Origin: an uncultured Acidobacteriota bacterium
GTDB lineage: Bacteria; Acidobacteriota; Vicinamibacteria; Vicinamibacterales; 2-12-FULL-66-21
Reading direction: 5' to 3'
Assembly: GCA_963725335.1 (NCBI GenBank)
Contig: CAVRYD010000014.1
Location: 698,598 to 762,597 of the forward strand
Length of the DNA: 64,000 nt
Made by a program: the position numbers and the translations under genes. How positions within the stretch are numbered: the stretch's first letter is position 1; each line of letters starts with the position of its first letter. The notes beneath the pieces were generated by a model. That model saw only the letters and a list, made by a program, of their open reading frames with translations, was not told where the DNA came from and searched no databases. Of the stretch, positions 1 to 64,000 are shown piece after piece.

Positions 1-275
1 CGCGCCTGATCGATGAGCCCTGTGTGCACGTGTGAGACGAAGCCGAGGGTTCGTATCGACGACAGGTCCGCGTCATGTTTCAGTGCGGCGATCGTCTCAA
101 CCGGATTCGCTTTAGCGCTGTTCAAGTCGAAGATCACCAGCGAAGGTCGGAGAGTGCGGGCCTGCTCGAGAATCTCGGGCGGCGTTCTGGCAAAAACAAG
201 GTCGACGCCCGCTTGCTTCGCGGTCGTTCGAATCTTCGAGCTGAAAAGAAGGTCGTCGACGGCCGCGAGGATCAT
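1..275 (-). CDS. response-regulator receiver (CheY-like) domain protein, 5' part only (runs off window start)
   Basis: Absent from the ORF track because no stop lies in the window. Hand translation of the minus strand from ATG 275-273 gives MILAAVDDLLFSSKIRTTAKQAGVDLVFARTPPEILEQARTLRPSLVIFDLN, with the acidic DD pocket and VIFDL phospho-acceptor pattern of REC domains. Confidence 0.5.
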   Translation of the reverse strand, partial: MILAAVDDLLFSSKIRTTAKQAGVDLVFARTPPEILEQARTLRPSLVIFDLNSAKANPVETIAALKHDADLSSIRTLGFVSHVHTGLIDQA

Positions 276-293
276 TCCGAAATCATAGCGCAG

Positions 294-1025
294 TTACTTC
301 GAAGGCACTGCCGGCAGCTCCCCGAGCATCAGTGGCTTCGTCGCTCGCGCCGGCAGCGGCTCTGCCGCGTACAGCGCGCGTGTATTGGCGATCGCTGACA
401 CGATGAACGTCACGACCAGGCCGACGATGGCGACCGCGCCGCCGATGTCGAACAACCGGTAGTCGGATCCCGCAATATGGACCATGTCGGATTGCATCAG
501 CCGGAGCGAACCGATCGCGAGGAGTATGCGCAGTTCGGTTGGCCCGAACTTCCAGAACGAGATCCGGAAGACGCCGACGGCATGTGTGGCGAGCGCGATC
601 TCGATCATCAGCAGATAGTACGCAAGCAGAAAACCTCCGCCGATCGCGATGCTCATATGCCCGCCCAGAACGAGGCCCGCGAAGACGAACAGGATGCAGA
701 GCACGTCGAGCACATGATCGACATAGAAGCCATAGCGCGGGCGTTCATGATGGCGGACCCGCGCCAGCGTGCCATCGAGGCTGTCGCCAAACCAGTTGAC
801 GGCCAGCAGAACGATCGAGGTCAGCAGCGCTGCCGGCGACCCTTGCCAGTAGCAGATGCCGGCTCCGAGCATGGAGATTCCGGCCAGCACCGTCAGGTGA
901 TCAGAATTGATGGCCGCCGGCATCCGTTGGGCCATCCAGATCAGGCACCGCTTTTCCAGCGCCGCCAGCAGACTATCGTGTGCGCGCCGGGCTTCCTTAT
1001 AGGTGGGTTCAGGGTGGTTCGTCAT
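294..1025 (-). CDS. CDP-alcohol phosphatidyltransferase family protein
   Basis: 243-aa ORF. Family signature D-x2-D-G-x2-A-R...G-x3-D-x3-D is present as DSLDGTLARVRHHERPRYGFYVDHVLD, with several hydrophobic TM segments. Confidence 0.85.
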   Translation of the reverse strand: MTNHPEPTYKEARRAHDSLLAALEKRCLIWMAQRMPAAINSDHLTVLAGISMLGAGICYWQGSPAALLTSIVLLAVNWFGDSLDGTLARVRHHERPRYGFYVDHVLDVLCILFVFAGLVLGGHMSIAIGGGFLLAYYLLMIEIALATHAVGVFRISFWKFGPTELRILLAIGSLRLMQSDMVHIAGSDYRLFDIGGAVAIVGLVVTFIVSAIANTRALYAAEPLPARATKPLMLGELPAVPSK

Positions 1026-1072
1026 CTTGCTTGAGAATGCGAAAATGGGGGCGGAAACAGCTCAGAGGGCCA

Positions 1073-1717
1073 ATGATTCTCGAAATACGCGCCGTTCCTC
1101 CGTTCTTCAAGAATGGCTTCGTCGTCGGCTGCGAGGAGACTCGCGAGGGGATTGTCATCGATCCGGGTGATGAGGTTGACGAGCTGCTGGCGGCGGTCAG
1201 CCAGCACGACCTCAGAATCCGTTTCATCCTGCTGACTCACGCCCATATCGATCACATTACCGGCGTGGGCGCTGCGAAAAGGGCTCTCGAGGTTCCCGTG
1301 GGCCTCCACAAGGCTGACCTTTTTCTCTACAACTCGGTGGCCCAGCAAGGGCAGATGCTGGGCGTCCGCGCGGACCCGCAGCCGGACGTCGACTTTTTCT
1401 ACGAAGGCGCTGGTCCCTGGCGATTTGGCCGCTACGGGGCGTGGGTGCATCACACCCCTGGGCATTGCCCCGGAGGCGTGTGCCTGGCGGTGGGCCGTGA
1501 CGGCGAAAGCACCCGCACCCTGTTCGTGGGCGACACGCTCTTTGCGGGATCGATCGGCCGCGTGGATTTGCCCGGAGGCGACCTCTCGACGCTCCTGAAC
1601 TCTATCCGGAACGTTCTCTTTGCATTTCCCGACGACACGGTGGTGTATCCCGGTCACGGCGAGCCGACGACGATTGGCATCGAGAAGCGCACTAATCCCT
1701 TTCTCGTTCAGAGTTAG
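1073..1717 (+). CDS. MBL-fold metallo-hydrolase (glyoxalase II-like)
   Basis: ORF track gives 980..1717. The first 31 codons overlap the divergent gene, so I moved the start to ATG 1073 (MILEIRAVPP). HxHxDH metal motif is present as THAHIDH. Confidence 0.8.
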   Translation: MILEIRAVPPFFKNGFVVGCEETREGIVIDPGDEVDELLAAVSQHDLRIRFILLTHAHIDHITGVGAAKRALEVPVGLHKADLFLYNSVAQQGQMLGVRADPQPDVDFFYEGAGPWRFGRYGAWVHHTPGHCPGGVCLAVGRDGESTRTLFVGDTLFAGSIGRVDLPGGDLSTLLNSIRNVLFAFPDDTVVYPGHGEPTTIGIEKRTNPFLVQS

Positions 1718-1747
1718 GGAGCGGCACTGTCACTGGTAGCCGCGACG

Positions 1748-2038
1748 TTATTCGCGGCTCACGACGAGCTCGACGCGGCCGACGCCCAGCCGGTCGCCTT
1801 CTTTCAGGGTGGATCGGGTCACGCGTGTGCCGTTCACGAACGTGCCGTTCGTGCTATCGAGGTCGTCGACCTGAAGTTCGGTGGCCCCCGCGCTCAGCCT
1901 GCAGTGCAGCCGCGACACCATGGCGGCATCGACGATGAACTGCGCGCCGGGTGAGCGACCGATGGTCTTGATGTTCCCGGGAAGAATGCGGAATGTGAAG
2001 GGTTCGTGCGCCTCATCGGCGCCGCTGAGTATCCACAT
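1748..2038 (-). CDS. stand-alone FHA domain protein
   Basis: 96-aa ORF with the FHA core GRSPGAQFIV...SRLHCRL...DSTNGTFVNG. It starts 6 nt after the pntA-like stop. Confidence 0.8.
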   Translation of the reverse strand: MWILSGADEAHEPFTFRILPGNIKTIGRSPGAQFIVDAAMVSRLHCRLSAGATELQVDDLDSTNGTFVNGTRVTRSTLKEGDRLGVGRVELVVSRE

Positions 2039-2044
2039 CGCGTG

Positions 2045-3178
2045 CTAGGCTGCGGCAACGCGCGCGTGCACGACGGCGCCGCCTCGTGTCAGCAGGGTCT
2101 CCCGCGTGATTTCGTCCTCGGCATTGATTGGCAGCGACGGTTGCGCCGAACCATCCTTGCCGAGCAGGTGAGAGAGGAAGGTGGTGATGTTCTTCGAGTA
2201 CATCTGGCTCGCGTGATAGGGAGCGAGCGCTGGCGGATTGGACGGCCCTAGAATGGTCACGCCACGATGCACCACGACCTCGTCCGGCTTCGTCAGCTCG
2301 CAGTTGCCGCCGCGTTCCGCCGCGAGATCGACGACGACCGAACCGGGTGCCATGGCTTCGACCATTTCGGTTGTCAGCAGAATCGGCGCGGGTTTTCCCG
2401 GAATGAGCGCGGTCGTGATGACGACGTCGCTTGCCGCGACGACCTTCAGCATCATTTCGCGCTGGCGTTTGTAGAAGGCCTCGTCCTGAGCCTTGGCGTA
2501 GCCGCCTTTGTCTTCGGCGTCGCCAGCCTCGAGCGGAAGCTCGACGAACCGCGCCCCGAGGCTCTGCACCTGCTCCTTCACCGCGGGGCGCACGTCGTAG
2601 GCTTCGACCTTGGCTCCCAATCGCCTGGCAGTCGAAATCGCCTGAAGACCGGCGACGCCCGCGCCCATGATGAACACGCGCGCTGGTGAAATCGTGCCGG
2701 CCGCGGTCATCAGCATCGGAAACATCCGCGGCAAGGTTGTGGCCGCGAGGAGCACGCCTTTGTAGCCGGCGATCGTCGCCATCGACGACAACGCGTCCAT
2801 GCTTTGCGCGCGGGTGATACGCGGCATCAGCTCCATCGAGAAAAGGTTGATCCCCGTCGGAGCCAGCTGACGAATGACTCCAGGGTTGCCAAGCGGATCG
2901 GCAAAGCCGATGACCGTCTGTCCGCTCCGAAGAACGGACGCATCGGCCGGCGTGGCACGAACCTGCAGAACGATGTCCGACGTGCTGAAGAGCTCAGGAC
3001 GCGGCACGACAGCCGCGCCCTGCGAGCGGTAGTCGCCGTCGGGAAAGCCGGCGGCTGTCCCTGCCCCCGATTCCACAACGACCTGAAGTCCGGACTTGAT
3101 AAGGCCCGGCACCGCCGACGGAATCACGGCGACGCGGGTCTCACCCGGCCACGTCTCTTTTGGAATGCCGACTCTCAT
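2045..3178 (-). CDS. pntA: NAD(P) transhydrogenase alpha subunit part 1 (PntAA/dI-like)
   Basis: ORF track 2045..3808 is over-extended, since it overlaps the 3199..4896 gene in another frame. The conserved N-terminus MRVGIPKETWPGETRVA begins at ATG 3178. NAD site GAGVAGLQA; 377 aa; length divisible by 3. Confidence 0.85.
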   Translation of the reverse strand: MRVGIPKETWPGETRVAVIPSAVPGLIKSGLQVVVESGAGTAAGFPDGDYRSQGAAVVPRPELFSTSDIVLQVRATPADASVLRSGQTVIGFADPLGNPGVIRQLAPTGINLFSMELMPRITRAQSMDALSSMATIAGYKGVLLAATTLPRMFPMLMTAAGTISPARVFIMGAGVAGLQAISTARRLGAKVEAYDVRPAVKEQVQSLGARFVELPLEAGDAEDKGGYAKAQDEAFYKRQREMMLKVVAASDVVITTALIPGKPAPILLTTEMVEAMAPGSVVVDLAAERGGNCELTKPDEVVVHRGVTILGPSNPPALAPYHASQMYSKNITTFLSHLLGKDGSAQPSLPINAEDEITRETLLTRGGAVVHARVAAA

Positions 3179-3198
3179 CGCTGAAAGTGTAGTCGATC

Positions 3199-4896
3199 TT
3201 ACTTCTTCAACCACTCCGCAATCGTTTTCGCAACCGCTGGCGTGACGGTTTTGTCGGGCAGCGAGGAGTACTCCGACACATCTCCGGTCTGTGCCGGCGT
3301 CAGAAGATGGTTGATTCCCGGGAGATGAACGGCTTCGACCGGGGGCGACTTCTTGCGCGTGCGCGCCAGCGCGGCGAGCTGGTCGGCGTGATGCGGGAAC
3401 ACCTGCTGATCGAGATCCCCCTGAATGATGAGGATCGGCTGCTCGATCTTCTGCATCACTTTCGCCGGATCGAAGAGCAAGAGGCTTCGAAACCAGGCAG
3501 TGTCTGCCTGCTCGCGAAGATCGGGCGGAATCGACTCCCATCCCTTTTCGGTGATGACCGCCGACTGGATCCGGGTCTGGAGCTCGATCTTTGCCTGTCG
3601 ATCGGCCTCTGATGCATTCATCACATCGAGCGCGTGCCGCTGCTGCTCCAGGATCAGGTCCGACCCGGGTGTTCCGGGCGCGGCGATCAGAATGAGCGAC
3701 GCGATCCGCTTTTCGTTCGATGCCGCCAGCATCGCGACGGCGCCCCCTTCGCTGTGGCCGGCGACCGCGATTCTTGGAGAGTCCACATCCGGGCGTTTCG
3801 CGAGCCACCTGACGGCGGTGATCAGGTCATCGGCGTAATCCTGCAGCGTCGCCCGCTCGTTGCGTCCTCCGCTCTGACCGACTCCTCGCTTGTCGTAGCG
3901 AAGCACCAGGAATCCCTGATCCGCAAGCCCGCGCGCGATCTGCGCGAAAATCGGAACGCCCGCGACGACTTCGTCGCGGTCCACCGAGCCTGACCCCGAC
4001 ACCAGCACGACCGCCGCCAGGCGCAGCTTTCCGAGCCCGGTGGGGGTCGTCAATGTGCCGGCCAGGCTGAAACCGGTTGCGGGAATAATCACGTCGGTAT
4101 CATTCGGATTGCGCACCGGCTGTGAACGCACCGCGACCCCCGCCAGGTCGGATCGGATCACGCGCAGACCCGCGCTGGGTATTTCCACGCGGACCAGCCG
4201 GGCCCGCGAATCGATCGTCACGCTCGCATCGAGCGGACGTCCGGGGTTCTGAAACACCAGGTCGTAGCGGCGAGCAGCGATGAGCCCAGCTGGCGAAGAA
4301 ATCTGCTCGATGCTCATGCCTTTGACGTTGACGACGACTTCCCCCTGCGGTGCGACGTAGGCATGAAGCTCGGCGCCCGGCTGCGACCCCGACAGCCGCG
4401 CCGCCAGCGCCTCGTACCCCGCGAAGAACGAGTTCGGAAGGACGATCGTCCTCGCCGAGACCTGATCGGTCTTCGACGTTGTGGTCCCGTTCTGCGTGAT
4501 CTCGTTGATCGCGGTTGTCACACCGAACGACGTCGCGAGCATGAGGGGTCGACCGGATTGCGTGGCCTCGATATGGAGATCGACCGGTTGCCAGTCAGCG
4601 GTGTATTTCACCTCGAACCGGTTGACCGTCATGCTCACGGGTGCGCCGAACTGCGCGGTCGACGAGATGACCCACGTCGATCCCGACCGCGCGACTCGAG
4701 CGTGCTCGATCCCGACACGGCTTCCGGACATAAAGATGGTGAATTCGATATCACCTTCCGCGGGGGAGCCGGCCGGAGCCTCTGCAGCTGTCTGCTGAGG
4801 TCCTGAGACCCGCGCGCCTGCCCGCAGCGCCGCGGACAGGACTGTCGCAAGCATGGCGGACAGCGCTACCGCAGTAAAATGTCGTACTGATTGCAT
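3199..4896 (-). CDS. secreted alpha/beta hydrolase (serine hydrolase)
   Basis: 565-aa ORF with an N-terminal signal-like segment (AVALSAMLATVLSAALRAGA) and the nucleophile elbow GHSEGG in the C-terminal alpha/beta-hydrolase domain. Confidence 0.8.
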   Translation of the reverse strand: MQSVRHFTAVALSAMLATVLSAALRAGARVSGPQQTAAEAPAGSPAEGDIEFTIFMSGSRVGIEHARVARSGSTWVISSTAQFGAPVSMTVNRFEVKYTADWQPVDLHIEATQSGRPLMLATSFGVTTAINEITQNGTTTSKTDQVSARTIVLPNSFFAGYEALAARLSGSQPGAELHAYVAPQGEVVVNVKGMSIEQISSPAGLIAARRYDLVFQNPGRPLDASVTIDSRARLVRVEIPSAGLRVIRSDLAGVAVRSQPVRNPNDTDVIIPATGFSLAGTLTTPTGLGKLRLAAVVLVSGSGSVDRDEVVAGVPIFAQIARGLADQGFLVLRYDKRGVGQSGGRNERATLQDYADDLITAVRWLAKRPDVDSPRIAVAGHSEGGAVAMLAASNEKRIASLILIAAPGTPGSDLILEQQRHALDVMNASEADRQAKIELQTRIQSAVITEKGWESIPPDLREQADTAWFRSLLLFDPAKVMQKIEQPILIIQGDLDQQVFPHHADQLAALARTRKKSPPVEAVHLPGINHLLTPAQTGDVSEYSSLPDKTVTPAVAKTIAEWLKK

Positions 4897-4922
4897 CTAT
4901 TCAGGATACCAGTACGTTCGCC

Positions 4923-5969
4923 ATGTCTTTAGAGACCGAATATCAGGCGCTCCATCACGCGGCGGGGATCGTGGACCGATCGCATCGGGGGAGGCTTCTC
5001 CTTACGGGCGCGGACCGGCGTTCGTATCTCCAGGGCCTTCTCTCGAACGACATCGAGGCGCTTGCGCAAGGCTCCGGCTGCTATGCCGCGTACCTGACAC
5101 CGCAGGGCAGGATGATCGCCGACATGCGCGTATTCGAGACCGGACAGAGCCTGCTCGTCGATCTCGGCGGCTCTCTGGCCCAATCGGTCGCGGCGCGCTG
5201 GTCGCAGTTCGTCTTCAGCGAAGACGTTCAGATCACCAACGAGTCGACATCGACTGCGGAGATCGGGACCTACGGACCCTTCGCCGCGCACGTGGTCGCG
5301 GGTGTGTTCACTGGCGCTGCCGGCGCGCGGATCACAGAACTCGAAGAGACCCTCCGATCTCTTCCGCCGATGGGGAATCGTCAGTGGGACCTGACGGGAT
5401 CGAAGGCATACGTCCTTGCGAGCGACGACATCGGCGTCCCTGGCTTCGACCTCGTCGTGCCAACCAACCTGAAGAGTGATCTGGTCGCGATGCTCGGACG
5501 CGCTGGCGCCGTGACGATCGGCCACGACGCTGCGGAAGCTTCGCGCATCGAGGCAGGCAGGCCTCTCTTCGGCGTCGATATGCACGACGACACCATTCCT
5601 CTCGAAGCCGGCATCGAAGATCGAGCGATCAGCCTCACGAAAGGATGCTACGTCGGGCAGGAAGTCATCATCCGTGTGCTCCATCGCGGCCATGGCCGTG
5701 TCGCCCGAAGGCTTGTTGGCATCATGTTCGAGCGAGGGAGCGCGGTGCCGTCGGCCGGCGATCGCATCGCGATTTCGGGCCGTGAGATCGGCGCGATCAC
5801 GAGCGCGGTGGAGTCCCCTGCGCTCGGTCGTCCGATTGCGCTCGCATATGTGCATCGCGATTTCGTACAGCCCGGAACCGTGGTTGATGTGGGTGCGCGC
5901 ACTGGTGAGATCGCGCGTCTCCCGTTCGTCCCGGCGGCAAACCAGAGCGATCGGGTCGCTGTCGAGTGA
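4923..5969 (+). CDS. ygfZ: YgfZ/GcvT-family folate-binding protein
   Basis: 348-aa ORF. N-terminus resembles aminomethyltransferase-fold proteins (GIVDRSHRGRLLLTGADRRSYLQGLLSNDI) and carries the YgfZ signature KGCYVGQE. Confidence 0.8.
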   Translation: MSLETEYQALHHAAGIVDRSHRGRLLLTGADRRSYLQGLLSNDIEALAQGSGCYAAYLTPQGRMIADMRVFETGQSLLVDLGGSLAQSVAARWSQFVFSEDVQITNESTSTAEIGTYGPFAAHVVAGVFTGAAGARITELEETLRSLPPMGNRQWDLTGSKAYVLASDDIGVPGFDLVVPTNLKSDLVAMLGRAGAVTIGHDAAEASRIEAGRPLFGVDMHDDTIPLEAGIEDRAISLTKGCYVGQEVIIRVLHRGHGRVARRLVGIMFERGSAVPSAGDRIAISGREIGAITSAVESPALGRPIALAYVHRDFVQPGTVVDVGARTGEIARLPFVPAANQSDRVAVE

Positions 5970-5993
5970 CGTGGGATCTGAGATCGAGTCGAG

Positions 5994-7228
5994 GTGAACG
6001 CTGCTGGCAATCCTGCTCGTTCAGCTGATTGTCATCATCTCGGCCGGACGGCTCATGGGGCTGTTGTTCCGACGGCTGGGCCAGACTGCGGTGATCGGCG
6101 AAATGTTCGCCGGAGTCCTGCTCGGTCCGTCGCTGCTCGGTCAGCTGTCGCCGTCGACGGAACTGCGCCTTTTCCCTCCGGCATCGCTCCCGCCGCTGTT
6201 TCTCCTCAGTCAGCTCGGCATCGTGCTCTTCATGTTCATCGTCGGTCTCGACGTCGACGTCATTCGGCTTCGCCGCCGCGCGGGAGCGACGGTCTTCATC
6301 AGCACGACGGGCATCATTGTGCCTTTCTCGCTCGGCATCGGGCTTTCATGGTACCTGCACGATCGGTATGCGCCTCCAGGCGTGCCATACCTGACGTTCG
6401 CGCTGTTCGTCGGCATTGCCATGAGCATTACCGCGTTCCCCGTACTCGCGCGTATTGTCGCTGAGCGTGGTCTCAAGGACACCGATCTCGGCAACACGGC
6501 AGTGGGCTGTGCCGCAATCGACGACGTGACCGCCTGGTGTCTGCTGGCGCTGGCGCTGGCGATCGGCCAGGGTCACGGGTTCGGACCACCGCTGGTGGCC
6601 GTGACGCTCACGGCAGCCGTGGCGTTCACCGCGCTCGTGGTCGTCCGCTCGCGTGCGACGCAGTTCTTTGGTCGTGCCGACGTCGGAGGCGTGTCAAGGG
6701 GCACGCTGCTGCGGACGCTGCTGTTTCTCTTCGCCGCTGCGCTTTCAACCGAGGCCATCGGCGTGCACGCGTTGTTTGGCGCCTTCCTCGCCGGCGTCGC
6801 CGTCGCTGGTGCCGAATCGTTGCGCGAGCCGCTGCGCGAGGCGATTGAGCCGATGGCCTCGACGTTGCTGCTCCCGCTTTTCTTCGCGTACTCCGGCCTG
6901 CGAACCGAAGTTGGCGCGTTGTCCGGCACTGCATGGATTGCGTGCGGCTTCGTACCTGGTTGCGGCGGTGGCCGGAAAGTTCGGCGCGATCTCCCTCGCC
7001 GCGCGCTTTCAGGGATTTCCGTGGCGCGACTGCGTTGCGCTCGGAGCGCTGATGAACACGCGCGGGCTGATGGAGCTGGTGGTCCTCAACATCGGCTACG
7101 ACCTCGGGATTCTCTCGCCGCCGATGTACACGATGATGGTGATCATGGCGCTGACGACGACGTGCATGGCGGGACCGGTGCTCGCGGTGCTCGAGAGCGG
7201 CCGAGCGAGGTCTGCCAGGGTCCTGTAG
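5994..7228 (+). pseudogene. cation:proton antiporter (CPA2/Kef-type), frame broken twice (+1 each)
   Basis: ORF-track pieces 6055..7236 (N-terminal part good to ...SGTAWIA) and 6653..7228 (C-terminal part ...[21 protein letters not shown]...[18 protein letters not shown]). Deleting one g at 6946-6947 joins them. Deleting one a at 5997-5998 links GTG 5994 to [30 protein letters not shown]. 1235 nt minus 2 is a multiple of 3. May be assembly error. Confidence 0.75.
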
Positions 7229-7292
7229 GGCGATAAGAACGCGAGCCCAGAGTGGAGTGGTAGGGCGGAGTCCTGAGACCCCGCCGTCTTCG

Positions 7293-8348
7293 CTACGCGA
7301 GTGCGTCGGCGGACTTCGCGCCGTAGAACTCGTACCAGGGGTGCGCGGCTTTCAGCCGCTCGTTGACGTTCTGAATGTTCTTCACACCCTCGTCTTCCAG
7401 CCATTTTCGGAACGCCGTTCCGCCCTGCTTGCCGTAAACGGCGATGCCGTCTTTCCACGTCGCCCGGCCGCAGAGGACCCCGGAAAACTTCGTTCCCGCC
7501 TCTGCGGCGAGTTCCAGGGCTTCGGTGAACTCGGGATTGCTCACGCCGGCCGACAGATAGATGAACGGTTTCGTGGACACCTGCGCCGCCCGGCGGAAGT
7601 GCTCCATGGCTTCCTGCTTCGTATAGGCATGCTGTCCGCTCGAGACCTTCGCGCCCTGGACGTACTTCATGTTGACCGGCACTTCAACCTTCATGACGTC
7701 AACACCGTAGCGATCCTTCGTGAATTCCTTCATCGCCCCGATGACGATCTCCGGCTTCTTTTTCGCGTATTCGAGGCCTTTCTCGTCCGCTCCTTCCTCG
7801 TAGCCGACGAACTCGAGGAAGAACGGTATGTCGTTCGCGCGGCACTCGTCGCCGATCCGTTCGACCCAGGCTTGTTTGTGGTTGTTGATCGCCTGCGGGT
7901 CGAAAGGTGTGTAGTACAGGAGAATCTTCAGACAGTCAGCCCCCGCCTCTTTCAAGCGGCGAACGGACCAATCGTCCAGCAGATCGGGAAGCCGACCCGG
8001 CGTATTGGCGTCATAGCCGGTCTTCTCGTACGCCAGCAGCAGGCCCGAGCCTGGCGCTCTGCGCTTGCTCGCTGGAAGGCCCCATTCGGGATCGAGAAGA
8101 ATGGCGCTCGCGTGCCTGGTCAGCACCTCCGTGACGAGGGTTTTGAACTCCTCCATTTCCCGATCGCTGACGTCCGCCCCTTTCTCCTTGGCGAGCGATT
8201 TCTTCAGAGAGCCGCGCTGATCCATGGCCGCCGCCGCAATTACGCCGCGATCGTTCGAGACCGCCTTCATTCCCGCAAGCTTGCCCGCTGTGATTTTCAC
8301 GTTCGCTGTCTCCCCAAGCCGTTTCTGAGCCGCAGATGAAACCGTCAT
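7293..8348 (-). CDS. tagatose-1,6-bisphosphate aldolase-like (LacD family class I aldolase)
   Basis: 351-aa ORF. The N-terminal region KAVSNDRGVIAAAAMDQRGSLKKSL matches the LacD-family pattern (ALAFDQRGALK) as I recall it. Its start overlaps the thiI stop. Confidence 0.7.
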   Translation of the reverse strand: MTVSSAAQKRLGETANVKITAGKLAGMKAVSNDRGVIAAAAMDQRGSLKKSLAKEKGADVSDREMEEFKTLVTEVLTRHASAILLDPEWGLPASKRRAPGSGLLLAYEKTGYDANTPGRLPDLLDDWSVRRLKEAGADCLKILLYYTPFDPQAINNHKQAWVERIGDECRANDIPFFLEFVGYEEGADEKGLEYAKKKPEIVIGAMKEFTKDRYGVDVMKVEVPVNMKYVQGAKVSSGQHAYTKQEAMEHFRRAAQVSTKPFIYLSAGVSNPEFTEALELAAEAGTKFSGVLCGRATWKDGIAVYGKQGGTAFRKWLEDEGVKNIQNVNERLKAAHPWYEFYGAKSADALA

Positions 8349-9517
8349 TTTACATCAGGGAATTCGAAGTCCTCCACGATCGCGGCTGCGGTCGCCCGAT
8401 CCACGATCTCGGCAACTGGAAGCGTCGCCTCCGCGCTTTCAACATCTCGCGCGCGTGCCTTCGTGGCGGGATGCCGCGGCGTGAACAGCGTGCAGCAATC
8501 CTGGTCGGGGATAATCGAGATGGGATAAGTCCCCAGGCGCTGCGCCTCGGCGGTGATCTCGTCCTTGTCCATGCCGATGAGCGGGCGCAGCACCGGAAGC
8601 GAGACCACGCTGTTGATCGACGCGAGATTCTCGAGTGTCTGCGAGGCGACCTGCCCGACTACCTCTCCGGTCACGAGGGCCTGGGCGCGGTGGGCCCTGC
8701 CGATGCGTTCGGCGATTCTCATCATCAGGCGCCGGTAGACGACCACGCGCAGGGGCGGCGGCACGCTGAGCGTCACCCGCTGCTGGATTTCTCCGAACGG
8801 CACCAGGAACAGTCGAGAATGGAATTGGAACCGCGCGAGGAGCCGGGCCAGTTCACGCGTCTTTTCCTGCGAGGCACGCGAAAGGATCGGATAGCTGTGA
8901 AAGTGCACCAGCAGGACACGGCAGCCGCGCCGCATCAGCCGCCACGCCGCGATCGGTGAGTCGATGCCGCCGGAGAGCAGGCACGCCACCCGCCCACTCA
9001 CTCCCACCGGCATGCCACCGGCCCCCTGCTCCTTTCCAAAATAATAGAACGCGTCGTCGGTCAGCGCTTCGACGTGGATGGTGAACTCCGGATCATCCAG
9101 GTCCACCGTCCATCCCTTCGCCTCCTTGATGCGGCCGCCAACTTCGCGTTCGATTTGCGGCGAAGTCAACGGGAATCTCTTGTCCGCCCGCCGCGCCGAT
9201 ACTCGAAAGGTACGCGGATTCGGTCGGCCGTCGAGATCGGCGAGGATGGCGGCGGCGATCGCATCCACGTCCAGCGCGGCGCGCCCCGCCTGCGCAAAGT
9301 TCGCCACGCCAAAGACCCGCGCCAGACGATCGCGTACCGCCGGAAAGTCAGTGTTCTCTTCGAGCACCACCTCGATGCGTCCCATCAGGACCCGCACCTC
9401 GCGCACCCCGACATCAGACGTCGCAAGCCGCAGGTTGCGAACGAGCCGCGCGATGAACCAGGGGCGGTTGTTGCCCTTTAGGGCTATTTCCTGGTAATGG
9501 ACGACAACTGACTTCAT
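8345..9517 (-). CDS. thiI: tRNA 4-thiouridine synthase ThiI
   Basis: 390-aa ORF with a THUMP-like N-terminus (VVHYQEIALKGNNRPWF) and the PP-loop SGGIDSPIAAW. Confidence 0.9.
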   Translation of the reverse strand: MKSVVVHYQEIALKGNNRPWFIARLVRNLRLATSDVGVREVRVLMGRIEVVLEENTDFPAVRDRLARVFGVANFAQAGRAALDVDAIAAAILADLDGRPNPRTFRVSARRADKRFPLTSPQIEREVGGRIKEAKGWTVDLDDPEFTIHVEALTDDAFYYFGKEQGAGGMPVGVSGRVACLLSGGIDSPIAAWRLMRRGCRVLLVHFHSYPILSRASQEKTRELARLLARFQFHSRLFLVPFGEIQQRVTLSVPPPLRVVVYRRLMMRIAERIGRAHRAQALVTGEVVGQVASQTLENLASINSVVSLPVLRPLIGMDKDEITAEAQRLGTYPISIIPDQDCCTLFTPRHPATKARARDVESAEATLPVAEIVDRATAAAIVEDFEFPDVK

Positions 9518-9522
9518 CGATC

Positions 9523-9770
9523 GCGGATTGCGGATTGAAGATTGCGGATTTTGTGATGGCCGATTGTCGATTGAGATTGCTGATTGTCGATTGAGATTGC
9601 CAATTTACGATTGTATGGCCGAATCGGCCGGCTCAGAGGCCAATCGCCATTCCAATCAGCAATCGTCAATCCAAGTCAGCAATCGTCAATCCAAATCAGC
9701 AGTCCGCAATCTCAATCCGCAATCCGCAATCAAGAAATCCGCAATCTTCAATCCGCAATCAGCAATTCTT
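9523..9770. repeat. heptamer-phased imperfect palindrome (GATTGNN units / NNCAATC units)
   Basis: Left arm is built of GATTGCG/GATTGAA-type 7-mers and the right arm of their complements. The outer 26 nt are perfect inverted repeats: GATTGCGGATTGAAGATTGCGGATTT at 9526-9551 versus its reverse complement at 9735-9760. The centre lies near 9620-9640. Confidence 0.85.
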
Positions 9771-11136
9771 TTGCGGCTTTGTGCCCGCTAACGACCGCGC
9801 TTTCGATGGTGCCCGGAAGCCCTGTGTCGATCCAGTCGCCGGCGAGAACGAGGCCGTTGAGTGGTGTCGAGGTCGGCGGGCGAGCGGGTTGGCCCGGCGC
9901 GAGCGAGAACGTCGCATGTTTTTCTCGAACGATGGTGGCGCGAACGAGGCGGCGCTGGCGAGCGCCGGGAAGTGCTTCCTGCACTTCCCTCGCGGCCAGC
10001 GCGGTGAGCTCGTCACGTCCCAGCGACGTCAACGCGGTAGCCCCGCTCGAGACCAGCGAGAGATGCGAGGCGCTTTCGCCGAATGCCATGCGCTTGTCGA
10101 AGACCCATTGCATCTCGCGCCCGGGCAGGCCGACGAACGGTTCGTCCATGACGCGGCCGTCGTACCAGAGGTTGACGGTCACGATGGGCATCGATTCCAT
10201 CGCGCTGGCGGAGGCAACGATCGGAACGAGTTCGGGCGGTGGCGAGGGAAGGAACAGGCGTCCGAGATCGAACCATGGAACCGCCGCGATCACCCGGCGG
10301 GTCGCGATGCGCTCGCCGCGGACATCAACGCCGCACACCCGTCCATGTTCCGTGATCACCCTGGCGAGTGCGTTGGTGCGGACGTCGCCGCCTCGCGCCT
10401 CGATGAACCGTTTCGCTGGCTCCGCGTACATTTCGTGCAAGGGACACGCCGGCAGCACAAGCGCCGAGTCGCGCGCATCAGGCCCGAACATCTGCGCGAG
10501 CACACGCACGAACGGCGACGCGGACGCCGCTGCCGGCGACTGGTTGAGCGCCGCGACCGCGAGCGGCTCCCACAACCAGGACCGCAAATTCGGACGCTGT
10601 CCGTGCGCAGCCAGCCATTCAGACACGGTTCCGTCGGGTTTGGCAGAAACGGACCCGGTTCGTGTGAGCTCGCGGCGCGCCCGGCGCAGCTCCCGTGCGA
10701 GCATCAGCACTGAGAGCCGATCGCGCCAGGGAATGGCGCCCCATTGCAGCACCCCGGCGAGCAGGTGGTACGGAGAGGGGAGCTTCGGGCAGCGCAAGAT
10801 GGAACGCCGACCGGATCGATCGAGATACGGCACGGCCAGCGCCGGCTGTACCTGGATGCGATCGAGCGCCTGTATCCGTTCGAGAAATTCAAACGTCGCG
10901 TGATAACAGCCGAAGAGCACGTGCTGGCCGTTGTCGACGAGCTCCCCCGTTTCGCGATCGCGGAAGGCGGTCGCGCGTCCGCCGAGCTGCGACCTGGCAT
11001 CGAGCACGATCACACGCTCGCCACGCGCCGCCAGCGCTGCCGCGGCGCTGAGGCCAGCGAACCCGCCACCGACGACCACGACCGGATCCGATGGACGCAC
11101 GGGAGATCCCATGTCGGGCGTCGCGCTGTCTGACAT
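9748..11136 (-). CDS. hpnE: hydroxysqualene dehydroxylase HpnE (FAD-dependent, phytoene-desaturase fold)
   Basis: ORF track 9748..11460 trimmed to ATG 11136 (MSDSATPD...), which lies 8 nt after the hpnD stop. FAD motif VVVGGGFAGLSAA, followed by GGRATAFRD...DNGQHVLFGCY as in HpnE. Confidence 0.85.
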   Translation of the reverse strand: MSDSATPDMGSPVRPSDPVVVVGGGFAGLSAAAALAARGERVIVLDARSQLGGRATAFRDRETGELVDNGQHVLFGCYHATFEFLERIQALDRIQVQPALAVPYLDRSGRRSILRCPKLPSPYHLLAGVLQWGAIPWRDRLSVLMLARELRRARRELTRTGSVSAKPDGTVSEWLAAHGQRPNLRSWLWEPLAVAALNQSPAAASASPFVRVLAQMFGPDARDSALVLPACPLHEMYAEPAKRFIEARGGDVRTNALARVITEHGRVCGVDVRGERIATRRVIAAVPWFDLGRLFLPSPPPELVPIVASASAMESMPIVTVNLWYDGRVMDEPFVGLPGREMQWVFDKRMAFGESASHLSLVSSGATALTSLGRDELTALAAREVQEALPGARQRRLVRATIVREKHATFSLAPGQPARPPTSTPLNGLVLAGDWIDTGLPGTIESAVVSGHKAAKELLIAD

Positions 11137-11144
11137 GGTGACGG

Positions 11145-11984
11145 TCACCGCACGCGCAGCATGGTGCGCGCCCAGGTGGCGGCCGCGATGACCGCCCGCT
11201 GCGGGCGTGGAATTCGAACGACGCGGGTAAACACATCGTAGTCCGCGCGCTCGATCCGGTTCAGGATGCTGAGGTAGATGGCGCCCATGATCTCGGCTGC
11301 CGCCAGCCGTCGCCCGTCGACCGCCGGCAGTTCGGCGGCCGCCTTGACGTAATAGGTGCGTGCCCGATCCGCCTGCTGCCGAAGGAGGCTTTTCACACTC
11401 GGCGATTGCACGCCGCGTCCCCTCGCGTTTATTTCCCGGACGAGATCGTCTTCGGAACACTGGTGCGCGCGTAGGTCGGCTTGAGGGATATAGACACGGC
11501 CGCGTGAAAGGTCCTCGGGTACGTCGCGCAGGATGTTGGTCAACTGCAGCGCGACCCCAAGATCGGTGGCGTATTGTCGCGAGCGCGGATCGACGTATCC
11601 GAAGATCTCGAGGCAGATGAGTCCGATCGCCGAAGCCACTCGTATGCAGTACCCGTACAAGTCGGCGAACGATTCGTATCGCCGCGAATCGAGATCCATC
11701 TCGACGCCCTCGATGAGCGCGTCGAACGCGGATCGCGGCAGGTGGAACTCACCGACGAGGGGGGCAAGCGCGCGTCCCTGCGAGGTCTGCGGCGGCCCGC
11801 CGTCGAAAACCGTGGCGAGCTCCGCTCTCCAGCGCGCCACCTGCGATCGTGCCGGTTCCCCCACTCCCGCCTCGTCCACGGCATCGTCGACGGCGCGGCA
11901 GAAATCCCAGACGGCGACGATCGCGCGGCGTTTGTCCGGCGGCAGCACCAGGAACGAGTAGTAGAAGTTCGTGTCGCGGGCCAT
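11145..11984 (-). CDS. hpnD: presqualene diphosphate synthase HpnD (squalene/phytoene synthase family)
   Basis: ORF track 11145..12044 trimmed to the conserved start MARDTNFYYSFLVLPPDKRRAI. Asp-rich motif AVDDAVDE. Confidence 0.85.
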   Translation of the reverse strand: MARDTNFYYSFLVLPPDKRRAIVAVWDFCRAVDDAVDEAGVGEPARSQVARWRAELATVFDGGPPQTSQGRALAPLVGEFHLPRSAFDALIEGVEMDLDSRRYESFADLYGYCIRVASAIGLICLEIFGYVDPRSRQYATDLGVALQLTNILRDVPEDLSRGRVYIPQADLRAHQCSEDDLVREINARGRGVQSPSVKSLLRQQADRARTYYVKAAAELPAVDGRRLAAAEIMGAIYLSILNRIERADYDVFTRVVRIPRPQRAVIAAATWARTMLRVR

Positions 11985-11985
11985 G

Positions 11986-12903
11986 TCAGGGCGCTGGCGT
12001 CGCTTTCCTCCAGCGGAGGGCCCGCCAGACGAGGATTGGCGCATCGCCCGCTCCGAGCGTTGGCCGGTGATTCCAGACGTCGAACCGTGCCGCTTCGATA
12101 TTCTGCAGAATCCGCATGCCGCCGAGCCACGTCAATCGCAGTTCCCACCGAAGCCGGCCGCGCACCGCGTCGCAGATGGGACGACCCGCCTCGAATAATT
12201 CCTTGGTCCGTCGCGTCGCCTGCTGCACGGCGAGTCGCCACTCGTGCGTCATCTCTCCACGATCGAGATCCGCTTCCCGCGCACGGGTACGATTGCGTTC
12301 TTCGGCTGGCAGATACAGCCGGCCCCGACTCCAATCGATTGCCAGATCCTGCCAGAAGTTCGTCAACTGCAGCGCCGTGCACACCGCATCGGAGTGTGCG
12401 TCGAGCGACGCGCTGTCATAGCCGGCCACGCGCAGGACCAGGCGGCCGACCGGATTGGCAGACCGGCGACAGTAGTCGAGCACCTCACGCCACGTCTCGT
12501 AGCGGGTGGTGACGACATCCTGTCGAAAGGCGCTCAGCAGATCGTGGAAAAGCGAGCGCGGCAGCTGATGAGCTTGGATGGTGTTCTCGAGCGCCATGAA
12601 TATCAACTCGTCGCTCGGGCCGGCTGCTGCGTCATACACCGCAGGAACTCCGCGATCGAGCCGCGCGCTCCACGCATCCAGCAGCCGCAGCCGTTCGTCG
12701 GCATCAGGACCGGGCTCGTCTGCGAAATCGTCGGCGCGACGGGCAAACGCATAGATCGCAGCGATGTGCGGCCGCATCGGTGCCGGTAACAGCCGGGACG
12801 CGACCGGGAAGTTCTCGTAATGGTTCCGCGCGATGCGCTCGCAGTAGCGGTACGCCGTCTCGATGGCGCTGCCGGCGTTGGTGGGCGCCGGCGATTTCAC
12901 CAT
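11986..12903 (-). CDS. hpnC: hydroxysqualene synthase HpnC (squalene/phytoene synthase family)
   Basis: 305-aa ORF with YRYCERIARNHYENFPVASRLLP and the Asp-rich ARRADDFADE. It sits directly upstream of hpnD-hpnE. Confidence 0.85.
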   Translation of the reverse strand: MVKSPAPTNAGSAIETAYRYCERIARNHYENFPVASRLLPAPMRPHIAAIYAFARRADDFADEPGPDADERLRLLDAWSARLDRGVPAVYDAAAGPSDELIFMALENTIQAHQLPRSLFHDLLSAFRQDVVTTRYETWREVLDYCRRSANPVGRLVLRVAGYDSASLDAHSDAVCTALQLTNFWQDLAIDWSRGRLYLPAEERNRTRAREADLDRGEMTHEWRLAVQQATRRTKELFEAGRPICDAVRGRLRWELRLTWLGGMRILQNIEAARFDVWNHRPTLGAGDAPILVWRALRWRKATPAP

Positions 12904-13436
12904 TCGTCTTCAGCCGCTCCGGACCGGCGATTGGCCGCGCGGCCCATGACGAACAGCAGATCTGACAGGCGGTTGATGTAGGCGAGCACCTCCGGCTCGA
13001 TCGCATCCGTGCCGAGCGAGACGATCGATCGTTCGGCGCGCCGGCAGATCGTGCGGCCGACGTGCACGGCCGCGCCGCCGATCGATCCCCCGGGCAGAAT
13101 GAAACGACGCAGCGGGGGTAGCTCCGATTCGAGACGATCGATCCAGTCCTCGAGTCTGGAGATATCGCCGGGAGCGACGGCAGCTTTCGTGACGCGTTCG
13201 GCAATCCGGTGCGACGGATCCGCGAGGCGGGCTCCGACGGCGAACAGATCGCGCTGGATTTGCTCGAGCATCGCCGTCAGGGTCTTGTCGTTCATCGATG
13301 CGCGTACGAAACCGAGCCACGCGTTCAGCTCGTCCACATCGCCGTAAGCGGCCACGCGCGGGCTGCTCTTCGGCCCGCGCGTGCCGTCGAAGAAACCGGT
13401 GTCGCCGCCGTCGCCGGTCCTGGTGTAAATTTTCAC
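12897..13436 (-). CDS. ATP:cob(I)alamin adenosyltransferase, PduO/MMAB type
   Basis: 179-aa ORF starting MKIYTRTGDGGDTGFFDG, the typical PduO-type N-terminus. Its stop overlaps the hpnC start by 7 nt. Confidence 0.85.
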   Translation of the reverse strand: MKIYTRTGDGGDTGFFDGTRGPKSSPRVAAYGDVDELNAWLGFVRASMNDKTLTAMLEQIQRDLFAVGARLADPSHRIAERVTKAAVAPGDISRLEDWIDRLESELPPLRRFILPGGSIGGAAVHVGRTICRRAERSIVSLGTDAIEPEVLAYINRLSDLLFVMGRAANRRSGAAEDEW

Positions 13437-13501
13437 ATCTTCAATTATTCGCCGGAACAGTCCGGATGGACACGCAATTGACCGACCAGTCGCGCTCGTG
13501 A

Positions 13502-14206
13502 ATGGGAGCTAATCCCCGAAAACGTCCCCGGAAGGCCCCCCTCGCGCTTCCACCGCCCGTCAGCCGCCAGTGGTTCCGGCGACGGTTGCTCGACTGGTAT
13601 CGGCGGAACGGCCGTGATCTGCCGTGGCGCCGGACGCGCGATCCCTACCACATTCTCGTGTCGGAAGTGATGCTCCAGCAGACGCAGGTCGATCGCGTCC
13701 TGCCGAAGTATCACGAGTGGATCGAGAAGTATCCGACTCTTGGCGCCCTTGCGGTCGCGCCAGAGCACGAGGTCTCGAAGATATGGCGCCCGCTTGGCTA
13801 CAACATCCGTCCGCAGCGTCTACACGCGATTGCCCGTGAATCCGTCGCGCGCTACGGGGGCGAGCTTCCCGGCGACGAGGCCACACTTCGATCGTTCAAA
13901 GGGATCGGCGCCTACACGGCCGGAGCGGTTCTGAGTTTTGCTTTCGGACAACGGGCCGCGATTCTCGACACCAACGTTGCACGCGTCCTTTTCCGCGTCT
14001 TCGTAGGCGCCGGCGATCCGAAGGCACACGCGATGCGTCGGCACCTCTGGAACGTCTCGCGAACGGTGCTCCCCATGCGACACGTCTTCGATTTCAATCA
14101 GGCGCTGATGGACTTCGGCGCGACGCGGTGCACGGCGCGCAAGCCCCAATGCCCATCATGTCCACTGCGAACGGGATGCGCCGCGTTCCCGTTCGAACAG
14201 CCGTAA
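13502..14206 (+). CDS. mutY: A/G-specific adenine glycosylase-like (MutY catalytic HhH-GPD domain only)
   Basis: 234-aa ORF with WYRRNGRDLPWRRTRDPYHILVSEVMLQQTQV and the 4Fe-4S loop CTARKPQCPSCPLRTGC. It has no C-terminal Nudix-like domain. Confidence 0.8.
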   Translation: MGANPRKRPRKAPLALPPPVSRQWFRRRLLDWYRRNGRDLPWRRTRDPYHILVSEVMLQQTQVDRVLPKYHEWIEKYPTLGALAVAPEHEVSKIWRPLGYNIRPQRLHAIARESVARYGGELPGDEATLRSFKGIGAYTAGAVLSFAFGQRAAILDTNVARVLFRVFVGAGDPKAHAMRRHLWNVSRTVLPMRHVFDFNQALMDFGATRCTARKPQCPSCPLRTGCAAFPFEQP

Positions 14207-14608
14207 TGGAGCGGCCGCTCCATTCCGTTCCTCGAATCGTGGTCACCGCCGCCGTGATCGAAGAGGACGGCAGATTCCTCGTCACGCGTCGCCCTGGGGG
14301 CGTGCACCTCGAAGGCTTCTGGGAGTTTCCGGGTGGCAAGTGCGAAGAGGGGGAATCGCATGTCGCGTCGCTCGAGCGCGAGATTACGGAGGAGCTCGAC
14401 ACGTCGGTCAGGATTGACCGGGAGTTGTTCTCGGTCGCACACACCTATGCGGACCGCGTCGTCGAGCTGCACTTCTTTGCGTGCCGCCTGACCGGGACGC
14501 CCCGCGCGGGTACTCGGTCAGGAGATGAGGTGGGTGGCGCGGGAGGATCTGCGGTCCCTGCCTTTTCCTCCCGCGGACGAAGAGCTGATTCGAATGCTTA
14601 CCGAATGA
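14206..14608 (+). pseudogene. mutT: 8-oxo-dGTP diphosphatase MutT (Nudix), one +1 frame break
   Basis: Start ATG 14206 overlaps the mutY TAA. Nudix box GGKCEEGESHVASLEREITEELD. After ...LTGTPRA the protein continues in the next frame as VLGQEMRWVAREDLRSLPFPPADEELIRMLTE, with the stop at 14606-14608. Deleting one g of ggg 14508-14510 restores it. Confidence 0.75.
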
Positions 14609-14675
14609 CCGCCGCTCGTCAGTGCCTTTTCAGCGTCTCGATCCCGCTGACCTTGCCCAGGCAGGTGTCGCCGGA

Positions 14676-15203
14676 TCAACGGATGGGGTGCACAATCCTC
14701 GTGTAGAAGTCCTCCAGCGCCTCTCGCGTGCTCTGGAACGCGAGCTGATCCCACGGTATTTCCGCGCGCGCGAAGAGACCCGCTTCCAGCGACTCGTCGT
14801 CAACTCGCAGATCGCCGCCAATCACCGACGCCTTGTACACCACGACGACGATAGGACGTCCGGGGTAGGAGTAGATGTTGATGAGGCCGTCGAGGCGAAC
14901 GTCGAGCCCGGCTTCCTCGCGCGCCTCGCGGATCGCCGCGACGGTAATCTCTTCTCCACGATCGACGTAGCCACCGGGGAACACCCACAAGCCGTAACCC
15001 GGCTCGATGGCTCGGCGGACGAGAACGATTCGCTCGTCACCCGTCTCGATCACGGTCCCGACCGCCACTTTGGGATCGGCGTAATGGATGTACCCGCACC
15101 GTCCGCAGACCTGCCGCGGCGGATCGCGAGCTTTCAGCTGCCGGCTTTCGAGCGGCGCGGCGCAGGCGGGACAGAACCGAAACGCTGAGTCGGAAGACGT
15201 CAT
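14676..15203 (-). CDS. Nudix hydrolase with N-terminal zinc ribbon
   Basis: ORF track 14676..15473 trimmed to ATG 15203 (MTSSDSAFRFCPACAAPL...CGRCG). Nudix box GGYVDRGEEITVAAIREAREEAG. Confidence 0.8.
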   Translation of the reverse strand: MTSSDSAFRFCPACAAPLESRQLKARDPPRQVCGRCGYIHYADPKVAVGTVIETGDERIVLVRRAIEPGYGLWVFPGGYVDRGEEITVAAIREAREEAGLDVRLDGLINIYSYPGRPIVVVVYKASVIGGDLRVDDESLEAGLFARAEIPWDQLAFQSTREALEDFYTRIVHPIR

Positions 15204-15305
15204 CGCAGAAAACCACTCCAGTTTGCACCCGATCCGCTCTCGGATGCCTGCCTTCTGCGCGGCCCTGAGCCGTCCCAAGCCGTCGGCCGCCATATAATTC
15301 CCACT

Positions 15306-15872
15306 ATGTCGATTTTGAAGATCGCGCGCATGGGGCATCCCGTCCTGCGCGCGAAGGCCCGCGCGCTGCATCCCTCCGAGATCCGGACCCCGAAGATTCA
15401 GCAGCTCATCGACGACATGCTCGAGACGATGAAGGAGTATCAGGGGATCGGACTTGCGGCACCGCAGGTCCATGAAGGGCTGCGGATCTTTGTTGCCGGG
15501 TTCCCTCCCCGAAAGGACGTCGACGAGGACGACGAACGCGAGGAAGGGGAGGACGTGCCGCTGATGGCGCTCGTCAATCCTGAAATCGAGATGTCGTCAC
15601 GCGATGTCGTCGAAGATTGGGAGGGGTGCCTGAGCATTCCCGACATCCGAGGCCGCGTGCCGCGGGCGCGTCATATCGTCGTCCGCGCCTTCGATCGCAG
15701 TGGCAAGAAGATCGAGATGCCGGCGTCCGGGTTCACCGCGCGGGTGATCCAGCACGAGACGGACCATCTCGACGGCGTGCTGTTCTTCGATCGAATGAAG
15801 AATTTCCAGTCGTTGACGTTCCTCGACGAGTTTGGACGGTACTGGAGCGGCCACAACGTCCGCGCGGAGTGA
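15306..15872 (+). CDS. def: peptide deformylase
   Basis: 188-aa ORF carrying the three PDF motifs GIGLAAPQV, EGCLSIP and HETDHLDG. Confidence 0.9.
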   Translation: MSILKIARMGHPVLRAKARALHPSEIRTPKIQQLIDDMLETMKEYQGIGLAAPQVHEGLRIFVAGFPPRKDVDEDDEREEGEDVPLMALVNPEIEMSSRDVVEDWEGCLSIPDIRGRVPRARHIVVRAFDRSGKKIEMPASGFTARVIQHETDHLDGVLFFDRMKNFQSLTFLDEFGRYWSGHNVRAE

Positions 15873-15884
15873 GCGAGTGAGCTG

Positions 15885-15985
15885 AATCCCTAATCACTAA
15901 TCACTGATCCTGAATCGCTAATCCCGAATCCTTCAATCCCGAATCCTTCAATCCCGAATCCTTGAATCGCTGAATCGCTGAATCG
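15885..15985. repeat. left arm of heptamer-phased inverted repeat flanking the four-helix-bundle gene
   Basis: The arm reads AATCCCT AATCACT AATCACT GATCCTG AATCGCT AATCCCG AATCCTT CAATCCC GAATCC... Its outer 62 nt (15885-15946) are the reverse complement of 16522-16584, apart from 1 mismatch and 1 single-nt indel (hand alignment). Confidence 0.85.
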
Positions 15986-15997
15986 TGCATCTTCCTG

Positions 15998-16393
15998 TCA
16001 CTCTGATGAGCTGTGCGAGCCCCGGTCGTTCCAGTCGCTTCGGCGCAGGTATTTGATGAATCCTCCGAGCATCTTGCCGAGTTCCTCGCCGGCTGTGAGA
16101 TGCGGGTTCAGTTCGTCCTTCGAGATGAGTTTCTTGTGATGTGCCTGTCGAAGGCGCCTGAGAACCTCTGCCAGCGAAGCTTTCGAGTGGGTCAGGAAGT
16201 GCGCAAACGCACGATCGGTGCCTTGCTCGAAGCCTTCCTCCATGTTTGAGGTAATCGAGTCGTTGGCGTCCGAGATCTGTTCATGGAGTTTGCGATCTCT
16301 GCGCAGCCGTGGCGTCTCCAATATCGCATTAACTGCACTCCAGAAAGCCTCGGCCTTGTGATACATGGGGAGTTCCTCTAGCTTGTGAGCCAT
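15998..16393 (-). CDS. four-helix-bundle protein (23S rRNA intervening-sequence protein family)
   Basis: ORF track 15998..16438; likely start ATG 16393 (MAHKLEELPMYHKAEAFWSAV...). The pattern ...ISDANDSITSNMEEGF...F..FL..SKASLAEV...L matches my recollection of this family. Confidence 0.75.
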   Translation of the reverse strand: MAHKLEELPMYHKAEAFWSAVNAILETPRLRRDRKLHEQISDANDSITSNMEEGFEQGTDRAFAHFLTHSKASLAEVLRRLRQAHHKKLISKDELNPHLTAGEELGKMLGGFIKYLRRSDWNDRGSHSSSE

Positions 16394-16440
16394 GCCCCAG
16401 CAGTTAGGCACAGCACATGCCAGGATCCGGCATCCCACGA

Positions 16441-16584
16441 TTCAGGGATTCAGGGATTCAGGGATTCCAGGATTCAAGGATTCCGGGGATTCGGGGATTT
16501 GATTCGAGGATTCGGGATTGAGGATTCGGGATTGAAGGATTCGGGATTAGGCGATTCAGGATCAGTGATTAGTGATCAGGGATT
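16441..16584. repeat. right arm of heptamer-phased inverted repeat flanking the four-helix-bundle gene
   Basis: GGGATTC/AGGATTC-type 7-8 nt units. The outer part is the reverse complement of 15885-15946. It overlaps the last 5 codons and stop of the thyX-like gene (..SIPDH*). Confidence 0.85.
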
Positions 16585-18176
16585 GACCGCCGTTGTTCGA
16601 GAGCCCGTTCGGAACTCAGACGTTCGAGTTCGACTTCGGAGTGATCCACGAACTGCATCGCGGCGGCCAGTGCGCGGTGGCCGGCCCGCTGCGCGATCAG
16701 CGTGTGCATGCGCTGACACACTCGCCGATATGCGGGGTGGCCCTGCGGCGCGGAGCGCAGCTCGAGAACGTGCATCGCTTCGCGCGCGTTCATCTCCATG
16801 TAGAACCGCACCCGGTACACCATCGCAACCGCATATGGTGCAGCCGCTCTGAGGCCGGCCGCCGTCAGGGCATCGTGAAGGTTCGCGGACCGTTCCATGA
16901 CCTGGTTCCAGTCGTCCCCCGCTCCCGCTTCGACGATCGCTTCCGGCTGAATGAATCCGTGCCGGGGGGTCAGCGGCTGCCACTCGATCGTCAACAGGCG
17001 ATGGCGCTGCAGATCGCGAAACGCGCCATAGTCGGTCAGCACGTCGAAGCGATAACTCGTGCGCTCGAAGGCGCGGCCGGGACGATGGCGGCGGTTGGTG
17101 CGGTTGCCAACGTAGGCGCGAAGGATCGTGAGACGCTCATCAGCCGACAAGCGCTTCGCGATGTCGAGAAGCTGATCGTCGGGGAGGTCGGAAACCGCGT
17201 ACAGCGCCGCCGCGACGACTTTCGTTTCCCCCGCGGGGTCGAAGTCGGTCAGGGTCACCTCATCGCGCGGCTCGGGCTCGACCGCGGACAGGTCCGCCGC
17301 GACGTCTTCGAGTTCCTCGCGGATCGCCGCGAAGTAGCCGCTCCAGCGCCCGCCCCGGTCGGGCTGGTCGACACGCGTGAGGAATGCGGGAATGATCTTC
17401 CGCAACTCGACGAGCATCTGGTCAGCGCACGCACGAACCTCGGAAAGCGGATTGGCGCGCATGCGCAGCAACAACGCCTCGAACGCTTGACCGGTGCCGA
17501 AGATGCCGACGTTCGATTGTGTGGCAGCGGGAAGCATTCCGCGCAGTGTGTCGAGCGCCTTTGCGCGGATCGCCGCGCGATGGACGCCATCGGAATCCCC
17601 CGGCGCTTTTGGATATCGGCGGCTGAAGTACTCCTGCATCGCCGGAATCCATCTGGCGTACGTCTCGAACGCGCGATCCATCGTGTGCACGTACTGGTCG
17701 CGCAATTGTCCGGCTCCGATTTCCTCTGGAACGTGGTAACGCCACCGGTCGTGGAGCTTGTCCGTGTAAGGAACGTACCGCGTCGACTGCTCGAGGTAGG
17801 CCATCAGGCGACCCCATTCGAGCACTTTGGTGAGGACGTTGGACACGTACTCGCACGCGATGTGCGCACCGCCGAGCTGCGCGACGGAATCATCGCCGTA
17901 GTCGCTGAAGACCCGCGCGTAGAGGCGGTCGGCGCGTTCTATCGCGGCGCTGGCGGCAGGCGCGCGCGCACCCCGCTCGTCTTCGGCCGCGCCGACCTTG
18001 TCGGCGAACTCGTCGAGGAACAGCCGGCGAAGACTCTTGGCCGAGCGGGAATATCTCGCGAAAAGCGCGCCCTTGACCGTCTCGGGCAGGTTGATCAGCG
18101 CAAAGATGTGGCTATCGAGGTTGGTGAAGTACGGCGTCAGCCGCGCGCGTTCTTCCGGCGTGAACTCTTCGGACAC
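16569..18176 (-). CDS. ThyX-like FAD-dependent thymidylate synthase family protein (double-length form)
   Basis: 535-aa ORF starting at GTG. ARYSRS and two RHR-containing segments (TNRRHRPGR, DLQRHRLLT) recall the ThyX motif. The assignment is from memory of long Thy1-domain proteins and has not been searched. Confidence 0.55.
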   Translation of the reverse strand: MSEEFTPEERARLTPYFTNLDSHIFALINLPETVKGALFARYSRSAKSLRRLFLDEFADKVGAAEDERGARAPAASAAIERADRLYARVFSDYGDDSVAQLGGAHIACEYVSNVLTKVLEWGRLMAYLEQSTRYVPYTDKLHDRWRYHVPEEIGAGQLRDQYVHTMDRAFETYARWIPAMQEYFSRRYPKAPGDSDGVHRAAIRAKALDTLRGMLPAATQSNVGIFGTGQAFEALLLRMRANPLSEVRACADQMLVELRKIIPAFLTRVDQPDRGGRWSGYFAAIREELEDVAADLSAVEPEPRDEVTLTDFDPAGETKVVAAALYAVSDLPDDQLLDIAKRLSADERLTILRAYVGNRTNRRHRPGRAFERTSYRFDVLTDYGAFRDLQRHRLLTIEWQPLTPRHGFIQPEAIVEAGAGDDWNQVMERSANLHDALTAAGLRAAAPYAVAMVYRVRFYMEMNAREAMHVLELRSAPQGHPAYRRVCQRMHTLIAQRAGHRALAAAMQFVDHSEVELERLSSERALEQRRSIPDH

Positions 18177-18212
18177 TCGCGGATTGTACAGCGGGTTGTC
18201 GCGACCGCGACG

Positions 18213-18428
18213 TCAGACGCCTCAGGTTCCGCCGAATCCGATCGTCACGCTCTCGCCATCCACGATGACCGGCACGCGGCGCGCGCCTTTCGTGTACGCG
18301 AGCATTCTGTCGAGATCCGCTGGGCTCTTCTTGACGTTGAGGTATTGAAACGGAATGTTGGCCTCGACGTAGTGATCGCGAGCGCTCTCGGTATACGGAC
18401 ATCCGTCCTTGCCAAAGATCAGAACCAT
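18213..18428 (-). CDS. glutaredoxin-like small protein; possible selenoprotein if UGA 18224-18222 is read as Sec (conventional ORF is 18222..18428)
   Basis: 68-aa thioredoxin-fold ORF (MVLIFGKDGCPYTESARDHY...RRVPVIVDGESVTIGFGGT). The minus strand continues TGA GGC GTC TGA, a U-G-V-stop tail. Confidence 0.7.
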
Positions 18429-18470
18429 GGATCAAGCCTACGCCGAAAACGCGCAAAATGGGGAACGCGA

Positions 18471-19214
18471 ATGCTCCTTCTGCACGCCAACAACGCCTCG
18501 CCCTGGACCGGTCCCACGGGCAATAACACGTACCTGCTTCCGGGCCGTGTGCCCGCACTCGTGGATGCGGGCACCGGCAACGAGTCCCATCTCCAGAGCA
18601 TTGAAGAGGCGTTGCAGGGACGCCCGCTCGCACGCGTTCTCCTCACGCACGGCCATTCCGATCACGTCGGGGGCCTGCCCGCCGTTCTGCAGCGGTGGCC
18701 GTCAGCTGACGTGGTCCGTTTCGGGCATTCGGAGACCGTGGTCGACGCCGGCGACACGAGTCTGCGGATCGTCCACACGCCCGGACACGCGCCGGATCAT
18801 GTCTGCTTCTTCGATGAGCGCACGCGCGACATGTACTGTGGGGATCTCGTCCGCGCGGGAGGATCGATCGTCATTCCGGCAAGCAAGGGAGGCAACCTGC
18901 GTCAATATCTCGACTCCCTGACCCGCGCGCGGGCGTTGGCCCCGGCCCGGCTCCTGCCAGGGCACGGTCCAATCATCGATAATCCCGACGCCGTGTTTGA
19001 TCAGTACATCCGTCATCGTCGCCAACGCGAAGACGAAGTCATTGCTGCGCTTCGTGCCGGCTCGATGACGCCGGAGGAGATCGTGCCGCGAATCTACGGC
19101 GCGTTGAGCCCGGTTCTGGCTTCCGCTGCCGCCGACAGCGTGCTCGCTCACCTCGTCAAGCTGCACGAAGAGCAGCGCGCCTTCGTTTCAGATGACGGCT
19201 GGCGGCTGGTGTAG
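18471..19214 (+). CDS. MBL-fold metallo-hydrolase
   Basis: Only the last 247 aa of the 873-aa ORF 16593..19214 look real. ATG 18471 begins MLLLHANNASPWTGPTGNNTYLL, with the metal motif THGHSDHVGG and later HTPGHAPDH. Confidence 0.85.
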   Translation: MLLLHANNASPWTGPTGNNTYLLPGRVPALVDAGTGNESHLQSIEEALQGRPLARVLLTHGHSDHVGGLPAVLQRWPSADVVRFGHSETVVDAGDTSLRIVHTPGHAPDHVCFFDERTRDMYCGDLVRAGGSIVIPASKGGNLRQYLDSLTRARALAPARLLPGHGPIIDNPDAVFDQYIRHRRQREDEVIAALRAGSMTPEEIVPRIYGALSPVLASAAADSVLAHLVKLHEEQRAFVSDDGWRLV

Positions 19215-19310
19215 GTGGCGGTTGGCGACGGACGTGTCTGCATTATGGACTGCGCGTGGGGCCTAGCCTCCGCCAAGGCTTCGGCTAACGCGCTCTCGCT
19301 CGGCGACGTT

Positions 19311-19351
19311 GCGCCTCGCTCGGGTCGCAGGCGCTTTCCCTTTTCCCTTTC
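19311..19351. repeat. hairpin (GCGCCT-N12-AGGCGC) plus TTTTCCC heptamer tract, copy 1
   Basis: gcgcctcgctcgggtcgcaggcgctttcccttttccctttc. A near-identical copy in the same orientation lies at 20432-20484. This copy sits downstream of the + strand MBL gene like an intrinsic terminator. Confidence 0.7.
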
Positions 19352-19752
19352 TACGCGGGTAGCCAGCCCTTTGGCAGGTCGGGGACGCGTGCGGCGCGTT
19401 TGGCGGCTTTTGGCATTGCGTCGCGGATCACCTGCTCGAGCTGTTCGAGATAAGCGACGAAGCGCTGACGCCCGTCGGCGCTCAAACGGCAGAGCGTTTG
19501 AGGCCGACGGTTTTCAAATCCTTTCCAGACCTCGACGAGTCCGGCCTCTCGGAGGACGTCAAGGTGTCGGCTCAGGTTTCCATCCGTCAGCGCGCACAAT
19601 CGCTTCAGCTCTGAAAACAGCAGCCCCTCGGGTCGCGTCACGAGCGACGTCATGATCCCAAGCCGCGCCTTTTCATGGAGCACCCGCTCCAGTCCGTCGT
19701 AGGCGAAGCGCCCCTGGTCCTCGTCCCTTTCAGACTTCTTCTTCCCAGCCAT
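19351..19752 (-). CDS. winged-helix transcriptional regulator (ArsR/MarR-like HTH)
   Basis: 133-aa ORF with LHEKARLGIMTSLVTRPEGLLFSELKRLCALTDGNLSRHLDVLREAGLVEV, typical of a wHTH recognition region. Confidence 0.75.
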   Translation of the reverse strand: MAGKKKSERDEDQGRFAYDGLERVLHEKARLGIMTSLVTRPEGLLFSELKRLCALTDGNLSRHLDVLREAGLVEVWKGFENRRPQTLCRLSADGRQRFVAYLEQLEQVIRDAMPKAAKRAARVPDLPKGWLPA

Positions 19753-20386
19753 CGTTCTCCTCGGGACGCGTTCCGGCGGGGTGCGCCGCCGCGCCGCGTC
19801 GTTCCAGGTTCCAGAACAGCACGAATGCCGCCATCAGTTGTCCCGCGCCGAACGTTCCGCCGACCCACCACCCGTGCAGCGGTTCGGGCCCGTGCGCCAT
19901 CCAGAGAAGCGCGACGCCCGCCGCGTAGTAGAACAACGCGACCCATCCGCTCGCGCGCGGCAGATAAGGCCGCGACGCAAAGATGCCGACGCCGAAACAG
20001 ATGGCCCAGATGCCTGGAAGCAGCGGCACCAGCGCCGCGTCCAACCGCACGAAGCTGGCGGAGATGATCGCGCCCGCCATCAGGCTGGGCAGAAACTGCC
20101 CGACGACCTGGCGAGTGCGTCGCCGCGCGGCGGATTCATCCCGCAGGTAGTTATAGATGATCTCGCTCACGCCAACGAGCGCAGCGCATGCGGCAATCGC
20201 GCTCCAGTACCAGACGAATCCAATCGGATCGCGTACGCCAAGCGCGGGCGCCTGAGCCCATGCCGCAGCAATCCCGATGATCCCGGACGCCGCCACCGGA
20301 ACCGATCGATAACCGCGGTAGACCTCTCCCTTCGCAAGCTGCTGGTGGATATCGGCAAGCTGTCCGAGCGCGCGGGAAAGGTCCAT
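19730..20386 (-). CDS. integral membrane protein of unknown function
   Basis: 218-aa ORF with 5-6 hydrophobic segments. It overlaps the downstream regulator gene by 23 nt, so they are probably co-transcribed. Confidence 0.6.
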   Translation of the reverse strand: MDLSRALGQLADIHQQLAKGEVYRGYRSVPVAASGIIGIAAAWAQAPALGVRDPIGFVWYWSAIAACAALVGVSEIIYNYLRDESAARRRTRQVVGQFLPSLMAGAIISASFVRLDAALVPLLPGIWAICFGVGIFASRPYLPRASGWVALFYYAAGVALLWMAHGPEPLHGWWVGGTFGAGQLMAAFVLFWNLERRGAAAHPAGTRPEENDGWEEEV

Positions 20387-20431
20387 CCAGCTATACTTTG
20401 CGATACAAAGGAATTGAAGTCAATGGGCTAC

Positions 20432-20484
20432 GCGCCTCGCTCGAGCCGCAGGCGCTTTCCCTTTTCCCTTTTCCCTTTTCCCTT
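20432..20484. repeat. hairpin (GCGCCT-N12-AGGCGC) plus TTTTCCC heptamer tract, copy 2
   Basis: gcgcctcgctcgagccgcaggcgctttcccttttcccttttcccttttccctt. This is a direct repeat of 19311-19351 with two extra TTTTCCC units. Confidence 0.7.
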
Positions 20485-20499
20485 GTACGATTGTCGGTC

Positions 20500-21337
20500 A
20501 TGAACGGCTACGCGAACTCGCATCTCGTGTTGAGCCCGCGCGATCTGGCGGCGCTGCTCGAGCCAGGTGCTGTGCCGGCGCCGCTGGTGCTCGATCTCCG
20601 ACCACCAGAGGCGTATACGGCGGGTCACATCCCGGGCGCAATCCATCTCGACCTCTGGGGGGTCAGCCTCATTGATACCGATCCGGCGCCGCTCACAGCA
20701 TTCATGTGGATGATCGAGCACGTGCTTGCCGTGCACGGGGTCGATGCGGCCACGCCAGTCGTCGTATACGACGAACAGTCGGGCGTTCGCGCGGCCCGCG
20801 CATTCTGGTTCCTGGAACACTTTGGTCATCCGTCGGTTCGTGTTCTGGATGGCGGTTTCAACGCCTGGACTGCCGCGCGACTTCCCATCACCAGAGACGC
20901 GGAGCCGCCGCCCTTGAGCGAATGGACGGGTCGTCGTGACGAGCGCACGCTGGCGACCTGGAAAGACGTGAAGAGCGCAATCGGCCGCCCCGACGCCGTG
21001 ATTATCGATACTCGAAGCGATGCCGAGTACCGACGGATCTTTGGTGAGGGCGCGTCGCGGCGGCGCCGTCCCAGGCGCCGTGCACATCGAGTGGACCCGA
21101 AACCTTGCCGAGTCCGGCGAGTTCAAGTCCGCCGAGGAACTGAAGAAAATGTATACGGACGCCGGGGTCACTCCGGACCGCGAGGTGATTACCTACTGTC
21201 AAGGCGGCTATCGGGCCGCGAATTCATATCTGGCTCTCCGTCTGCTGGGTTATCCACGCGTCCGGATGTACATCGGATCGTGGAAGGAATGGGGCGATCG
21301 CGAAGACCTGCCCATCGAGCATCCGACGCACCGGTAA
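20500..21337 (+). pseudogene. thiosulfate/3-mercaptopyruvate sulfurtransferase (tandem rhodanese), one +1 frame break
   Basis: ORF-track pieces 20398..21678 (real from ATG 20500, MNGYANSHLVLSPRDL..., good to ...DTRSDAEY) and 21020..21337 (..GAVPGAVHIEW...ITYCQGGYRAANSY). Deleting one c at 21030-21031 joins them. 838 nt minus 1 is a multiple of 3. Confidence 0.8.
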
Positions 21338-21367
21338 CGCCGTCTGCCAGACAATCCTCGAGGCATC

Positions 21368-22735
21368 ATGAACAACGTCATCGATTTCATCAACACACAC
21401 CGAGACCGGTACGTGGAGGAGCTCAAGACGTATCTGGCCATTCCAAGCATCAGCGCGCTCCCGGAACATGCCGCCGACGTAAAGCGCTGTGCGGAATGGA
21501 CCGCCGAGGAGATGCGGCGGATCGGTCTTCAGAACGTCAAGCTGATCGACACGCCCGGATTCCCGGTTGTCTACGGCGACTGGCTCGGCGCGCCGGGCGC
21601 GCCCACGATTCTTTTCTACGGCCACTACGACGTCCAGCCTGTCGATCCCTTGAACCTCTGGGAGTCTCCGCCGTTTGAGGCGACGGTGCGCGATGGCGAA
21701 ATTTACGCTCGAGGCTCTGCCGATGACAAGGGGCAGGTGTTCATGCACTTCAAAGCCATCGAGGCACACCTGAAGCAGAACGGACGGCTGCCGGTCAACA
21801 TGAAGATCATCCTGGAGGGAGAAGAGGAAGTCGGCTCGGAAAACCTCGACAATTTCGTGAAGTCGCACAAGGATGAGCTGTCGGCGGATGTCGTCGTGAT
21901 CTCGGATTCGCCGATGTTCGATCGGGGAATTCCGTCCATCTGCTACGGTCTGCGAGGTCTCGTCTACTTCCAGATCGATCTTCGCGGCACCAGGAGCGAT
22001 CTCCATTCAGGCTCCTTCGGCGGGGCGGTTGCAAATCCGAACATGGTGCTCGCGCAGATTCTCGCGCAGATGAAGGACCGCGGCGGCCGCATCAAGATTC
22101 CAGGCTTCTACGACGACGTGAGGGAGCTGACGCCGGAGGAGCGCGCGCAGTGGAAGCGGCTGCCCTTCAACGAGCGTCGCTACGCGAAGGAGCTGGGCGC
22201 GCCGAAGCTGTTCGGAGAAAGTGGATATTCGACGCTCGAGCGGGTGTGGGCCCGCCCGACATTCGAAGTGAACGGGATACTGGGCGGGTTCACCGGCGAG
22301 GGAGCCAAGACCGTCATTCCGGCCGTCGCCATGGCGAAGGTCAGCATGCGCCTGGTACCCAACCAGGATCCAGACAAGATCGCGAAACTGTTCGAAGAGT
22401 ACGTTCGGAAGATCGCGCCGAAGACGATGGAGGTCAAAGTCACCCGCATGCACGGCGGCAAACCGTGGATGACCGAGTTCAATAACCCGTTTGTCCAGGC
22501 AGCCGGGCGCGCGATTGAGAAAGGATTTGGCCAGGCGCCCGTATTCAACCGGGAAGGCGGGTCCATACCGGTTGTCGCGACGTTCCAGGAAATTCTGGGG
22601 CTGCCTTCAGTCCTCTTTGGCGTCGGGCTGCCTGATGAAAACGCACACGCACCGAACGAAAAGCTGGACCTGGGAAACTTTCACGGAGGCATCATCGCGT
22701 CAGCCTATCTGTACGACGAGGTCGCGAAAACCTAG
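21368..22735 (+). CDS. M20 family dipeptidase (ArgE/DapE/CPG2 family)
   Basis: 455-aa ORF with LFYGHYDVQP and GSADDKGQ metal-ligand regions and the dimerisation-domain layout of M20 peptidases. Confidence 0.85.
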   Translation: MNNVIDFINTHRDRYVEELKTYLAIPSISALPEHAADVKRCAEWTAEEMRRIGLQNVKLIDTPGFPVVYGDWLGAPGAPTILFYGHYDVQPVDPLNLWESPPFEATVRDGEIYARGSADDKGQVFMHFKAIEAHLKQNGRLPVNMKIILEGEEEVGSENLDNFVKSHKDELSADVVVISDSPMFDRGIPSICYGLRGLVYFQIDLRGTRSDLHSGSFGGAVANPNMVLAQILAQMKDRGGRIKIPGFYDDVRELTPEERAQWKRLPFNERRYAKELGAPKLFGESGYSTLERVWARPTFEVNGILGGFTGEGAKTVIPAVAMAKVSMRLVPNQDPDKIAKLFEEYVRKIAPKTMEVKVTRMHGGKPWMTEFNNPFVQAAGRAIEKGFGQAPVFNREGGSIPVVATFQEILGLPSVLFGVGLPDENAHAPNEKLDLGNFHGGIIASAYLYDEVAKT

Positions 22736-22778
22736 ACAGCCCGTGTGCGCTTTTGCTCCGTGCTTCGTTATGTGAGGT

Positions 22779-23045
22779 ATGGAGACACATTTCAACAACC
22801 ACCTGCGGGACGACTCCTCGACGGCAACACTGGAGTCGATTCCCCGTATCTACATGACAACGCGTGAGATCGAGGTCGTTCGGTTGCTGGTGCGCGGCCT
22901 GTCGAACGCGGAAATTGCCGCACAGCTTGGGATCCAGCTGCAGACCGTAAAGAACCTGCTGTCAGCGCTTTACGCGAAGCTCGGAGTCTCGACGCGTCTT
23001 CAGCTCGTCCTTCTGGCCCTGCGGACAGGCTTCATCGCCTCGTAG
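22779..23045 (+). CDS. small LuxR/GerE-type HTH protein (no sensor domain)
   Basis: 88-aa ORF with TTREIEVVRLLVRGLSNAEIAAQLGIQLQTVKNLLSALYAKLGV, the LuxR C-terminal HTH. Confidence 0.75.
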   Translation: METHFNNHLRDDSSTATLESIPRIYMTTREIEVVRLLVRGLSNAEIAAQLGIQLQTVKNLLSALYAKLGVSTRLQLVLLALRTGFIAS

Positions 23046-23097
23046 CCGCCGCGTACGGCAGCTGTACGATCGGCCGCCCCGCGACGTTGTTACCGAC

Positions 23098-23388
23098 ATG
23101 ATGCCTCCATCACTCGCTGGCCGGCTTTCGGAGCCTCAGGTTCTCGAAGCAGCGCAGGGTTCAAACGGGACGACAATGCCCATCTGGCGGTTCTCTCCAA
23201 GGGAGCGGCAAATCGTGACGCTGCTCGTGAAGGGGAGTTCCAATCAGGAGATCGCGGACCGCCTGGGTCTGCGGCTGCAGACGGTCAAGAATCACCTCTC
23301 GCGGATCTACCGCAAACTTGGGGTGCCCAATCGCGTGCAGCTCGCCGTCCTTGCCCTCAATAAGGATGGGTCCGAGAGCACGGTGTAG
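23098..23388 (+). CDS. small LuxR/GerE-type HTH protein (no sensor domain), paralogue of the preceding gene
   Basis: 96-aa ORF with SPRERQIVTLLVKGSSNQEIADRLGLRLQTVKNHLSRIYRKLGV. The start is uncertain; an internal Met at MPIWRF is also possible. Confidence 0.7.
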   Translation: MMPPSLAGRLSEPQVLEAAQGSNGTTMPIWRFSPRERQIVTLLVKGSSNQEIADRLGLRLQTVKNHLSRIYRKLGVPNRVQLAVLALNKDGSESTV

Positions 23389-23461
23389 GGCGCGGTCTTC
23401 GGGCCGCGTCCCGCACATTTCTGCTTGACCCCGTACGCGGGCGATCCGTACCGATCGCCCC

Positions 23462-24121
23462 GTGCAAGCCGCCATTGCCGCACGAGTGCGGCACGGCGTC
23501 GCGCGAATAGTGTGCGCGCTCGTCGCGCTGTGCGCAGGCTGCTCACGCCCCGCCAATCCTCGCGAGACGTCCGGCATCGTTCCGACCTACGACACCAAGA
23601 CGGGCCGGCTCACCCAGCTCGCGTACGACTCCAATCACAACGGCACGTTCGATACGTGGACAGACATGAACGGCAGCCGCGCTGTGCAAACCCGCATCGA
23701 CCGTAATGAAGATGGCAAAATCGACCGGTGGGAGTACTACGACGATCACGGGAAGCTGGTGAAGATCGGGATGTCGACAGGGGACACCGGTAAGCCAGAC
23801 GAGTGGGCGTTTGCTGGCGCCGATGGAAAGTCTCGCCGAATCGAAATCTCATCGTCCGCCGATGAGAAAAAGATCGATCGGTGGGAGCACTACGACGGGG
23901 ACACAATCACGGCCGCAGAAGAGGACACCAATCATGATGGTGTCGTCGACAAATGGGAAAGCTACGAGGCGGGTCAGCTCAAGGCGGCGTCCTTCGATGA
24001 AAACGGTGACGGCAAACCGGATCGCCGGCTGACCTATGCAGCCGGAGCCCTTGTCGGGATCGACACCGACCCGGATGCTTCGGGATCGTTCAGGAAGCAT
24101 ATGGCCGTCACGCCGGACTGA
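23462..24121 (+). CDS. probable lipoprotein with six D-x-[DN]-x-D-G-x2-D-x-W-E-x-Y calcium-binding-like repeats
   Basis: 219-aa ORF with the signal/lipobox-like segment IVCALVALCAGCS. Repeats: DSNHNGTFDTW, DRNEDGKIDRWEYYD, TGDTGKPDEWAF, SADEKKIDRWEHYD, DTNHDGVVDKWESYE, DENGDGKPDRRLTY. Confidence 0.7.
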   Translation: MQAAIAARVRHGVARIVCALVALCAGCSRPANPRETSGIVPTYDTKTGRLTQLAYDSNHNGTFDTWTDMNGSRAVQTRIDRNEDGKIDRWEYYDDHGKLVKIGMSTGDTGKPDEWAFAGADGKSRRIEISSSADEKKIDRWEHYDGDTITAAEEDTNHDGVVDKWESYEAGQLKAASFDENGDGKPDRRLTYAAGALVGIDTDPDASGSFRKHMAVTPD

Positions 24122-24126
24122 GCGGC

Positions 24127-24161
24127 GACTCGCGGCTCGCGACTCGTGGCTCGCGGATTTT
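24127..24161. repeat. heptamer tract GACTCGC GGCTCGC GACTCGT GGCTCGC GGATTTT
   Basis: Five in-phase 7-mers between the lipoprotein gene and fcl. The units are the complement type of the GAGCCGC array at 42275-42337. Confidence 0.6.
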
Positions 24162-24194
24162 GGGTCGGATTAAGCGTTAGGATTACTAGGACTC

Positions 24195-25154
24195 ATGAAT
24201 CTCAACTCCCGAATCTTCGTTGCCGGCAGTCGCGGACTGGTCGGGTCGGCCATCGTTCGGCGCCTCGAGCGTGCGGGGGCGACCCGCTTACTGACGGCGA
24301 CGCGCGAGCAGTTGGATCTGCGCGATCAGGCCGCGGTCAGTTACTGGTTCCGAGCAAATCGCCCCGAATACGTCTTCCTCGTCGCCGGCACCGTCGGAGG
24401 CATTTTCGCGAACTCCACGCGGCCCGCCGAGTTCATCTACGACAACATGATGATCCATGCGACGGTGGTTCACGCGGCCCATCAGTATGGCGTCAGAAAG
24501 CTGCTCTATCTCGGCAGCTCCTGTATCTATCCGCGCCTCGCCCCGCAGCCGATGAAGGAAGAGCATCTGTTGACAGGGCTGCTGGAACCGACCAACGAGC
24601 CATATGCAATCGCCAAGATTGCGGGCATCAAGCTGTGCGAGGCGTACCGCAAGCAGTACGGCGCGAACTTCATCTCGGCGATGCCCACGAATCTGTACGG
24701 CCCGAACGACAACTTCGATCTCACCCAGTCACACGTCCTGCCCGCGTTGATCCGCAAGTTCCACGACGCGAAGGCAGAGGGGCGCCGTGAAATAGAGATC
24801 TGGGGTACCGGCAATCCCCGCCGCGAATTCCTGCACGCGGACGATCTCGCAGACGCGTGCGTCTTCCTCATGGAAAGCTACGACGAACTCGGCCACATCA
24901 ACGTCGGCACCGGCGAGGATCTGTCCATACGCGAGCTCGCTGAGACGTTGAGACAGGTGATCCATCCGGCGGCGACGCTGCGTTTCGATGTCAACAAGCC
25001 CGACGGACCACCGCGAAAGCTGCTCGACGTGAGCCGCCTTCACGCGCTCGGCTGGAGGCATCGGATCGATCTCCGCGAAGGTCTTGCGTCGACGTACCAG
25101 TGGTTCCTGGAGCATCAGGACTCGCTTCGGACGTCAACGGCGGCGATCGGCTGA
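24195..25154 (+). CDS. fcl: GDP-L-fucose synthase
   Basis: 319-aa ORF, collinear with E. coli Fcl as I recall it: IFVAGSRGLVGSAI..., LGSSCIYP, EPTNEPYAIAKIAGIKLCEAY, PTNLYGPNDNF, PDGPPRKLLDVSRL, YQWFLE. Confidence 0.9.
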   Translation: MNLNSRIFVAGSRGLVGSAIVRRLERAGATRLLTATREQLDLRDQAAVSYWFRANRPEYVFLVAGTVGGIFANSTRPAEFIYDNMMIHATVVHAAHQYGVRKLLYLGSSCIYPRLAPQPMKEEHLLTGLLEPTNEPYAIAKIAGIKLCEAYRKQYGANFISAMPTNLYGPNDNFDLTQSHVLPALIRKFHDAKAEGRREIEIWGTGNPRREFLHADDLADACVFLMESYDELGHINVGTGEDLSIRELAETLRQVIHPAATLRFDVNKPDGPPRKLLDVSRLHALGWRHRIDLREGLASTYQWFLEHQDSLRTSTAAIG

Positions 25155-25171
25155 GCATCGTCAGTCCTCTG

Positions 25172-26335
25172 ATGCCGGCCGTTTCCGCGCGCGCACGCAA
25201 CCTGGTCTTTCCTCCGTTCGACCTCCTGAACCAGAAAGCCGCCGCGCTGCGGCAGGCCGGAAAGCCAGTCATCAGTCTGGGGCAGGCGGTGCCTGGCTTT
25301 CCGCCGCCGCCGTCAGCACTGCAGGCTGCCGCTCGCGCGCTCGGCGATCCCGACGTGCACCGGTATTCGTCCGACGCAGGCCTTCTCAGCCTGCGTCGGG
25401 CTTTCTGCGAGCGACTTGCAGAGACGCTCGACATCAGGGCAACTCCGGACGACGTGATCGTGACGGCCGGCGGAAATCAGGCATTCATGCTTGCGGCGAT
25501 GACGGTCCTCGATCCAGGCGACGACGTCGTCCTCGCGGCGCCGTACTTCGTCAATCACGAGATGGCGATTCGCGCCGTTGGCGCGACGCCTATCGAGGCG
25601 CCAGTCGGCGAAGCCTCCGGCTTTGCGGCGCGATGGGCCGACATCGAGCCGCACCTGACGCCGCGCACGCGTGCCGTCGTGCTCTGCACGCCGAGTAATC
25701 CCACGGGCGCGGTGATTCCGCGCGACGAGCTCGAGCGGATTGTCTTCGAGTTGTCAGCACGACGCCTGACGCTGCTGTGCGACGAAACCTACCTTCACTT
25801 CGTGTACGACGGCGCGCATGCCAGCGCGGCGGCGATACCTGCGTGGCGCGAGACCGTCGTCGTCGTCGGAACGTTCTCCAAATCGCTGGCGATGACAGGA
25901 TGGCGCGTTGGATATCTGCTCGCCGACAAGAGAGTCTGCGAAGAGGCGATCAAGATCCAGGACGCGATGATCATCTGTGCCCCGGTCATCTCGCAGATCG
26001 CAGTGCAGGCCGCCATTCGCGACGACTGGAACTACATCACACGTTTTCATGCGGAATTGCGGAGCCGTCGAGCCGCTCTGGCGGGCGCTATCGGTCAGAT
26101 TCCCGCCCTCCGGTGGCAACCGACGGGTGGCGGCTTCTTCGCCTTCGTTCGAGTTACGGATGGGAGAGATTCCGAACAGTTGGCGTCGGAGATTCTGGAG
26201 CGGGCGCACGTGGTGACGATTCCCGGCGCGTCGTTCGGGCAATGCGGAGAGGGCTTTCTCCGCCTGTCCTACGGTGCGGTCGCTGTGGACGATCTGCTCG
26301 AGGCGTGCGAGAGGCTGGGGAGATTCTTCAGTTGA
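25172..26335 (+). CDS. class I/II pyridoxal-phosphate-dependent aminotransferase
   Basis: ORF track 25100..26335 trimmed to ATG 25172, avoiding overlap with fcl. PLP-lysine region FSKSLAMTGWRVGY and PSNPTG. Confidence 0.85.
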   Translation: MPAVSARARNLVFPPFDLLNQKAAALRQAGKPVISLGQAVPGFPPPPSALQAAARALGDPDVHRYSSDAGLLSLRRAFCERLAETLDIRATPDDVIVTAGGNQAFMLAAMTVLDPGDDVVLAAPYFVNHEMAIRAVGATPIEAPVGEASGFAARWADIEPHLTPRTRAVVLCTPSNPTGAVIPRDELERIVFELSARRLTLLCDETYLHFVYDGAHASAAAIPAWRETVVVVGTFSKSLAMTGWRVGYLLADKRVCEEAIKIQDAMIICAPVISQIAVQAAIRDDWNYITRFHAELRSRRAALAGAIGQIPALRWQPTGGGFFAFVRVTDGRDSEQLASEILERAHVVTIPGASFGQCGEGFLRLSYGAVAVDDLLEACERLGRFFS

Positions 26336-27287
26336 AACCAGCCACGCGTTTTCGAAGCGTCTTGACGTGCTCCCAGATCTGCGTCGCGTCGTCGGTCTCC
26401 GCATCGGGAGGCACGGAACCGTCGCTGTCGTCGCCGGAGCTGTCGGCGTCGTGCTCGGCGAGCACATCGTGTTCGCCAGGTTCGACGAGTTTGGGTATCA
26501 GCCGGAGGTATTCCTCGAGATCGCGCAGCGCTCCGGCGAAGTCCTGCAGGTGGTACGCCAGGAGACCCCGATCGCGAAGCTCTGAGATCGCGGAGGGATC
26601 GATCCGGAGAAGCAGGCTCGAGATGAACCTCGCCTGCGGAAACGATCGCATCCTGACGTACAGTCGCTTCAGGTTGACCAGCATGCGAACGACGATCTCG
26701 TGGCGCGTGGCCGGGGCAAGCAGCGACGTGTCGAATGCTGCCTCGTCGCCGACATGCTGCCGAAGGAGCTGACGGCAGTCATATTCGGAGAGTCGCGCAC
26801 CGCTGTGAAACGGATCGATGATCGCGACCTCCGATCGAGCATCGCTGGAGACGCCGTCGCGGATGCGAAGCAGAAAGTGGCCGGGAAAATTCACGCCGTC
26901 GACGTGCAGCCCGGCCCGGCGCGCCACTTCGAGATAGATCACCGCGAGGCTGATCGGGATGCCGGTGCGCCGATCCAGCACCTCGTTGATGAAGCTGTTG
27001 CGAGGATCGTCGTAGCGTTCGCGGTTTCCAGCGAAGCCCTGCTCGTCATACAGGTACTCGTTGAACGCGCCCAGCGAATCGTTCCGGGCCTCATTCAGAC
27101 GGGCGGTCGCTTCCTCACCCATCCGATCGAGCTCGGCGAGATACGGACGCGAATCAAGCGACGGGTATTCGACTCGGGCAATCGCCAGGGCGGCTGGCGC
27201 GAGTTCGTCGCCCGGCCCGTCCATCGCCCTTTGCAGCTCGGCGGCCACCTCGGCGGTGCGTGCATTCAGATGCAGGGAAAACGGCAC
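26328..27287 (-). CDS. SirB1/YchA family protein (transglutaminase-like N-domain plus TPR-like C-domain)
   Basis: 319-aa ORF. GIPISLAVIYLEVARRAGLHVDGVNFPGHFLLRI and RDRGLLAYHL parallel E. coli YchA (RDRGLIYAQL) as I recall it. Confidence 0.75.
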   Translation of the reverse strand: MPFSLHLNARTAEVAAELQRAMDGPGDELAPAALAIARVEYPSLDSRPYLAELDRMGEEATARLNEARNDSLGAFNEYLYDEQGFAGNRERYDDPRNSFINEVLDRRTGIPISLAVIYLEVARRAGLHVDGVNFPGHFLLRIRDGVSSDARSEVAIIDPFHSGARLSEYDCRQLLRQHVGDEAAFDTSLLAPATRHEIVVRMLVNLKRLYVRMRSFPQARFISSLLLRIDPSAISELRDRGLLAYHLQDFAGALRDLEEYLRLIPKLVEPGEHDVLAEHDADSSGDDSDGSVPPDAETDDATQIWEHVKTLRKRVAGFN

Positions 27288-27340
27288 GCCTGAATTCTAG
27301 TGCCCGTGTGCGCGCTTCGCAAGGACGCCTGCGGCGACCG

Positions 27341-27545
27341 CGGAGGATCACGCAGAGAACGCGGAGATCGCAGGGATCGCAGAGAGGACGGATCTCACGC
27401 GGAGAAGCGCAGAGTTCGCGGAGAAGAAACGTGGCGGTCGCCGCCACGTTTTTTTCTCTGCGGCCTCTGCGATCCTCTGCGCGAGATCGTTTTCTCCGCG
27501 GCCTCTGCGATCTCGGCGTGAGATCTCCCGCGATCTCAGCGAGAC
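27341..27545. repeat. long imperfect palindrome built from CGCAGAG/GATCGCAGAG-type units and their complements
   Basis: The left half is rich in cgcagag, gatcgcag and cgcggagaa. The right half is rich in ctctgcg, ctgcgatc and ttctccgcg. The symmetry centre is the hairpin at 27429-27449. Confidence 0.75.
27427..27456 (+). terminator. intrinsic terminator at apex of the palindrome (partly bidirectional)
   Basis: ACGTGGCGG-tcg-CCGCCACGT stem at 27429-27449 followed by a T7 run. The A-rich 5' flank gives a weaker T-rich tail on the minus strand, downstream of the HAD gene. Confidence 0.6.
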
Positions 27546-27546
27546 A

Positions 27547-28228
27547 CTACCGCGGTTCGGTGCGCAGCCCGTCGATCAAGTCGGGAGTGAACTCGTCGAG
27601 GGATGTCACGATTCGATCGGCGCCGGGCAGGTGTTCGTGCGAGTAGGTCGTCGTAATGCCGACGCACGCGAGGCCCGCCGACTTCGCGGATTCGATGCCC
27701 CAACGCGAGTCCTCAATTGCCACGCACTCCTCAGGCGCGAGCGCATGAAGCTCCACGGCACGCCGGTAGGGATCGGGCGCAGGCTTGCCCGCGGGCGTTT
27801 CGCCGGATGCCACGATGAAGCGGAAGTATCGATCGAGACCCGCTCCGCGCAGGATGGCCTCGATCTCATGACGAAGGGCGCCCGACGCGATCCCGAGCGG
27901 ATATCTCGAGGCCATCAGCGCCACGCACGACGCTGCGCCCGGATACAGGATCTCGCCCGAGCCCAGACCCGCCTCGATCGTGTCGTCGAACGTCCGCGTC
28001 TTCTCGTCGATGAGCGCCCGGACTGCCCGAGCGTCCAATGGCAATCCATGCTTGGCGGCGAGCTGCGAGAACACGCCTTCATCGTCGTAGCCGAGGTAAC
28101 TGCGTGTAGTACTCGTTACGGGTCAGCGTGATGCCGAGCCTCGAAAGAACCTGCTGGTACGCACGCAGATGCAATGGTTCGGAATTGGCCAGCACCCCGT
28201 CGAAATCGAACACGACCGCTTTGATCAC
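27547..28228 (-). pseudogene. HAD-superfamily hydrolase (beta-phosphoglucomutase-like), one +1 frame break
   Basis: GTG 28228 begins VIKAVVFDFDGVLANSEPLHLRAYQQVL...YYTQL. The protein then continues in the frame of ORF 27547..28074 (LGYDDEGVFSQLAAKHG...). Deleting one base of gg 28095-28096 restores it. DxDG motif present. Confidence 0.75.
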
Positions 28229-28238
28229 GACGGTCTGG

Positions 28239-28835
28239 TCAATGTCCCGAGAGATTCATGCGCTCGCCAGACCGGATGGGAATGGGTAGCCGGTTTTCGC
28301 GCGGCGGATACGGGCAGTCGTACTTCGGGTTGTAGTAGCAGAACGGGTGAAACGCGCGGTTGAAGTCGAGATCGTAAATGCCCGTCGGCGTACCGATCGA
28401 GCTCGAGATAGCGCCCGCCTGGATACGTTTCGGTGCCGTTCGTGAGATCCCCGAACGGGACGAACAGATGGCTCATGTCCTGCTGACCGACTTCCACGAA
28501 GGCCGTCAGTGTCAGCAGGCGGCCCTTCAGCGTAAAAGACAACTGGCCGACCCGATTGTGAGGACGACGCTCGCCGCGGGATGTGGGAATCTCGATCACC
28601 TCGTCGGTGCGGGCGACGGCCAGAGACGCCGGAATCCGGTATTCCGGCTCGATCGGGAAGTACGTCAGGGGCGGAAACGACGCCCGCTGGTCCGGCGGAA
28701 TTGGCGAGTCAGGAGATCGTTGCATGAACTGGTCCTTCGTCGCCCGCCACTCGCTGATGCTGTCGATGTACGGCACCTCCTTCGCGGTGCATGCCGCCGC
28801 CAGCATGAGGGTCCCGGCAAGGAGCGCCTTACGCA

Positions 28836-28839
<4 letters not shown>
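28239..28839 (-). pseudogene. DUF1684 family lipoprotein, one +1 frame break
   Basis: ORF 28225..28839 is good to ...YPGGRYLELDR. The next frame reads GIYDLDFNRAFHPFCYYNPKYDCPYPPRENRLPIPIRSGERMNLSGH with its stop at 28241-28239. Deleting one c of ccc 28381-28383 restores it. Lipobox-like MLAAAC. Confidence 0.75.
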
Positions 28840-30610
<1,771 letters not shown>

Positions 30611-30617
30611 GACGCAC

Positions 30618-31745
30618 CTACATGCTTTCGAAAATTCCGGCGGCGCCCATCCCGCCGCCGACGCACATCGACACCAGCCCGTAACGCGCCTTCCGCCGCC
30701 GCATTTCGTACAGAATCGTCGCGGTCAGCTTTGCGCCGGTGCAGCCCAGCGGATGACCGAGCGCGATGGCGCCGCCATTGACGTTCAGGCGCTCCGGATC
30801 GATCGGCAGCTCCCGAAGACAGGCGATCACCTGTGCGGCGAATGCTTCATTCAGTTCCACGAGGTCCATCTGATCGAGCGAGAGTCCAGCCAGTTTCAGG
30901 GCCTTGCGGATAGCGGGCACGGGGCCGATGCCAAAACGCTCCGGCTCGACGCCGGCCGTCGCGAAGGCAACGAACCTGGCGAGTGGATCGAGCTTCAGTT
31001 CGCGCGCGCGATCGCGCGACATGAGCAGCACCGCAGCCGCGCCATCGCTCGTCTGAGACGAGTTGCCGGCGGTGACCGTCCCGGTGACGTGGAACGCGGG
31101 CTTGAGCTTCGCAAGCGCCTGGATCGAGGTATCGCGCCGAGGCCCTTCGTCCGTCTTCAGCCCGGAAAGCGGTACGAGTTCCTCGTCGAATCGCCCCCCA
31201 TCGATCGCGGCGACCGCTCGCTGGTGAGAGCGGAGCGCGAACGCATCCTGTTCCTCCCGCGAAACCGAGGCTTCCCGGGCATGGTTCTCCGCGACCAGTC
31301 CGGTGCTGAGATAGACGTCCGGATAGGTGTCGACGAGAATAGGGTTCGGCGCGACCTTGTTGCCGCCCATGGGTACGAGACTCATCGACTCGGTTCCCCC
31401 GGCAATCACCGTCGAGGCGAAGCCGGCCATGATCCGCTCGGCTGCTGACGCAATCGACTGAAGACCTGACGAGCAGAAGCGGTTGATCGTGACGGCCGAC
31501 GCGGACACCGGCACGCCGGCGCGCAGACTGGCGATCCGCGCCACGTTGAGGCCCTGCTCGGCCTCGGGCATCGCACACCCGAGCATCACGTCCTCAACCT
31601 CGCCGGGCTCGAGTGCCGGCACGCGGCGGAGCAGTTCGCTGATGACGACCGCCGCCATCTCATCGGGCCGTGTGGTACGGAGCGCACCGTTCGGGGCTTT
31701 ACCGACTGGCGTACGGACGGCGGAAACGATGACGGCATCTTTCAT
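30618..31745 (-). CDS. acetyl-CoA C-acyltransferase (thiolase)
   Basis: 375-aa intact ORF with active-site regions NRFCSSGLQ and NEAFAAQ, and the C-terminal [13 protein letters not shown]. Confidence 0.9.
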
Positions 31746-31748
31746 GAT

Positions 31749-32414
31749 TCAGTGCCCGGAAAAATCGCCCAGCAGGTCCTCGAGCGCCTCGCCAACCTCC
31801 TGCGCCTTGCCTTCGAACAGGTGATCTGCCCCGTCGATGACCACGAGCTCTTTGGGTTCTTCGAGCTTTGCATAGAACGCCCACATGCCCTCGAGCGGGC
31901 ACACCTCGTCGGACTCTCCCTGTACGAAGAACTTGGGTTTGTGGCTCGCCAGCGTGTTCTCGAAACTGTAATTGTGTCCTGATATCGAGGTGGCGACAGG
32001 CGGAGCGATGCCGATCAGAGCCGACACGCGGTCGTCAGTGGCCCCGACCTCCAGCGCGACCCACGATCCGAACGAGAACCCGGCGGCCCACAATGGTGTG
32101 TCCGGAAACTGCCGCGCCATGTAGTCCAACGCGGCCTTGAAATCGTCCTTCTCTCCCTGTCCCTCGTCGAACGCGCCGTCACTTCGGCCAACACCGCGGA
32201 AGTTGAATCGCAAGACGGCGCAGCCGATACGCGCCAGCCCCTTGGCCCCGCGAAACACGACCTTCGTGTGCATGGTGCCGCCAAACTGCGGATGCGGATG
32301 TGCGAACACCACGGCTGCCTTGACCGCCGTCCGTTCCGACGACCGCCGTTCGGGTTCATCCAGCAGTGCGTCGAGCGCGCCTGCGGGACCCACGAGATCA
32401 GTGACGGTTGGCAT
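31749..32414 (-). CDS. alpha/beta hydrolase (small, COG2945-like)
   Basis: 221-aa ORF with VVFAHPHPQFGGTMH, FNFRGVGRSDG and the nucleophile elbow GFSFGSW. Confidence 0.75.
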   Translation of the reverse strand: MPTVTDLVGPAGALDALLDEPERRSSERTAVKAAVVFAHPHPQFGGTMHTKVVFRGAKGLARIGCAVLRFNFRGVGRSDGAFDEGQGEKDDFKAALDYMARQFPDTPLWAAGFSFGSWVALEVGATDDRVSALIGIAPPVATSISGHNYSFENTLASHKPKFFVQGESDEVCPLEGMWAFYAKLEEPKELVVIDGADHLFEGKAQEVGEALEDLLGDFSGH

Positions 32415-33177
32415 CGATGAATCCCGTGACGATGTCGGCGAACTGCGCCGGATGGGTGAGCAGGCCGATATGCCCGGATCGTCTCATTTGCACGTACTGC
32501 GCGCCGGGGATGAGCTCGCGATATCGCCTCGTGACTTCGGCCGGAACGATCTGGTCCAGATCGTCCTCGCCGGTCACGATGAGCGTTGGCGCTTTCACCC
32601 GGGCGCAGTCCGGAGCGAAGTCCTGCTCCTGCTGCAGCGTGACCCGCTCGGCCATTCGTGGAGGAATGATTGGCGCGCTCACAACCCGCGCGGCGTGACG
32701 AACCGAAAACGCCAGCCGCTCGCGTGGCGAGTCGTACGCCGCGCGGATCTCCGGCCACAACCGCATTGGCGCGTTGGCGACAAACGCTGGCGTCGACCAC
32801 CACGGGTGCATCACATGGCGCTGCTGCCGCGCTGAGGGTACCCAGCCGGGAGCGGGCGACGAGACGAATACGAGCGACGATACCCGCTCAGGATGCATGG
32901 CCGCATAGCGCAAGGCGATGAACCCGCCGTACGAAACTCCACACAACGCCGCCCGCTCGATACCGGCTCGTTCGAACACCAGCTCGAGCTGGCGGACGAA
33001 ATTGTCGAACCCCAGTGACGGATCGAACCTCATTCCCGATCCGATGTCGCCGCACAGCGTGTAGGACAGGGTGCGGCAGCGTTTTCGCAGCTCGTCGAGC
33101 GTGGGCTTCATCCATTCCCATCGGCCCTGCACGCCGGGAATCACGATGAGCGGCGTTCCGGTTCCCTCGTCAAACAC
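32398..33177 (-). CDS. alpha/beta fold hydrolase
   Basis: 259-aa ORF with PLIVIPG, the nucleophile elbow GVSYGG, and a C-terminal SGHIGLLTHP histidine region. Confidence 0.8.
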   Translation of the reverse strand: MFDEGTGTPLIVIPGVQGRWEWMKPTLDELRKRCRTLSYTLCGDIGSGMRFDPSLGFDNFVRQLELVFERAGIERAALCGVSYGGFIALRYAAMHPERVSSLVFVSSPAPGWVPSARQQRHVMHPWWSTPAFVANAPMRLWPEIRAAYDSPRERLAFSVRHAARVVSAPIIPPRMAERVTLQQEQDFAPDCARVKAPTLIVTGEDDLDQIVPAEVTRRYRELIPGAQYVQMRRSGHIGLLTHPAQFADIVTGFIDANRH

Positions 33178-33180
33178 CGT

Positions 33181-35345
33181 TTAGTTCCTCAGCGGCTTTC
33201 CGGTCTTCAGCGTGTGCGCGATCCGTTCCTGGGTCTTGCGTTCACCGCAGAGGCTGAGGAACGCCTCGCGTTCGAGGTCGAGCAGCTGCTGCTCGGTGAC
33301 GGTCGTCGCGTGTGGCGCGTCGCCGCCGGCGAGAATCCACGCCAGCTTCCGGCCGATCAGCGCGTCGTGATCGCTGATGCGACCTGCGCGCCACGCCAGG
33401 TGGATGCCGAGCTTCAGTGTGGCAAGCAGGCCGCTTCCGCCGACGCGGATGGCCGCTCGTGGCTGCGGGCGCACGTAATCAGGCACGCGTGCCAGTGCGA
33501 GCGCCTTTGCGTCCTCCTGCAGGCGATCCCGGTTCATGGAAATTCCGTCCGCCTCGCGCAGATATCCGAGGCGACGCGCATCGGGGCCGCTCGTGGACAC
33601 CTTCGCGAACCCGATCGTCTCGAACACGCGCTGAACGGCCGGTCGCGGATCGGCCGCGGCCGGATCCTGCTCCATCGCGCGCGCGAGCATTTCCTTCGTG
33701 CCTCCGCCGGCTGGAATCAGGCCGACGCCGACTTCAACCAGGCCGATGTACGCTTCAGCCGCGGCCTGCACGCGATCCGCATGCAGTGCAATCTCGCACC
33801 CGCCGCCGAGTGCCAGACCTGCCGGTGCGACCACCACAGGGACGTCGGCATATTTCAGCGCCATCGTTGCACCCTGGAACGCGCGGATCATCAGGTCCAC
33901 CTCATCCCAGTTCCCCTCCTGCGATTCCAGAAGGAGCAACATCAGATTGGCGCCGGCTGAGAAGTGCACCGCATCGTTCGCAACCACCAGCGCACTGAAG
34001 TTCGCGGACGCCTCCTTGACACCGGTCTGAAGCATCTGGATGGTGTCGCCGCCGATCGCGTTCATCTTCGAATGGAACTCGACCGAGAGCACTCCCTCTC
34101 CGAGATCGATGAGGCTGGCACCGCCATTCCGCTTGACGACATGCTTCGAACGTGCGGCCACGAGGGTCGACGAGCCCCGTCCCAGAGTCCTGCATCGTTT
34201 CAAACGGGCCCAGCTCCCAGCCGAATCCCCATCGCATCGCGTTGTCGATGTCTGCCCGGTCGTGCGCGATCTGCGGGGCCACACGCTCCGTGTAGTCCAG
34301 CGTCGGCGCGAGAGTGTCGCGGAGGAACCGTCCGACCTTGTCCTCTCCGTTCATCAGCGTGCGAATGCGCTCCCCGACGCTCTCGATGCTGCGTGCCGCG
34401 TCGAGCGATGGCAGGCGCGCCGGCTGCTTCGCCCGGTATTCCATCGATGAAGGATCGAGCGTCAGGATGTCTCCGTCCGCGGTCTTCTTGTAGAACCCCT
34501 GTCCAGCCTTGGCGCCCACCCAGCCCCGCTGGACCAGATCCGCCACCAGCGTCGGCAGCTCGAAGACGCGGCGATCCTCCGCCGAATCGAGCCGCTCGGC
34601 GAGGTTTCGTGAAACGTGCGCGAGCACATCGATGCCCGCGATGTCCATGGTTCGAAACGTGGCGCTTTTCGGCCGCCCGATCGCCGGTCCCGTGATGGCG
34701 TCGATCTCCTCGATCGTGTACTCGCCCGTCGAGAGCGCGCGGAAGACCTGCATCACGCCGAACAGGCCGAGGTGATTCGCGATGAAATTCGGTGTGTCCT
34801 TCGCCACCACAACACCCTTCCCAAGATGGCGATCCGCGAAGGCGATGACCGCGTCGACAATGGCGGGATCGGTGTCGGGCGTGGGAATGACCTCCAGAAG
34901 CCGGAGGTATCTTGGGGGATTGAAGAAATGCGTGCCGAGAAAGTGCCGCCGGAACCCCGCGGATCGTCCTTCTGCCAGCGCCGCGATCGGAATCCCCGAG
35001 GTGTTGGAACTGACGACGGCGCCGGCTCGCCGGTGCGGTTCGAGCCGCGCCAACAGTGCCTGCTTGATGTCGAGCCGTTCGACGACTGCCTCGAGAATCC
35101 AGTCGCACGTCGAGACCGCGGCGATGTCTTCGTCGAAGCCACCAGTCCGGATCAAGCGTGTGTGTCACCGGCGTGAAGAATGGATCCGGCTTGAGGGCGC
35201 GTGCGCGCTCGAGGCCTTCGCGCGCGGCCTCACGCGTGACGTCAAGCAGAAGCGCTGGGACGCCGGCGTTCGCGAAATGCGCCGCGATCTGCGCGCCCAT
35301 CGTGCCTGCGCCGAGCACCGCCGCCTCCCGCACGTGCCACATCAT
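33181..35345 (-). pseudogene. 3-hydroxyacyl-CoA dehydrogenase / enoyl-CoA hydratase fusion (FadN/FadB-like), two +1 frame breaks
   Basis: Start ATGATG 35345 ([24 protein letters not shown]-binding). It continues in ORF 33902..35155 (..[14 protein letters not shown]..) and then ORF 33181..34284 (crotonase part ..FSAGANL..GLALGGGCE..). 2165 nt minus 2 is a multiple of 3. The start overlaps the TetR stop (ATGA). Confidence 0.8.
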
Positions 35346-35960
35346 CGGCTCAGTCCGCCGACGAACAGATCGACGACCTCGCCGGCTTGCGCCTCGAGCG
35401 AATACTTGCGACGGCTCAGGATCCAGTTCGTCGCCATCTCGTCCAGCACGCCGAAGAACATCTTGGCCGCCAGCGTCGCGTTCACCCCTGAACGGAATAC
35501 TCCGGCTGCCTGACCCTCGGAGATGACGTCGCGGATGATGCCGAGGTACTCGACGAAGATAGGTCGCCGAAAACCGCTCCATGAATTTCGTGGACTGCCG
35601 CAGCTCCACCTGGAAGACGACCGCCAGATCGCGATCGCGGCCGAGCCGCTCGAAATGCAGCCGCGCAATCTCGCGCAGCCGCTCGACTGGACTGCGCCTC
35701 GCCTCAACGCTCTCACGGCCTGCCGCGATCGCCTCGGTCATCGTGCGTTCGAAGATCGAGATCAGCAGGTCGTCCTTGCCGCGGAAGTACAGGTAGACCG
35801 TTCCGGCCGCAACGCCCGCGCTGCGCGCCACGTCGGCCACTTGCGCATTGAAAAAGCCGCGAGCCGCGAACGTCTCGATGGCGGCGCGCAGGATCGCATC
35901 GCGTTTATCGGCTTTGTCCGCGCGCTCTGCCAAGGCCGGGCGCCGCACGGTCGTGGGCAT
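35342..35960 (-). pseudogene. TetR-family transcriptional regulator (FadR-like by context), one +1 frame break
   Basis: ATG 35960 begins MPTTVRRP...[44 protein letters not shown] (TetR HTH). The C-terminal part lies in ORF 35342..35716. 619 nt minus 1 is a multiple of 3. Confidence 0.8.
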
Positions 35961-35977
35961 GAATGAATGTTCATTCA
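35960..35977. promoter_or_regulatory. candidate TetR operator: perfect 8+2+8 palindrome TGAATGAA-TG-TTCATTCA
   Basis: The palindrome was read directly from the sequence and abuts the TetR start codon. The TGAATGA/TCATTCA half-sites resemble operators I recall for TetR-type fatty-acid regulators (unverified). It is the only copy in the window. Confidence 0.5.
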
Positions 35978-36191
35978 CTTTGGCGCGCGCTGTCAATAGA
36001 CGCGCTCGGAGAAGCCTCTCCCTTTCTCCCGTCCTCCTATTTGATCTTCTCTTCTTCTCGATTCCTCAATTCCGCCCCGGCGTTTGCGGGTTGTGGCGGA
36101 TTTGTGGATGTCACACAAAATTCACAGCAAGCTCGGCGCTTTTTCGCGAGAAAGCTGTGCCACTCGAGCGGAGCGGGAGTATACAGGTCCT

Positions 36192-36467
36192 ATGCTCGAT
36201 GAAGCCCAGCAGCAGTCGATCGTCACCCGGTTGAACCGTGTCGAGGGACAGATTCGGGGCATTCGCCGGATGGTCCAGGAACCGAGGCTGTGCATCGAGC
36301 TTCTGCAGCAACTCTCGGCTGCCGAGGCGGCGCTCAATCGGATCAGTCTCGCCGTGTTTCGGCATCACGTGGAGCGATGCGTGCCGGACGGCATCGTGCA
36401 GGGCGACCCTGAAAAGAGCCGCCGCCTTGCGGAGCTCGTGGACATTTTCGACCGGTTCGCCAAGTAG
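36192..36467 (+). CDS. CsoR/RcnR/FrmR-family metal- or aldehyde-sensing repressor
   Basis: ORF track 36084..36467 trimmed to MLDEAQQQSIVTRLNRVEGQIRGIRRMV. The C-H-C ligand pattern is present (RLCIELL ... FRHHVERC). Confidence 0.85.
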   Translation: MLDEAQQQSIVTRLNRVEGQIRGIRRMVQEPRLCIELLQQLSAAEAALNRISLAVFRHHVERCVPDGIVQGDPEKSRRLAELVDIFDRFAK

Positions 36468-36624
36468 CCATTTCTGACCCTTCCGCAGCGCAGCACCCTG
36501 CCCGGCGGGTGGTGACGCACCTCCCCCTTGCGCTAAACTGGAAAACTGCGGTTTGATGAATGACCCGCGTATACGCATGGGCTTTTGCAGGCGCACTTAG
36601 AGCGACGAGAGGCAAGGAGACATC

Positions 36625-37561
36625 ATGAAAGCATTGCGCATAGCCATCCCCGTCCGCACCGCGGTCGTATTGATTGCGGTGGCGATGCTGGCAGGTACCG
36701 CGATGGCACAGCCGAAGGGCAACGCCCGGTTGAGCGGCAAAGTCGTCGATGAGCAAGGTGCTCCGCTCGCCGATGTCGTCGTCAGGGCACAGATGACGGG
36801 TCAGCCCGACATCCTGTCCGGGAAGACCGACAAAAAGGGGGAGTGGAAGATCAACGGCGTCTCCAACGGCGAGTGGAAGGTCGAGATCGGAGGGCCAGGT
36901 CTCGAGACCGCCGTCGAGATGATCGAGGTCAAAGCGGACAAGGCCCCGCCGTTGAACGTTACGCTGAAGAAGGGTTCGCCAAAGGGCGACCCGAGTGCGG
37001 AGATCAACGGAGAGCTGCAGAAAGCCGCCGATCTCGCACAGTCGGGCAAGATTCCGGAGGCACGCAAGATCTACGAAGATCTCCTCGTGAAGTATCCGAA
37101 GGTTTACCAGCTCGAAGGCTTCATTGCTCGGACCTATGCCGCGGAGAACAATATTCCGGCGGCCCTGCAGCACCTCAAAGTCAATCTCGACCAAGAGCCG
37201 AACAACGTCGAGCTGAAGCTCTTTCAGGCCGAGCTGCTGATGGAAAGCGGCGACAAAGCAGGTGCGAAAGCGATTCTCGACACGGTCGACATGAAAGACG
37301 TGAAGGATCCGTATACCTTCATCAATCAAGCGATCAATTTGATCAACGAGAAGAAAGGTCAGGAGGCGGCGGACCTTCTGACAAAGCTCATGGCCCAGTT
37401 CCCGACGACGAGCGAGCTGTATTACTACCGGGGCCGAGCCTACGTCGCATCCGATAAATTGGACGACGCGCGGGCGGACCTCGAGAAGTTCGTTTCGATT
37501 GTCGCCAAACGCGAAAGAAGCGGCGGACGCGAAGAAGATCCTCGAGCAGATCAAGAAGTAG
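36625..37561 (+). pseudogene. secreted CarboxypepD_reg-like plus TPR-repeat protein, one +1 frame break near the 3' end
   Basis: AAGGAG RBS 6 nt before ATG 36625; signal peptide. ORF 36625..37695 is good to ...EKFVSIVA, and the next frame gives NAKEAADAKKILEQIKK with its stop at 37559-37561. Deleting one a of aaa 37507-37509 restores it. Confidence 0.7.
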
Positions 37562-37570
37562 CGGTAGGCC

Positions 37571-39379
37571 GTGAGGCGTTTCTTCGCGGCCATGGCGTTG
37601 GGGTTGCTGGTATCCGCCTGCGGATCCAGCTCGACCCCTTCATCCACTTCCCCTCCCGCCACGACCACAAATCCCTGCACGACGGCGCCGGTTGAAGAAG
37701 ATCAACCGGAGCTGTCGGTCGAGGAGCAGGCCGCCGCCCGCGCGCTGAAAACCAACGTCCTCGATGGCAGCCCGCGATGGCGGGTCCTCGATGCCTTGTG
37801 GACTCATCGCGAATACGCCGACCGGAACCCCCGGACGCCGCAGGAGCGTCAGACGCTCTCTCCCCGGAACGGCGCGGACGTTGGCGAGATCGCGGTTGTG
37901 CAGGACGAGGGGGATCTCATTCTCCCGCCGAACACCTACGATCTCCGGAGTCTCGGCCTCCGATACACGCGAAATGGATCCGGCGGGTACAACGTGACGC
38001 GCATCGACGGCAACTTCCGCGCCACGCTCGGAAATCGGCTGACCCTTGGCGACGACGACAGCGCGTCCAGCGCTGTGCCATTCGGGTTTTCGTTCTACGG
38101 CAAGTCGCAGACCGCCGCCTTCGTCAATTCCGACGGCAACATCACCTTCGAAGAAGCAGACAAATCGAGCACTGAGCGCAACGTCGCGCGCCTCCTCACG
38201 GGCCCTCCGCGCGTCGCACCTTTTCTCTCCGACCTCGATCCCACGACTGGCAACGGCCGAATCTTTCTCAATGCCGCGTCCGATCAGTACACCGTGACGT
38301 GGTGCAACGTCAGGGGATTCGACACGACGCGCACGGTCACCGTGCAGACGACGCTCCTGCCCAATGGCACGATCGAGATGATCTACGGTGCGACGGTGAA
38401 CGTGGGAGACGCCATCGTCGGGCTGTCACCGGGCCGCACGGGGATTTTTACCACCGTCAACTTGAGCGATCAGGGGCCGACTGATGGCGGGAGCGGAGCG
38501 GTCGGTGAGCGGTTCGCGCAGAACGGTCAGCTGGACGTAGTCGCGTTGACGAAAAAGTTTTACGCCTCCCATCCTGACAATTACGACCAGCTCGTGCTCT
38601 GGACCGACGCGCCGGTCATCACGGACGCGTTTGCCTACGAAACGACCGTCAAGAACGAGATCCGTGGCATCGGTGTCGACACCTACGACCTGTCATCTGA
38701 TTTCGGCAGCGCCGGACGCCTTCGCAGCGTCGTCGTCATGGACTGGCTGGGCAAGTATCCCGACAACCCGGCGCAGAAATTCCTTGGTGAGAACAACACG
38801 GTGAGCGTGATGGGACAGGAATGCGGCCATCGCTGGCTCGCCTTCCTGGAGTTCCGGGATCGGACCGGACAGCGTTCGGATGTGCTCCTTGGCAGAGATC
38901 TCGCGCACTGGAGCTTTTTCTTCGACTCCGATGCATCTGTGATGGAAGGGAACGATATCGAGGATCTTGGCGGCGGATCGTTCCGGACCGTCGCGGCCGT
39001 CGAGCGATACAGCCTTCTCGATCAGTATGCGATGGGACTTGTTCCAGATACCGCCGTTCCAACGTTCTTCTACGTCGAGAACCCGACGAACATGTCGGCG
39101 AACCGGATGCCAGAGTCCGCGCCGGAGGTCGGGGTGACCTTCAATGGCACCCGCCGCGATGTTCTCATTCAGGACATTATCGCGATTGAGGGGCCGCGCT
39201 CGCCGTCGGCTGCCGACTCCGCGCGAGTGCACCGTCAGGCCTTCATCTACATCGTCTCGGCAGGCAAGAGCGCCGACGCCGGGCAGGTGTCAAAAGTAGA
39301 CACCATCCGTCGCGCATGGGAATCGTTCTTTCTGCAGGCGACCGACAGACGGATGCAGGCGATCACGACCCTTCGGTGA
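37571..39379 (+). CDS. lipoprotein of unknown function (NIDO-like N-terminal region)
   Basis: 602-aa ORF with lipobox LLVSAC. FGFSFYGKSQTAAFVNSDGNITF...APFLSDLDP...YTVTWCNV...LLPNGTIEMIYG resembles a nidogen-type NIDO pattern (memory-based, weak). No HExxH motif is present. Confidence 0.65.
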   Translation: MRRFFAAMALGLLVSACGSSSTPSSTSPPATTTNPCTTAPVEEDQPELSVEEQAAARALKTNVLDGSPRWRVLDALWTHREYADRNPRTPQERQTLSPRNGADVGEIAVVQDEGDLILPPNTYDLRSLGLRYTRNGSGGYNVTRIDGNFRATLGNRLTLGDDDSASSAVPFGFSFYGKSQTAAFVNSDGNITFEEADKSSTERNVARLLTGPPRVAPFLSDLDPTTGNGRIFLNAASDQYTVTWCNVRGFDTTRTVTVQTTLLPNGTIEMIYGATVNVGDAIVGLSPGRTGIFTTVNLSDQGPTDGGSGAVGERFAQNGQLDVVALTKKFYASHPDNYDQLVLWTDAPVITDAFAYETTVKNEIRGIGVDTYDLSSDFGSAGRLRSVVVMDWLGKYPDNPAQKFLGENNTVSVMGQECGHRWLAFLEFRDRTGQRSDVLLGRDLAHWSFFFDSDASVMEGNDIEDLGGGSFRTVAAVERYSLLDQYAMGLVPDTAVPTFFYVENPTNMSANRMPESAPEVGVTFNGTRRDVLIQDIIAIEGPRSPSAADSARVHRQAFIYIVSAGKSADAGQVSKVDTIRRAWESFFLQATDRRMQAITTLR

Positions 39380-39443
39380 CGCGCTCCCACGGCTGACGCG
39401 GCGGGCGGCGACTGGCTTCCCAACCGCGTCTATAATTCCCGGA

Positions 39444-41837
39444 ATGAAACAGTTTGTAGTCGCGACGCTGCTGGCGCTCACGACCGCGCCGTTCGCGGCG
39501 CAATCGCCAGTCCCAGCGTCTGCGGATCAAACGGTCCTCCTCAAAAACCTGGACGGCATCGAGCCGCTCGTACGGCAGGCGATCGGAGAAAAGAAACTGC
39601 CCGGCGCGGTCGTGCTCATAGGGCGTGGTGATCGCATCCTGTACGAGAAGGCGATTGGCAACCGTGCGCTCGTTCCTGCCCAGGAGCCAATGACGCTCGA
39701 TACGATCTTCGACATTGCATCGTTGACGAAGGTCGTCGCGACGACCACGAGCGTCATGATGCTCGTCGAAGAGGGGAAAATCCGCTTATCCGATCGCGTG
39801 TCGTCATTCATCCCCGGGTTCGAGCGCTACGGAAAGGCTGACATCACGATTCGGCATCTGATGACGCACATGTCCGGGTTGCGCCCGGACGTCGACCTGG
39901 CCGACATGTGGAGCGGTTATGAAACGGCAATTGGCCTGGCGATCGAAGAGGTTCCAACCTCGTCCGCCGGTGAACGGTTCGTCTACAGCGACATCAACTA
40001 CTTTCTTCTGGGGGACATCGTTCGCCGTGTCAGCGGGGAGCCACTCGACCGTTTCGCGCACGATCGGATCTTCGCGCCGCTGGGAATGAAGGACACGATG
40101 TTTCTCCCGCCTGCAACCACTTGGCCGCGCATCGCGCCGACCGAAAGCTGCACGCCCCTTGGATGGCCCTGTGAGGGACCAGGCATGTCGATGCTGCGTG
40201 GCGTGGTCCACGATCCGACCGCAAGGCGCATGGGCGGCGTCGCGGGTCACGCCGGCCTTTTCAGCACGGCCGCGGATCTCACGATTTTCTGCCGGATGCT
40301 CCTGAACGGCGGCGCGTATCGTGGCGCCCGCGTCCTGTCGCCGCTGACGGTCGCCAAAATGACGACGCCGGCGACAGCGCCTGGAGAGCGCAGCGTGCGC
40401 GGCCTCGGCTGGGACATCGACTCTGCCTATTCGTCGAATCGCGGCGAGCTGCTGCCGGTCGGATCGTTCGGACACACCGGATTCACGGGCACCTCGCTGT
40501 GGATCGATCCGGTCACCGACATGTTCGTGATCTTCCTGTCGAACCGCGTCCACCCGGACGGAAAGGGAGACGTGACGCCTCTTCGTGCCCGCGTCGCGAC
40601 GATCGCCGCGTCCGTGATCGGCGACGTTTCGCCGGCCGTTCGATCGTCCTCCGCCTGGACCGGCCGCGACTTCGGACCGTCCGGTACGCCACCGCCAGCC
40701 CCCCCGCCTGTGCCCGTGCTCAGCGGGATCGACGTTCTGCGGGCGAATGGTTTTGCTGCGCTTCAAGGCAAGCGGGTTGGCCTGCTGACCAATCACACCG
40801 GCCGCGCGCGCGACGGCGCCACGACGATCGATCTCCTCCATGCCGCGAAGGGGCTCACGCTGGCGCGACTGTTCAGCCCTGAGCACGGCATTCGCGGCAT
40901 TCTCGATGCGAGCGTGCCGTCGAGTACCGACGAGACCGGGTTGACGATCCAGTCGCTCTATGGCGATACGCGCCGGCCGACCGCCGCGATGCTCGCCGGC
41001 ATCGACACGATGGTGATCGATCTTCAGGACATTGGGGCGCGGTTCTACACGTACATGACCACGATGGCGTACGTGATGGAAGAGGCTGCGAAGAACAAGG
41101 TCGCGGTGGTCGTGCTGGATCGTCCGAATCCAATCAATGGCTTTCAGATTGAGGGGCCGACGCTCGATAAAGCGGCCCTGAGCTTCGTCGGCTACTTCCC
41201 GATGCCGATCCGGCACGGGATGACGCTCGGAGAGCTCGCGCAGCTGTTCAACACTGAAAACAGGATCGGTGTCGAGCTGACCGTCATTCCGGTCCGCAAC
41301 TGGAAGCGTGACGAATGGTTCGATGCGACCGGACTTCCGTGGATCAACCCGTCGCCGAACATGCGCAACCTGATCCAGGCGACGCTGTATCCGGGCATCG
41401 GCGCCATCGAAGGCACCAATGTCTCGGTCGGCCGCGGCACCGATACGCCGTTCGAACAGGTCGGAGCGCCGTGGATCGACGGCGTCGCGCTATCCGACGC
41501 GCTCAACGCCCGTGGCATTCCCGGCATCCGTTTCTACCCGGTACGCTTCACGCCCGCGTCCAGCAAGTTCGCCAATGAGGAGTGTGGCGGCGTGTTCATG
41601 ATCGTCACCGATCGCGCGGCCGTCCGGCCCGTGCGGGTCGGCGTCGAGATTGCGTCCATGCTCAACAAGCTGTACGGCGCAAAGTACGAACTCGAGTCCG
41701 CCGATCGCCTGTTCGGCTCGAAGGAAGGCCTGACCCGGATCCGCTCCGGCGCAGATCCCGTCGACATCGTGACCAGCTGGGCCGCCGGGGAAGCGAAGTG
41801 GCGGCAGCTGCGAAACCAGTACCTGCTCTATCGATAG
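39444..41837 (+). CDS. fusion protein: beta-lactamase-fold serine hydrolase (AmiE/PBP4*-like) + DUF1343/NamZ-like exo-N-acetylmuramidase
   Basis: 797-aa ORF with a signal peptide. The N-terminal half has SxxK (ASLTKVV), YSDINY and FGHTGFTG. The C-terminal half has LSGIDVL...GKRVGLLTNHTG...LFSPEHG, typical of DUF1343. Confidence 0.8.
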   Translation: MKQFVVATLLALTTAPFAAQSPVPASADQTVLLKNLDGIEPLVRQAIGEKKLPGAVVLIGRGDRILYEKAIGNRALVPAQEPMTLDTIFDIASLTKVVATTTSVMMLVEEGKIRLSDRVSSFIPGFERYGKADITIRHLMTHMSGLRPDVDLADMWSGYETAIGLAIEEVPTSSAGERFVYSDINYFLLGDIVRRVSGEPLDRFAHDRIFAPLGMKDTMFLPPATTWPRIAPTESCTPLGWPCEGPGMSMLRGVVHDPTARRMGGVAGHAGLFSTAADLTIFCRMLLNGGAYRGARVLSPLTVAKMTTPATAPGERSVRGLGWDIDSAYSSNRGELLPVGSFGHTGFTGTSLWIDPVTDMFVIFLSNRVHPDGKGDVTPLRARVATIAASVIGDVSPAVRSSSAWTGRDFGPSGTPPPAPPPVPVLSGIDVLRANGFAALQGKRVGLLTNHTGRARDGATTIDLLHAAKGLTLARLFSPEHGIRGILDASVPSSTDETGLTIQSLYGDTRRPTAAMLAGIDTMVIDLQDIGARFYTYMTTMAYVMEEAAKNKVAVVVLDRPNPINGFQIEGPTLDKAALSFVGYFPMPIRHGMTLGELAQLFNTENRIGVELTVIPVRNWKRDEWFDATGLPWINPSPNMRNLIQATLYPGIGAIEGTNVSVGRGTDTPFEQVGAPWIDGVALSDALNARGIPGIRFYPVRFTPASSKFANEECGGVFMIVTDRAAVRPVRVGVEIASMLNKLYGAKYELESADRLFGSKEGLTRIRSGADPVDIVTSWAAGEAKWRQLRNQYLLYR

Positions 41838-41857
41838 CCGTCAGAGGGAGCGACCGC

Positions 41858-42250
41858 ATGCCGAAGCTGAATGCCGAACATGTTGCGCTGAACGTCCGTG
41901 AACCGGCCGCCATGGCCGCGTGGTACGTCGAGCACCTGGGCATGCGCATCGTCAGACAGTCGACGGTTGCCCCCTACATCCATTTCATCGCCGACGCTGC
42001 TGGTCGCACCGTCATCGAAATCTACAGCAACCCCATCGATCAGATTCCGGACTACGCCTCGATGCACCCGTTCCGCCTCCACCTTGCGTTCGCGGCTCCC
42101 GATCCCGATGCCTCGCGGGCGGCGCTCGTCGCTGCAGGTGCCTCGTTGGTCGACGATCAGACGCGGGACGACGGGACGCGCCTGATCATGCTGCGCGATC
42201 CCTGGGGGCTCGCGCTTCAGCTCTGCAAGCGTCCGCAGCCGCTCCTGTAG
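41858..42250 (+). CDS. VOC/glyoxalase-family protein
   Basis: ORF track 41582..42250 trimmed to ATG 41858, preceded by GAGGGAG. 130 aa with HVALNVREPAAMAAWYVEHLGM and HLAF...DPWGLALQL. Confidence 0.8.
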   Translation: MPKLNAEHVALNVREPAAMAAWYVEHLGMRIVRQSTVAPYIHFIADAAGRTVIEIYSNPIDQIPDYASMHPFRLHLAFAAPDPDASRAALVAAGASLVDDQTRDDGTRLIMLRDPWGLALQLCKRPQPLL

Positions 42251-42274
42251 GCCATTCCGACTTGTAGGCAGCCC

Positions 42275-42337
42275 GAGTCGCGAGCCGCGAATCGCGAGCC
42301 GCGAGCCGCGAATGGCGAGCCGCGAGTCGCGAATCGC
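42275..42337. repeat. nine in-phase heptamers GAGTCGC GAGCCGC GAATCGC GAGCCGC GAGCCGC GAATGGC GAGCCGC GAGTCGC GAATCGC
   Basis: Counted base by base from 42275; there are exactly 63 nt with no phase slip. Confidence 0.85.
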
Positions 42338-42364
42338 TATACCGGATCGAATAGGATCTGGCGC

Positions 42365-42934
42365 ATGGAGACCGTGCGCGGGCACGAGTTGGCGGGCAGC
42401 CGTCTTGTCGGCGCGCTACCCTCGAACGACATGGTGGCCCTTTGGCGGGAGGTCACGTCCGGCATCGTGAAGCACGGGTTCGTGATCGAGTATCGTGATC
42501 TCGAGCCACCGCGGACTGGCATCTTTGATGGCCTTCGCATCGTCATCGATCCCGATGTCGGATTCGAGATGCAGTGCTTCCTCCTGCTGCACCTTTTTGG
42601 TCACTCCGTGCAATGGGTCGCGCCGTCGATCGAACACAAGCTCTCCGATCTCCAGCATACCGAAGACAAATCCCGGTTCATGCAGGTCCTCCACGATTAC
42701 GAGCGCGAGGCCGCTGGTTTCGCCATGCAGCTGATGCGCGAGCGCGGCGTGACGACGCTCGATCAGTGGTTCAGCGATTTCGTGGAGACCGACTGGCGCT
42801 ATGTCGAGCGTTATTACCAAACGGACAAGCTGCCGCCATGGGAGGAGTGCGTCGTGCGCGGCGCCGCCATGATTACTCCGACGCCCATTCCGGTGCTCAA
42901 ACACCGTCAGGTCGAGGTGCGGTTCGCCTTTTGA
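42365..42934 (+). CDS. hypothetical protein
   Basis: 189-aa ORF with normal composition and no family I recognise. It contains HLFGHSVQW. Confidence 0.5.
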   Translation: METVRGHELAGSRLVGALPSNDMVALWREVTSGIVKHGFVIEYRDLEPPRTGIFDGLRIVIDPDVGFEMQCFLLLHLFGHSVQWVAPSIEHKLSDLQHTEDKSRFMQVLHDYEREAAGFAMQLMRERGVTTLDQWFSDFVETDWRYVERYYQTDKLPPWEECVVRGAAMITPTPIPVLKHRQVEVRFAF

Positions 42935-42948
42935 TGGCGCGTCCCTCG

Positions 42949-42967
42949 ATCGAAGCCCCTCTTCGAT
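42949..42967 (+). terminator. possible weak intrinsic terminator
   Basis: ATCGAAG-cccct-CTTCGAT hairpin lies 15 nt after the stop at 42934 and is followed by tggttcttcc, a poor T tract. Confidence 0.3.
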
Positions 42968-43135
42968 TGGTTCTTCCCGGCTCAGACTTTCGAAGATCTC
43001 GGCAAATCCGACCGGCGACCCTGTGGTCCGTCGCTTCGCGCGCACAGGTGTGACCGGCAGTCACGCTTCGATTGCGCTATCTTGTTGATCGCAAACGGCT
43101 TCGCTATGGGCTCATTCCTTGCTCTCTCTGAGGGC

Positions 43136-44663
43136 ATGCGCACACTTGGACTCCTCCTCACCCTGCTGGTCACCACGCCGCAGGCCGCGACGGATCAGAA
43201 GCTCGCCGTGCCGGAAGGCACCATCATCACATCGGCGCAGGTGACCGGCTTCGACATCGATCGACTGAGTCCCGGCCTGCGCGAGGCGATTCGTGCGCTT
43301 GCGGGCACACCTCTCAATCAGGAACACCTCGACGAGCTCGCCGCCCGTCTCGAGGCCGAGCGACCGCATTACGTCGCAGCAACTCGTGCCGTGATGGATC
43401 CGGGCGGGCAGGCCCGCGTGTTCTTCGTCATGGGCCGCCAGGACCCACCCGATCGCGAGGACAACGTCAACTCGCGCTACATCGTCGAGCAGGCGGACAT
43501 CAGTGGTGTGCCCGACGCCGAGCTGTCACAGGCGCTGCGCGACGACCTGCATGCGGTCGTCGGCAAGCGCCTCGATTCCGAAGAGGCAGTTCGGCTGCGG
43601 GAGCGCATCGACCGCGAGCTGCCGGGCTACGACGTGTCGCGCCGTATCGAGCGGGGGACGGAGGTGGGCCGCATCCGGCTCATCTACGAAGCTCGGAAGA
43701 AGGCGTTGCCAAGTTGGCTGCGCTTCGAGCCGATTCGATCGAATCTCGTTTATCACTCCGAGCAGGGTGGCGGAGCGGTCCTGGGACATCAACATTGGCG
43801 ACCGTAACATCCGCTTCACACCGATTTTTGCGCTCGACTACGCGGACGATCTCGTCGAGGAGTACTCGGGCTACGGGTTGCGCTTCGAAACGAGGAAACT
43901 CGGCACTCGCCGGCTCGGCGCGAGCTTCGAGTGGTCCTCGTTCGATCAGGACTGGCGTGCCGCTACGCTGGACGTGCTCGCGCTCTCCCCGGAAATACCA
44001 CAGCCGTACGATACGCGATCGACGATCACGCCGCTGTTGAAGTTCGCCTTCAGCCCTGACCTCAGCATCGCCGGGGGCATGAGCATTACCGAGCTGGAAC
44101 CGATCGTCCCGACAACCGGCTCACAGATGGCGAACGCGGTCGTCGCCTCCATCGAGTACGACCGGCGCTGGAAGGACGGATCCAACGGCAACCACCACGC
44201 GGAGGGCAGCTTCGGCGTTCACGCCGGCTCCCGCGAACTCGAAAGCGATCTCACCTACACGCGATACTTCGGTCAGGGTTCCTACCGATTCGACTTCGGA
44301 CACCACCACCTCCAGGCGACCGGCATGGCGGGAGGGATCACCGGTCATGCGCCAATCTTCGAACGGTTCACGCTCGGCGACTCAACGACGCTGCGGGGTT
44401 GGGACAAATACGACATTGCACCCGCTGGTGGCGATCGTATGGCTTACTCGTCGATCGAGTATCGCTACACCGGGCTGGCGCTTTTTCTCGACATCGGGTC
44501 GGTCTGGAACGCAAACAGCGAGAGCCACGTCCGTGTCTCAACTGGTTTCGGTTTTCATGCGGGCCCGGCATTCCTTGTGGTTGGCTTCCCGCTGAACACC
44601 GATAACCTGACCGCCGTCCTGACGATGGGTGTGCGGATCCCTGGGGTTGGTATCCGGTGGTAG
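43136..44663 (+). pseudogene. Omp85/surface-antigen (D15) family outer-membrane beta-barrel with POTRA-like N-terminus, one +1 frame break
   Basis: Pieces are ORF 43082..43807 (signal peptide MRTLGLLLTLLVTTPQAAT from ATG 43136, with GAGGG upstream) and ORF 43503..44663 (..FTLGDSTTLRGWDKY...SSIEYRY...LFLDIGSVW..). The junction is near 43760-43790. 1528 nt minus 1 is a multiple of 3. Confidence 0.7.
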
Positions 44664-45259
44664 CACCGCTGCGGCGAGCCACTGTGGTGTTGCTTGCCCT
44701 GCTGGCATGTCCCGTCGCGCGATCATCAGCCCAGGTGTTGACCATCGACACCGTTGGCGGCGCGGTGAAGATCCGCGCGCCCGGTTTCAGCTTCGTGAAG
44801 GGAGAGCCGCTCGCTCGATTGAAGGATGGCCGATCGGTGCGTGTAGAGCTTGCCGCGATCGTGCTTCCCGGCCCTGGTAAGCCGCCCGCGGCAACGACGC
44901 GGCGGGTTTTCGCGTTGAGCTACGATCTCTGGGAAGAACGATTCGCCGTGACCTCGGTTGAAACGCGCTCCCAGTCCGTGTCGCACCTGACGCTGCCAGC
45001 CGCCGAGGCCTGGTGCGTCGACCAGATTGCGATCCCCCTCACTGCGCTCGGCGCGTTGGGCCGCGATCTGCCGTTCTGGATTCGGCTCGAGTACCGCATA
45101 CTGGATGGCGACGCCCCATCAGAGTCGTCGGACCCGGGCTACACGCTGCAGGCGCTCATCGACGCCCTGAGTCGCCGCCGGAAGACCGAGTCGTCGCCGC
45201 GCGCTCTCGAAGGCGGTCCGTTCAAGCTGCCACAGCGTGGGTCGTCCTCTTCGCGATGA
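44657..45259 (+). CDS. secreted protein of unknown function (occupies the position of DUF4390 proteins upstream of ntrY)
   Basis: 200-aa ORF starting at GTG, with signal peptide VVLLALLACPVARSSAQ. It overlaps the upstream gene by 7 nt and the kinase gene by 4 nt. The DUF4390 idea is memory-based. Confidence 0.55.
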   Translation: MVAPLRRATVVLLALLACPVARSSAQVLTIDTVGGAVKIRAPGFSFVKGEPLARLKDGRSVRVELAAIVLPGPGKPPAATTRRVFALSYDLWEERFAVTSVETRSQSVSHLTLPAAEAWCVDQIAIPLTALGALGRDLPFWIRLEYRILDGDAPSESSDPGYTLQALIDALSRRRKTESSPRALEGGPFKLPQRGSSSSR

Positions 45260-46665
45260 CTCTTCGCAACCGCCTCATCGCAGCCTTCCTTGCGTCAACC
45301 CTCCTGCCGCTCGCCGCAACCGTCTGGATTACAACGACGCTCCTCGACCGAAGCCTCCGATACGCGACAACGGGAGAACTCGATCGCCTTTCGCGCACGC
45401 TCGAAAGCACCGCGAAGCAGTTCTACCAGCGGGAACGCGACGCGTTGAAACAGGACGCGCTGGCGGGCCGGACACCGCCGACGATGTACGCGGCGGTGGA
45501 TGCGCCGCAGTGGCCCGAATCCATTCGATCGTTCTGGGAGAGTGGCGAGGCCGAGCGGTTCGGCATTTCGGGAGCCGGCGGCGCGCGCGTGGACTACATG
45601 CGGCGCGTGGAGAAACCCGGCCGTCGGCCGGGCATCGAGATCTACAGTCGCGACCTGGGAGGCGTCAGCATGGAACAGCTGTCCACCCAGGTGCGAGAGA
45701 CCCGTCGCCTCGTGGATACGATCGATGCGCGCGACCTGCGCCGCGGGTTTACTCTGACGCTGCTCGTGCTGCTGGGCGCGGCCTGGCTCATCTCGCTGCT
45801 CCCGCTGGTCCTGATCGCTCACCGCGTCAGCCGGCCGATTGAGCAGCTCACCGCGGCGCTCACCGATTTCGCCGGCGGAGACTGGTCGCGAAGGTTAGAG
45901 ACCGGCGGAAAACCTGGCGTTCCGCCTCGCGACGAGGTGACCCGGGCCGTCGAGGCGTTCAACCACATGGCGGATCAACTCGAAGAGAACCGCGAGCGGC
46001 TCGTTCACCTGACGCGCATGGCAAGCTGGCAGTCGCTGGCGCGCAAGACCGCCCACGAGTTGAAGAACTCGCTCACGCCGATCCGCCTGACGGTTGAGGA
46101 GATGCAGGCGCGGCAGCCAGCCTCCGAGCGGGCGTTCATGGATCAGGCTGTCCAGATTGTCGTCAGCGAAATCGAATCGCTGGAGCGGCGCGTGCGGGCG
46201 TTCTCTGAATTTGCGAGCGAGCCGCTGGTGCACCCCGAGGTTCTCGACATCAATGCTGTCGTTAGCGAACGGGTTGCGCTGCTGCGTCCGGTGCATCCGG
46301 GCGTGACGTATCATCTCCGGCTCGACGACGGCCGTCCCCGCGCACGGGCGGCGCCGGACATGGTGAATGGAATCCTGACCAACCTCCTGCAGAATGCCGC
46401 GGAAGCGGCCGGGCCCGATGGAACCGTCGTCGTCCTGACGCGAGGCGACGCTCAACGCGTGCTGATCGACGTGCACGACTCCGGACCAGGCCTGAGCGAG
46501 GAGGTCTCCGCGACGTTGTTCGAGCCCACGATTACCTTCAAGAAGCACGGTATGGGTCTCGGCCTGTCCATTGCCAAGAAGAACGCGCTGTTGTCCGGCG
46601 GGGACGTCGCGGTGGTCCCCGGCGAGCTTGGCGGCGCCGGCTTCAGGATCACACTGCCGTCATGA
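45256..46665 (+). CDS. sensor histidine kinase, NtrY-like (TM-HAMP-HisKA-HATPase)
   Basis: ORF track 45013..46665 trimmed to ATG 45256 (MTLRNRLIAAFLASTLLPL). Second TM and HAMP domain, H-box AHELKNSLTPIRL, and the ATPase regions NLLQNAAEA, DSGPG and GMGLGL. Confidence 0.85.
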   Translation: MTLRNRLIAAFLASTLLPLAATVWITTTLLDRSLRYATTGELDRLSRTLESTAKQFYQRERDALKQDALAGRTPPTMYAAVDAPQWPESIRSFWESGEAERFGISGAGGARVDYMRRVEKPGRRPGIEIYSRDLGGVSMEQLSTQVRETRRLVDTIDARDLRRGFTLTLLVLLGAAWLISLLPLVLIAHRVSRPIEQLTAALTDFAGGDWSRRLETGGKPGVPPRDEVTRAVEAFNHMADQLEENRERLVHLTRMASWQSLARKTAHELKNSLTPIRLTVEEMQARQPASERAFMDQAVQIVVSEIESLERRVRAFSEFASEPLVHPEVLDINAVVSERVALLRPVHPGVTYHLRLDDGRPRARAAPDMVNGILTNLLQNAAEAAGPDGTVVVLTRGDAQRVLIDVHDSGPGLSEEVSATLFEPTITFKKHGMGLGLSIAKKNALLSGGDVAVVPGELGGAGFRITLPS

Positions 46666-48011
46666 CCCGCAAGCGACACATCGTCATCGTCGACGACGAG
46701 GCGAACATCGGACGGTCGCTTCGTTTGATCCTGGAAGGAGAGGGCTACCGGGTCAGCGTGTTCGACTCCGCGGCGGCATTTACGACAGACAGAACCCGGG
46801 CGGCGGCCGACATGTATCTCCTCGACGTGCGATTGCCCGACGGGAGCGGAATCGACCTGCTTCGTCTGGTGCGCCAGTCGGACGAGCGGTCGCCGGCCGT
46901 GATGATCTCCGGCCACGGCACCGTGGCCGACGCGGTCCAGGCGACGAAGATTGGAGCGTTCGACTTCCTCGAGAAGCCGCTCGCGCGCGACCGTGTGCTG
47001 CTGGTCGTCAAGAACGCCCTGGAGTGGTCGGACCTGCAGCGCGAGAACCAGCGCTACCGCGAACTGGTCGGGGACGCGCCGAGGATGGTCGGATCGGCGC
47101 CCGTGTTCCAGCATGCCGTGGGCGAGGCGACGCAGGTGGCGCGCTCCGACGTCACTGTGCTGCTGTCCGGGGAGTCCGGTACCGGCAAGGAGCTGCTGGC
47201 CGCGCACATCCACCGCGAAAGTCCGTTCGCCGCGGGTCCGTTCGTGAAAGTCAACTGTGCCGCGATTCCTACGGAGCTGATCGAGAGCGAGCTGTTCGGC
47301 CATGAACGGGGAGCGTTCACCGGTGCCGCGGCGCTCCGGCGCGGCCGGTTCGAACTTGCCGACGGCGGGACCATCTTTCTCGACGAGGTCGGCAATCTGC
47401 ACGGAGCCTCGCAGGCAAAGCTGCTCCGCGTGCTGCAGGACGGCGAGATCCAGCGCGTAGGCGGCGAGCAGACGATCAGGGTCACGACGCGCGTGATCTC
47501 GGCGACGAACCGTCGGCTCGACGAGCTCGTCTCTGACGGGCGATTCAGGGAGGATCTGTATTACCGCCTGAGCGTGGTCCCGATCCGAGTACCGGCCTTA
47601 CGTGAGCGTCCGCAGGACATCGCCGAGCTCGTCCCGTACTTCCTGTCCGAGTTCTGCGGCCGGAACAACTTCCGGCCGCGATCGATCGATCCGGAGGTCA
47701 TCGCGCTGCTCGAGCGCTACGCCTGGCCCGGCAACGTCCGCGAGCTGCGGAACGTCGTCGAGCGAATGGCAATTCTCACCCCGGGCGATCGCATTACCGT
47801 GGAGGCAATCCCGCTGGAAGTCAGATCGGCGCAGACGGCACGCGCAACCACGGGACTGCAGGACGTGCGCGACTCGGCCGAGCGCGAACGGATACGGCAG
47901 GTGCTGGACCAGACGGACTGGAACGTCTCGGCGGCGGCGCGGCTGCTCGACACCGAACGGACGGCGCTGCACAAGCGCATCCGCACACTGGGCCTGAAGC
48001 GGCAGGAGTGA
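46662..48011 (+). CDS. sigma-54-dependent response regulator (NtrC/NtrX family)
   Basis: 449-aa ORF with a REC domain (IVIVDDE...YLLDVRLPD), AAA+ Walker A GESGTGKE, the sigma-54 contact loop GAFTGA, and a C-terminal Fis-type HTH. ATGA overlap with the kinase gene. Confidence 0.9.
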   Translation: MTRKRHIVIVDDEANIGRSLRLILEGEGYRVSVFDSAAAFTTDRTRAAADMYLLDVRLPDGSGIDLLRLVRQSDERSPAVMISGHGTVADAVQATKIGAFDFLEKPLARDRVLLVVKNALEWSDLQRENQRYRELVGDAPRMVGSAPVFQHAVGEATQVARSDVTVLLSGESGTGKELLAAHIHRESPFAAGPFVKVNCAAIPTELIESELFGHERGAFTGAAALRRGRFELADGGTIFLDEVGNLHGASQAKLLRVLQDGEIQRVGGEQTIRVTTRVISATNRRLDELVSDGRFREDLYYRLSVVPIRVPALRERPQDIAELVPYFLSEFCGRNNFRPRSIDPEVIALLERYAWPGNVRELRNVVERMAILTPGDRITVEAIPLEVRSAQTARATTGLQDVRDSAERERIRQVLDQTDWNVSAAARLLDTERTALHKRIRTLGLKRQE

Positions 48012-48026
48012 ATCTCGTGGGGGTAA

Positions 48027-49169
48027 TCATCGTTCGCGGTTCTTGTTGTCGTACATTCTTTCGTCTGCAATCTTGACGAGTGCCATGACGTCAGTCGCGT
48101 CCGGCGCCACTTCGGCGCATCCGATGCTGAGGCCTACACCGGCGGGAAGCGCCTCTGCCTCCGGTGACGTCGCGAAATCTCGCTGCAGCGCGGTGGCTCG
48201 GCGCAGCGCCTCCTCCTCGCGGCACGACATCAGAATCAAGAACTCGTCGCCGCCCCAGCGAAACACGTAGTCCACCTCACGGACATTCCGGATGAAGAAT
48301 GTCGCGACCCGGTGCAGAACGCGGTCTCCTTCCTCGTGCCCGAGAGTGTCGTTGATCGTTTTGAAGCGGTCGACGTCGATGAACACTATCGACAGCGGGA
48401 TGTGATACCGGCGATGCCGCTGGACCTCGCGGCCAATGACTTCGTCGAAATAGCGACGATTGCGACAGCCGGTGAGTGTGTCTGTCGTGACGAGATCGCG
48501 CAGCTCGTCCTGCGCGGCTTTGAGGCGGGTGTTGGTGACGCGCAGCTCGTACGTCATGTCTTCGAACGCCATGAGCTGCATGCCAAGTGCCGCCACGAGG
48601 TTGAGCGCAGTGTTGACGAACGTCAGGCGTCCGACCTCCTGAGTGATCTGCAAGCCAATCAGCAGCCACAGATGCGTGGCGGCGATGATGATGAACGTGA
48701 CGCCCACGACGAGCGCGCCGAGCAGGCGCCCTTGTCGGAGTATCGAGAGATGCCCGATGCCTGCAGCCGTCAGCGCTCCGGCAATGAGTAGATGACCGGG
48801 ACCAAACGCTGCCGTCGCGTACAGCGCGAGCGGAGCGAGGCTGAACCAGAGGAGAAGAGGAAGCAGAACGAGTGCGTAGCCGCGAACGATCCGGAGGCGT
48901 GCGCGATAGGCGTCGGCGGCGAGGACGAAGCTCAGCGCTCCGAGGATCGCGAGAAATTGAGACAATCCATAAGCGACGTAGCCCGCTTTCGGCCGCTCGA
49001 AGCCATGCCCGGCGAGGAGCAATGACAGTGCGGTGACCGCCCAGCCCGAGACCCAGCACACGATATAGGTCCGCCGGCGGTAGACATAGAGGAGGCACAG
49101 GACGCAAGCAACCAGTAGCGTGGCGATACCGCTCAGCGTGCGCGGATCGATGGATGAATCACTAATCAC
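48027..49169 (-). CDS. membrane-anchored diguanylate cyclase (GGDEF)
   Basis: 380-aa ORF with about 6 N-terminal TM segments. RNRRYFDE...IDVDRFKTINDTLGHEEGD...RWGGDEFLIL. The GTG start and first codons lie inside the heptamer array at 49160-49229. Confidence 0.85.
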   Translation of the reverse strand: MISDSSIDPRTLSGIATLLVACVLCLLYVYRRRTYIVCWVSGWAVTALSLLLAGHGFERPKAGYVAYGLSQFLAILGALSFVLAADAYRARLRIVRGYALVLLPLLLWFSLAPLALYATAAFGPGHLLIAGALTAAGIGHLSILRQGRLLGALVVGVTFIIIAATHLWLLIGLQITQEVGRLTFVNTALNLVAALGMQLMAFEDMTYELRVTNTRLKAAQDELRDLVTTDTLTGCRNRRYFDEVIGREVQRHRRYHIPLSIVFIDVDRFKTINDTLGHEEGDRVLHRVATFFIRNVREVDYVFRWGGDEFLILMSCREEEALRRATALQRDFATSPEAEALPAGVGLSIGCAEVAPDATDVMALVKIADERMYDNKNRER

Positions 49170-49229
49170 TGATCACTAATCGTGAATCCCGAATCCCGAA
49201 TCCCGAATCCCGGATCCCGGATCCGAATC
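49160..49229. repeat. ten in-phase heptamers CACTAAT CACTGAT CACTAAT CGTGAAT CCCGAAT x3 CCCGGAT x2 CCGAATC
   Basis: Counted base by base. The array fills the gap between the DUF420 stop (49233) and the GGDEF start (49169). Confidence 0.85.
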
Positions 49230-49232
49230 GGT

Positions 49233-49647
49233 TCACAGCCGATACAGCATCAGGTAGACGATCACGCCCGTGACCGAGACGTAGAGCCAGATTGGAAACG
49301 TCCATCGAGCGATTGCGACGTGACGATCGAAGCGTCCCCGGAGACCACGGATGACCGTGATGAGCGCCAGCGGCAGCACGGTCGCGGCGAGCACGACGTG
49401 CGTCAGAAGGATCATGAAGTAGACCGCGCGAATCGGACCGCGTCCCGGGAATGGTTTCGACCCGATGTTCGCGTGATAGATGACGTACAGATGTGAGAAA
49501 CGCCGTCGACACCGCGCATGCCGTGAGCATCGTCGCGCGGTGGCGGCGCATGTCGCCGGCGCGGATGAACGAGTAACCGATCACCAGCAGAACGGCAGCG
49601 GTCGCGTTCAGGCTGGCGTTGAGCGCCGGAAGATCGGAGAGAGTCAC
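49233..49647 (-). pseudogene. DUF420 family membrane protein (cytochrome-oxidase-associated), one +1 frame break
   Basis: Pieces are ORF 49162..49647 (MTLSDLPALNASLNATAAVLLVIGYSFIRAGDMRRHRATMLTACAVSTAFL) and ORF 49233..49415 (..ILLTHVVLAATVLPLALITVIRGL..WLYVSVTGVIVYLMLY). 415 nt minus 1 is a multiple of 3. Confidence 0.75.
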
Positions 49648-50531
49648 GCCCGGCCAGCGATCATCAGGATCCAGAGCAGCGGCAGGTAGATGATCGAGCC
49701 GAAGAACAGGCGACGGGCGTCGGGCACGGCGCGCGTTCGCGCGAACCGCAGTGTGAGCAGGAAAAACAGAATCCCGAGGGCGAGTGCCGCCGCGAAGTAG
49801 GACACGCTTGTCATCCCCAGGAGCGTCGGTGCAAGGCTAACGGGGACGAGCGCCGCGCAGTAGAGCACCGCCTGTCGCGCGGTGCTGCGGCCGTCGGGCT
49901 CGATCACCGGCAGCATCAGAAACCCCGCGCGTGCGTAGTCCTCGCGATAGATCCAGGCGATCGCCAGGAAATGCGGCAACTGCCAGAGGAACACGATGGC
50001 GAAGAGGACCCATGCGCCCTGCGACAACTCGCCTCGAGCCGCTGCCCAGCCGATGACGGGAGGAAGCGCACCCGGGATTGCGCCGACGACCGTCGCAAAC
50101 GACGACCGGCGCTTGAGAGGCGTGTAGACCACAGCGTAGGTCAGCAGCGTCGCGAGCGCCACGGCCGCGCTCAGCAGGTTGACGACCTCGCCGAGCAGGG
50201 CCAGTCCCGCAAGCGCCAGCGCCGTCGCGAACACCAGCGATTCGATCGGTTGGAGCCGCCCATCAGGCAGCGGACGAAGCCGCGTCCGCCGCATCAGGCT
50301 GTCGGGCACCCGCTCCATGACCTGGTTGAACGCGGACGCGCCACCGGCAACCAGTGCGACGCCGACGACGGTAGACACGGTCACGAAGGCGTTCGACAGG
50401 TCGCCGCCTGCCATCGCATAGCCCGCGAGCGCGGACGCGACGACGAGCAAGTTGAGGCGCGGCTTGGCGAGCGCCACGAAGTCGTTCGTTCGGCTGCGCG
50501 CCGCCGGTAATGCGAGGGTGTCGCCTTTCAT
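49644..50531 (-). CDS. ctaB: protoheme IX farnesyltransferase (heme O synthase)
   Basis: 295-aa ORF with a UbiA-type polytopic pattern: LAKPRLNLLVV..., NQVMERVPDSLMRRTRLRPLP, YTPLKRRS. Confidence 0.9.
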   Translation of the reverse strand: MKGDTLALPAARSRTNDFVALAKPRLNLLVVASALAGYAMAGGDLSNAFVTVSTVVGVALVAGGASAFNQVMERVPDSLMRRTRLRPLPDGRLQPIESLVFATALALAGLALLGEVVNLLSAAVALATLLTYAVVYTPLKRRSSFATVVGAIPGALPPVIGWAAARGELSQGAWVLFAIVFLWQLPHFLAIAWIYREDYARAGFLMLPVIEPDGRSTARQAVLYCAALVPVSLAPTLLGMTSVSYFAAALALGILFFLLTLRFARTRAVPDARRLFFGSIIYLPLLWILMIAGRA

Positions 50532-51511
50532 CCGCGCACCTCTCGCAAGTCATTCTTCAGAAGCGCAGGCTCCTGGCTCGCCAGCACCGGTCCCTCGCTG
50601 GCAGGAGCCATCTGCACGATTCTTCGCCTATGGGCCCGCAGCGTAACCACGAGCGACGTGCCGAGCACGAGTGCGCCGTTTACTACGTGAGCGGTATTGA
50701 TGATCGGCTGGAGCGCCGAGAGCACGACGAGCGCGCCCAATGTTGCCTGGCTGCAGACGAACAACACCAGCAGCATCGTAGGACGGACGAGATCGCCGCG
50801 GTCGCCACGGCTGCGCCAGACGTGAGACGCCGTGACGACAACCGCGGCAATTACGAACAGCGCTCCCACACGATGAGCGAAGTGCACGGCGATCTGCTGC
50901 GTCCAGATTGGAGGAATCAACCGACCGGACGCGAGCGGGAACGTCGGAATCGCCAATCCGGCGCCCGTATGGCGCATCGTCGCGCCCAGAAGAATCTGCG
51001 TGTAGACGAGGACGCTCGTCGCGAGCGACGCCTTCCGCAGAAACCCATCGTCGGGAGGCAGCGATTGGGCGTTCCAGGACGGTGACGTCACAACCGCCAG
51101 CGTCAGCGTGATGCAGAAGAACAGTTGCGCGAGGCCGGCGTGGCCGATCGACACCGCCGGAGGAAGAAGCAGAAGCACGGTCAAACCGCCGAGGAGACCC
51201 TGGAGAATGACCGCGCCGAGCGCGGCGAAACCCAGGCGCCGAACCCAGGCACGGGGCTCGACTCTCCAGGTCCAGATCGCGAGGATGATCGTGAGAAAAC
51301 CAACCGTGCTTGCGATGAGCCGATGGGTGTGCTCGTAGCGAATGCCTCCCACCCATTTGCTCATCGGAAACGAGAACATGAACCAGCCGTACGTGTTCGG
51401 CCAGTCCGGTACGGACAGACCAGAGCCGGTACTCGTCACCATTCCGCCTGCGGCGATGAGCAGCACGGTTGAGACGGTCACGAGCTTCGCGTAGCGATGC
51501 AGCCAGATCAT
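50528..51511 (-). CDS. ctaA: heme A synthase (COX15/CtaA family)
   Basis: 327-aa ORF with GGMVTSTGSGLSVPDWP, YEHTHRL and HFAHRVGA histidine motifs. Overlaps ctaB by 4 nt. Confidence 0.85.
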   Translation of the reverse strand: MIWLHRYAKLVTVSTVLLIAAGGMVTSTGSGLSVPDWPNTYGWFMFSFPMSKWVGGIRYEHTHRLIASTVGFLTIILAIWTWRVEPRAWVRRLGFAALGAVILQGLLGGLTVLLLLPPAVSIGHAGLAQLFFCITLTLAVVTSPSWNAQSLPPDDGFLRKASLATSVLVYTQILLGATMRHTGAGLAIPTFPLASGRLIPPIWTQQIAVHFAHRVGALFVIAAVVVTASHVWRSRGDRGDLVRPTMLLVLFVCSQATLGALVVLSALQPIINTAHVVNGALVLGTSLVVTLRAHRRRIVQMAPASEGPVLASQEPALLKNDLREVRG

Positions 51512-51512
51512 G

Positions 51513-52298
51513 TCAGTTCGATGACGCGGCGGCGGCCGCCTTGAACGCGAACGTCAGCTCCTTCGATTCTTTTTCCCCGAGGGTGACTGTCTGTTGTTGC
51601 GTGCCGAGCTTCTCGTGCCACGCCTCGACTGTGTAGGTGCCCGCGGGAAGGCCCTTCAGCTCGAACTTTCCGCCGTCGTGCGTGACGGCGAAGTATGGGT
51701 GCTCGACCACTCCAACGAACGCGTGCATCCAGTTGTGCACGTCGCACTTGAAGGGGAGCATTATTTCGCGCTTCGTGAAGACCTTCTCGTCGCTCATGTT
51801 TTTGAGCGCCTGTCCCCTGTTCCACTCGCCGTTCGCCGTTCCCATCGCATGCACGTTGTGCAGGGTGTCGTCGCTGTTCGCAATCGCGAGCTTTTGTCCG
51901 ACCTGAATGCCGAGCACGTGCGGCACGTATCTGCAGGCGTGCTGATCGAGCTTTACCCCCTCAGAGGGCACGTCGAAGGCGTACTCGCCAAGACCGTCCT
52001 TCACGTACACGAAGACGTTCTCCAGACCGCCGTCGTCGACGACGAAGTTCTCGAATTTCGCCCCGTTCGGGTTTTGCTGCGCGCAGTAGGGATCCCCCGA
52101 CACCTTGATCGGAGGATTTGCCGGCACGGTTCCTTCAATCGTGACCCGCCCGGCGACGTTTCCCGCCTTCGACTGATCAACGCGCTTCGCGTTGGCCGGC
52201 GGAGCGCTCGGGGCCGCCTCTTTCTGGCCGCTGCACGCTCCCGCCGCCCCGGCCGCGATCATCATCGCCAGGAATGGCCGCAAACCATTCATCCGCAT
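51513..52298 (-). CDS. cupredoxin-like copper-binding lipoprotein
   Basis: ORF track 51513..52319. A terminator abuts 52322, so I prefer the start at MRMNGLRPF (52298). Lipobox-like AAGAC. Type-1 Cu ligand pattern DTLHNVH ... CDVHNWM. The C-terminal tail resembles a CarboxypepD_reg beta-sandwich. Confidence 0.65.
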   Translation of the reverse strand: MRMNGLRPFLAMMIAAGAAGACSGQKEAAPSAPPANAKRVDQSKAGNVAGRVTIEGTVPANPPIKVSGDPYCAQQNPNGAKFENFVVDDGGLENVFVYVKDGLGEYAFDVPSEGVKLDQHACRYVPHVLGIQVGQKLAIANSDDTLHNVHAMGTANGEWNRGQALKNMSDEKVFTKREIMLPFKCDVHNWMHAFVGVVEHPYFAVTHDGGKFELKGLPAGTYTVEAWHEKLGTQQQTVTLGEKESKELTFAFKAAAAASSN

Positions 52299-52321
52299 GG
52301 CTTTATACAAGGCTATCACAG

Positions 52322-52362
52322 AAAAAAGTGGCTGGCACCTTTCCGGGAAAGGTGCCAGCCAC
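52322..52362 (-). terminator. strong intrinsic terminator of the M23 peptidase gene
   Basis: 15-bp perfect stem GTGGCTGGCACCTTT / AAAGGTGCCAGCCAC (52328-52362) with loop ccggg. On the minus strand it is followed by TTTTTT (52327-52322). It begins 3 nt after the stop at 52365. Confidence 0.75.
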
Positions 52363-52364
52363 CT

Positions 52365-53739
52365 TCAGGGCTTCAGCTTACGCAGAATGCGGTCCTGAAT
52401 CCAGTGCTGATCCCACCACTCGACCGGGTTCACCATGTTGCCGTTCACGAGCATCGTGAAATGGAGGTGATCGCCGCCCGCCAATCCCGTCATGCCGCTC
52501 CGTCCGATTTCCTGTTCCTTCTCGACCATCTGACCGGCTTTGACGCCGATGGACGACAGATGTCCATACAGCGACTGCACGCCCATCCCGTGATCGATGA
52601 TGACGCAGTTGCCGTAGATGCCCAGTTCGTCGGCGTACAGCGACCTTGCCGCGGTTCGCCGCGACGATTTTGACTCCGGTAAACGACGCGAGGTCGAAGC
52701 CGAGGTGGACCTGCTGATCGACTTCCTTGCCGTTGTAGATGTAGGTGCGCTGATCCGCGAACGCGGACTCCACGGCGTTGTTCCCAAACGGATGAAAGAC
52801 GACGCCTCGCCACAGGATTTCCGGCGCACTGTCCTTCGCAAACGACGCGATCTTCGCGGCGTTCTTGCGGCGCAGCTCTCCGTTGATCACCAGGAACTTG
52901 GCAAGGTTGTCTCCCTCCGGCTTGACCTCGGTCGTTCCGGCAAGGATGGCGGGAACGACGCGATCGAGGAATTTGTCGTCGAGCAGAATCTTGCTCTTCT
53001 TGAATGGCTTGGGAAACGTCGTGTAGTCGAAGTCGGCGCGCGCCGTGTTGCCCGCCTCATCGCGCGCGAACAGGCGAATCGGCGTCTTGAGATCCTGATC
53101 GTATCGAAGCGCGAAGAACGCGATGCGCAGCGTGGGATCGTCCAGCTTCACACCTTCAACCGCAGATGCCCCCGACGCCGGGTAGCCGGGGTATTCGAGA
53201 TCGCCTACCAGCACGCCTGACGTGATGTCCGCCGGCGCTGCACGATAGACGACCATCTCCGACCCGCCCAGATTGATGTAGTGCTTCGACGAGACGATGG
53301 ATATCTGGGGCCTCTCGAGGCGGACCTGCACGTCGTGACTCGCCGTCGATTGCAGCGTGCGCAGCCCACGCATCACCGCGCGGGAGGCGGTGACGGTAAT
53401 GCGCGCGGGACCGCTCTTCAGATCGGGGATCGTCTCCTTGCCGACCGTGCGAGTAATGCGCAAGGCGTCCGGCCCATCCAGTTTGACGCCTTCCCCCGTT
53501 GGCTGACCGCCGGTCATCTCGTACAGCGTCGTCTGCTTGCCGTTCTGGTCGAAGACGACCTTGATCGTTTTGAGTTGGGCGCCCGGCGCCCCAACCACCA
53601 CCTCGACGGGTGTGCTGGTGCCCACGAACTTCACAGGCTTTGGAATCTGGATTGTGGGGCCGCCGGCTCGTCCCGCGACAACATAAGCGCCGCCGGCGGC
53701 GAGCGCGAGGATCAGAATGAGTCCGAAGAGGTATCGCAT
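52365..53739 (-). pseudogene. M23 family metallopeptidase, one +1 frame break
   Basis: Pieces are ORF 52378..53739 (signal anchor and N-terminal domains, good to ..VAANRGKVA) and ORF 52365..52841 (YADELGIYGNCVIIDHGMGVQSLYGHLS...GGDHLHFTMLVNG). 1375 nt minus 1 is a multiple of 3. Confidence 0.8.
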
Positions 53740-53810
53740 CGGGCTTATTGTTTCAGAAAATCGTCCGCCGTTCAGGTTCGAATGTCGCGTTTCTGCGGCA
53801 CGCCGTCTGC

Positions 53811-53840
53811 TTGACCCTTCTTCTCGGCGGCTGCTAACAT
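53811..53840 (+). promoter_or_regulatory. possible sigma-70-type promoter for tRNA-Glu
   Basis: TTGACC (53811-53816), an 18-nt spacer, then TAACAT (53835-53840), about 24 nt before the tRNA 5' end. Pattern match only. Confidence 0.3.
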
Positions 53841-53863
53841 TAAAGGTTCCTGTCGCGCGCTGT

Positions 53864-53938
53864 GCCGGTATCGTCTAGGGGTCAGGACACGTGGTTCTCA
53901 GCCACGGGACCGGGGTTCGAATCCCCGTACCGGTACCA
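53864..53938 (+). tRNA. tRNA-Glu (anticodon CUC), CCA encoded
   Basis: Hand-folded cloverleaf: acceptor GCCGGTA/TACCGGT, D arm GTCT-AGGGGTCA-GGAC, anticodon arm CGTGG-TTCTCAG-CCACG, variable GGAC, T arm CGGGG-TTCGAAT-CCCCG, discriminator A, CCA. Collinear with E. coli tRNA-Glu. Confidence 0.9.
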
Positions 53939-53957
53939 TTCTTCAAGCCGAAGGCTC

Positions 53958-55430
53958 TCAGTTATTTCGAGCGATTTCCTTCGCGCCATCAGAGTCTTCC
54001 GCGAGACTCTGTTCCGTTGGAACTTGAAAGATTCCTGAAACGTCTGCCTCCGCATCAGCGATCGCGTCGAAAGCCTTGTGTCTAATGCTTCCGATTGTCG
54101 CGAACGATTGGCCGAGCGCGAGCGCCAACGCCAGCAGCAGCACCACACCCGCTCGCGCGGCTGGCACTGCGGTCACCGGCGTGAACAGGGCCAACGGAAT
54201 GGCGGCCGCGATCGCCTGGTAGCCGGCTTGGTTCGGGTGAACGTGATCGCACGTCAAATCAGAGCGCAGGGACCAGGCCGGATCGCTGGCATCTTTGACG
54301 GCTGCTTCGACGTCAATCACCGCATCGAAGCTCGGTTCGGCGGCGCCTTGGCGCTTGTCGTGGTCGCGAATCCATTGGTTCACGACCTGAGCGGTTTGCT
54401 TGTTGTTGCCGACGTCCTTGACGGAGTGGCCAAAAGGGAGGATTGGAACCCCGAGGATCTGCTTCCTCGCCTGGTGAGCTTTGGCGATGGCCTGCTCGTA
54501 GGCGGTCTCGAGAAAGGAGGCGTCGACGTGCTCGTACGAGATGTCGTTCACGCCCATGAGCAGCATCACCCATCGCACCTCCGGCAGCCTCAACAGTTCA
54601 TCCAGGCGCAACAAGCCACGAAGACCCGCGCCATCGGACGAGGCAAAGCGCCCCGACCCGATGCCGGCGTTCAGCACGGCTAGCGCTGTCCCGTCGGGCA
54701 GGGACGGCATCCGTGCCGCGAGCCGATCCGGCCAGTCGCCGTCTGCATCCACCGCGGAGCAGGCCCCTTCGGTGATCGAGTCGCCGAGCGCCACGATCGC
54801 CGCCTCTGGACGGGACGCGAGAACCTGCACCTCGTAGACCGCAAAAACCTGGCGGGTCGTCGACGCCCCCGTCAGAGACGTCGCGGAGACCTGGTTGCCG
54901 GCACCGTGATACGCGGTCTTGACCTGCGCGCGCCCGCCCTCGGTTGTCGGAACGAACGAGCCCGGCACGTACAGCGAGATCGCCAAATCCTGCCCTGCGC
55001 TGACAGGCAGTGTGACGGGATCACTCCACAGGTCGCTGCCAGCGGCAACGAGCGCCGACGAGCTCCCCGCGAACGTGAGCGCACGGTCTGTTCCGCTGGC
55101 GATACCGCTGCCGCTGGTGCGGATCGCGACGTGCCCAGCGCCAATCCCGAGTGATGTCGCGGAGAACCGCTGACTGAGTCGCACCCTCACCTGTGAACCG
55201 CCCGCGGTGAGGTGCGCCATCACCCGCAGCGTGCGGCCGGTCAGATCCGGAACCGGATCCGTGAACGTATGATCGGTCGTAATCGTGGTGGAGAGCGGTC
55301 CTCTTCCTATCCACGCGGACACCCACGTGGGCGCCTGCGCCTGCGCGGTCACTGCGATCAATGCGCATGACAGCGCGAGGACGACAATGATCGACGAGCG
55401 AGGAACGTTTCGTCGCAGCCGTGAGCTCAT
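53958..55430 (-). CDS. secreted SGNH/GDSL-family hydrolase
   Basis: ORF track 53958..55640 trimmed to ATG 55430 (MSSRLRRNV..., signal peptide ..AVTAQAQA). Block I ALGDSITEG, block V DHVHPN. An unusual 75-aa C-terminal tail has one hydrophobic segment. Confidence 0.75.
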   Translation of the reverse strand: MSSRLRRNVPRSSIIVVLALSCALIAVTAQAQAPTWVSAWIGRGPLSTTITTDHTFTDPVPDLTGRTLRVMAHLTAGGSQVRVRLSQRFSATSLGIGAGHVAIRTSGSGIASGTDRALTFAGSSSALVAAGSDLWSDPVTLPVSAGQDLAISLYVPGSFVPTTEGGRAQVKTAYHGAGNQVSATSLTGASTTRQVFAVYEVQVLASRPEAAIVALGDSITEGACSAVDADGDWPDRLAARMPSLPDGTALAVLNAGIGSGRFASSDGAGLRGLLRLDELLRLPEVRWVMLLMGVNDISYEHVDASFLETAYEQAIAKAHQARKQILGVPILPFGHSVKDVGNNKQTAQVVNQWIRDHDKRQGAAEPSFDAVIDVEAAVKDASDPAWSLRSDLTCDHVHPNQAGYQAIAAAIPLALFTPVTAVPAARAGVVLLLALALALGQSFATIGSIRHKAFDAIADAEADVSGIFQVPTEQSLAEDSDGAKEIARNN

Positions 55431-55495
55431 CGGGTGCGCAAATGGCTTCCGAATCGATGACCTGGCCGTCGCCGAGCCTCGATGCGCCTCCCGGC

Positions 55496-58400
55496 TCAGA
55501 ATGAATATTTCAACCCGAACTGAATCTGGCGCATCGGAAGGGCGGTTGAGGTGATGACGCCGAAGCCCTGATGCGCCGCGTTCTCGGCCGCGCCCGGGAA
55601 TGCCGCGCCCGCCAGGATGTTTCCGTTGGGTGCGCCCCACACCGGATGGTTGAACACGTTGAAGGCTTCGACCCTGGCCTGAATGCGGTGGCCATTCGGC
55701 AGCCGGAAATTCTTCGCCAGCGACGCGTCGATCTGCTGCAGATGCGGCGTCGTCATCGAATTGCGCCCGACGGTCCCGAATTGGCCCTCAGGAGACAAGA
55801 CGAACGACGCGGGGTCGTACCAGCGCGTCGGCGAGGGGTCGGCGGCATAGCCGTCGCCCACGCCCGAGTAGCTCGGACGGTCGTTCACCAGGGCGTTGGT
55901 GCCCGATTGAACCTTGCCGGCCGAGAGCGTCTGCGGAACGCCGCTCTGGATCGTGGTGTTCGTGCTCAACTGCCACCCGCCGACAATGCCGTCCAGGACG
56001 GCGTTGTCGATGTTCACCGGTTTGCCCTTGCCGAACGGCAGCTCGTAGACGGCGCCCATGACCCAGCGATGGCGCACGTCGAACGAGGAGGGCCCGGTCT
56101 CGCATTCCATGCAGCGGCTGTCCTGCGGGAACAGCGTGTCGAAGCCCTGCGTGCGGGTTCCGCTGGAGTTGTCGATCGACTTGGCCAGCGTGTAGCTCGT
56201 GTTCAGGCTGAGCCCGTCACCGTAGCGGCGCGTCGCCTTGACGCTGAACGCGTTGTAGTGCCCTTTGTTCTGGTCGGTCACATACGAGATCACGCCGAAG
56301 GTCGGATAGGGCACGCGCGAGCTGATGGTGTTCAGCGGGCCCGGACCGGCCTGGTTAAGGGTCTGGAACCCATACAGATGGCGGCTCTGCGATCCGAGGT
56401 AGCCCACCTCCACTGACCAGTTCGCGGCAAGCTGCCGCTCCACGTTGACCAGATACTGCCAGGTGCGCGGCGTCTCGTGACCGTAGGCGGCCGCCCACGT
56501 CAACGTCGGAGGCACCGAGGCGAGCCCCCCGCCGGGAACGGCATTGGCCCAGGTGAGCAAATTCGTCGTCCCCGCTTGAAAGTCGACGCGGGCGGCGGTA
56601 ATACGGGCCATGTCGAAGTACTCGGCGTTGCCGATGTCTTCCATGTAGTAGAGCCCGACGCCGGAGCGAACGACCGTCTTTTCCCCGAGCGCGTAGGTCG
56701 CGCCGAGCCTGGGCGCGAAGTTCTATGTCTTCGTCTCCCGCAGGTTGTTGTTCATCCCGAAATCCTTGGCGCACCCGACCGGCGTGACTGACCAGCGGAG
56801 GCTCAGACCGGCGTACGGATCGGTGCAGTCGTCGCCCTGGCGCACCAGCGTCGGATAGTTCGACTGCGGCTGATTGAGGCTGTAGTCGATCGTCGGGATG
56901 TGCGACCGTGAAGTAGTTCCCCAGCGTGTTGGTGAACGGCGGCGTCAGCTCGTAGCGCAGGCCGGCCAGCAGCGTGAAATTGTTCGTCACCTTCCAGTTA
57001 TCGTCGACGAACGCGTGGAAGACGTTGCGGACGAATTTTCCCTCGGCGACGGCCAGCGCGACGGTCGTGTGGAACGGCTGGCCGAGCAGGAACTCGGCGA
57101 AGGCGTAGCCGCCGGTGTTGTTCACCGGGTTCCTGGTGGTATTCGCCTGGAAGGAGAAGATCCCGCGGGAAAACTGGTTGCCGACCTCGTTGAAGTGCTG
57201 CCGGTCGTACTCAGCGCCCATGCCGATGGTGTGGCGTCCTTTCACCCACGTCAGCTTGTCGACGAACTGCAGCGTGTTGTTGTCGACGGCGAACGGGCCG
57301 TCGTTGGCATCACCGATGTCGTTGAACCCGGTGAACGAGACGTCCGGAATGCCCCACGTGACCGGGTCGCCGGATTTCAGGTTCGGGATCTTCACATCGG
57401 AGACCACATCGTTGGTAAAGGCCGACAGGGTGCCGATCGAGTTGAAGAACTTGGTGTAGCCGAACCGCGCGTCGTTGACCAGCCTGGAGCTGAGCGTCCG
57501 GGTGTTCGAGGCGCCCCACTGCTTGTAGTTCGTAATGGTCTTCGAACCCGCCAGACCGATGCCCTGGCTCGACTGCGTGTCGTCGCCCCAGTTGTAGCGC
57601 CCCATCCACTGTGACGATGGCGATTCGTTGAAATCGGCGCGAACGACATAGCCGTTGCGATCGAACGGCGCCGAGTTGTCCTGCACGTAGTTGTTTTGCA
57701 GACCCGGAAGCGTCGCCGCGTGGTAGTACGACAGTAAGTTCTTCGAGATCGGATCGATCCGGCCTGCCGGAATGACGTTGCCGGGGAACGGCTGGCCCGT
57801 GGTCGGGTCGTAGATGACGGTGCCGGGAATCTCGCTGAAGTCGCCGGCGAACATCTTCTCGGTCGGCACGGTGAACGTGGACTGGGTGGTCTGCCGGCGC
57901 CGCAACTTCTCGAAGTTGGTCATGAAGAACAACTTGTTGCGGAAGCACGGGCCCGTCCACCTCGTAGCCGAAGTCGTTCCACTTGAATGGCGACTTGGCC
58001 GGGTGGACGCTGGTGAAGGCGTAGGGCTTGGCGTCGAATTTCTCGTCGCGGAGGAATTCGAAGACCGAGCCGTGGAAGGCATTGCCGCCTGATTTGGTGA
58101 CGACGTTCACCTGCGTGCTCTGGTGACCGAACTCGGCCGGGTAGACGCCGGTCTGGACCTTGAACTCCTGAATCGCATCGATCGACGGCAGGGCGATGTA
58201 GTTGTTGAAGTTCGGGTCCGTGTTACTGACGCCGTCGAGCGTGTAGTAGTTGAAGAAGATGCGCTGACCACCGGCGGAGATGGACTGCGCGGCGCGCTCG
58301 CCGCCAAGTCGGGCGCCCGCCTGCCCCGCCGCGGGCGAGAGCACGTTGACGTTGGGCGCGACGGCGACCAGATTCAGGTACTGTCGGCCGTTCAGCGGCA

Positions 58401-58854
58401 GCTCGGTCACGATCTTGTTCTCGATCACCGTACCGAGCGTGGTGCTCTGCGTGTTGAGCAGGGTGGATTCACCGACGACGGTCACCGTCTCGCCGAGCGC
58501 ACCGACCTGCAACGGCACGTCCACTCGTACCGTCTGCTGGACGTCGACCTTGAAGGAAGGGATCTCTGCGGTCTTGAAGCCTTGCAGCTCGACTTTCAGT
58601 TCATAGGAGCCGGGAGGCACAGCGGGGAAGGTGTAGAGCCCTTCCGCGTTGGTCGTGGTATTGCGCGTGCCCCTGGTGGCCGTGTTGGTCACCGTGACGG
58701 TGGCGCCGGGGATAGCGGCACCCGACGAGTCTGTCACCGTGCCGGTGATCCCGCCTTGCGTTTGCGCGCGGCCGGTCACGACCCATGGATAGCTTGTCGC
58801 GAGCAGAATCACTACGGTGAGGAGACGTGCGACCGAACGCGACCTGTGTCTCAT
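55496..58854 (-). pseudogene. TonB-dependent-receptor-like outer-membrane protein with CarboxypepD_reg N-domain; two +1 frame breaks and one in-frame TAG
   Basis: GGAG RBS and ATG 58854 (MRHRSRSVARLL...). Pieces are ORFs 57310..58965, 56355..58082 and 55496..56644, ending in QFGLKYSF. Breaks lie near 57941-57942 and 56898-56903. In-frame TAG at 56725-56723 within ..RETKT*NFAPRLG... Confidence 0.85.
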
Positions 58855-59070
58855 GTTTTCTCCAAAGTCACTGGCGAGCATGGACAGCGAGCTGCTGCAT
58901 GCGCCGTGAATGTGGGGCGTCGGCCACGCCCAAACAAGGTGGCCTACGGTACGCGACGGTGTCATGCGCCCAGTTTGGCGTCGTTTTTTCGAACGATTGG
59001 GTCGCAGGCGTGGTCCGCGCCGGAACCGGTACGGTACCGTCGATCGTGATAGAGTCGACCCCCATTCACC

Positions 59071-60327
59071 ATGGCGCGAGCCTCAAATGCCGAGTCCGGG
59101 CACGCCGACGGCGTCTCGGGGCTCGACCACGCGGCCGTGCATGCGCAGCTCGCCCGGCTACTGGAGAGTCCTCATTTCCGCAACAGCAAGCGGAGCCAGG
59201 CGTTGCTGCGGTTCGTGGTCCAGGCAGCGCTGGCCGGCGACCAGAACTCGCTGAAAGAGAGATGCATCGGGGCTGCAGTCTTCGGCCGCGAGCCCGCATA
59301 TGACACAGCCCAGGACCCGATCGTGCGCAATGCGGCGATCGAGGTGCGGAAGCGGCTCGCGCAGTACTATCTCGAGCCTGAGCATGCTGCCGAGTTGCGG
59401 ATCGAGCTCCCGAGCGGATCGTACATCCCGTCATTTCCGGCCGAATCGGCCGCACTGGAACCAGCGGCGCCACGGCCGAAGGCCCACGGCTCTCCGCTGC
59501 GGTGGATCGCCGTCGCCGCGCTCGCGGTGATTGCGGCGGCAGCGGCATTTCTGTGGGGTGCGCGGCGCACGCCGACGTCGGATCTCGAGGCGTTTTGGGA
59601 GCCGCTCTTCCGAGACGGGAGCGCGATCCAGGTGAGTATCGGCCAGCCCACGCGTCTGTATCGCTTTACCGGACCGCGGATGGAGGAATTGAACCGGCTG
59701 TTCGGCGGTGGGGAATCGGACGGCGTAAAAGGAACCAAACCGCCGATTGCTCCCGACGAAGTCGTCTGGGTGGCGCCGGAGTATCTGTTCCTGCGGGACG
59801 CCCTGGCCGCGTTCAAGGTGGCGGCGTGGATTCAATCCAAAGGCCACGCGTCCCGGCTGGCGTCGGTCGCGCAGACCAACTACTCGCAGCTTCGGCATGC
59901 GCCGCTGGTCGCGATCGGGGCCTTCAACAACGCGTGGTCGATCCGGGTCACCGCCGAGCTGAGGTTCGTGTTCGAGTATCGAGTGATCGACGGGGTTGCA
60001 TATCATTGCATCGTCGACCGGCGCAATCCGACGAGCGTCCTGTGGAAAGTGGCGCAGCCGGCGAGTGGCGGAATGAGCGAAGACTATGCGATCGTGACGC
60101 GGGTTTTCGAACCGACCACGGAGAAGACGGTGATTTCAGTGGCCGGTATCGAGACGTATGGCACGTTCGCGGCAAGCGAGTTCGTCACGGAACCGACCTA
60201 TCTCGAGGCTGCGCTGGGCGCCGCGCCGCCGGACTGGCGGCGCAAGAACGTGCAATTCGTGTTGGGCACAAAAATCATCGATGGGACTCCCGGGCCGCCG
60301 CGGATCCTGGCCGTTCAATTCTGGTAA
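59071..60327 (+). CDS. single-pass membrane protein with conserved cytoplasmic N-domain (type found at the N-terminus of acidobacterial regulator/TPR proteins)
   Basis: 418-aa ORF with LESPHFRNSKRSQALLRFVV...LKERCIGAAVFGREPAYDTAQDPIVRNAAIEVRKRLAQYY...LPSGSYIPSF, then TM WIAVAALAVIAAAAAFLW and a periplasmic domain of about 250 aa. Confidence 0.6.
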   Translation: MARASNAESGHADGVSGLDHAAVHAQLARLLESPHFRNSKRSQALLRFVVQAALAGDQNSLKERCIGAAVFGREPAYDTAQDPIVRNAAIEVRKRLAQYYLEPEHAAELRIELPSGSYIPSFPAESAALEPAAPRPKAHGSPLRWIAVAALAVIAAAAAFLWGARRTPTSDLEAFWEPLFRDGSAIQVSIGQPTRLYRFTGPRMEELNRLFGGGESDGVKGTKPPIAPDEVVWVAPEYLFLRDALAAFKVAAWIQSKGHASRLASVAQTNYSQLRHAPLVAIGAFNNAWSIRVTAELRFVFEYRVIDGVAYHCIVDRRNPTSVLWKVAQPASGGMSEDYAIVTRVFEPTTEKTVISVAGIETYGTFAASEFVTEPTYLEAALGAAPPDWRRKNVQFVLGTKIIDGTPGPPRILAVQFW

Positions 60328-60333
60328 CCGCAT

Positions 60334-60470
60334 TGGCGGACACGTCTACCGTGCCGTCGCGTCCGCATGGTCTACGGCGGGGAGCACGCCACCCTCGAAA
60401 GTGCGAGCGCGCGGGAGCGGCAACTGAAACGGTGGAGCCGCGAGAAGAAACAAGCGCTCGTCCATCACTC
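60334..60470 (+). pseudogene. remnant of a small GIY-YIG nuclease family gene (C-terminal part only)
   Basis: The frame of ORF 60367..60759 reads ..RRVRMVYGGEHATLESASARERQLKRWSREKKQALV, matching the C-terminal ..LVYYE....A..REKQLKGWSR.KK.ALI pattern of that family as I recall it. The N-terminal GIY-YIG half is absent. Confidence 0.4.
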
Positions 60471-61100
60471 GGCGCGCAGCGCGTCAATAGGCTGGATTCG
60501 AAGCGCGCGACGCAGCGGCCCTAAGGTCGCCAACGCCGAAACCGCGACGACCAGGCACCCGTACAGGGCGATGACGCGGACCATGTCTCCCGCCGACACG
60601 CGGTCCGCGATGGCCACTCCGATCACGATACCCAGTCCGACTTGCATCAGTGGGCGCCGGAACAATGCGGCTATCACGTGCCGGCGCCGTCCGCCGAGCG
60701 CGACGCGAATGCCGACCTCTCGCGCCCGTTGCGAGGCGATGAAGGAGAGGACCGTGTAGATGCCGGTCAGCGAGAGCATTACCACGACGATCGCCAGGGC
60801 CAGGAAGAGCCAGAAGAGCAGCGTCATCGTACGGCCAGCTGCGGCTGCCACTTGATCGAAGCGGGCGATGTCCGAGATCTGGAGGGTGGGTTCGACCTCT
60901 CTGGCGAGGGACCGCAGCCGTGATGCGAAGAGCAGGGGATCGCCGGTCGTATGGACGGCCATGCGGACGGGATAGCTTCCGCCCGCCACCAGCGGGTGAT
61001 AGACGCGGGCCCTTCTCGAGTCGCGCTTTTCCGGATCGATGCCAGGATCCCGCACGACGCCCACGACTTCATACCACGGCTGGTTCGGACCGTTCGCCAC
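60465..61100 (-). pseudogene. C-terminal fragment of an FtsX-family (MacB/ADOP-type) ABC permease
   Basis: 211-aa ORF with ..YEVVGVVRD... followed by the four-TM FtsX module (GIYTVLSFIASQRAREVGIRVALGGRRRHV...LRRALRIQPIDALRAE). Full-length relatives are roughly 800 aa, and an in-frame stop lies just upstream (about 61183). Confidence 0.7.
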
Positions 61101-61584
61101 ACTCTGCTGTGTGGGGGCGCTGTTGTCGCCGCATGAGATCGTCGTCGAGTGGATAGAGACGAATCCGATCGCCCGCGACGACGCTCAGTACGCACCGGTA
61201 GGAAGCTACATGTTCATGTCATTGGACAGGTGCGACAAGCGGGTTGACTAACCTTCGGCTGGCTTCGCCACACCGCCGCGAACTCGCGATCCTCCGCGTC
61301 CCAATCAGGAAGATCTTCGTCCCAATAACGCATGATCTGGTACGGCCACGCTGCTTCGGCGCGACAAGTTCTGCATCGCGTCAGTGGCGGCGTCGAAGGC
61401 CTTGCCGGCTTCGAGCCGCGCGACCGCCGCCTGCAGCGCTTCGAGCCGCTGGTTGTCGTAGCGCTCGGTCGTCACGATCAAGCTTGAAGATCAAGTCGAG
61501 ACCGAGCGAGAGCGTGAAAAATCGCGTCGGAGGATCCAGGAAATTCAGCGCCAGTCGCGCCGGTCTCAACAGACGCTCGAATCC

Positions 61585-62058
61585 TTGTCGACGCGGCTGA
61601 GCGACTTGGCGACGAAGATCGGATCGCAAGAAGCCGGCTATGAATTCCAGACGTGGTTCTACGATTTGATGGACTTTTTCGAGGTTGTCAACCGCCGCCC
61701 ATACACGGCGTCGGGGCGCCAGATCGACGGCTCGATCACGGTATCCGGGACCACATATCTCGTAGAGCTGAAGTTCACGCGCGAGCAGGTCGGTGCCACG
61801 GACATCGACAGCGTTGTGAAGAAGATCAACGACAAAGCAGACAATACGATGGGCATCATGGTATCGATGTCCGGGTATTCCACTATCGCGCTCAGCGAGG
61901 CATCCGGGCGAAGGACGCCATTGATGCTCATGGATCACCGTCACGTGTACTACGCGTTGGGCGGTTCAGCCGCGTTTGGCGAGATCGTTGACCGGGTACG
62001 TCGTCACGCGTCTCAAACAGGAGAGGCGTTTTTGCCCTCCGAGTGTTTCGGGGGCTGA
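61585..62058 (+). CDS. restriction-endonuclease-like (PD-(D/E)xK, Mrr-type) domain protein, probably 5'-truncated
   Basis: 157 aa from TTG. GYEFQTWFYDLM...GRQIDGSITVSGTTYLVELKF gives a D...E-x-K pattern. The frame stays open upstream to a TAG at 61459-61461 and encodes a charged coiled-coil-like stretch (KLEDQVETEREREKSRRRIQEIQRQ) without a start codon. Confidence 0.45.
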   Translation: MSTRLSDLATKIGSQEAGYEFQTWFYDLMDFFEVVNRRPYTASGRQIDGSITVSGTTYLVELKFTREQVGATDIDSVVKKINDKADNTMGIMVSMSGYSTIALSEASGRRTPLMLMDHRHVYYALGGSAAFGEIVDRVRRHASQTGEAFLPSECFGG

Positions 62059-62422
62059 GTAGCCATGCGGCGTGGCTCGCGGACCGAAAGCCTCCCTCAT
62101 CAACCGATCCTGGCGATAGTCGAGCGGCTGAGCGAGCGAAAGCTCGGCGCCCTTCACTGTGCCAATATTCTGGCAGTCCGTGCGGCTCTCAGTTGATCGA
62201 TTCCCTCCGCGGTGACTGCAGCGAACCCGAACGCGAATCGATTCGGCCTCAAGTCGTTAAGAAACACCAAGGGCGACCTTCTCCAAGAGGTCGCTGTTGG
62301 CTTCGAGGGTTTCGATTGTCCACATCACGACGATGCCGCGACACGCCGCCCGTCTGCGAACGATGCCGTCGCAGCTTGCTAAACCAGCTCACGAACCTCG
62401 AAGGTTAATTGCAGCCAACCGA

Positions 62423-63051
62423 CTAACGGTGCAGGACGATTTCGGTCGCGAGGGGCATCCCCCTGCGATTGACGACGTAGGTGCCGATCTCTGGCGGGGT
62501 CACGTCGTCAGATTCGCGGACGACCATTCTGGCACCGTCAGGCCCTGTCCTTGCTGACAAATCCTTAAGACGGCTCCGTGCTGACGCTGAGGTGCGAGGC
62601 TGTTCCGTCTCAGAGCGCCCCAAAATGATAATGAGACTCGCTGGCGACTCGCCGACCTCGAATAGAACCGGACCGCGAACCGTAACGTCTTCCCTTTGAA
62701 GAACTGTGTATAGCAATTGCGTACCGAGGCTGCTATTAGGGCTATCCATTCGCCAGACGCTCACAAAGGCGCCAACATTTCCTCGAAGATGCAGCGTCAA
62801 CGAGCCCTGGGCGGAGGGGGCGCGCTCTTCGCTAAACGCCTGCCCATTGGCGTCCTCGAACCAATAGTGAATGCCGACGAAACCGTATTGTGGAAACGGA
62901 CTCGCCCACTTAACCGACTTCAGCCGTTGCCCGGTCCCGCCACCGGCGTCGGCCGGCCGGCCGCCGGATCATAAAACATTGCTTTGGCACTCGAAGACTG
63001 TGAGGGCACCGCGCCCGACGGTCCGGCGGCAAGAACCAAGAACTTTCCCAT
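62423..63051 (-). pseudogene. hypothetical protein (DUF4384-like pattern), frame broken by an apparent 1-nt deletion
   Basis: ATG 63051 (MGKFLVLAAG...PVAGPGNG*) continues in another frame as QRLKSVKWASPFPQYGFVGIHYWFEDANGQAF..SLTLHLRGNVGAFVSVWRMD.. (ORF 62423..62800). 629 nt plus 1 is a multiple of 3. The region is AT-richer. Confidence 0.35.
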
Positions 63052-63431
63052 AAACCGTCCCTCACAATCATCCCTGTCAAACCCTCGGGTCGCTGGCTCC
63101 ACAAACGCGGTATTTCGCGAACGATGTTGGCTATCTGATCCGAAAGCAGTTATAAGTCAAATCCGGCAGCCGCTCGAGGACTCCGCGTCCGATGTGACTT
63201 TTTGTTGCCCGATCTCAGAGCGGCTTAACGACCCTTCCTCCGGAGCATCCGAGCAGTCTCGTTGGCCACTTGCCTCGATAGTGGCCAACTCGATTCGTGT
63301 TTGTACCTTGAAGAAAACTTGAAACTTTGCGCACGAAACGAGCCCTTTCGACCGGAGACGGCCGGAGCGATATGTGCAAATTTCCTAAGGAAACCGACGC
63401 AACCGGACACCGCCGATGTGTCGGGCTGCGT

Positions 63432-63474
63432 TTCTCAGCCACGGGACCGGGGTTCGAATCCCCGTACCGGTACC
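63432..63474 (+). other. 43-nt perfect copy of the 3' part of tRNA-Glu (anticodon loop to C75): att-site-like direct repeat
   Basis: TTCTCAGCCACGGGACCGGGGTTCGAATCCCCGTACCGGTACC is identical to 53895-53937. The 30 nt upstream do not form acceptor, D or anticodon stems. Confidence 0.85.
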
Positions 63475-63475
63475 T

Positions 63476-63565
63476 CAATCGCTAATCCCTCGTCACTGAT
63501 CCGAATCCCCAATCGTCGAATCCCTGATCCTCGAATCCCGAATCCTGAATCCTCCGCATAATCCT
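63476..63565. repeat. heptamer-phased array (CAATCGC TAATCCC TCGTCAC TGATCCG AATCCCC AATCGTC GAATCCC TGATCCT CGAATCC CGAATCC TGAATCC ...)
   Basis: This is the same AATCC-type unit family as 15885-15985 and 49160-49229. It starts directly after the tRNA 3'-half copy. Confidence 0.75.
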
Positions 63566-63723
63566 CGGAGCGATTCTCAGTCCACATCCTGCCGGGCCGC
63601 GTCGATCAGCGTCTGAAGGCCTGCGCGTTTTCTCCCGTCAATTGACCGTCCGCGCGAGCCGCGATAATCTGCGCGCGCTGGGCCGGCTGGGCCGAAGCCG
63701 GGCCGGTAAGAGGGGGATGCTCT

Positions 63724-64000
63724 CATGCGCGCGAAACTCGCCGTCGTCGTCACTGTGTTGGCCGCGGCTTATATCGTAGCTGCCGCTCAGCAGAACCCGT
63801 TCGTCGGACGATGGAACCTCACCGGCACCGGATCCGACAATCACCTGATCTACTTTCTCGAAGTGAAGCAGGTCGGCGACCACCTCGAGGGCATGTTCCT
63901 CGACCGTGTCGCGCACGCCCAACCGATCCCGATGATCAAAGTCGAGAACGGCGAGCTCACGTGGCAGTTCGGGCCTGGCGATACGCTGCCGAAGCCGGCC
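63724..64000 (+). CDS. secreted protein of unknown function, 5' part only (runs off window end)
   Basis: Absent from the ORF track because it has no stop in the window. ATG 63724 gives MRAKLAVVVTVLAAAYIVAAAQQNPFVGRWNLTGTGSDNHLIYFLEVKQVGDHLEGMF..., with a clear signal peptide. Confidence 0.5.

Follow-up and report, generated by a model that had tools for sequence, protein, structure and literature searches.

Short-unit arrays in the gaps between genes

What are the short tandem repeats that occupy so many intergenic gaps in this stretch of an acidobacterial genome, and how do they come to encode the ends of neighbouring genes? An initial annotation of the 64,000 nucleotides analysed here (the window) saw in them a single window-wide family of 7-nt units kept in phase. 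All eight loci that it listed do hold short-unit tandem arrays, which Tandem Repeats Finder (TRF) places at 9519-9613, 9641-9766, 15881-15985, 16439-16584, 19335-19350, 20456-20484, 24125-24156, 42274-42337, 49157-49229 and 63501-63552. The arrays are genuine and far above chance: when the window was scanned with a sliding 28-nt segment at a self-match of at least 75%, six segments were found at lag 7 against 0.05 in 20 dinucleotide shuffles, and none at lags 3-5 or 10-13. However, the units are 6-8 nt long and phase is therefore not strictly maintained; TRF and the lag scan also returned periods of 8, 14, 15, 20 and 21. Nor is there a single family, as the arrays comprise at least four unit families with differing architectures.

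The arrays extend well beyond the window. Period-7 arrays reach a density of 17.2 per 100 kb in the window, 13.9 in related Vicinamibacterales and 0.7 in distant taxa, an enrichment of about 20-fold in the relatives, and they are a lineage-wide intergenic feature, common in this soil Acidobacteria lineage. The host genome has a G+C content of 63%. The arrays lie directly after stop codons, chiefly between co-directional or convergent genes, and a reading of the sequence bears out that they abut gene ends tightly and supply stop and start codons. Our literature search found no account of such arrays in Acidobacteria; outside the cyanobacteria, however, comparable repeats are on record from Xanthomonas, Geobacter and Coxiella.

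A gene in the loop of two opposed arrays

The initial annotation read several loci as opposed arrays forming hairpins. Among those it listed, only 9519-9766 is a compact hairpin; the arrays at 15885-15985 and 16441-16584 are separated by a gene that it had not noticed. Together they form a complete hairpin element (15883-16586, minus strand) of two opposed arrays of 7-8-nt units with the gene in the loop, lying between the convergent def (15306-15872, plus strand) and a thyX-like gene (16569-18176, minus strand). Its outer ends read TGAATCCCT... and ...GGGATTGA. In the orientation of the looped gene, the 5' arm (16439-16584, minus strand; TRF period 7/8/14) has outer units AATCCCT, GATCACT and AATCACT and inner units GAATCC(N)(N), and the complementary 3' arm (15883-15985, minus strand) begins 10 nt past the def stop; both arms match themselves best at lag 8. 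Inverted repeats within the element measure 34 nt (97% complementary), 30 nt (100%) and 64 nt (83%), and an RNA fold of the whole element pairs the arms at -338 kcal/mol (z -13.5). The outer units of the 5' arm encode the thyX-like tail S-I-P-D-H-stop, as first read, and a tail S-I-P-N/H-P-stop recurs at the orthologous loci L003, L005 and L006.

The looped gene (15998-16393, minus strand) encodes a 131-aa four-helix-bundle protein that matches PF05635 (7.6e-17) and TIGR02436 (3.8e-19; 68.9 bits against a cut-off of 24) and has relatives in the PDB entries 2GSC and 2RLD. It is a member of the 23S rRNA intervening-sequence protein family, related to Avd. Because dN/dS among relatives is 0.04-0.19, the PF05635 protein of this clade is under purifying selection. 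A sigma-54-like -24/-12 box, TGGCATGTGCTGTGC (16408-16422, minus strand), lies 14 nt upstream of the ATG; no other site in the window matches TGGCAYGNNNNNTGC. The form GGCAY-N7-TGC keeps a fixed place before the ATG, with its first base 27-31 nt (mostly 28-29 nt) away: of the 14 acidobacterial loci whose gene is full-length, 13 have it, and a comparable box is also present in the truncated L015. Judged by its sequence, the box is a putative promoter. At 14 nt from the ATG, it would give a near-leaderless transcript starting inside the hairpin, so that the gene's own transcript would be made without the 5' arm.

Partial copies, gene-less hairpins and single arrays

The AATC-type arrays elsewhere in the window are arms of the same element type. 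An arm-only, strongly asymmetric copy (49155-49235, minus strand), delimited by TRF, sequence and translations, begins with the outer end of the complete elements, TGAATCACTAATCACTGATC, continues in GAATCCC units and finishes in GGTTCA. It occupies the junction of two genes, with the stop of DUF420 (49233-49235) on one side and on the other the start of the GGDEF gene (GTG at 49169), which the initial annotation had assigned to array units. This GTG is the only canonical start in the first 50 translated codons, a stretch that takes in a hydrophobic N-terminal segment, and is probably the true start. The second asymmetric copy (63475-63579, plus strand), recognised by TRF, sequence and a direct repeat, shares this outer end (TCAATCGCTAATCCC), followed by some 75 nt of AATC-type units and then by a short stub in the opposed orientation that finishes GCGATTCTCA; its first base directly follows a 43-nt copy of the tRNA-Glu 3' end.

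Two long hairpins contain no gene. The first (9519-9766, minus strand) is built of GATTGNN / NNCAATC units of 6-7 nt with a higher period of 20, and sits between the hpnE stop and the thiI start within an hpnC-hpnD-hpnE-thiI run (HpnE is TIGR03467). Its arms (9520-9605 and 9681-9766) are 86 nt long and 81% complementary, its RNA fold is -136.2 kcal/mol (z -12.3), and its final units encode the HpnE tail K-E-L-L-I-A-D-stop, in agreement with the initial annotation. The hpnE-thiI junction measures 2-18 nt in five relatives and 40 nt in one, and holds unrelated long inserts in two; in the closest relative, L019, it carries an 83-nt hairpin sharing the seed unit TTGCTGA / TCAGCA. The hairpin seems to have been seeded from the last codons of hpnE, with TTGCTGA lying over a conserved Leu-Leu, a pattern more in keeping with growth in place than with insertion of a ready-made element. 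A third long hairpin (27338-27545), overlooked in the initial annotation, consists of opposed arrays of 8-10-nt units (CGCAGAGA / TCTCTGCG; TRF period 9/10/38, inverted repeat) and has an RNA fold of -151.8 kcal/mol (z -11.3). The two arrays enclose a GC stem that, with its T7 run, resembles a terminator (27431-27454).

The relation of the remaining arrays to the hairpin elements is uncertain. Nine GAGCCGC / GAATCGC units (42274-42337, plus strand; TRF period 7, 9.1 copies; higher period 21, 90% match) stand between two co-directional genes with no opposed partner array, and a short single GRCTCGC array (24125-24156, plus strand; TRF period 7/14) separates an EF-hand protein gene, whose stop is at 24121, from an epimerase gene (24195), both named from Pfam. 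The TTTTCCC runs are tandem, as reported, but each forms the tail of one copy of a 40-nt direct repeat that occurs twice: copy 1 (19311-19350, plus strand) is a GC-rich segment followed by a TTTCCCT-type tail, and copy 2 (20432-20484, plus strand; 40-nt part 20432-20471) has a longer (TTTTCCC)4 tail in a spacer about 55 nt longer than the orthologous intergenic site in L019. The 40-nt repeat is absent from the 102 related loci searched.

Turnover among relatives

Opposed arrays flank the PF05635 gene in 14 of 14 acidobacterial loci, and in L022 as well, and the conserved outer ends are shared by several distinct genomic sites. In relatives the def/thyX site is empty (8-25 nt), holds a gene-less hairpin of other units, or holds a full element; L018 retains a single AATC-type arm there. 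On a def+thyX tree, which has 283 columns only and no support values, element-bearing lineages are interleaved with footprint-only ones. Several of the closest relatives lack any hairpin at sites where the window has one. In different lineages many unrelated unit sequences are found at the same sites, and array length and unit order change fast among relatives. The element encodes no transposase or nuclease and no target-site duplication was identified, so we infer its mobility from its distribution only.

We consider it moderately probable that the AATC-type arrays form the two arms of a hairpin element resembling an intervening sequence, and that these arms grow and shrink by unit slippage. 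The mobile element and the RNA hairpin are also the best supported of the roles offered in the initial annotation. We build this proposal on the observed anatomy, gene family, distribution and turnover. The complete form would have outer ends T(C/G)AATC(A/C)CT... / ...AG(G/T)GATT(C/G)A, arms of 7-8-nt units and a looped PF05635 gene with a sigma-54-type promoter. We hypothesize that it arrived in the def/thyX gap in an ancestor of the clade and was afterwards inherited vertically under purifying selection on the protein, with repeated losses, each of which would leave a footprint or one arm behind; such remnants, or else non-autonomous copies, may account for the arm-only arrays at 49155 and 63475, and the gene-less hairpins at 9519 and 27338 may be a similar structure made of other units. 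Slippage would add and remove units within each arm, and length and unit order would consequently shift quickly while the outer ends persist. If a neighbouring gene were transcribed through the element, the arms would be expected to pair in vivo over about 90-100 bp. The resulting duplex would terminate the upstream message or make it more stable, and would be open to RNase III, whose cutting has been shown for 23S rRNA intervening sequences carrying the same gene family. In this way the element could be tolerated harmlessly between genes, at tRNA ends and inside operons. Weighing against the proposal are the lack of a transposase, nuclease or target-site duplication, the hpnE-derived seed of the 9519 hairpin, a predicted gene transcript without the 5' arm, arms that pair no better with their own partner than with those of other elements, and the direct orientation of some flanking arrays in cyanobacteria.

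Much of this turnover would also be expected of ordinary simple-sequence repeats, generated neutrally by in-place slippage that in this lineage favours 7-nt steps, with PF05635 genes sharing the same permissive gaps. Unrelated units at the same sites, rapid change in length and order, and an hpnE-thiI array that repeats the gene's own terminal heptamer all point this way, as does arm pairing that is not element-specific: cognate arms pair at a mean of -173 kcal/mol against -165 for arms from different elements, and higher-order units differ between the two arms of L008, which lends no support to selection for a specific stem. The bacterial heptamer excess has likewise been ascribed to polymerase slippage (cited in PMC4692102). 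We nevertheless regard this explanation as unlikely. Slippage alone leaves unexplained the opposed symmetric arms, the conserved outer ends at several unrelated sites and the promoter-like box held in a fixed position on the arm's inner edge, as well as the flanking of nearly all examined PF05635 genes, with lineage-specific units, across phyla.

The pairing of gene and arrays in other phyla

PF05635 genes and 7-8-nt arrays recur together in at least five bacterial phyla. Array-flanked genes occur in the Bacteroidota Winogradskyella and Riemerella, in the gemmatimonad Gemmatirosa, and in the cyanobacteria Nostoc, Calothrix, Picosynechococcus and Pseudanabaena; in Xanthomonas arboricola a convergent pair of the published GGGAATC unit surrounds a PF05635 pseudogene between accB and accC. 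Upstream flanks match themselves best at lag 7 or 8 in 25 of 27 cases and downstream flanks in 23 of 27, whereas these lags come out best in only 38 of 283 control windows. In Pseudanabaena, and in part in Nostoc pGamma, the arrays on the two sides of the gene are direct repeats of each other instead of being inverted.

Such near-universal pairing despite lineage-specific units, together with purifying selection on the protein, might by analogy indicate a binding platform, in which a pentameric PF05635 ring would take one unit per subunit and regulate or maintain its own unit type, much as TRAP binds spaced triplets. Alternatively, the upstream arm could be an enhancer for a sigma-54 activator, whose sites normally lie upstream of the promoter, where this arm is found. 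In the related structure 2GSC, four-helix bundles assemble into a pentamer (cited in PMC4990558), and paired hepta- and octanucleotide sites in Geobacter were taken by their authors as regulator-binding sites (PMC2700814). However, arrays vastly outnumber the genes, with several unit types in one genome, and arrays persist although many PF05635 copies are truncated or frameshifted. Cyanobacteria, moreover, show the same pairing and to our knowledge lack sigma-54. We rank this reading behind simple slippage, as doubtful.

We think it quite improbable that the host evolved the hairpins simply as enlarged intrinsic terminators or to punctuate operons, with nothing selfish or mobile about them and the gene a passenger. 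Their position just past stops, mostly between co-directional or convergent genes, the canonical stem and T-run at the centre of 27338-27545, and the presence of some hairpin in the convergent def/thyX gap of many lineages would suit this function, but a T-run is missing from hairpins of the AATC and GATTG types, the same sites are hairpin-free in several of the closest relatives, and neither the conserved outer ends nor the gene association is explained. Least probable is that the arrays act by folding into G-quadruplexes or i-motifs, a role already put forward for the GGGAATC / GGGGAYT repeats known from Xanthomonas and Nostoc. At 16439-16584 and at 49184-49229 the G-rich strand does have at least four GGG tracts at 7-8-nt spacing, and oligonucleotides of related repeats fold into quadruplexes in vitro (PMC4692102), but most unit families of the window and its relatives (for example GATTGCG, GGCTGAT, TCCAAAT, GAATTAA, GGTTYAA and AAAAGCT) have no G3 tracts, four-unit arrays are not preferred, and the common properties are period and inverted symmetry, not G-richness.

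Comparison with known systems

Among the closest counterparts of the intervening-sequence-like element are the 23S rRNA intervening sequences of Leptospira and Coxiella, with their PF05635 'S23p' ORF. In Coxiella burnetii the PF05635 ORF is looped in a terminal-repeat stem cut by RNase III, and tandem heptamers (GACAGAT) whose number differs between strains lie upstream of it (PMC4990558). Shared features are the gene in the loop of a long terminal-inverted-repeat stem and decay of the ORF in some lineages, and a selfish origin has been proposed for those sequences. Unlike them, the present element lies outside rRNA, between protein genes and after a tRNA; its arms consist of repeated units over 70-200 nt, where those sequences have a 28-bp stem; its gene, under purifying selection, appears to have its own sigma-54-like promoter; and RNase III cutting is suggested here by analogy.

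REPIN-RAYT systems, reportedly described by Nunvar in 2010 and by Bertels and Rainey in 2011, are said to have a low-copy, vertically inherited gene flanked by inverted palindromic repeats. As here, the repeat is dispersed as many gene-less intergenic copies and the gene is under purifying selection. However, RAYT belongs to the Y1 transposases, whose DNA-cleaving fold is known, whereas we know of no catalytic activity for PF05635, and REPs are fixed-sequence palindromes rather than arrays of 7-nt units.

The initial comparison with the STRR heptamers of heterocystous cyanobacteria was a fair one. These were reportedly described by Mazel et al. in 1990 as dispersed arrays with no gene or hairpin context, the STRR1 unit being said to read CCCCA(A/G)T. 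They too consist of heptamers repeated in tandem in non-coding DNA, a single genome having several unit families, STRR1 resembles the AATCCCC units of the window, and cyanobacterial plasmid PF05635 genes are flanked by heptamer arrays. Here, in contrast, the arrays are bounded by defined outer ends and belong to an acidobacterium of 63% G+C.

According to Rehm et al. 2015 (PMC4692102), Xanthomonas has GGGAATC arrays, including 70 convergent pairs, and Nostoc has GGGGAYT arrays, with 70-75 convergent pairs per genome across these repeats. Like ours they are intergenic and share a GAATC / GATT core; they comprise 2-26 units, lie for the most part no more than 50 bp from a stop codon and between co-directional genes, and keep their sites in related species with variable length. 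The paper explains them by G-quadruplexes, and a term search and the sections consulted gave no link to PF05635; by comparison, the G-rich strand of the window reads GGGATTC, not GGGAATC, four-unit arrays are unfavoured and the other unit families are not G-rich. In Geobacter metallireducens, paired tandem hepta- and octanucleotide sites have been annotated in families of 16-49, each of four or five tandem 7-8-nt units and mostly in opposite-strand pairs at variable distance (Aklujkar et al. 2009, PMC2700814). These are short arrays, read as binding sites for global regulators, and a term search of that paper turns up nothing that links them to a four-helix bundle or to 23S rRNA. The shared pairing of a PF05635 gene with short-unit arrays thus ties together the cyanobacterial STRR, the Xanthomonas GGGAATC repeats and the 23S rRNA intervening sequences.

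Heptamer arrays in the window and beyond

The initial annotation described a single window-wide family of 7-nt units kept in phase. Tandem Repeats Finder (TRF) reported an array at every locus listed there, and a lag self-match scan of the window, in which G+C is 59-67% throughout, returned six segments at lag 7 versus 0.05 in dinucleotide shuffles, indicating that the arrays are real and non-random. The same scan gave a few segments at lags 8, 14, 15, 20 and 21, and none at lags 3-5 and 10-13. Strict phasing, however, does not hold: units are 6-8 nt long, and a loss of phase is evident from the higher periods of 15 (7+8) and 20 (7+7+6). Copy numbers by TRF run from 2 to ~19 with no mode at four, four of the seven array sites lie between co-directional genes, and opposed pairs occur at two of the annotated sites plus a third at 27338. 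The units are contiguous without spacers, which excludes CRISPR-like arrays.

The further claim that arrays supply the ends of genes was borne out. The tails of HpnE (K-E-L-L-I-A-D-stop; TIGR03467, 409.8 bits) and of the ThyX-like protein (S-I-P-D-H-stop) both fall within arrays, and the GGDEF gene probably begins inside one, at GTG 49169, the sole canonical start in the first 50 codons of a frame that include a hydrophobic N-terminal segment. The opposite end of that array holds the stop codon of a DUF420 gene (49233-49235). For annotation, this means that the HpnE, ThyX-like, GGDEF and DUF420 housekeeping genes have their final few codons and their stop or start codons rewritten by arrays. 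The DUF420 gene itself (49233-49647, minus strand) shifts reading frame about one-third of the way in, its C-terminal part ending ...VIVYLMLYRL-stop, through either a frameshift or a sequencing error. Taken together, the original observation stands with corrections, and its interpretation is supported in part.

When TRF arrays were counted by smallest period in unbiased, def-anchored DNA, there were 17.2 period-7 arrays per 100 kb in the window, 13.9 in relatives (294 kb, def at least 60% identical) and 0.7 in more distant taxa (295 kb). The arrays thus extend beyond the window, and no other period matches them, the opposite of what would have refuted the initial annotation. At ~14-17 arrays per 100 kb, the window rate would extrapolate to several hundred per few-Mb genome. 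Hairpin arrays are plentiful in the relatives, with several unit families per genome; one of the loci retrieved for comparison (L-numbers), L028, carries 18 in 20 kb. The Vicinamibacterales are a dominant but poorly known soil lineage.

A complete element with a four-helix-bundle protein gene

The arrays at 15881-15985 and 16439-16584 are indeed opposed, as annotated, but they do not form a bare hairpin: between them lies a previously missed gene of 131 codons (15998-16393, minus strand), so that the complete element occupies 15883-16586 (minus strand), between the convergent def and thyX-like genes. Its product, a predicted four-helix-bundle protein, matches PF05635 ('23S rRNA intervening-sequence protein', 61.9 bits, cut-off 33.8) and TIGR02436 ('four helix bundle protein', 68.9 bits, cut-off 24), and its relatives of solved structure, by sequence, are 2GSC (Xanthomonas XCC0516, E 3e-4) and 2RLD (E 5e-3). 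A dN/dS of 0.04-0.19, at saturated dS, points to purifying selection on the protein. It is not the Avd protein of a diversity-generating retroelement, scoring 16.5 bits against the equivalog NF033474 (cut-off 80), and with no reverse transcriptase nearby a retron or diversity-generating retroelement is rejected as well. A link to defence systems was likewise rejected, on zero PADLOC hits and zero phage matches. No second or decayed PF05635 copy was found in the window by tblastn with 29 family members.

Complementarity between the arms is collinear, at 97% over 34 nt, 100% over 30 nt and 83% over 64 nt, and in the predicted RNA fold of the whole 726-nt stretch the arms pair, with the gene in the loop (-338 kcal/mol, z -13.5). 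Copies of the element have their outer ends in common and not their interiors. As for transposable-element hallmarks, there is no transposase, PF05635 being the sole gene, and no target-site duplication was found at the ends.

The window also contains one box, TGGCATGTGCTGTGC (TGGCATG-N4-GTGC), that is the sole such match in 64 kb. Thirteen of the 14 acidobacterial loci with a full-length gene have GGCAY-N7-TGC at the inner edge of the upstream arm, starting 27-31 nt and mostly 28-29 nt 5' of the ATG, and a comparable box is present at the truncated locus L015. The box has GG and GC doublets 10 nt apart in a TGGCAC-N5-TTGCW-like arrangement at a fixed distance upstream of the gene, and so matches the sigma-54 -24/-12 consensus. 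We regard it as a putative promoter, from which an almost leaderless transcript would result.

The neighbouring thyX-like gene (16569-18176, minus strand) has 535 codons and two Thy1 (PF02511) stretches, and scores 44.7 bits against TIGR02170, under the cut-off of 87.9. We therefore take its product for a long ThyX-like protein, perhaps a duplicated one, and not for a standard ThyX.

Other arrays in the window

Two further arrays, at 49155-49235 and 63475-63579, belong with the arms of the complete element to an AATC-type family. Each has an outer end as in the complete element (TGAATCACTAATCACTGATC and TCAATCGCTAATCCC, respectively) and GAATCC-type units, and they finish in GGTTCA and GCGATTCTCA, degenerate versions of the other outer end. 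They look like strongly asymmetric or arm-only copies, resembling a remnant at locus L018.

The second of these begins at the first base past a repeated piece of a tRNA gene, and therefore originally lay directly after the tRNA gene. The 3' 43 nt of tRNA-Glu(CTC) (53895-53937) are repeated exactly at 63432-63474, 9,537 nt downstream, which is the signature of an island integrated into a tRNA gene (53864-63474). Within the interval are genes for a GDSL lipase and an outer-membrane beta-barrel protein, along with ORFs that have no Pfam hit; a scan of nine ORFs recognised no integrase. ARAGORN and Rfam searches at 62700-63700 were negative, rejecting a tmRNA or tRNA beside the array; the tRNA-like sequence there is the 43-nt copy of the tRNA-Glu 3' end. 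At 55496-58965 (minus strand), one large outer-membrane protein is broken into three overlapping ORFs (CarboxypepD_reg and OMP_b-brl_4, profile positions 1-52, 49-406 and 489-838), implying frameshifts from a pseudogene or from assembly errors.

The remaining arrays are more varied. A gene-less hairpin at 9519-9766 (-136 kcal/mol, z -12.3) has a unit family distinct from the AATC type. A third long hairpin, absent from the initial list, lies at 27338-27545 (-151.8 kcal/mol, z -11.3), where units of 8-10 nt surround a terminator-like stem and a T7 run. The genes on either side are both encoded on the minus strand, and a sigma-70-like site follows immediately downstream on that strand. Single GC-rich heptamer arrays occur between co-directional genes at 24125-24156 and 42274-42337, and no connection was found between these two and other arrays or elements. 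The TTTTCCC runs proved to be the tails of a two-copy, 40-nt direct repeat (19311-19350 and 20432-20484, 95% identical) that encloses two genes, one for an HTH_34/ArsR-type regulator and one of 218 codons. In the closest relative, L019, both genes are present and the repeat is absent; with just the two window copies and zero in 102 related loci, it is not a dispersed family.

Distribution and turnover among relatives

Species-representative genomes, scanned with an alignment of the window PF05635 protein, returned 17 loci. Fourteen have a full-length gene, all of them in Vicinamibacterales or other Acidobacteriota MAGs, which locates the source of the window, and opposed arrays of the element's kind flank the gene in 14 of these 14. 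At different genomic sites the outer ends are kept, as T(C/G)AATC(A/C)CT... and, at the opposite end, its complement, while inner units and arm lengths (72-187 and 85-206 nt) vary.

A def-anchored metagenome scan, which gave 80 loci, revealed the turnover of the element at orthologous sites. The def/thyX gap is 8-25 nt in many relatives. Full elements are found there in the window, L003, L005 and L006; L018 has one AATC-type arm alone; and L019 and L020, two of the closest loci, have a short gap with outer-unit footprints only (e.g. AATCCCT...AGTGATTAGTGATT). Other lineages carry gene-less hairpins of very different heptamers (GGCTGAT, TCCAAAT, GAATTAA and GGGCTCA) at this position, and insertion into the gap seems to have recurred. 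L023 (7669-8461) and L052 (1163-1980) instead have an insert of ~800 nt, resembling by eye a short-chain dehydrogenase gene. In a neighbour-joining tree of def and thyX (283 columns, without support values), lineages bearing the element are interspersed with those that have only a footprint, which favours one gain followed by repeated loss.

The hpnE-thiI junction measures 2-18 nt in five compared relatives and 40 nt in one, with long unrelated inserts in L028 and L055. In the window the gap is 233 nt and filled by a hairpin; the closest relative has an 83-nt hairpin that has the seed unit TTGCTGA / TCAGCA in common with it. This suggests that arrays grow and diverge fast. The seed shares bases with the conserved Leu-Leu codons that close hpnE, and at least this array may have been seeded from local sequence.

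Arrays and PF05635 genes across phyla

The pairing of gene and array is not peculiar to Acidobacteria. Units and their counterparts flank PF05635 genes in Winogradskyella (GATAAGA / TCTTATC), Riemerella (GGTTYAA / TTRAACC), Nostoc punctiforme (GGTGTGG / CCTACAC), Gemmatirosa (GGGCAGGA / CCCTCCTG) and Picosynechococcus (GGAGATA / TATCTCC, between cmr2 and cmr3). In Xanthomonas arboricola a PF05635 pseudogene between accB and accC is flanked by GGGAATC-type units and, on its opposite side, by the complementary units, and in Pseudanabaena the gene between cas6 and cas4 has AAAAGCT x15 and AAAAGCC in direct orientation. The best self-match lag was 7 or 8 for 25/27 upstream and 23/27 downstream PF05635 flanks, versus 38/283 control windows (13%). 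The unit sequence varies by lineage; the period, and usually the inverted symmetry, is constant. Many non-acidobacterial PF05635 genes carry truncations or frameshifts (L098, L101 and L102 among them); their called products are 57-88 aa long, and the arrays beside them persist. Two of the array-flanked genes lie in CRISPR-Cas operons on plasmids, L106 between cas10/cmr2 and cmr3 (Picosynechococcus, NZ_CP016476) and L109 between cas6 and cas4 (Pseudanabaena, NZ_CP112875).

PF05635 is a very widespread family to which, to our knowledge, no role outside diversity-generating retroelements has been assigned, and we know of no accepted function for the heptamer arrays of cyanobacteria, or later of Xanthomonas and Geobacter. 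The window and ~28 related loci tie the two together and extend both to Vicinamibacterales, which gives a concrete handle on both puzzles.

A model for the element

On balance, we favour the hypothesis that the arrays and the element represent an intervening-sequence-like hairpin element with conserved ends, slipping arms, PF05635 in the loop and deletion derivatives. Its outer ends are conserved, and the arms would lengthen and shorten through unit slippage; the PF05635 gene would be maintained in the loop of complete copies, and deletion would leave gene-less or one-armed derivatives. In read-through transcripts the arms would pair into a duplex of ~90-100 bp, which would act as a terminator or stabiliser of the upstream message and undergo RNase III cleavage. 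Such behaviour would explain why the element is tolerated in operons, after tRNAs, in CRISPR-Cas operons and in rRNA. The anatomy, family membership, distribution and turnover rest on observation; the behaviour of the RNA, the use of the promoter and the means of spread we infer.

Several observations weaken this hypothesis. No mobility enzyme is encoded and no target duplication was found. Duplex energies of cognate and non-cognate arms do not differ, giving no support for selection on pairing in a comparison that is confounded by arm length and shared cores. The arrays are direct, not inverted, at some loci, and at one site growth in place is indicated. That last point is what plain slippage would predict, and the shared outer ends at different genomic sites are what it must accommodate; we consider slippage by itself unlikely. 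The arrays might instead be protein-binding platforms, including a model in which a pentamer binds one unit per subunit, a reading that sits beside the constant period and the varying unit sequence and that we judge rather improbable. Host terminators would suit the terminator-like stem at 27338-27545 and the position of arrays past stop codons; we give this explanation little credence. G-quadruplexes, for which some G-rich units speak, are highly improbable for a set that includes arrays without any G tracts.

Tentatively, PF05635 proteins and 7-8-nt arrays may be one ancient two-part system spread over at least five phyla, in which a putative pentamer acts on the arrays, either with each subunit binding a single unit or through a part in their copying or maintenance. 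Conservation of the period but not of the sequence would then be explained. If so, the short tandemly repeated repetitive heptamers (STRR) of cyanobacteria, Xanthomonas GGGAATC, the Geobacter paired sites and the ORF-bearing 23S rRNA intervening sequences (IVS) would be the same thing.

Comparison with known systems

The STRR heptamers of cyanobacteria reportedly date from 1990. The window arrays resemble them in having tandem heptanucleotide units in non-coding DNA and several unit families per genome. However, STRR1-3 belong to (heterocystous) cyanobacteria whereas the closest loci to the window are Vicinamibacterales/Acidobacteriota MAGs, and the units differ, the nearest being AATCCCC. IS elements and MITEs have a transposase, target duplication and near-identical copies, none of which was found for the window element.

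The architecture of an ORF-bearing 23S IVS, a terminal-inverted-repeat stem with the ORF in the loop, is that of the window element. The location is not: the IVS occupies helix 25 or 45 of 23S rRNA genes, from whose precursor RNA it is removed by RNase III, whereas the element lies between def and the thyX-like gene in a window with no rRNA. In Coxiella, three or four GACAGAT heptamers, in strain-variable copies, lie upstream of the PF05635 ORF of the IVS, and RNase III excision at the terminal stem has been demonstrated (PMC4990558).

In the parts of Rehm et al. 2015 (PMC4692102) consulted, X. campestris has 186 GGGAATC arrays, including 70 convergent pairs, and Nostoc has GGGGAYT arrays; they lie mostly just past stop codons between co-directional genes, no function is assigned, G-quadruplexes are proposed, and neither a term search nor these sections gave a link to PF05635. 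The siting recurs in the window: its arrays are intergenic and near stop codons, they mostly separate co-directional genes, and convergent pairs are frequent. The preference for four units, the quadruplex minimum, does not recur. Compared with GGGNATC and GGGGAYT, some window units are GGGGATT (16486-16500) and most are GGGATTC, GGATTCA or GATTGCG. In Geobacter metallireducens, paired tandem hepta- and octanucleotide sites are annotated as putative regulator-binding sites (PMC2700814).

In the incomplete portion of the literature that we searched, no paper described heptamer arrays in Acidobacteria, tied PF05635 to repeat arrays at its flanks, the Coxiella remark apart, or united the STRR, Xanthomonas, Geobacter and Coxiella repeats. 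Arrays like those of the window have been described before in other phyla. Novelty appears to lie in how abundant they are in Vicinamibacterales, in their defined ends, in the putative promoter of sigma-54 type and, above all, in the tie to PF05635 across phyla.

Follow-up and report, generated by a model that had tools for sequence, protein, structure and literature searches.

The closest described counterparts of the locus reported here are the intervening sequences (IVSs) of 23S rRNA genes that carry an open reading frame (ORF), as found in Coxiella burnetii, Leptospira and others. In Coxiella, RNase III cuts a 28-bp stem whose loop contains the S23p ORF of the IVS, two to three tandem GACAGAT units (with a copy number that varies between strains) are found at its start codon, and the ORF itself is decaying and apparently not expressed (PMC4990558). 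The 64 kb of DNA analysed here (the whole stretch, hereafter the window) holds an element with the same ingredients, a PF05635 family gene looped out by a stem of inverted terminal repeats, along with tandem heptamers. This likeness had been pointed out in a preliminary description of the window, and the cleaved stem and heptamers of Coxiella strengthen it. The two nevertheless differ in several respects. Whereas the rRNA IVSs sit in helix 25 or 45 of the 23S rRNA gene, the window element lies between a peptide deformylase gene (def) and a thyX-like gene; its stem, built of repeat arrays, measures about 100 bp, against 28 bp in the Coxiella IVS; its loop contains a conserved sigma54-like promoter motif, unlike that of rRNA IVSs; and its protein is under purifying selection, in contrast to the decaying Coxiella ORF. 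Cleavage by RNase III is known for the Coxiella stem, whereas for the window element it would follow by analogy.

The gene family concerned is very large, with at least about 8,000 clusters when grouped at 90% identity. It is related to Avd, the accessory variability determinant of diversity-generating retroelements (DGRs), and includes two crystallised stand-alone four-helix-bundle proteins, XCC0516 (PDB 2GSC) and BT_0352 (PDB 2RLD). The usual annotation of its members is no more than 'four helix bundle protein', and some are wrongly called 'S23 ribosomal protein'. Avd is a pentameric RNA-binding platform.

An inverted repeat around a single gene

On one side of the element is def (15306-15872, plus strand; PF01327, 2.9e-53; NF001159, 4e-50), which converges on it and whose stop codon lies 12 nt outside the nearer arm. 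On the other side, upstream of the enclosed gene and co-directional with it, is a thyX-like gene (16569-18176, minus strand) coding for 535 aa with two Thy1 domains (PF02511, 7e-36, in two stretches; TIGR02170 below its cut-off). These profile matches agree with the convergent def and thyX-like neighbours proposed in the preliminary description, which also correctly placed the thyX-like stop codon (16569-16571 in the ORF list) within the arm; along with this stop, the arm contains the last four codons of the gene rather than five as had been counted.

The def-proximal arm (15885-15987, minus strand, 103 nt; the 3' arm as seen from the enclosed gene) is made of 7-8-nt tandem units, as seen by repeat search, TRF and pairing. 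Its outer end reads AATCCCTAATCACTAATCACTGATC and its inner units YYGAATCC, an outer-to-inner layout that is kept across loci. The thyX-proximal or 5' arm (16436-16584, minus strand, 149 nt) is composed of the same unit family, inverted. Three matches between the arms were found by repeat search: 15885-15918 with 16551-16584 (34 nt, 97%), 15918-15947 with 16521-16550 (30 nt, 100%) and 15956-15987 with 16436-16467 (32 nt, 91%). The arm boundaries previously given (15885-15985 and 16441-16584) are thus upheld within a few nucleotides, and the first two matches are shifted by 1 nt against each other, which matches the one mismatch and one 1-nt indel previously noted in the outer 62 nt. Since the units are of 7 and 8 nt, with TRF periods of 7, 8, 14 and 15 (7, 8 and 15 in both arms), the term heptamer-phased is approximately right.

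Folded on their own, the arms form 100 intermolecular pairs with a single G-U (-181 kcal/mol for the sense strand, -193 kcal/mol for the antisense strand), the longer arm accommodating the difference between 149 and 103 nt in a 46-nt bulge. The 731-nt region as a whole folds at -338 kcal/mol on the minus strand (z = -16.3) and -360 kcal/mol on the plus strand (z = -14.9), and none of 20 shuffled sequences folded equally well. Rfam found no rRNA in the 64-kb window (and only one tRNA at the gathering threshold), in keeping with a location outside rRNA as first described, and no match to known RNA families in 15800-16700 at either the gathering or the E-value threshold. A PADLOC search for defence systems had no match.

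The enclosed gene and its protein

The sole cargo between the arms, as already recognised from the sequence, is a gene coding for a 131-aa four-helix-bundle protein (15998-16393 including the stop codon, minus strand). The ORF list gives a longer version of 146 aa with a GTG start (15998-16438), but an alignment of 29 homologues places the true start at the ATG at 16393-16391. Assignment of the protein to the 23S-IVS type is secured by both family models, PF05635 (7.6e-17, 61.9 bits, cut-off 33.8) and TIGR02436 (5e-19, 68.4 bits, cut-off 24). Comparison of copies gives dN/dS of 0.09-0.16 (with dS of at least 1), which shows purifying selection on the protein.

The AF2 model of the monomer (pLDDT 90.7) predicts four long helices arranged as a four-helix bundle. 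Its best PDB matches by Foldseek are 2GSC, 2RLD and Avd (4DWL), with 8UBE and 8UB7 also among the matches; the TM-score with 2GSC is 0.81 normalised to the query and 0.90 to the target, the latter being the highest for the two crystallised proteins, which thus have both family and fold in common with the window protein. The predicted fold is also that of Avd (4DWL, 8UBE), although the window protein scores below the cut-off of the bAvd model PF22296 (18.4 bits against 40) and its only PHROG match, to 'Avd protein of DGR', is weak (E = 0.005). Moreover, the gene stands alone between its arrays, without evident DGR components: besides def and the thyX-like gene, the ORFs between 14 and 18.5 kb comprise NUDIX-like and other genes, with no reverse transcriptase beside the gene, and no TR/VR direct repeat pair was found. 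An Avd-like bundle, as modelled here, makes it plausible that the protein acts on nucleic acid.

A promoter-like motif in the loop and a proposed hairpin in read-through transcripts

A sigma54-type -24/-12 promoter-like motif, TGGCATGTGCTGTGC, is present at 16408-16422 on the minus strand, 14 nt upstream of the ATG. It has GG at -24 and GC at -12 with canonical spacing (TGGCACG-N4-TTGC), and a search of the 64-kb window for TGGCAYGNNNNKTGC gave no other match. By a count made by eye, 16 of 18 Vicinamibacterales-type loci have the form GGCAY-N7-TGC at a similar spacing (roughly 13-18 nt) from their ATG, and a scan of 15200-17200 for sigma70 promoters gave nothing exceeding shuffled sequences. 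From the position of the motif we infer a transcription start near 16396 and an almost leaderless mRNA. With the promoter-like motif placed in the loop, an mRNA started there would be without the 5' arm, and the stem would therefore form in read-through transcripts only.

We lean towards reading this locus as a gene-in-hairpin cassette, the non-rRNA counterpart of the ORF-bearing rRNA IVS, which would be excised or insulated through cleavage by RNase III of the stem formed in read-through RNA. The cassette comprises the TIGR02436/PF05635 gene, the sigma54-type promoter motif and the two inverted arrays of 7-8-nt units. Any transcript crossing it, by read-through from the thyX-like gene (minus strand) or from def (plus strand), would hold both arms and could fold into a near-perfect duplex of about 100 bp. 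By analogy with the rRNA IVS, RNase III would cut this duplex, releasing the cassette RNA and capping or insulating the mRNAs on either side; excision of this kind could be the reason that cassettes are tolerated between convergent genes, in housekeeping operons and in rRNA. The internal sigma54-type promoter probably also allows separate expression of the protein in this lineage, on a nearly leaderless mRNA.

Inverted arrays bracket the gene family in three phyla

The comparison covered 20 genome loci, a Riemerella plasmid, Gramella, Flavivirga, Chryseobacterium, a gammaproteobacterial MAG, BT_0352-type and XCC0516-type loci and Bacteroidaceae genes. Bracketing of other family genes by inverted 7-8-nt arrays, for which the preliminary description had proposed a search, is indeed the rule: with 100-nt flanks, 24 of 29 family genes score above the 99th percentile of the controls, and with 200-nt flanks 22 of 25 do so. 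The controls, 1040 flank pairs of random pseudo-genes, have a mean score of 9 and a 99th percentile of 14.5, none of them exceeding 18, compared with 72 for the window locus. These figures also dispose of the notion that the arms are unrelated simple-repeat tracts that happen to be complementary. Simple tandem repeats do inflate the scores of repeat finders, but with a single G-U among the 100 pairs, fold z-scores of about -15 to -16 and the recurrence of the arrangement at most homologues, the probability of such an artefact is negligible and we consider it refuted by the controls.

The sequence of the units varies by lineage whereas the layout is constant. The unit type follows the protein subfamily: Vicinamibacterales have GAATCCY (down to about 52% identity), Flavobacteriia TTCAAGR, Bacteroides AATTGAC, the gammaproteobacterial MAG TTAACGA and Xanthomonas GGGAATC. 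A gene between inverted arrays is found in Acidobacteriota, Bacteroidota and Gammaproteobacteria, the three phyla sampled, which makes the layout look family-wide. Methylation sites (GANTC or Dam) were considered as a common denominator of the units and rejected, since the GAATC, GATTC and GATC of the present locus would suit them whereas the units elsewhere do not.

Genes closely related to either crystallised protein are bracketed in this way by inverted heptamers, AATTGAC/GTCAATT in the BT_0352 type and GGGAATC/CCATTCC in the XCC0516 type, units that are unrelated to GAATCCY. Unlike the window element, these are compact cassettes. Their arms, of 25-45 nt, reach right up to the start and stop codons and leave no space for a promoter of their own, and they lie inside co-directional operons (araD/araA; accB/accC). 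All compact cassettes are co-directional with the operon that hosts them and tightly packed in it, the other sites being sufA/sufB, aminotransferase/DAHP synthase and DinB/SpoU, which implies that both arms must be co-transcribed. As for other replicons, tblastn against plasmids found only Riemerella records, which look like chromosome-like replicons, and a scan of viral contigs gave one poor locus (L113), a likely pseudogene.

In the openly accessible full-text literature we found no general description of an association between gene and arrays, the only mention being the note on heptamers in Coxiella. We put forward, tentatively and as a possibility that may well prove wrong, that PF05635 genes and their inverted arrays form an unrecognised class of cassettes spread over several phyla, of which the rRNA IVSs were the first to be noticed. 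An Avd-like protein would bind, build or maintain the arrays, the cassettes would colonise intergenic gaps, operons and rRNA helices, and the solo or cargo-less arrays elsewhere in these genomes would be footprints or further targets of the protein. If arrays are universal in the context of the gene, rRNA would be just one of many places where a general cassette inserts, and function (an RNase III stem and/or binding of the arrays by the protein) could be tested in organisms for which genetics and transcriptome maps exist, at BT_0352 of B. thetaiotaomicron (ara operon), XCC0516 of X. campestris (between accB and accC) or the sufA/sufB loci of Riemerella and Flavobacterium. There would then also be room for annotation errors, as CRISPR arrays may be called where these repeats stand, and seemingly contiguous operons are split by the cassette.

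Presence and absence of the cassette in relatives

Of 80 relatives, about 60 retain the thyX-like/def gene pair, and only the window, L003, L005, L006 and L021 have the four-helix-bundle gene in the gap between the two. The empty site that was to be sought in related genomes therefore exists: L022-L025, with 83-85% thyX identity, lack the gene in this gap. Filled sites form one clade, within which the empty sites of L023 and L024 are nested. Inheritance of the cassette is mostly vertical, and it is gained or lost as a unit over about 15% protein divergence.

Presence and absence at this site is also what would be expected of an active mobile element, in which the arms would be terminal inverted repeats (TIRs), the protein a mobility factor, and the solo and cargo-less arrays MITE-like derivatives. 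The 17 homologues occupy at least 11 different contexts, the non-syntenic L001, L002 and L004 nest among the def/thyX copies in the protein tree, and the arms have a conserved, TIR-like terminal signature. As in MITEs, TIR transposons and REP/BIME elements, inverted ends with a conserved outer signature occur together with gene-less and solo copies in intergenic gaps. Mobility was moreover proposed for the Leptospira IVS by Ralph and McClelland, a proposal that we know through its citation in PMC4990558. Against this, the protein is a 131-aa helical bundle without any transposase or recombinase fold, the arms are tandem arrays of variable length, and no target-site duplication is seen in the sequences flanking the cassette (GTGAGCTG and GACCGCCG). 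Identical proteins, found on 18-24 contigs, are always in one context each, dS between copies is saturated, so that there has been no recent burst of copying, and the protein is under purifying selection as in a resident gene. An active element of the TIR type thus seems very unlikely, and for the mobile cassette that the preliminary description had envisaged we found no evidence of active, recent movement. Mobility of the cassette, if any, is rare.

Conserved units and possible binding by the protein

At synonymous saturation (dS of at least 1), the arm units keep both their sequence and their outer-to-inner polarity, with ATC every 7 nt and an outer signature T[CG]AATC[AC]CT[ACG]ATC[AC]CT[AG]ATC, although a stem alone would not demand conservation of either. 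Nor do the two arms of a locus fit each other any better than those of different loci: the complementarity score has a within-locus mean of 45 against a cross-locus mean of 40 (maximum 83). Locus-specific covariation, or compensatory evolution of the arms, is therefore rejected; the arms pair because the same conserved unit family makes up both of them. A strand-specific wobble test on the arms of 22 loci, which is low in power as the arms evolve by unit turnover, counted 47 G-U-compatible mismatches in the sense and 55 in the antisense direction, along with 136 transversions. There is thus no RNA-specific signal in the arm mismatches, and the arrays may have a role in binding to DNA or protein.

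It could be, then, that the arrays are DNA or RNA binding sites of the four-helix-bundle protein itself, which would be oligomeric and recognise tandem 7-8-nt units. Arrays beside the gene would serve autoregulation, solo arms and cargo-less palindromes would be further targets, the inversion would be a by-product of symmetric binding, and RNase III would play no part. The conservation of units and polarity and the lack of wobble asymmetry fit this idea, as does the fact that no other protein is co-inherited with the arrays, whose unit type tracks the protein subfamily. So do the solo arms of the cassette type at 49157 and 63470, and the predicted fold matches that of Avd in the DGR ribonucleoprotein (8UBE, 8UB7). 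The window protein, however, is not basic (pI 7.15), and the cargo-less palindromes of the same genome carry unrelated units, so that one protein cannot account for all palindromes. Coxiella provides a further objection, as its S23p protein is apparently not made, yet the stem and repeats persist (PMC4990558). We regard binding sites of this kind as an unlikely explanation on the whole, one that overlaps in part with the hairpin cassette favoured above.

Arrays without a gene

Cargo-less palindromic arrays do occur in the window near the two places, 9523-9770 and 27341-27545, where they had been reported. They resemble the arms in style, but their units differ from those of the arms and belong to other repeat families. 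The first (9519-9766) has units GATTGCG / CAATC.. in 86-nt arms that are 81% complementary, and sits between two minus-strand genes. The second (27359-27525), with units CGCAGAGA / TCTCTGCG, is centred on a canonical bidirectional terminator hairpin (27424-27454).

Such arrays suggest a different origin for the locus, in which 7-8-nt palindromic arrays are a generic gene-end device of the lineage, a terminator or insulator, that captured the gene as a passenger. The terminator at the centre of the second array speaks for it, as do the relatives. In L031, L032, L041 and L060, the thyX-like/def gap contains cargo-less palindromic arrays with quite different units, and in the sister clade (L027, L028, L030, L025 and L022) the 3' end of thyX carries a cargo-less palindrome or a solo arm with units of the cassette type. 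The downstream gene also converges on the cassette in 13 of 17 Vicinamibacterales loci, by a crude GC-periodicity call. But the cassette itself has no intrinsic terminator (G+C-rich stem and U tract) at its stem base or in its loop, the only match in 15200-17200 being a weak internal site (16481-16496) in a count not above that of shuffled sequences, and arrays of its type are rare away from four-helix-bundle genes (one in about 128 kb of flanks in L001-L016). As bracketing recurs in other phyla, in co-directional operons and in rRNA IVSs, with units specific to each lineage, repeated independent capture by unrelated host hairpins is implausible, and we consider a captured host device quite unlikely. 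The preliminary statement that a host hairpin acquired the gene probably has matters reversed as a general rule: since arrays accompany the gene family across three phyla with lineage-specific units, they are probably an attribute of the cassette and not of the host. At the def/thyX-like site itself, where the sister clade carries cargo-less arms of the cassette type, the hairpin may have come first.

Arrays of tandem heptamers in intergenic positions, with units that differ between lineages, are also found in cyanobacteria (short tandemly repeated repetitive sequences, STRRs), although we know of none that form inverted pairs enclosing a specific gene family.

True matches to the cassette arms in the window amount to two solo arms, both on the plus strand, for each of which an inverted partner was searched and not found. 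They cannot form a stem, a point against the hairpin reading, as is the position of the promoter-like motif in the loop. One (49157-49232, GAATCACTAATCACTGATCACTAATCGTGAATCCCGAATCCC...) has the outer signature and polarity of the cassette arms. The other (63470-63554), also of the cassette-arm type, comes directly after a tRNA-like 3' fragment.

Structure of the intergenic module

The 700-nt module lies within the gap between the convergent def (15306-15872, + strand; PF01327, 2.9e-53) and thyX-like (16569-18176, - strand; two Thy1 stretches, 7e-36) genes. The thyX-like product is unusually long (535 aa), and its score against the TIGR02170 thyX equivalog model (44.7 bits) is below the cut-off of 87.9. 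The two arms of the module, at 15885-15987 on the def side and 16436-16584 on the thyX-like side, consist of tandem 7-/8-nt units (TRF periods of 7, 8, 14 and 15 in both) and are reverse complements of each other, and a repeat search resolves them into inverted blocks of 34, 30 and 32 nt, matching at 97%, 100% and 91%, respectively. Folded alone, they form 100 intermolecular pairs, only one of them G-U, at -181 kcal/mol, leaving a 46-nt bulge in the longer arm; for the region as a whole, the folding energies are -338 kcal/mol on the gene strand and -360 kcal/mol on the opposite strand (z = -16.3 and -14.9). Searched with Rfam models, the window is free of rRNA and the module matches no RNA family. 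The preliminary description of inverted arms, tandem units, a bundle gene and def/thyX-like flanks outside any rRNA was thus correct in all essentials.

The single cargo gene was mechanically called as a 146-aa ORF with a GTG start. As conservation begins at MAHKLEEL in an alignment of 29 homologues, we place the coding sequence at 15998-16393 (- strand, 131 aa). It is a member of PF05635/TIGR02436, in line with the four-helix-bundle family proposed from the sequence, scoring above both curated cut-offs (61.9 versus 33.8 bits and 68.4 versus 24 bits, respectively). The AlphaFold model is a four-helix bundle (pLDDT 90.7) whose best matches among solved structures are XCC0516 (2GSC), BT_0352 (2RLD) and the protein Avd of diversity-generating retroelements (4DWL, 8UB-series). 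A role as a component of such a retroelement was ruled out, the bAvd model scoring below its cut-off and both a reverse transcriptase and a TR/VR pair being absent next to the gene. The dN/dS ratio of 0.09-0.16 indicates that the protein is functional. In one relative carrying the gene at the same site (L005, 4001-4397), an apparent C-terminal frameshift abolishes family similarity past GGFIKYL, which could be gene decay or an assembly error.

Inverted arrays across the gene family

Scanned by pattern, a genome set with a single representative per species gave 20 bundle-gene loci, mostly from Vicinamibacterales/Acidobacteriota MAGs (probably the window's own lineage), the others from a gammaproteobacterial MAG, Vibrio tapetis and an unclassified bacterium. 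In the printed flanks of these 20 loci, inverted tandem arrays border nearly every bundle gene on both sides. Sampling was extended to a Riemerella plasmid-like replicon, Gramella, Flavivirga, Chryseobacterium, another gammaproteobacterial contig and close relatives of both crystallised proteins (XCC0516 and BT_0352); all show the identical layout with different unit sequences. The units are GAATCCY/TAATCAC in the window's relatives, CCCGCRT, GCGACTA, GAGTCAGA and CAGTAGC in L012, L015, L016 and L020 of the loci compared, TTAACGA in gammaproteobacterial MAGs, GGTTYAAG in Flavobacteriia, AATTGAC (five copies) and GTCAATT (four copies) around the BT_0352-type and another Bacteroidaceae gene, and GGGAATC../..CCATTCC around the XCC0516-type gene.

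As a control, 1040 length-matched pseudo-genes were placed at random in the same loci, and the upstream flank of each was aligned to its reverse-complemented downstream flank. Control scores averaged 9, with the 99th percentile at 14.5, and peaked at 18, as against 72 for the window; a chance origin of its inverted arms can for practical purposes be dismissed. The preliminary description had asked whether other copies of the gene are similarly bracketed: 22 of 25 family genes exceed the control 99th percentile with 200-nt flanks, and 24 of 29 do so with 100-nt flanks. The inverted-array layout therefore belongs to the gene family and not to this locus alone. The family is very large: each of two profile searches scored 8,000 candidates, and about that many clusters, a lower bound for the family, had E <= 1e-5. 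Its genes appear to have inverted arrays of 7-8-nt repeats as a constant companion.

The generality of this pairing is the notable result, the protein family being one without an assigned function; a full-text literature search found no paper that makes this connection for the whole family. A figure legend in a large clustering study (PMC10910872) names '23S rRNA IVP' among protein domains linked to CRISPR arrays, and we speculate that flanking tandem arrays of the kind described here might be mis-called as CRISPR arrays.

Relationship to rRNA intervening sequences and proposed mechanism

In Coxiella burnetii's 23S rRNA intervening sequence (IVS), an S23p ORF occupies the loop closed by a 28-bp terminal stem within which RNase III cleavage was mapped, and two to three tandem heptamers (GACAGAT), strain-variable in copy number, directly precede its start codon; the authors did not generalise this anatomy (PMC4990558). 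Our module shares all three parts (bundle gene, inverted termini and heptamers) but, unlike an rRNA IVS, lies outside 23S rRNA and so is no IVS strictly speaking. It belongs to a family-wide type of gene-in-hairpin cassette and is the non-rRNA counterpart of ORF-bearing IVSs. The analogy first drawn from the sequence is apt, agreeing with the family match, the bracketed relatives, the empty sites described below and the Coxiella anatomy. In construction the module resembles an S23p-ORF-bearing rRNA IVS and, by analogy, may also work like one.

Scans of the module found neither a sigma70-like promoter nor a U-tract terminator, and a canonical intrinsic terminator was rejected as its identity. 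A sigma54-type -24/-12 motif, TGGCATGTGCTGTGC, lies inside the loop at 16408-16422, the single match to TGGCAYGNNNNKTGC in the 64 kb, and in 16 of 18 related loci, counted by eye, GGCAY-N7-TGC precedes the ATG by about 13-18 nt. The motif is non-coding, since each upstream frame is either closed or out of frame. From this predicted promoter, transcription would start near 16396, and the mRNA, almost leaderless, would be devoid of the 5' (thyX-proximal) arm. In the compact cassettes of Bacteroidota and Xanthomonas the arms abut the start and stop codons, leaving no promoter space, and the cassettes are co-directional with a host housekeeping operon at five independent sites (sufA/sufB, araD/araA, accB/accC, aminotransferase/DAHP synthase and DinB/SpoU), so that both arms are necessarily in one transcript. 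The thyX-like gene is likewise co-directional with the bundle gene and ends in the 5' arm, so its read-through would transcribe arm, gene and arm.

Transcripts crossing the cassette would fold into a long duplex which, by analogy with the rRNA copies, RNase III would cleave, excising the cassette RNA and insulating the neighbouring genes, while the internal sigma54-type promoter would give the bundle gene of this lineage its own regulated expression. We regard this mechanism as somewhat more probable than its negation. Such excision and insulation, if true, would explain how the cassette is tolerated in operons, convergent gaps and rRNA.

Evolution of the arms

The arms of different loci are homologous sequences with conserved polarity: the outer end reads T[CG]AATC[AC]CT[ACG]ATC[AC]CT[AG]ATC, then come YYGAATCC units and, on the inner side, GAATCGTG. 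As this layout holds across loci with saturated synonymous sites, unit sequence is constrained or continually homogenised. Pairing scores average 45 within and 40 between loci, and arm mismatches (47 sense G-U-compatible, 55 antisense, 136 transversions) show no wobble bias; sequence evolution thus gives no evidence of selection for a stem in the RNA of one strand.

The main rival to the RNase III reading, and one partly compatible with it, is that the arrays are candidate binding sites of the bundle protein itself. We consider this unlikely as the principal explanation, yet it accounts for the conserved tandem periodicity, unit sequence and polarity, all of which track the protein subfamily, and for the persistence of solo arms.

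Two solo arms in the window (49157-49232 and 63470-63554) have the outer-to-inner layout of cassette arms. The first has no inverted partner and fills the gap between minus-strand ORFs at 48027-49169 and 49162-49647. The second directly follows what resembles the 3' part of a tRNA (T-arm and acceptor, ggttcgaatcccc..., within 63412-63554). This fragment has no ARAGORN call, and Rfam matches it just once, weakly, to the tRNA-like mascRNA (E = 0.92); possible readings of the fragment are the remnant of an att-type site or a piece of some unrecognised tRNA-like RNA. Many arm units contain a stop codon, such as TAATCAC and TGATCAC in the window and in L003, L005, L006, L021, L022 and L025, and TTAACGA, AATTGAC and GGTTTAAG elsewhere. 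Given the 7-nt period, three such units put a stop in every reading frame. Neighbouring genes end inside arms (thyX-like in the window, def in several relatives).

History of the def/thyX-like site

Scanning metagenomes with the thyX-like protein yielded 80 loci (69-85% identity); its gene nearly always converges on def, and about 60 of the loci keep the convergent thyX-like/def pair. The bundle gene occupies the gap in only one of these (L021) and in three genome MAGs (L003, L005, L006). The search for empty sites suggested at the outset was successful: L022-L025, which at 83-85% identity are the closest relatives, have a gap devoid of the bundle gene. Empty sites differ in form: in L035 and L036 hardly any spacer is present, in L022, L025, L037 and L094 an array of cassette-type units lies on one side only, and L031, L032, L041 and L060 have cargo-less palindromic arrays of entirely different units. 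The gap is a recurrent insertion site, as it holds a roughly 1-kb IS-like element with a transposase-like ORF in L075 (3449-4546) and a short-chain-dehydrogenase-like gene on the opposite strand in L051 (1416-2265), L026 and L033.

In the thyX-like protein tree, filled sites form one clade with empty L023/L024 nested within it, which suggests one gain of the bundle gene and then one loss. The sister clade (L027, L028, L030, L025, L022) carries a cargo-less palindrome or solo arm of cassette-type units at the thyX 3' end; either the gene entered an existing palindrome or it was deleted from a cassette. That a host terminator captured the gene seems to us decidedly doubtful, and the preliminary idea of a host hairpin acquiring a gene probably has to be inverted, the array layout being a property of the gene family.

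Among 17 Vicinamibacterales homologues, the genomic context takes at least 11 different forms, and in the bundle-protein tree non-syntenic copies (L001, L002, L004) are nested among the def/thyX copies, so relocation has happened. It was not recent, since dS between copies is at least 1 and identical bundle proteins, on 18-24 contigs, always share one and the same context. An active TIR-type mobile element is very improbable, and a MITE or TIR transposon was rejected: the module lacks a transposase and a target-site duplication, and none of its copies is recent. It is a stable resident under purifying selection, with gain, loss and relocation spread over long timescales.

Other repeats in the window

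A canonical bidirectional intrinsic terminator (AAGAAACGTGGCGG-TCG-CCGCCACGTTTTTTT, 27424-27454) lies exactly at the midpoint of a palindromic array (27359-27525) that has no cargo and consists of units of about 8-9 nt; the array looks like an outward extension of the terminator hairpin. Direct-orientation TTTCCCT tandem arrays (19335-19350 and 20456-20484) bracket a two-gene minus-strand module, consisting of a 133-aa ORF resembling a winged-helix regulator (19351-19752) and a membrane-like 218-aa ORF (19730-20386). A 21-nt tandem repeat, CGAGCCGCGAGCCGCGAATCG, itself composed of heptamers, is present in three copies at 42274-42337.

Follow-up and report, generated by a model that had tools for sequence, protein, structure and literature searches.

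A Glutaredoxin-like UXX-star Family 1 Gene of a Vicinamibacterales Acidobacterium with a Probable C-terminal Selenocysteine and a Conserved SECIS-like Hairpin in the 3' UTR

Introduction

The UXX-star families consist of glutaredoxin-like proteins, and the primary paper on them is said to be the one that Haft and Tolstoy published in mSystems in 2025. The members of UXX-star family 1 have a glutaredoxin-like fold of about 70 amino acids, a C-terminal U-x-x-stop (U, selenocysteine, Sec) and a threonine as the fourth residue of the N-terminal motif. A glutaredoxin-like domain that ends in (U/C)-x-x-stop is also present in UXX-star families 2 and 3 and in the HUGP/GUXX-star fusion, and many of their members keep dithiol motifs of the CPYC type (e.g., P0149 and P0182). 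A review published in 2026 (PMC13188914) lists family 1 as a selenoprotein family under the name "Distant Grx-like protein 1", with an exemplar that contains two Sec residues (UxxT and tail), and describes such proteins as "largely uncharacterized". This name is absent from the main text of the 2008 GOS paper that is cited for it.

In the present study, we analysed a gene in a 64,000-nucleotide stretch of DNA from an uncultured Acidobacteriota bacterium (GCA_963725335.1, CAVRYD010000014.1:698598-762597; hereafter, the window). The predicted protein shares with UXX-star family 1 the size, the fold, the U-x-x-stop terminus and the fourth-position threonine, and it has CPYT where many members of the other families have CPYC-type motifs. 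Unlike the exemplar in the review, it has Cys10 and a single Sec, as do 98 of 105 relatives. An earlier note on the window had proposed a candidate C-terminal Sec in this gene. According to the sequence comparisons described below, the gene very probably encodes a 71-residue glutaredoxin/NrdH-like selenoprotein of UXX-star family 1, in which a UGA codon would be recoded by means of a SECIS element.

Results

Structure of the Gene

On the minus strand, the open reading frame at 18428..18222 (-) encoded 68 amino acids (MVLIFGKDGCPYTESARDHYVEANIPFQYLNVKKSPADLDRMLAYTKGARRVPVIVDGESVTIGFGGT), and its product ran from MVLIFGKDGCPYT to SVTIGFGGT. The full recoded coding sequence, as delimited by the reading frame, the family profile NF041114 and the conserved tail, occupied 18213..18428 (-) and comprised 71 codons, from M1 to T68-U69-G70-V71, followed by the true stop. 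The N-terminal redox motif, Cys10-Pro-Tyr-Thr13 (TGT CCG TAT ACC), was located at 18390..18401 (-). The in-frame UGA that is read here as Sec69 was located at 18222..18224 (-), and it was followed by the Gly70-Val71 codons at 18216..18221 (-), namely GGC (18221-18219) and GTC (18218-18216), and by the true stop TGA at 18213..18215 (-). A single base, C (18212), separated this second TGA from the 5' arm of a SECIS-like hairpin in the predicted 3' UTR at 18198..18211 (-), which consisted of GUCGC (18211-18207), the loop GGUC (18206-18203) and GCGAC (18202-18198), with a dG of -6.3 kcal/mol. The downstream neighbour, a gene for a tandem ThyX-like protein of 535 amino acids at 16569..18176 (-), belongs to the context and lies outside the recoding unit.

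The earlier note had described the same reading frame, CPYT motif and TGA-GGC-GTC-TGA end, and all of these and their coordinates proved correct when the sequence was re-read. Its hairpin, GUCGC-GGUC-GCGAC at 18211-18198, beginning 10 nt past the first UGA, was exact as well. The longer alternative pairing that it mentioned, between UCGCGG (18210-18205) and CCGCGA (18182-18177), was present, and the minimum free energy (MFE) structure of the 52-nt stretch calculated with RNAfold used this pairing, with an MFE of -15.9. In a single sequence, a stop, two codons and another stop are insignificant by themselves, and so is a lone 5-bp hairpin at -6.3 kcal/mol. The pattern went far beyond chance because it was conserved among the relatives, with TGA at the recoded site in 105/105 loci and a hairpin at a fixed position in 89/89 tails.

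Family Membership and Annotation

The 68-residue call scored 102.4 bits against the NCBIfam model NF041114, "UXX-star selenoprotein family 1", which is an equivalog model with a cutoff of 72 bits. When Cys-Gly-Val was appended (with U written as C), the score was 111.6 bits and the match covered all 70 positions of the profile (1-70). The two forms also passed the parent model, NF041212 ("Uxx-star family glutaredoxin-like (seleno)protein"), whose cutoff is 66, with 86 and 94 bits. The protein fell far below the cutoffs of TIGR02194 for NrdH (24 bits vs. 86) and of GRX_bact (31 vs. 90), and it scored 47-52 bits against NF041211, NF047338 and NF045501 (UXX-star 2, UXX-star 3 and HUGP/GUXX-star), for which the cutoffs range from 97 to 325. 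In Pfam, it matched only the generic glutaredoxin domain PF00462, with 36.8 bits. These results indicated that the protein is a member of a real family with a Sec/Cys-x-x-stop terminus, which the earlier note had mentioned.

A search of approximately 5.8 billion proteins yielded 537 relatives, nearly all of which were called as exactly 68 amino acids ending in GGT. Most of them were labelled "glutaredoxin", and a few (P0013 and P0028) bore the NCBI name [quoted passage not shown]. It had been predicted that standard gene callers would truncate the protein; more than 100 database homologues were indeed called as 68 amino acids, and since the exact product of the window gene is itself on record as an unnamed 68-residue call, the truncation is real. 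The window gene is thus an unexceptional member of a selenoprotein family that has already been curated, and it is therefore not new. The single-Sec form is not new either, as NCBI already names it (P0013 and P0028).

Conservation of the Sequence Past the First TGA

We compared loci encoding relatives, 29 of them genomic and 80 metagenomic (109 in total), and 105 of these were complete. They came from metagenome-assembled genomes (MAGs) of Vicinamibacterales and other Acidobacteriota, plus one NC10 bacterium. The first stop was TGA in 105/105 complete loci and was never TAA or TAG. The codon after it was GGN in 104/105 loci (GGC 60, GGG 24, GGA 13, GGT 7, GCG 1), and the next codon was GTN in 103/105 loci (GTG 51, GTC 38, GTT 8, GTA 6, GCG 2). 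The second stop was always in frame, 9 nt past the Sec codon, and was TGA in 41 loci, TAG in 41 and TAA in 23. In the nucleotide alignment (A2), the first and second positions of the Gly and Val codons were invariant or nearly so, and the wobble positions were free, with all four bases used. Invariant first and second positions combined with a free wobble position are the signature of translated sequence, and this signature ended at the second stop. The same kind of pattern was observed in two distant members with 54-60% identity (TGA GGT GTC TAA and TGA GGC GTG TGA).

The homologues might have ended at GFGGT with no conservation beyond it, a case that the earlier note had named as evidence against its proposal. 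This was not so, and the following 9 nt were kept as Gly, Val and a stop, with synonymous variation. The note had also asked whether homologues carry Cys in place of the TGA, and Cys was found at the Sec position in some of them: P0130 ended with GTCGV, P0159 with GYCGI and P0206 with GSCSF. Among the 105 close loci, none had Cys at the position of Sec69. Three database entries (P0166, P0138 and P0176) had Trp at both the N- and C-terminal Sec positions (SWPYT...GGTWGV), and these are most likely products of gene calling under an alternative genetic code in which UGA was translated as Trp.

Gene callers and most databases treat the first TGA as an ordinary stop, which would make the product a 68-residue monothiol glutaredoxin-like protein and would leave the downstream sequence and hairpin to act as a terminator, an mRNA-stability element or a regulatory element of the next gene. 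At an ordinary stop, all three stop codons should turn up among the loci, as they do at the second stop, and the first stop was TGA solely. The 6 nt between the stops evolved in a codon-like manner with only the wobble bases varying, the second stop was in frame in every locus, and in some homologues a Cys codon, followed by the same Gly-Val tail, replaces the TGA. Together with the hairpin data given below, these results made an ordinary stop highly improbable, and they suggested that the first TGA is translated and that the protein extends by three residues to the second stop.

A Second Site of Sec/Cys Exchange at Codon 10

In the protein alignment (A1), the residues C10, P11, Y12 and T13 were invariant. 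Across the 105 complete loci, codon 10 was TGC or TGT in 98 and TGA in 7, a Sec/Cys pair of codons. The seven TGA loci were L019, L020, L022, L025, L026, L027 and L099, in which T/G-U-P-Y/H-T (UPYT or UPHT) replaced x-C-P-Y-T. They also kept the U-G/A-V tail, and three of them, scored against NF041114, gave 108-120 bits. A stem-bulge-stem hairpin was observed approximately 13 nt past the codon-10 UGA, within the coding region, in 5/7 of these loci. The seven loci match the entry of the family in the review, which gives "UxxT, 2 Sec" (PMC13188914). If the codon-10 UGA were undecoded, a peptide of nine residues would be left, and this points indirectly to Sec decoding in the lineage. Judged from the alignments, residues 10 and 69 appeared to be the two positions of the protein at which Sec and Cys interchange.

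The SECIS-like Hairpin

In a per-sequence hairpin search, a GC-rich hairpin was found directly past the second stop in 89/89 distinct tails. The stem started at +13 to +18 (with the U of UGA as 1) in 86/89 tails and was mostly 5-8 bp long (87/89), with a loop of 3-5 nt. The loop was GGUC in 39/89 tails and was of the GGC, GUC or GGG type in most others. A G stood within the first two loop bases in 87/89 tails, and the spacing from the UGA to the loop was 16-20 nt in 82/89. A dG of -8 kcal/mol or below was reached by 79% of the tails vs. 11% of dinucleotide shuffles.

The 89 tails contained 54 distinct 5' arms. In loop-anchored sets (4-nt loop, n=26; 3-nt loop, n=23), changes on both sides were found at all seven pairs. 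The covariation was 0.635 for the 4-nt loops and 0.871 for the 3-nt loops, vs. approximately 0.18 for shuffles (0/500 reached the observed values) and 0.03-0.17 for slid-partner controls; as these alignments were built from per-sequence picked hairpins, they favour pairing and inflate the percent paired, but the variety of compensated stems that surround the invariant GGUC is not affected by this. The conservation of a SECIS-like structure, which the earlier note had put forward as a check, was thus borne out by a hairpin in every tail and by compensatory changes. When 88 tails were simply aligned with MAFFT, RNAalifold found no consensus structure, because the tails differ in loop length and in the register of the hairpin. 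An Rfam search of the whole window at gathering thresholds, and of 18100-18300 at permissive settings, returned neither a SECIS nor any other RNA family of relevance.

Under the published bSECIS model (PMC13188914, legend of Figure 2), the loop measures 3-9 nt and has a G as one of its first two bases, the stem has 4-16 bp, the distance from the UGA to the loop is 16-37 nt, and the MFE is -7.5 kcal/mol or below. On these measures, the family-wide hairpin fits the model. The window's own copy was marginal against the same thresholds: its 4-nt GGUC loop, 5-bp stem and loop G were within the limits, and its spacing of 15 nt (limits 16-37) and its local dG of -6.3 kcal/mol (limit -7.5 or below) were just outside them. 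The hairpins of its closest relatives have a sixth base pair that the window copy lacks. Since only two codons come after the UGA, the whole hairpin falls in the 3' UTR, which is unusual for bacteria.

The weakness of the window hairpin, at -6.3 kcal/mol, would suit a sequence that follows an ordinary stop and has no part in decoding. A role as a terminator was considered and rejected, as a T-run followed the hairpin in 4/89 tails and was missing in the other 85/89, and a scan of the window found no terminator-like site there. A SECIS-like function remained the better account of the family-wide hairpin.

Search for the Sec Machinery

We searched for the genes of Sec synthesis and incorporation in the window and in the related loci. 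ARAGORN gave a tRNA-Glu only in the window, with no tRNA-Sec, and was also negative for tRNA-Sec on 60 loci. NCBIfam models applied to about 37 large ORFs of the window found no SelA, SelB or SelD, and tblastn searches with approximate probes for the SelA, SelB and SelD of E. coli, which give a weak negative, found no match. Altogether, selA, selB, selC and selD were not found in the 64-kb window or in the flanks of the 109 related loci, a result that also speaks for an ordinary stop. A crude scan of the window for in-frame TGA in coding-like sequence found no other selenoprotein genes, and its four hits were gene-junction and antisense artefacts. In locus L028, ARAGORN called a 93-nt "tRNA-???", whose anticodon had four bases, at 2796-2888 (-), approximately 110 nt upstream of the selenoprotein gene. 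This call is probably false, as Rfam shows neither a tRNA nor a tRNA-Sec there.

The UGA could be read through by a suppressor tRNA that inserts Cys, Trp, Gly or another residue, and the candidates for such a reading are the tRNA-Sec-like allo-tRNAs of Acidobacteria or a SelB-dependent tRNA-Cys(UCA). Suppressor-type non-canonical tRNAs have been reported from acidobacterial sequences (PMC5389517), and selC, selA and selD were not seen in the window. Nevertheless, both the position of the family hairpins and the composition of their loops match the SECIS model of the SelB type, the family is curated as one of selenoproteins, and lineages that use Cys at site 69 have a Cys codon there. Allo-tRNAs were not found near any of the loci, and the odd call in L028 was not supported by Rfam. 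On this evidence, we regard the insertion of a residue other than Sec as very improbable. We infer that Sec, and not another residue, is inserted at position 69.

Predicted Fold and Proposed Mechanism

The AlphaFold2 (AF2) model had a pLDDT of 91.5 and the topology b1-a1-b2-a2-b3-b4, with no C-terminal helix. The nearest solved folds were cGrx1 (7c10), BC3987 (3zij) and NrdH (1h75 and 4fiw), with TM scores of 0.77-0.83. No solved structure was closely related in sequence, and the best PDB match (E = 6e-5) was the Grx domain of a thioredoxin glutathione reductase (TGR). The protein departed from a classical dithiol glutaredoxin or NrdH in having CPYT with an invariant Thr13 and a model that ends after b4. 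In the predicted geometry, Cys10 opens helix 1, Thr13 stands at the usual position of the resolving Cys, and the tail GGT-U-GV comes after strand b4. In glutaredoxins and NrdH, the region after b4 flanks the active site.

We propose that, when the ribosome meets the UGA at 18224-18222, the hairpin just beyond the real stop would act as a bacterial SECIS. Once its GGUC apical loop had recruited SelB-GTP-Sec-tRNA(Sec), Sec would be inserted, and Gly and Val would be added before termination at the second TGA. If recoding failed, a 68-residue product without Sec would be released. The resulting protein would be a minimal thioredoxin fold in which Sec69 lies on a short Gly-rich tail directly past strand b4. 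Based on the model, the most likely chemistry would be a selenenylsulfide/selenol-thiol couple formed by Cys10 and Sec69, and a diselenide would be expected instead in the relatives that have Sec at position 10 as well. It is plausible that Sec69 stands in for the missing resolving Cys. This pairing is deduced from the predicted geometry, and any physiological substrate would be conjectural.

Neighbouring Genes

The tandem ThyX-like gene started 36 nt past the true stop of the selenoprotein gene. Its product matched the Pfam domain Thy1 (PF02511) with 124 bits in two stretches, corresponding to two half-domains, and scored 44.7 bits vs. a cutoff of 87.9 for the NCBIfam thyX model. Parts of the ThyX motif were recognised, with S-x-R-Y preserved in the N-terminal half and both RHR and the NAR...LR segment in the C-terminal half. 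No solved structure was closely related to this protein in sequence. The ThyX-like gene adjoined the selenoprotein gene in 82/104 loci, all in the Vicinamibacterales clade, and lay downstream on the same strand in 78/104, often at a distance of 28-42 nt. Next to more distant members of the family, the neighbours were Amidohydro_2, DUF2064 and MoaA and were not ThyX-like, so the ThyX-like gene was rejected as a family-wide partner. In 28/28 loci with a short gap, a -10-like TACAAT, usually after TG, was found 6-7 nt upstream of the ThyX-like GTG (18183-18188 (-) in the window), and no Shine-Dalgarno sequence was found between the two. These sequence features suggested that the ThyX-like gene may have its own transcript, possibly leaderless and starting from the GTG, directly after the SECIS hairpin.

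The Sec-tailed protein of Vicinamibacterales could serve the adjacent tandem ThyX-like flavoprotein as a dedicated redox partner, a relationship for which NrdH serving class Ib ribonucleotide reductase would be the parallel. If this were true, selenium would be tied to the synthesis of thymidylate or a related nucleotide. Because the distant members have other neighbours and the ThyX-like gene has its own TACAAT, the linkage may be a gene order inherited within one order. We therefore consider the partnership quite doubtful and treat the linkage as a lead and not as evidence of partnership. Just downstream of the ThyX-like gene, at 15998-16438 (-), a gene encoded a 146-residue protein of PF05635, the four-helix-bundle family named "23S rRNA-intervening sequence protein", and this gene was found in 5 related loci only.

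Divergent from the selenoprotein gene, the region at 18501-21337 encoded an MBL-fold hydrolase that carries a BLACT winged-helix domain, an HTH regulator of the ArsR type, a protein of 218 residues that is probably a membrane protein and matched no family, and a rhodanese. This set resembles the operons that respond to persulfide or sulfide stress. The rhodanese was a two-domain rhodanese/3-mercaptopyruvate sulfurtransferase (3-MST) at 20470-21337 (+), which was split over two frames with the junction near 21010-21030. In eight relatives, the halves share one frame, and the split gene is either a frameshift pseudogene or the result of an assembly indel. A FadE-type acyl-CoA dehydrogenase at 28876-30610 (-) was likewise spread over two overlapping ORFs in different frames, which covered profile positions 1-327 and 334-550 and met near 29590-29600. 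This second apparent frameshift hints at indel errors in the assembly. A further cluster at 9751-12903 (-), hpnC-hpnD-hpnE, gave strong NCBIfam matches and corresponds to the three-step bacterial squalene route; it is ordinary and, as judged from these matches, would confirm a potential for hopanoid-type lipids.

The neighbourhood also bears on the function of the protein, independently of the recoding. The review raises the binding of metal or substrate as an alternative function (PMC13188914), and Cys10 and Sec69 could accordingly act as ligands, with which the protein would bind or carry a metal or metalloid or a species of sulfur or selenium. The upstream MBL-fold hydrolase, ArsR-type winged-helix regulator, membrane protein and rhodanese/3-MST would fit such a role, and the MBL gene was divergently adjacent in 32/79 loci with enough upstream sequence. 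Against this, the fold and the CPYT motif are of the thiol-disulfide oxidoreductase type, the neighbours were not kept in more distant family members, and no metal-binding domain or motif was detected. A ligand role is thus unlikely, although less so than the readings without Sec, and a redox role for Cys10 and Sec69 is preferred.

Discussion

Recognising the recoding corrects the protein, as the 68-residue calls lack three residues, including the probable catalytic Sec, and it marks a soil acidobacterium of the Vicinamibacterales as a probable selenium user. The scientific gain is modest, because the family is already in NCBIfam and is listed in the review (PMC13188914). The present study adds the coding signature past the UGA across 105 loci, the covariation-supported SECIS-like hairpin with a GGUC-type loop in the 3' UTR, the exchange of Sec and Cys at both positions of the putative redox pair and the lineage-specific link to the tandem ThyX-like gene. 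This family-wide evidence corrects a systematically truncated annotation and offers handles for a first functional test of an uncharacterised family.

The putative SECIS element resembles the E. coli fdhF-type SECIS and the bSECIS consensus in being a small hairpin at a fixed short distance 3' of the UGA, with a loop that starts with G and then G/U. The fdhF element is longer, whereas the hairpin described here has 5-8 bp and no bulge, lies wholly beyond the true stop and has no Rfam match.

In the protein, the NrdH-redoxins and small glutaredoxins (1h75, 4fiw, 7c10 and 3zij) share with the window protein a Cys that opens helix 1 and a cis-Pro "VP" before strand b3. They have a CxxC motif (CVQC in NrdH and CPYC in Grx) and a C-terminal helix, whereas the window protein has CPYT, no terminal helix and a Sec tail. 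The tail finds its likeness in the Gly-Cys-Sec-Gly end of animal thioredoxin reductase (TrxR) and TGR, in which Sec also lies within three residues of the C-terminus in a flexible Gly-rich segment, and the SECIS is in the 3' UTR because Sec is so near the end of the protein. In these enzymes, the flexible tail shuttles to a distant redox centre, which provides a mechanistic analogy to the tail proposed here. The flavoenzyme fold of TrxR and TGR is unrelated, and TGR matches the window protein through its N-terminal Grx domain only. Moreover, TrxR and TGR use a eukaryotic SECIS with SBP2 and have the partner Cys adjacent to Sec (Cys-Sec), whereas in the window protein the putative partner of Sec69 is 59 residues away.
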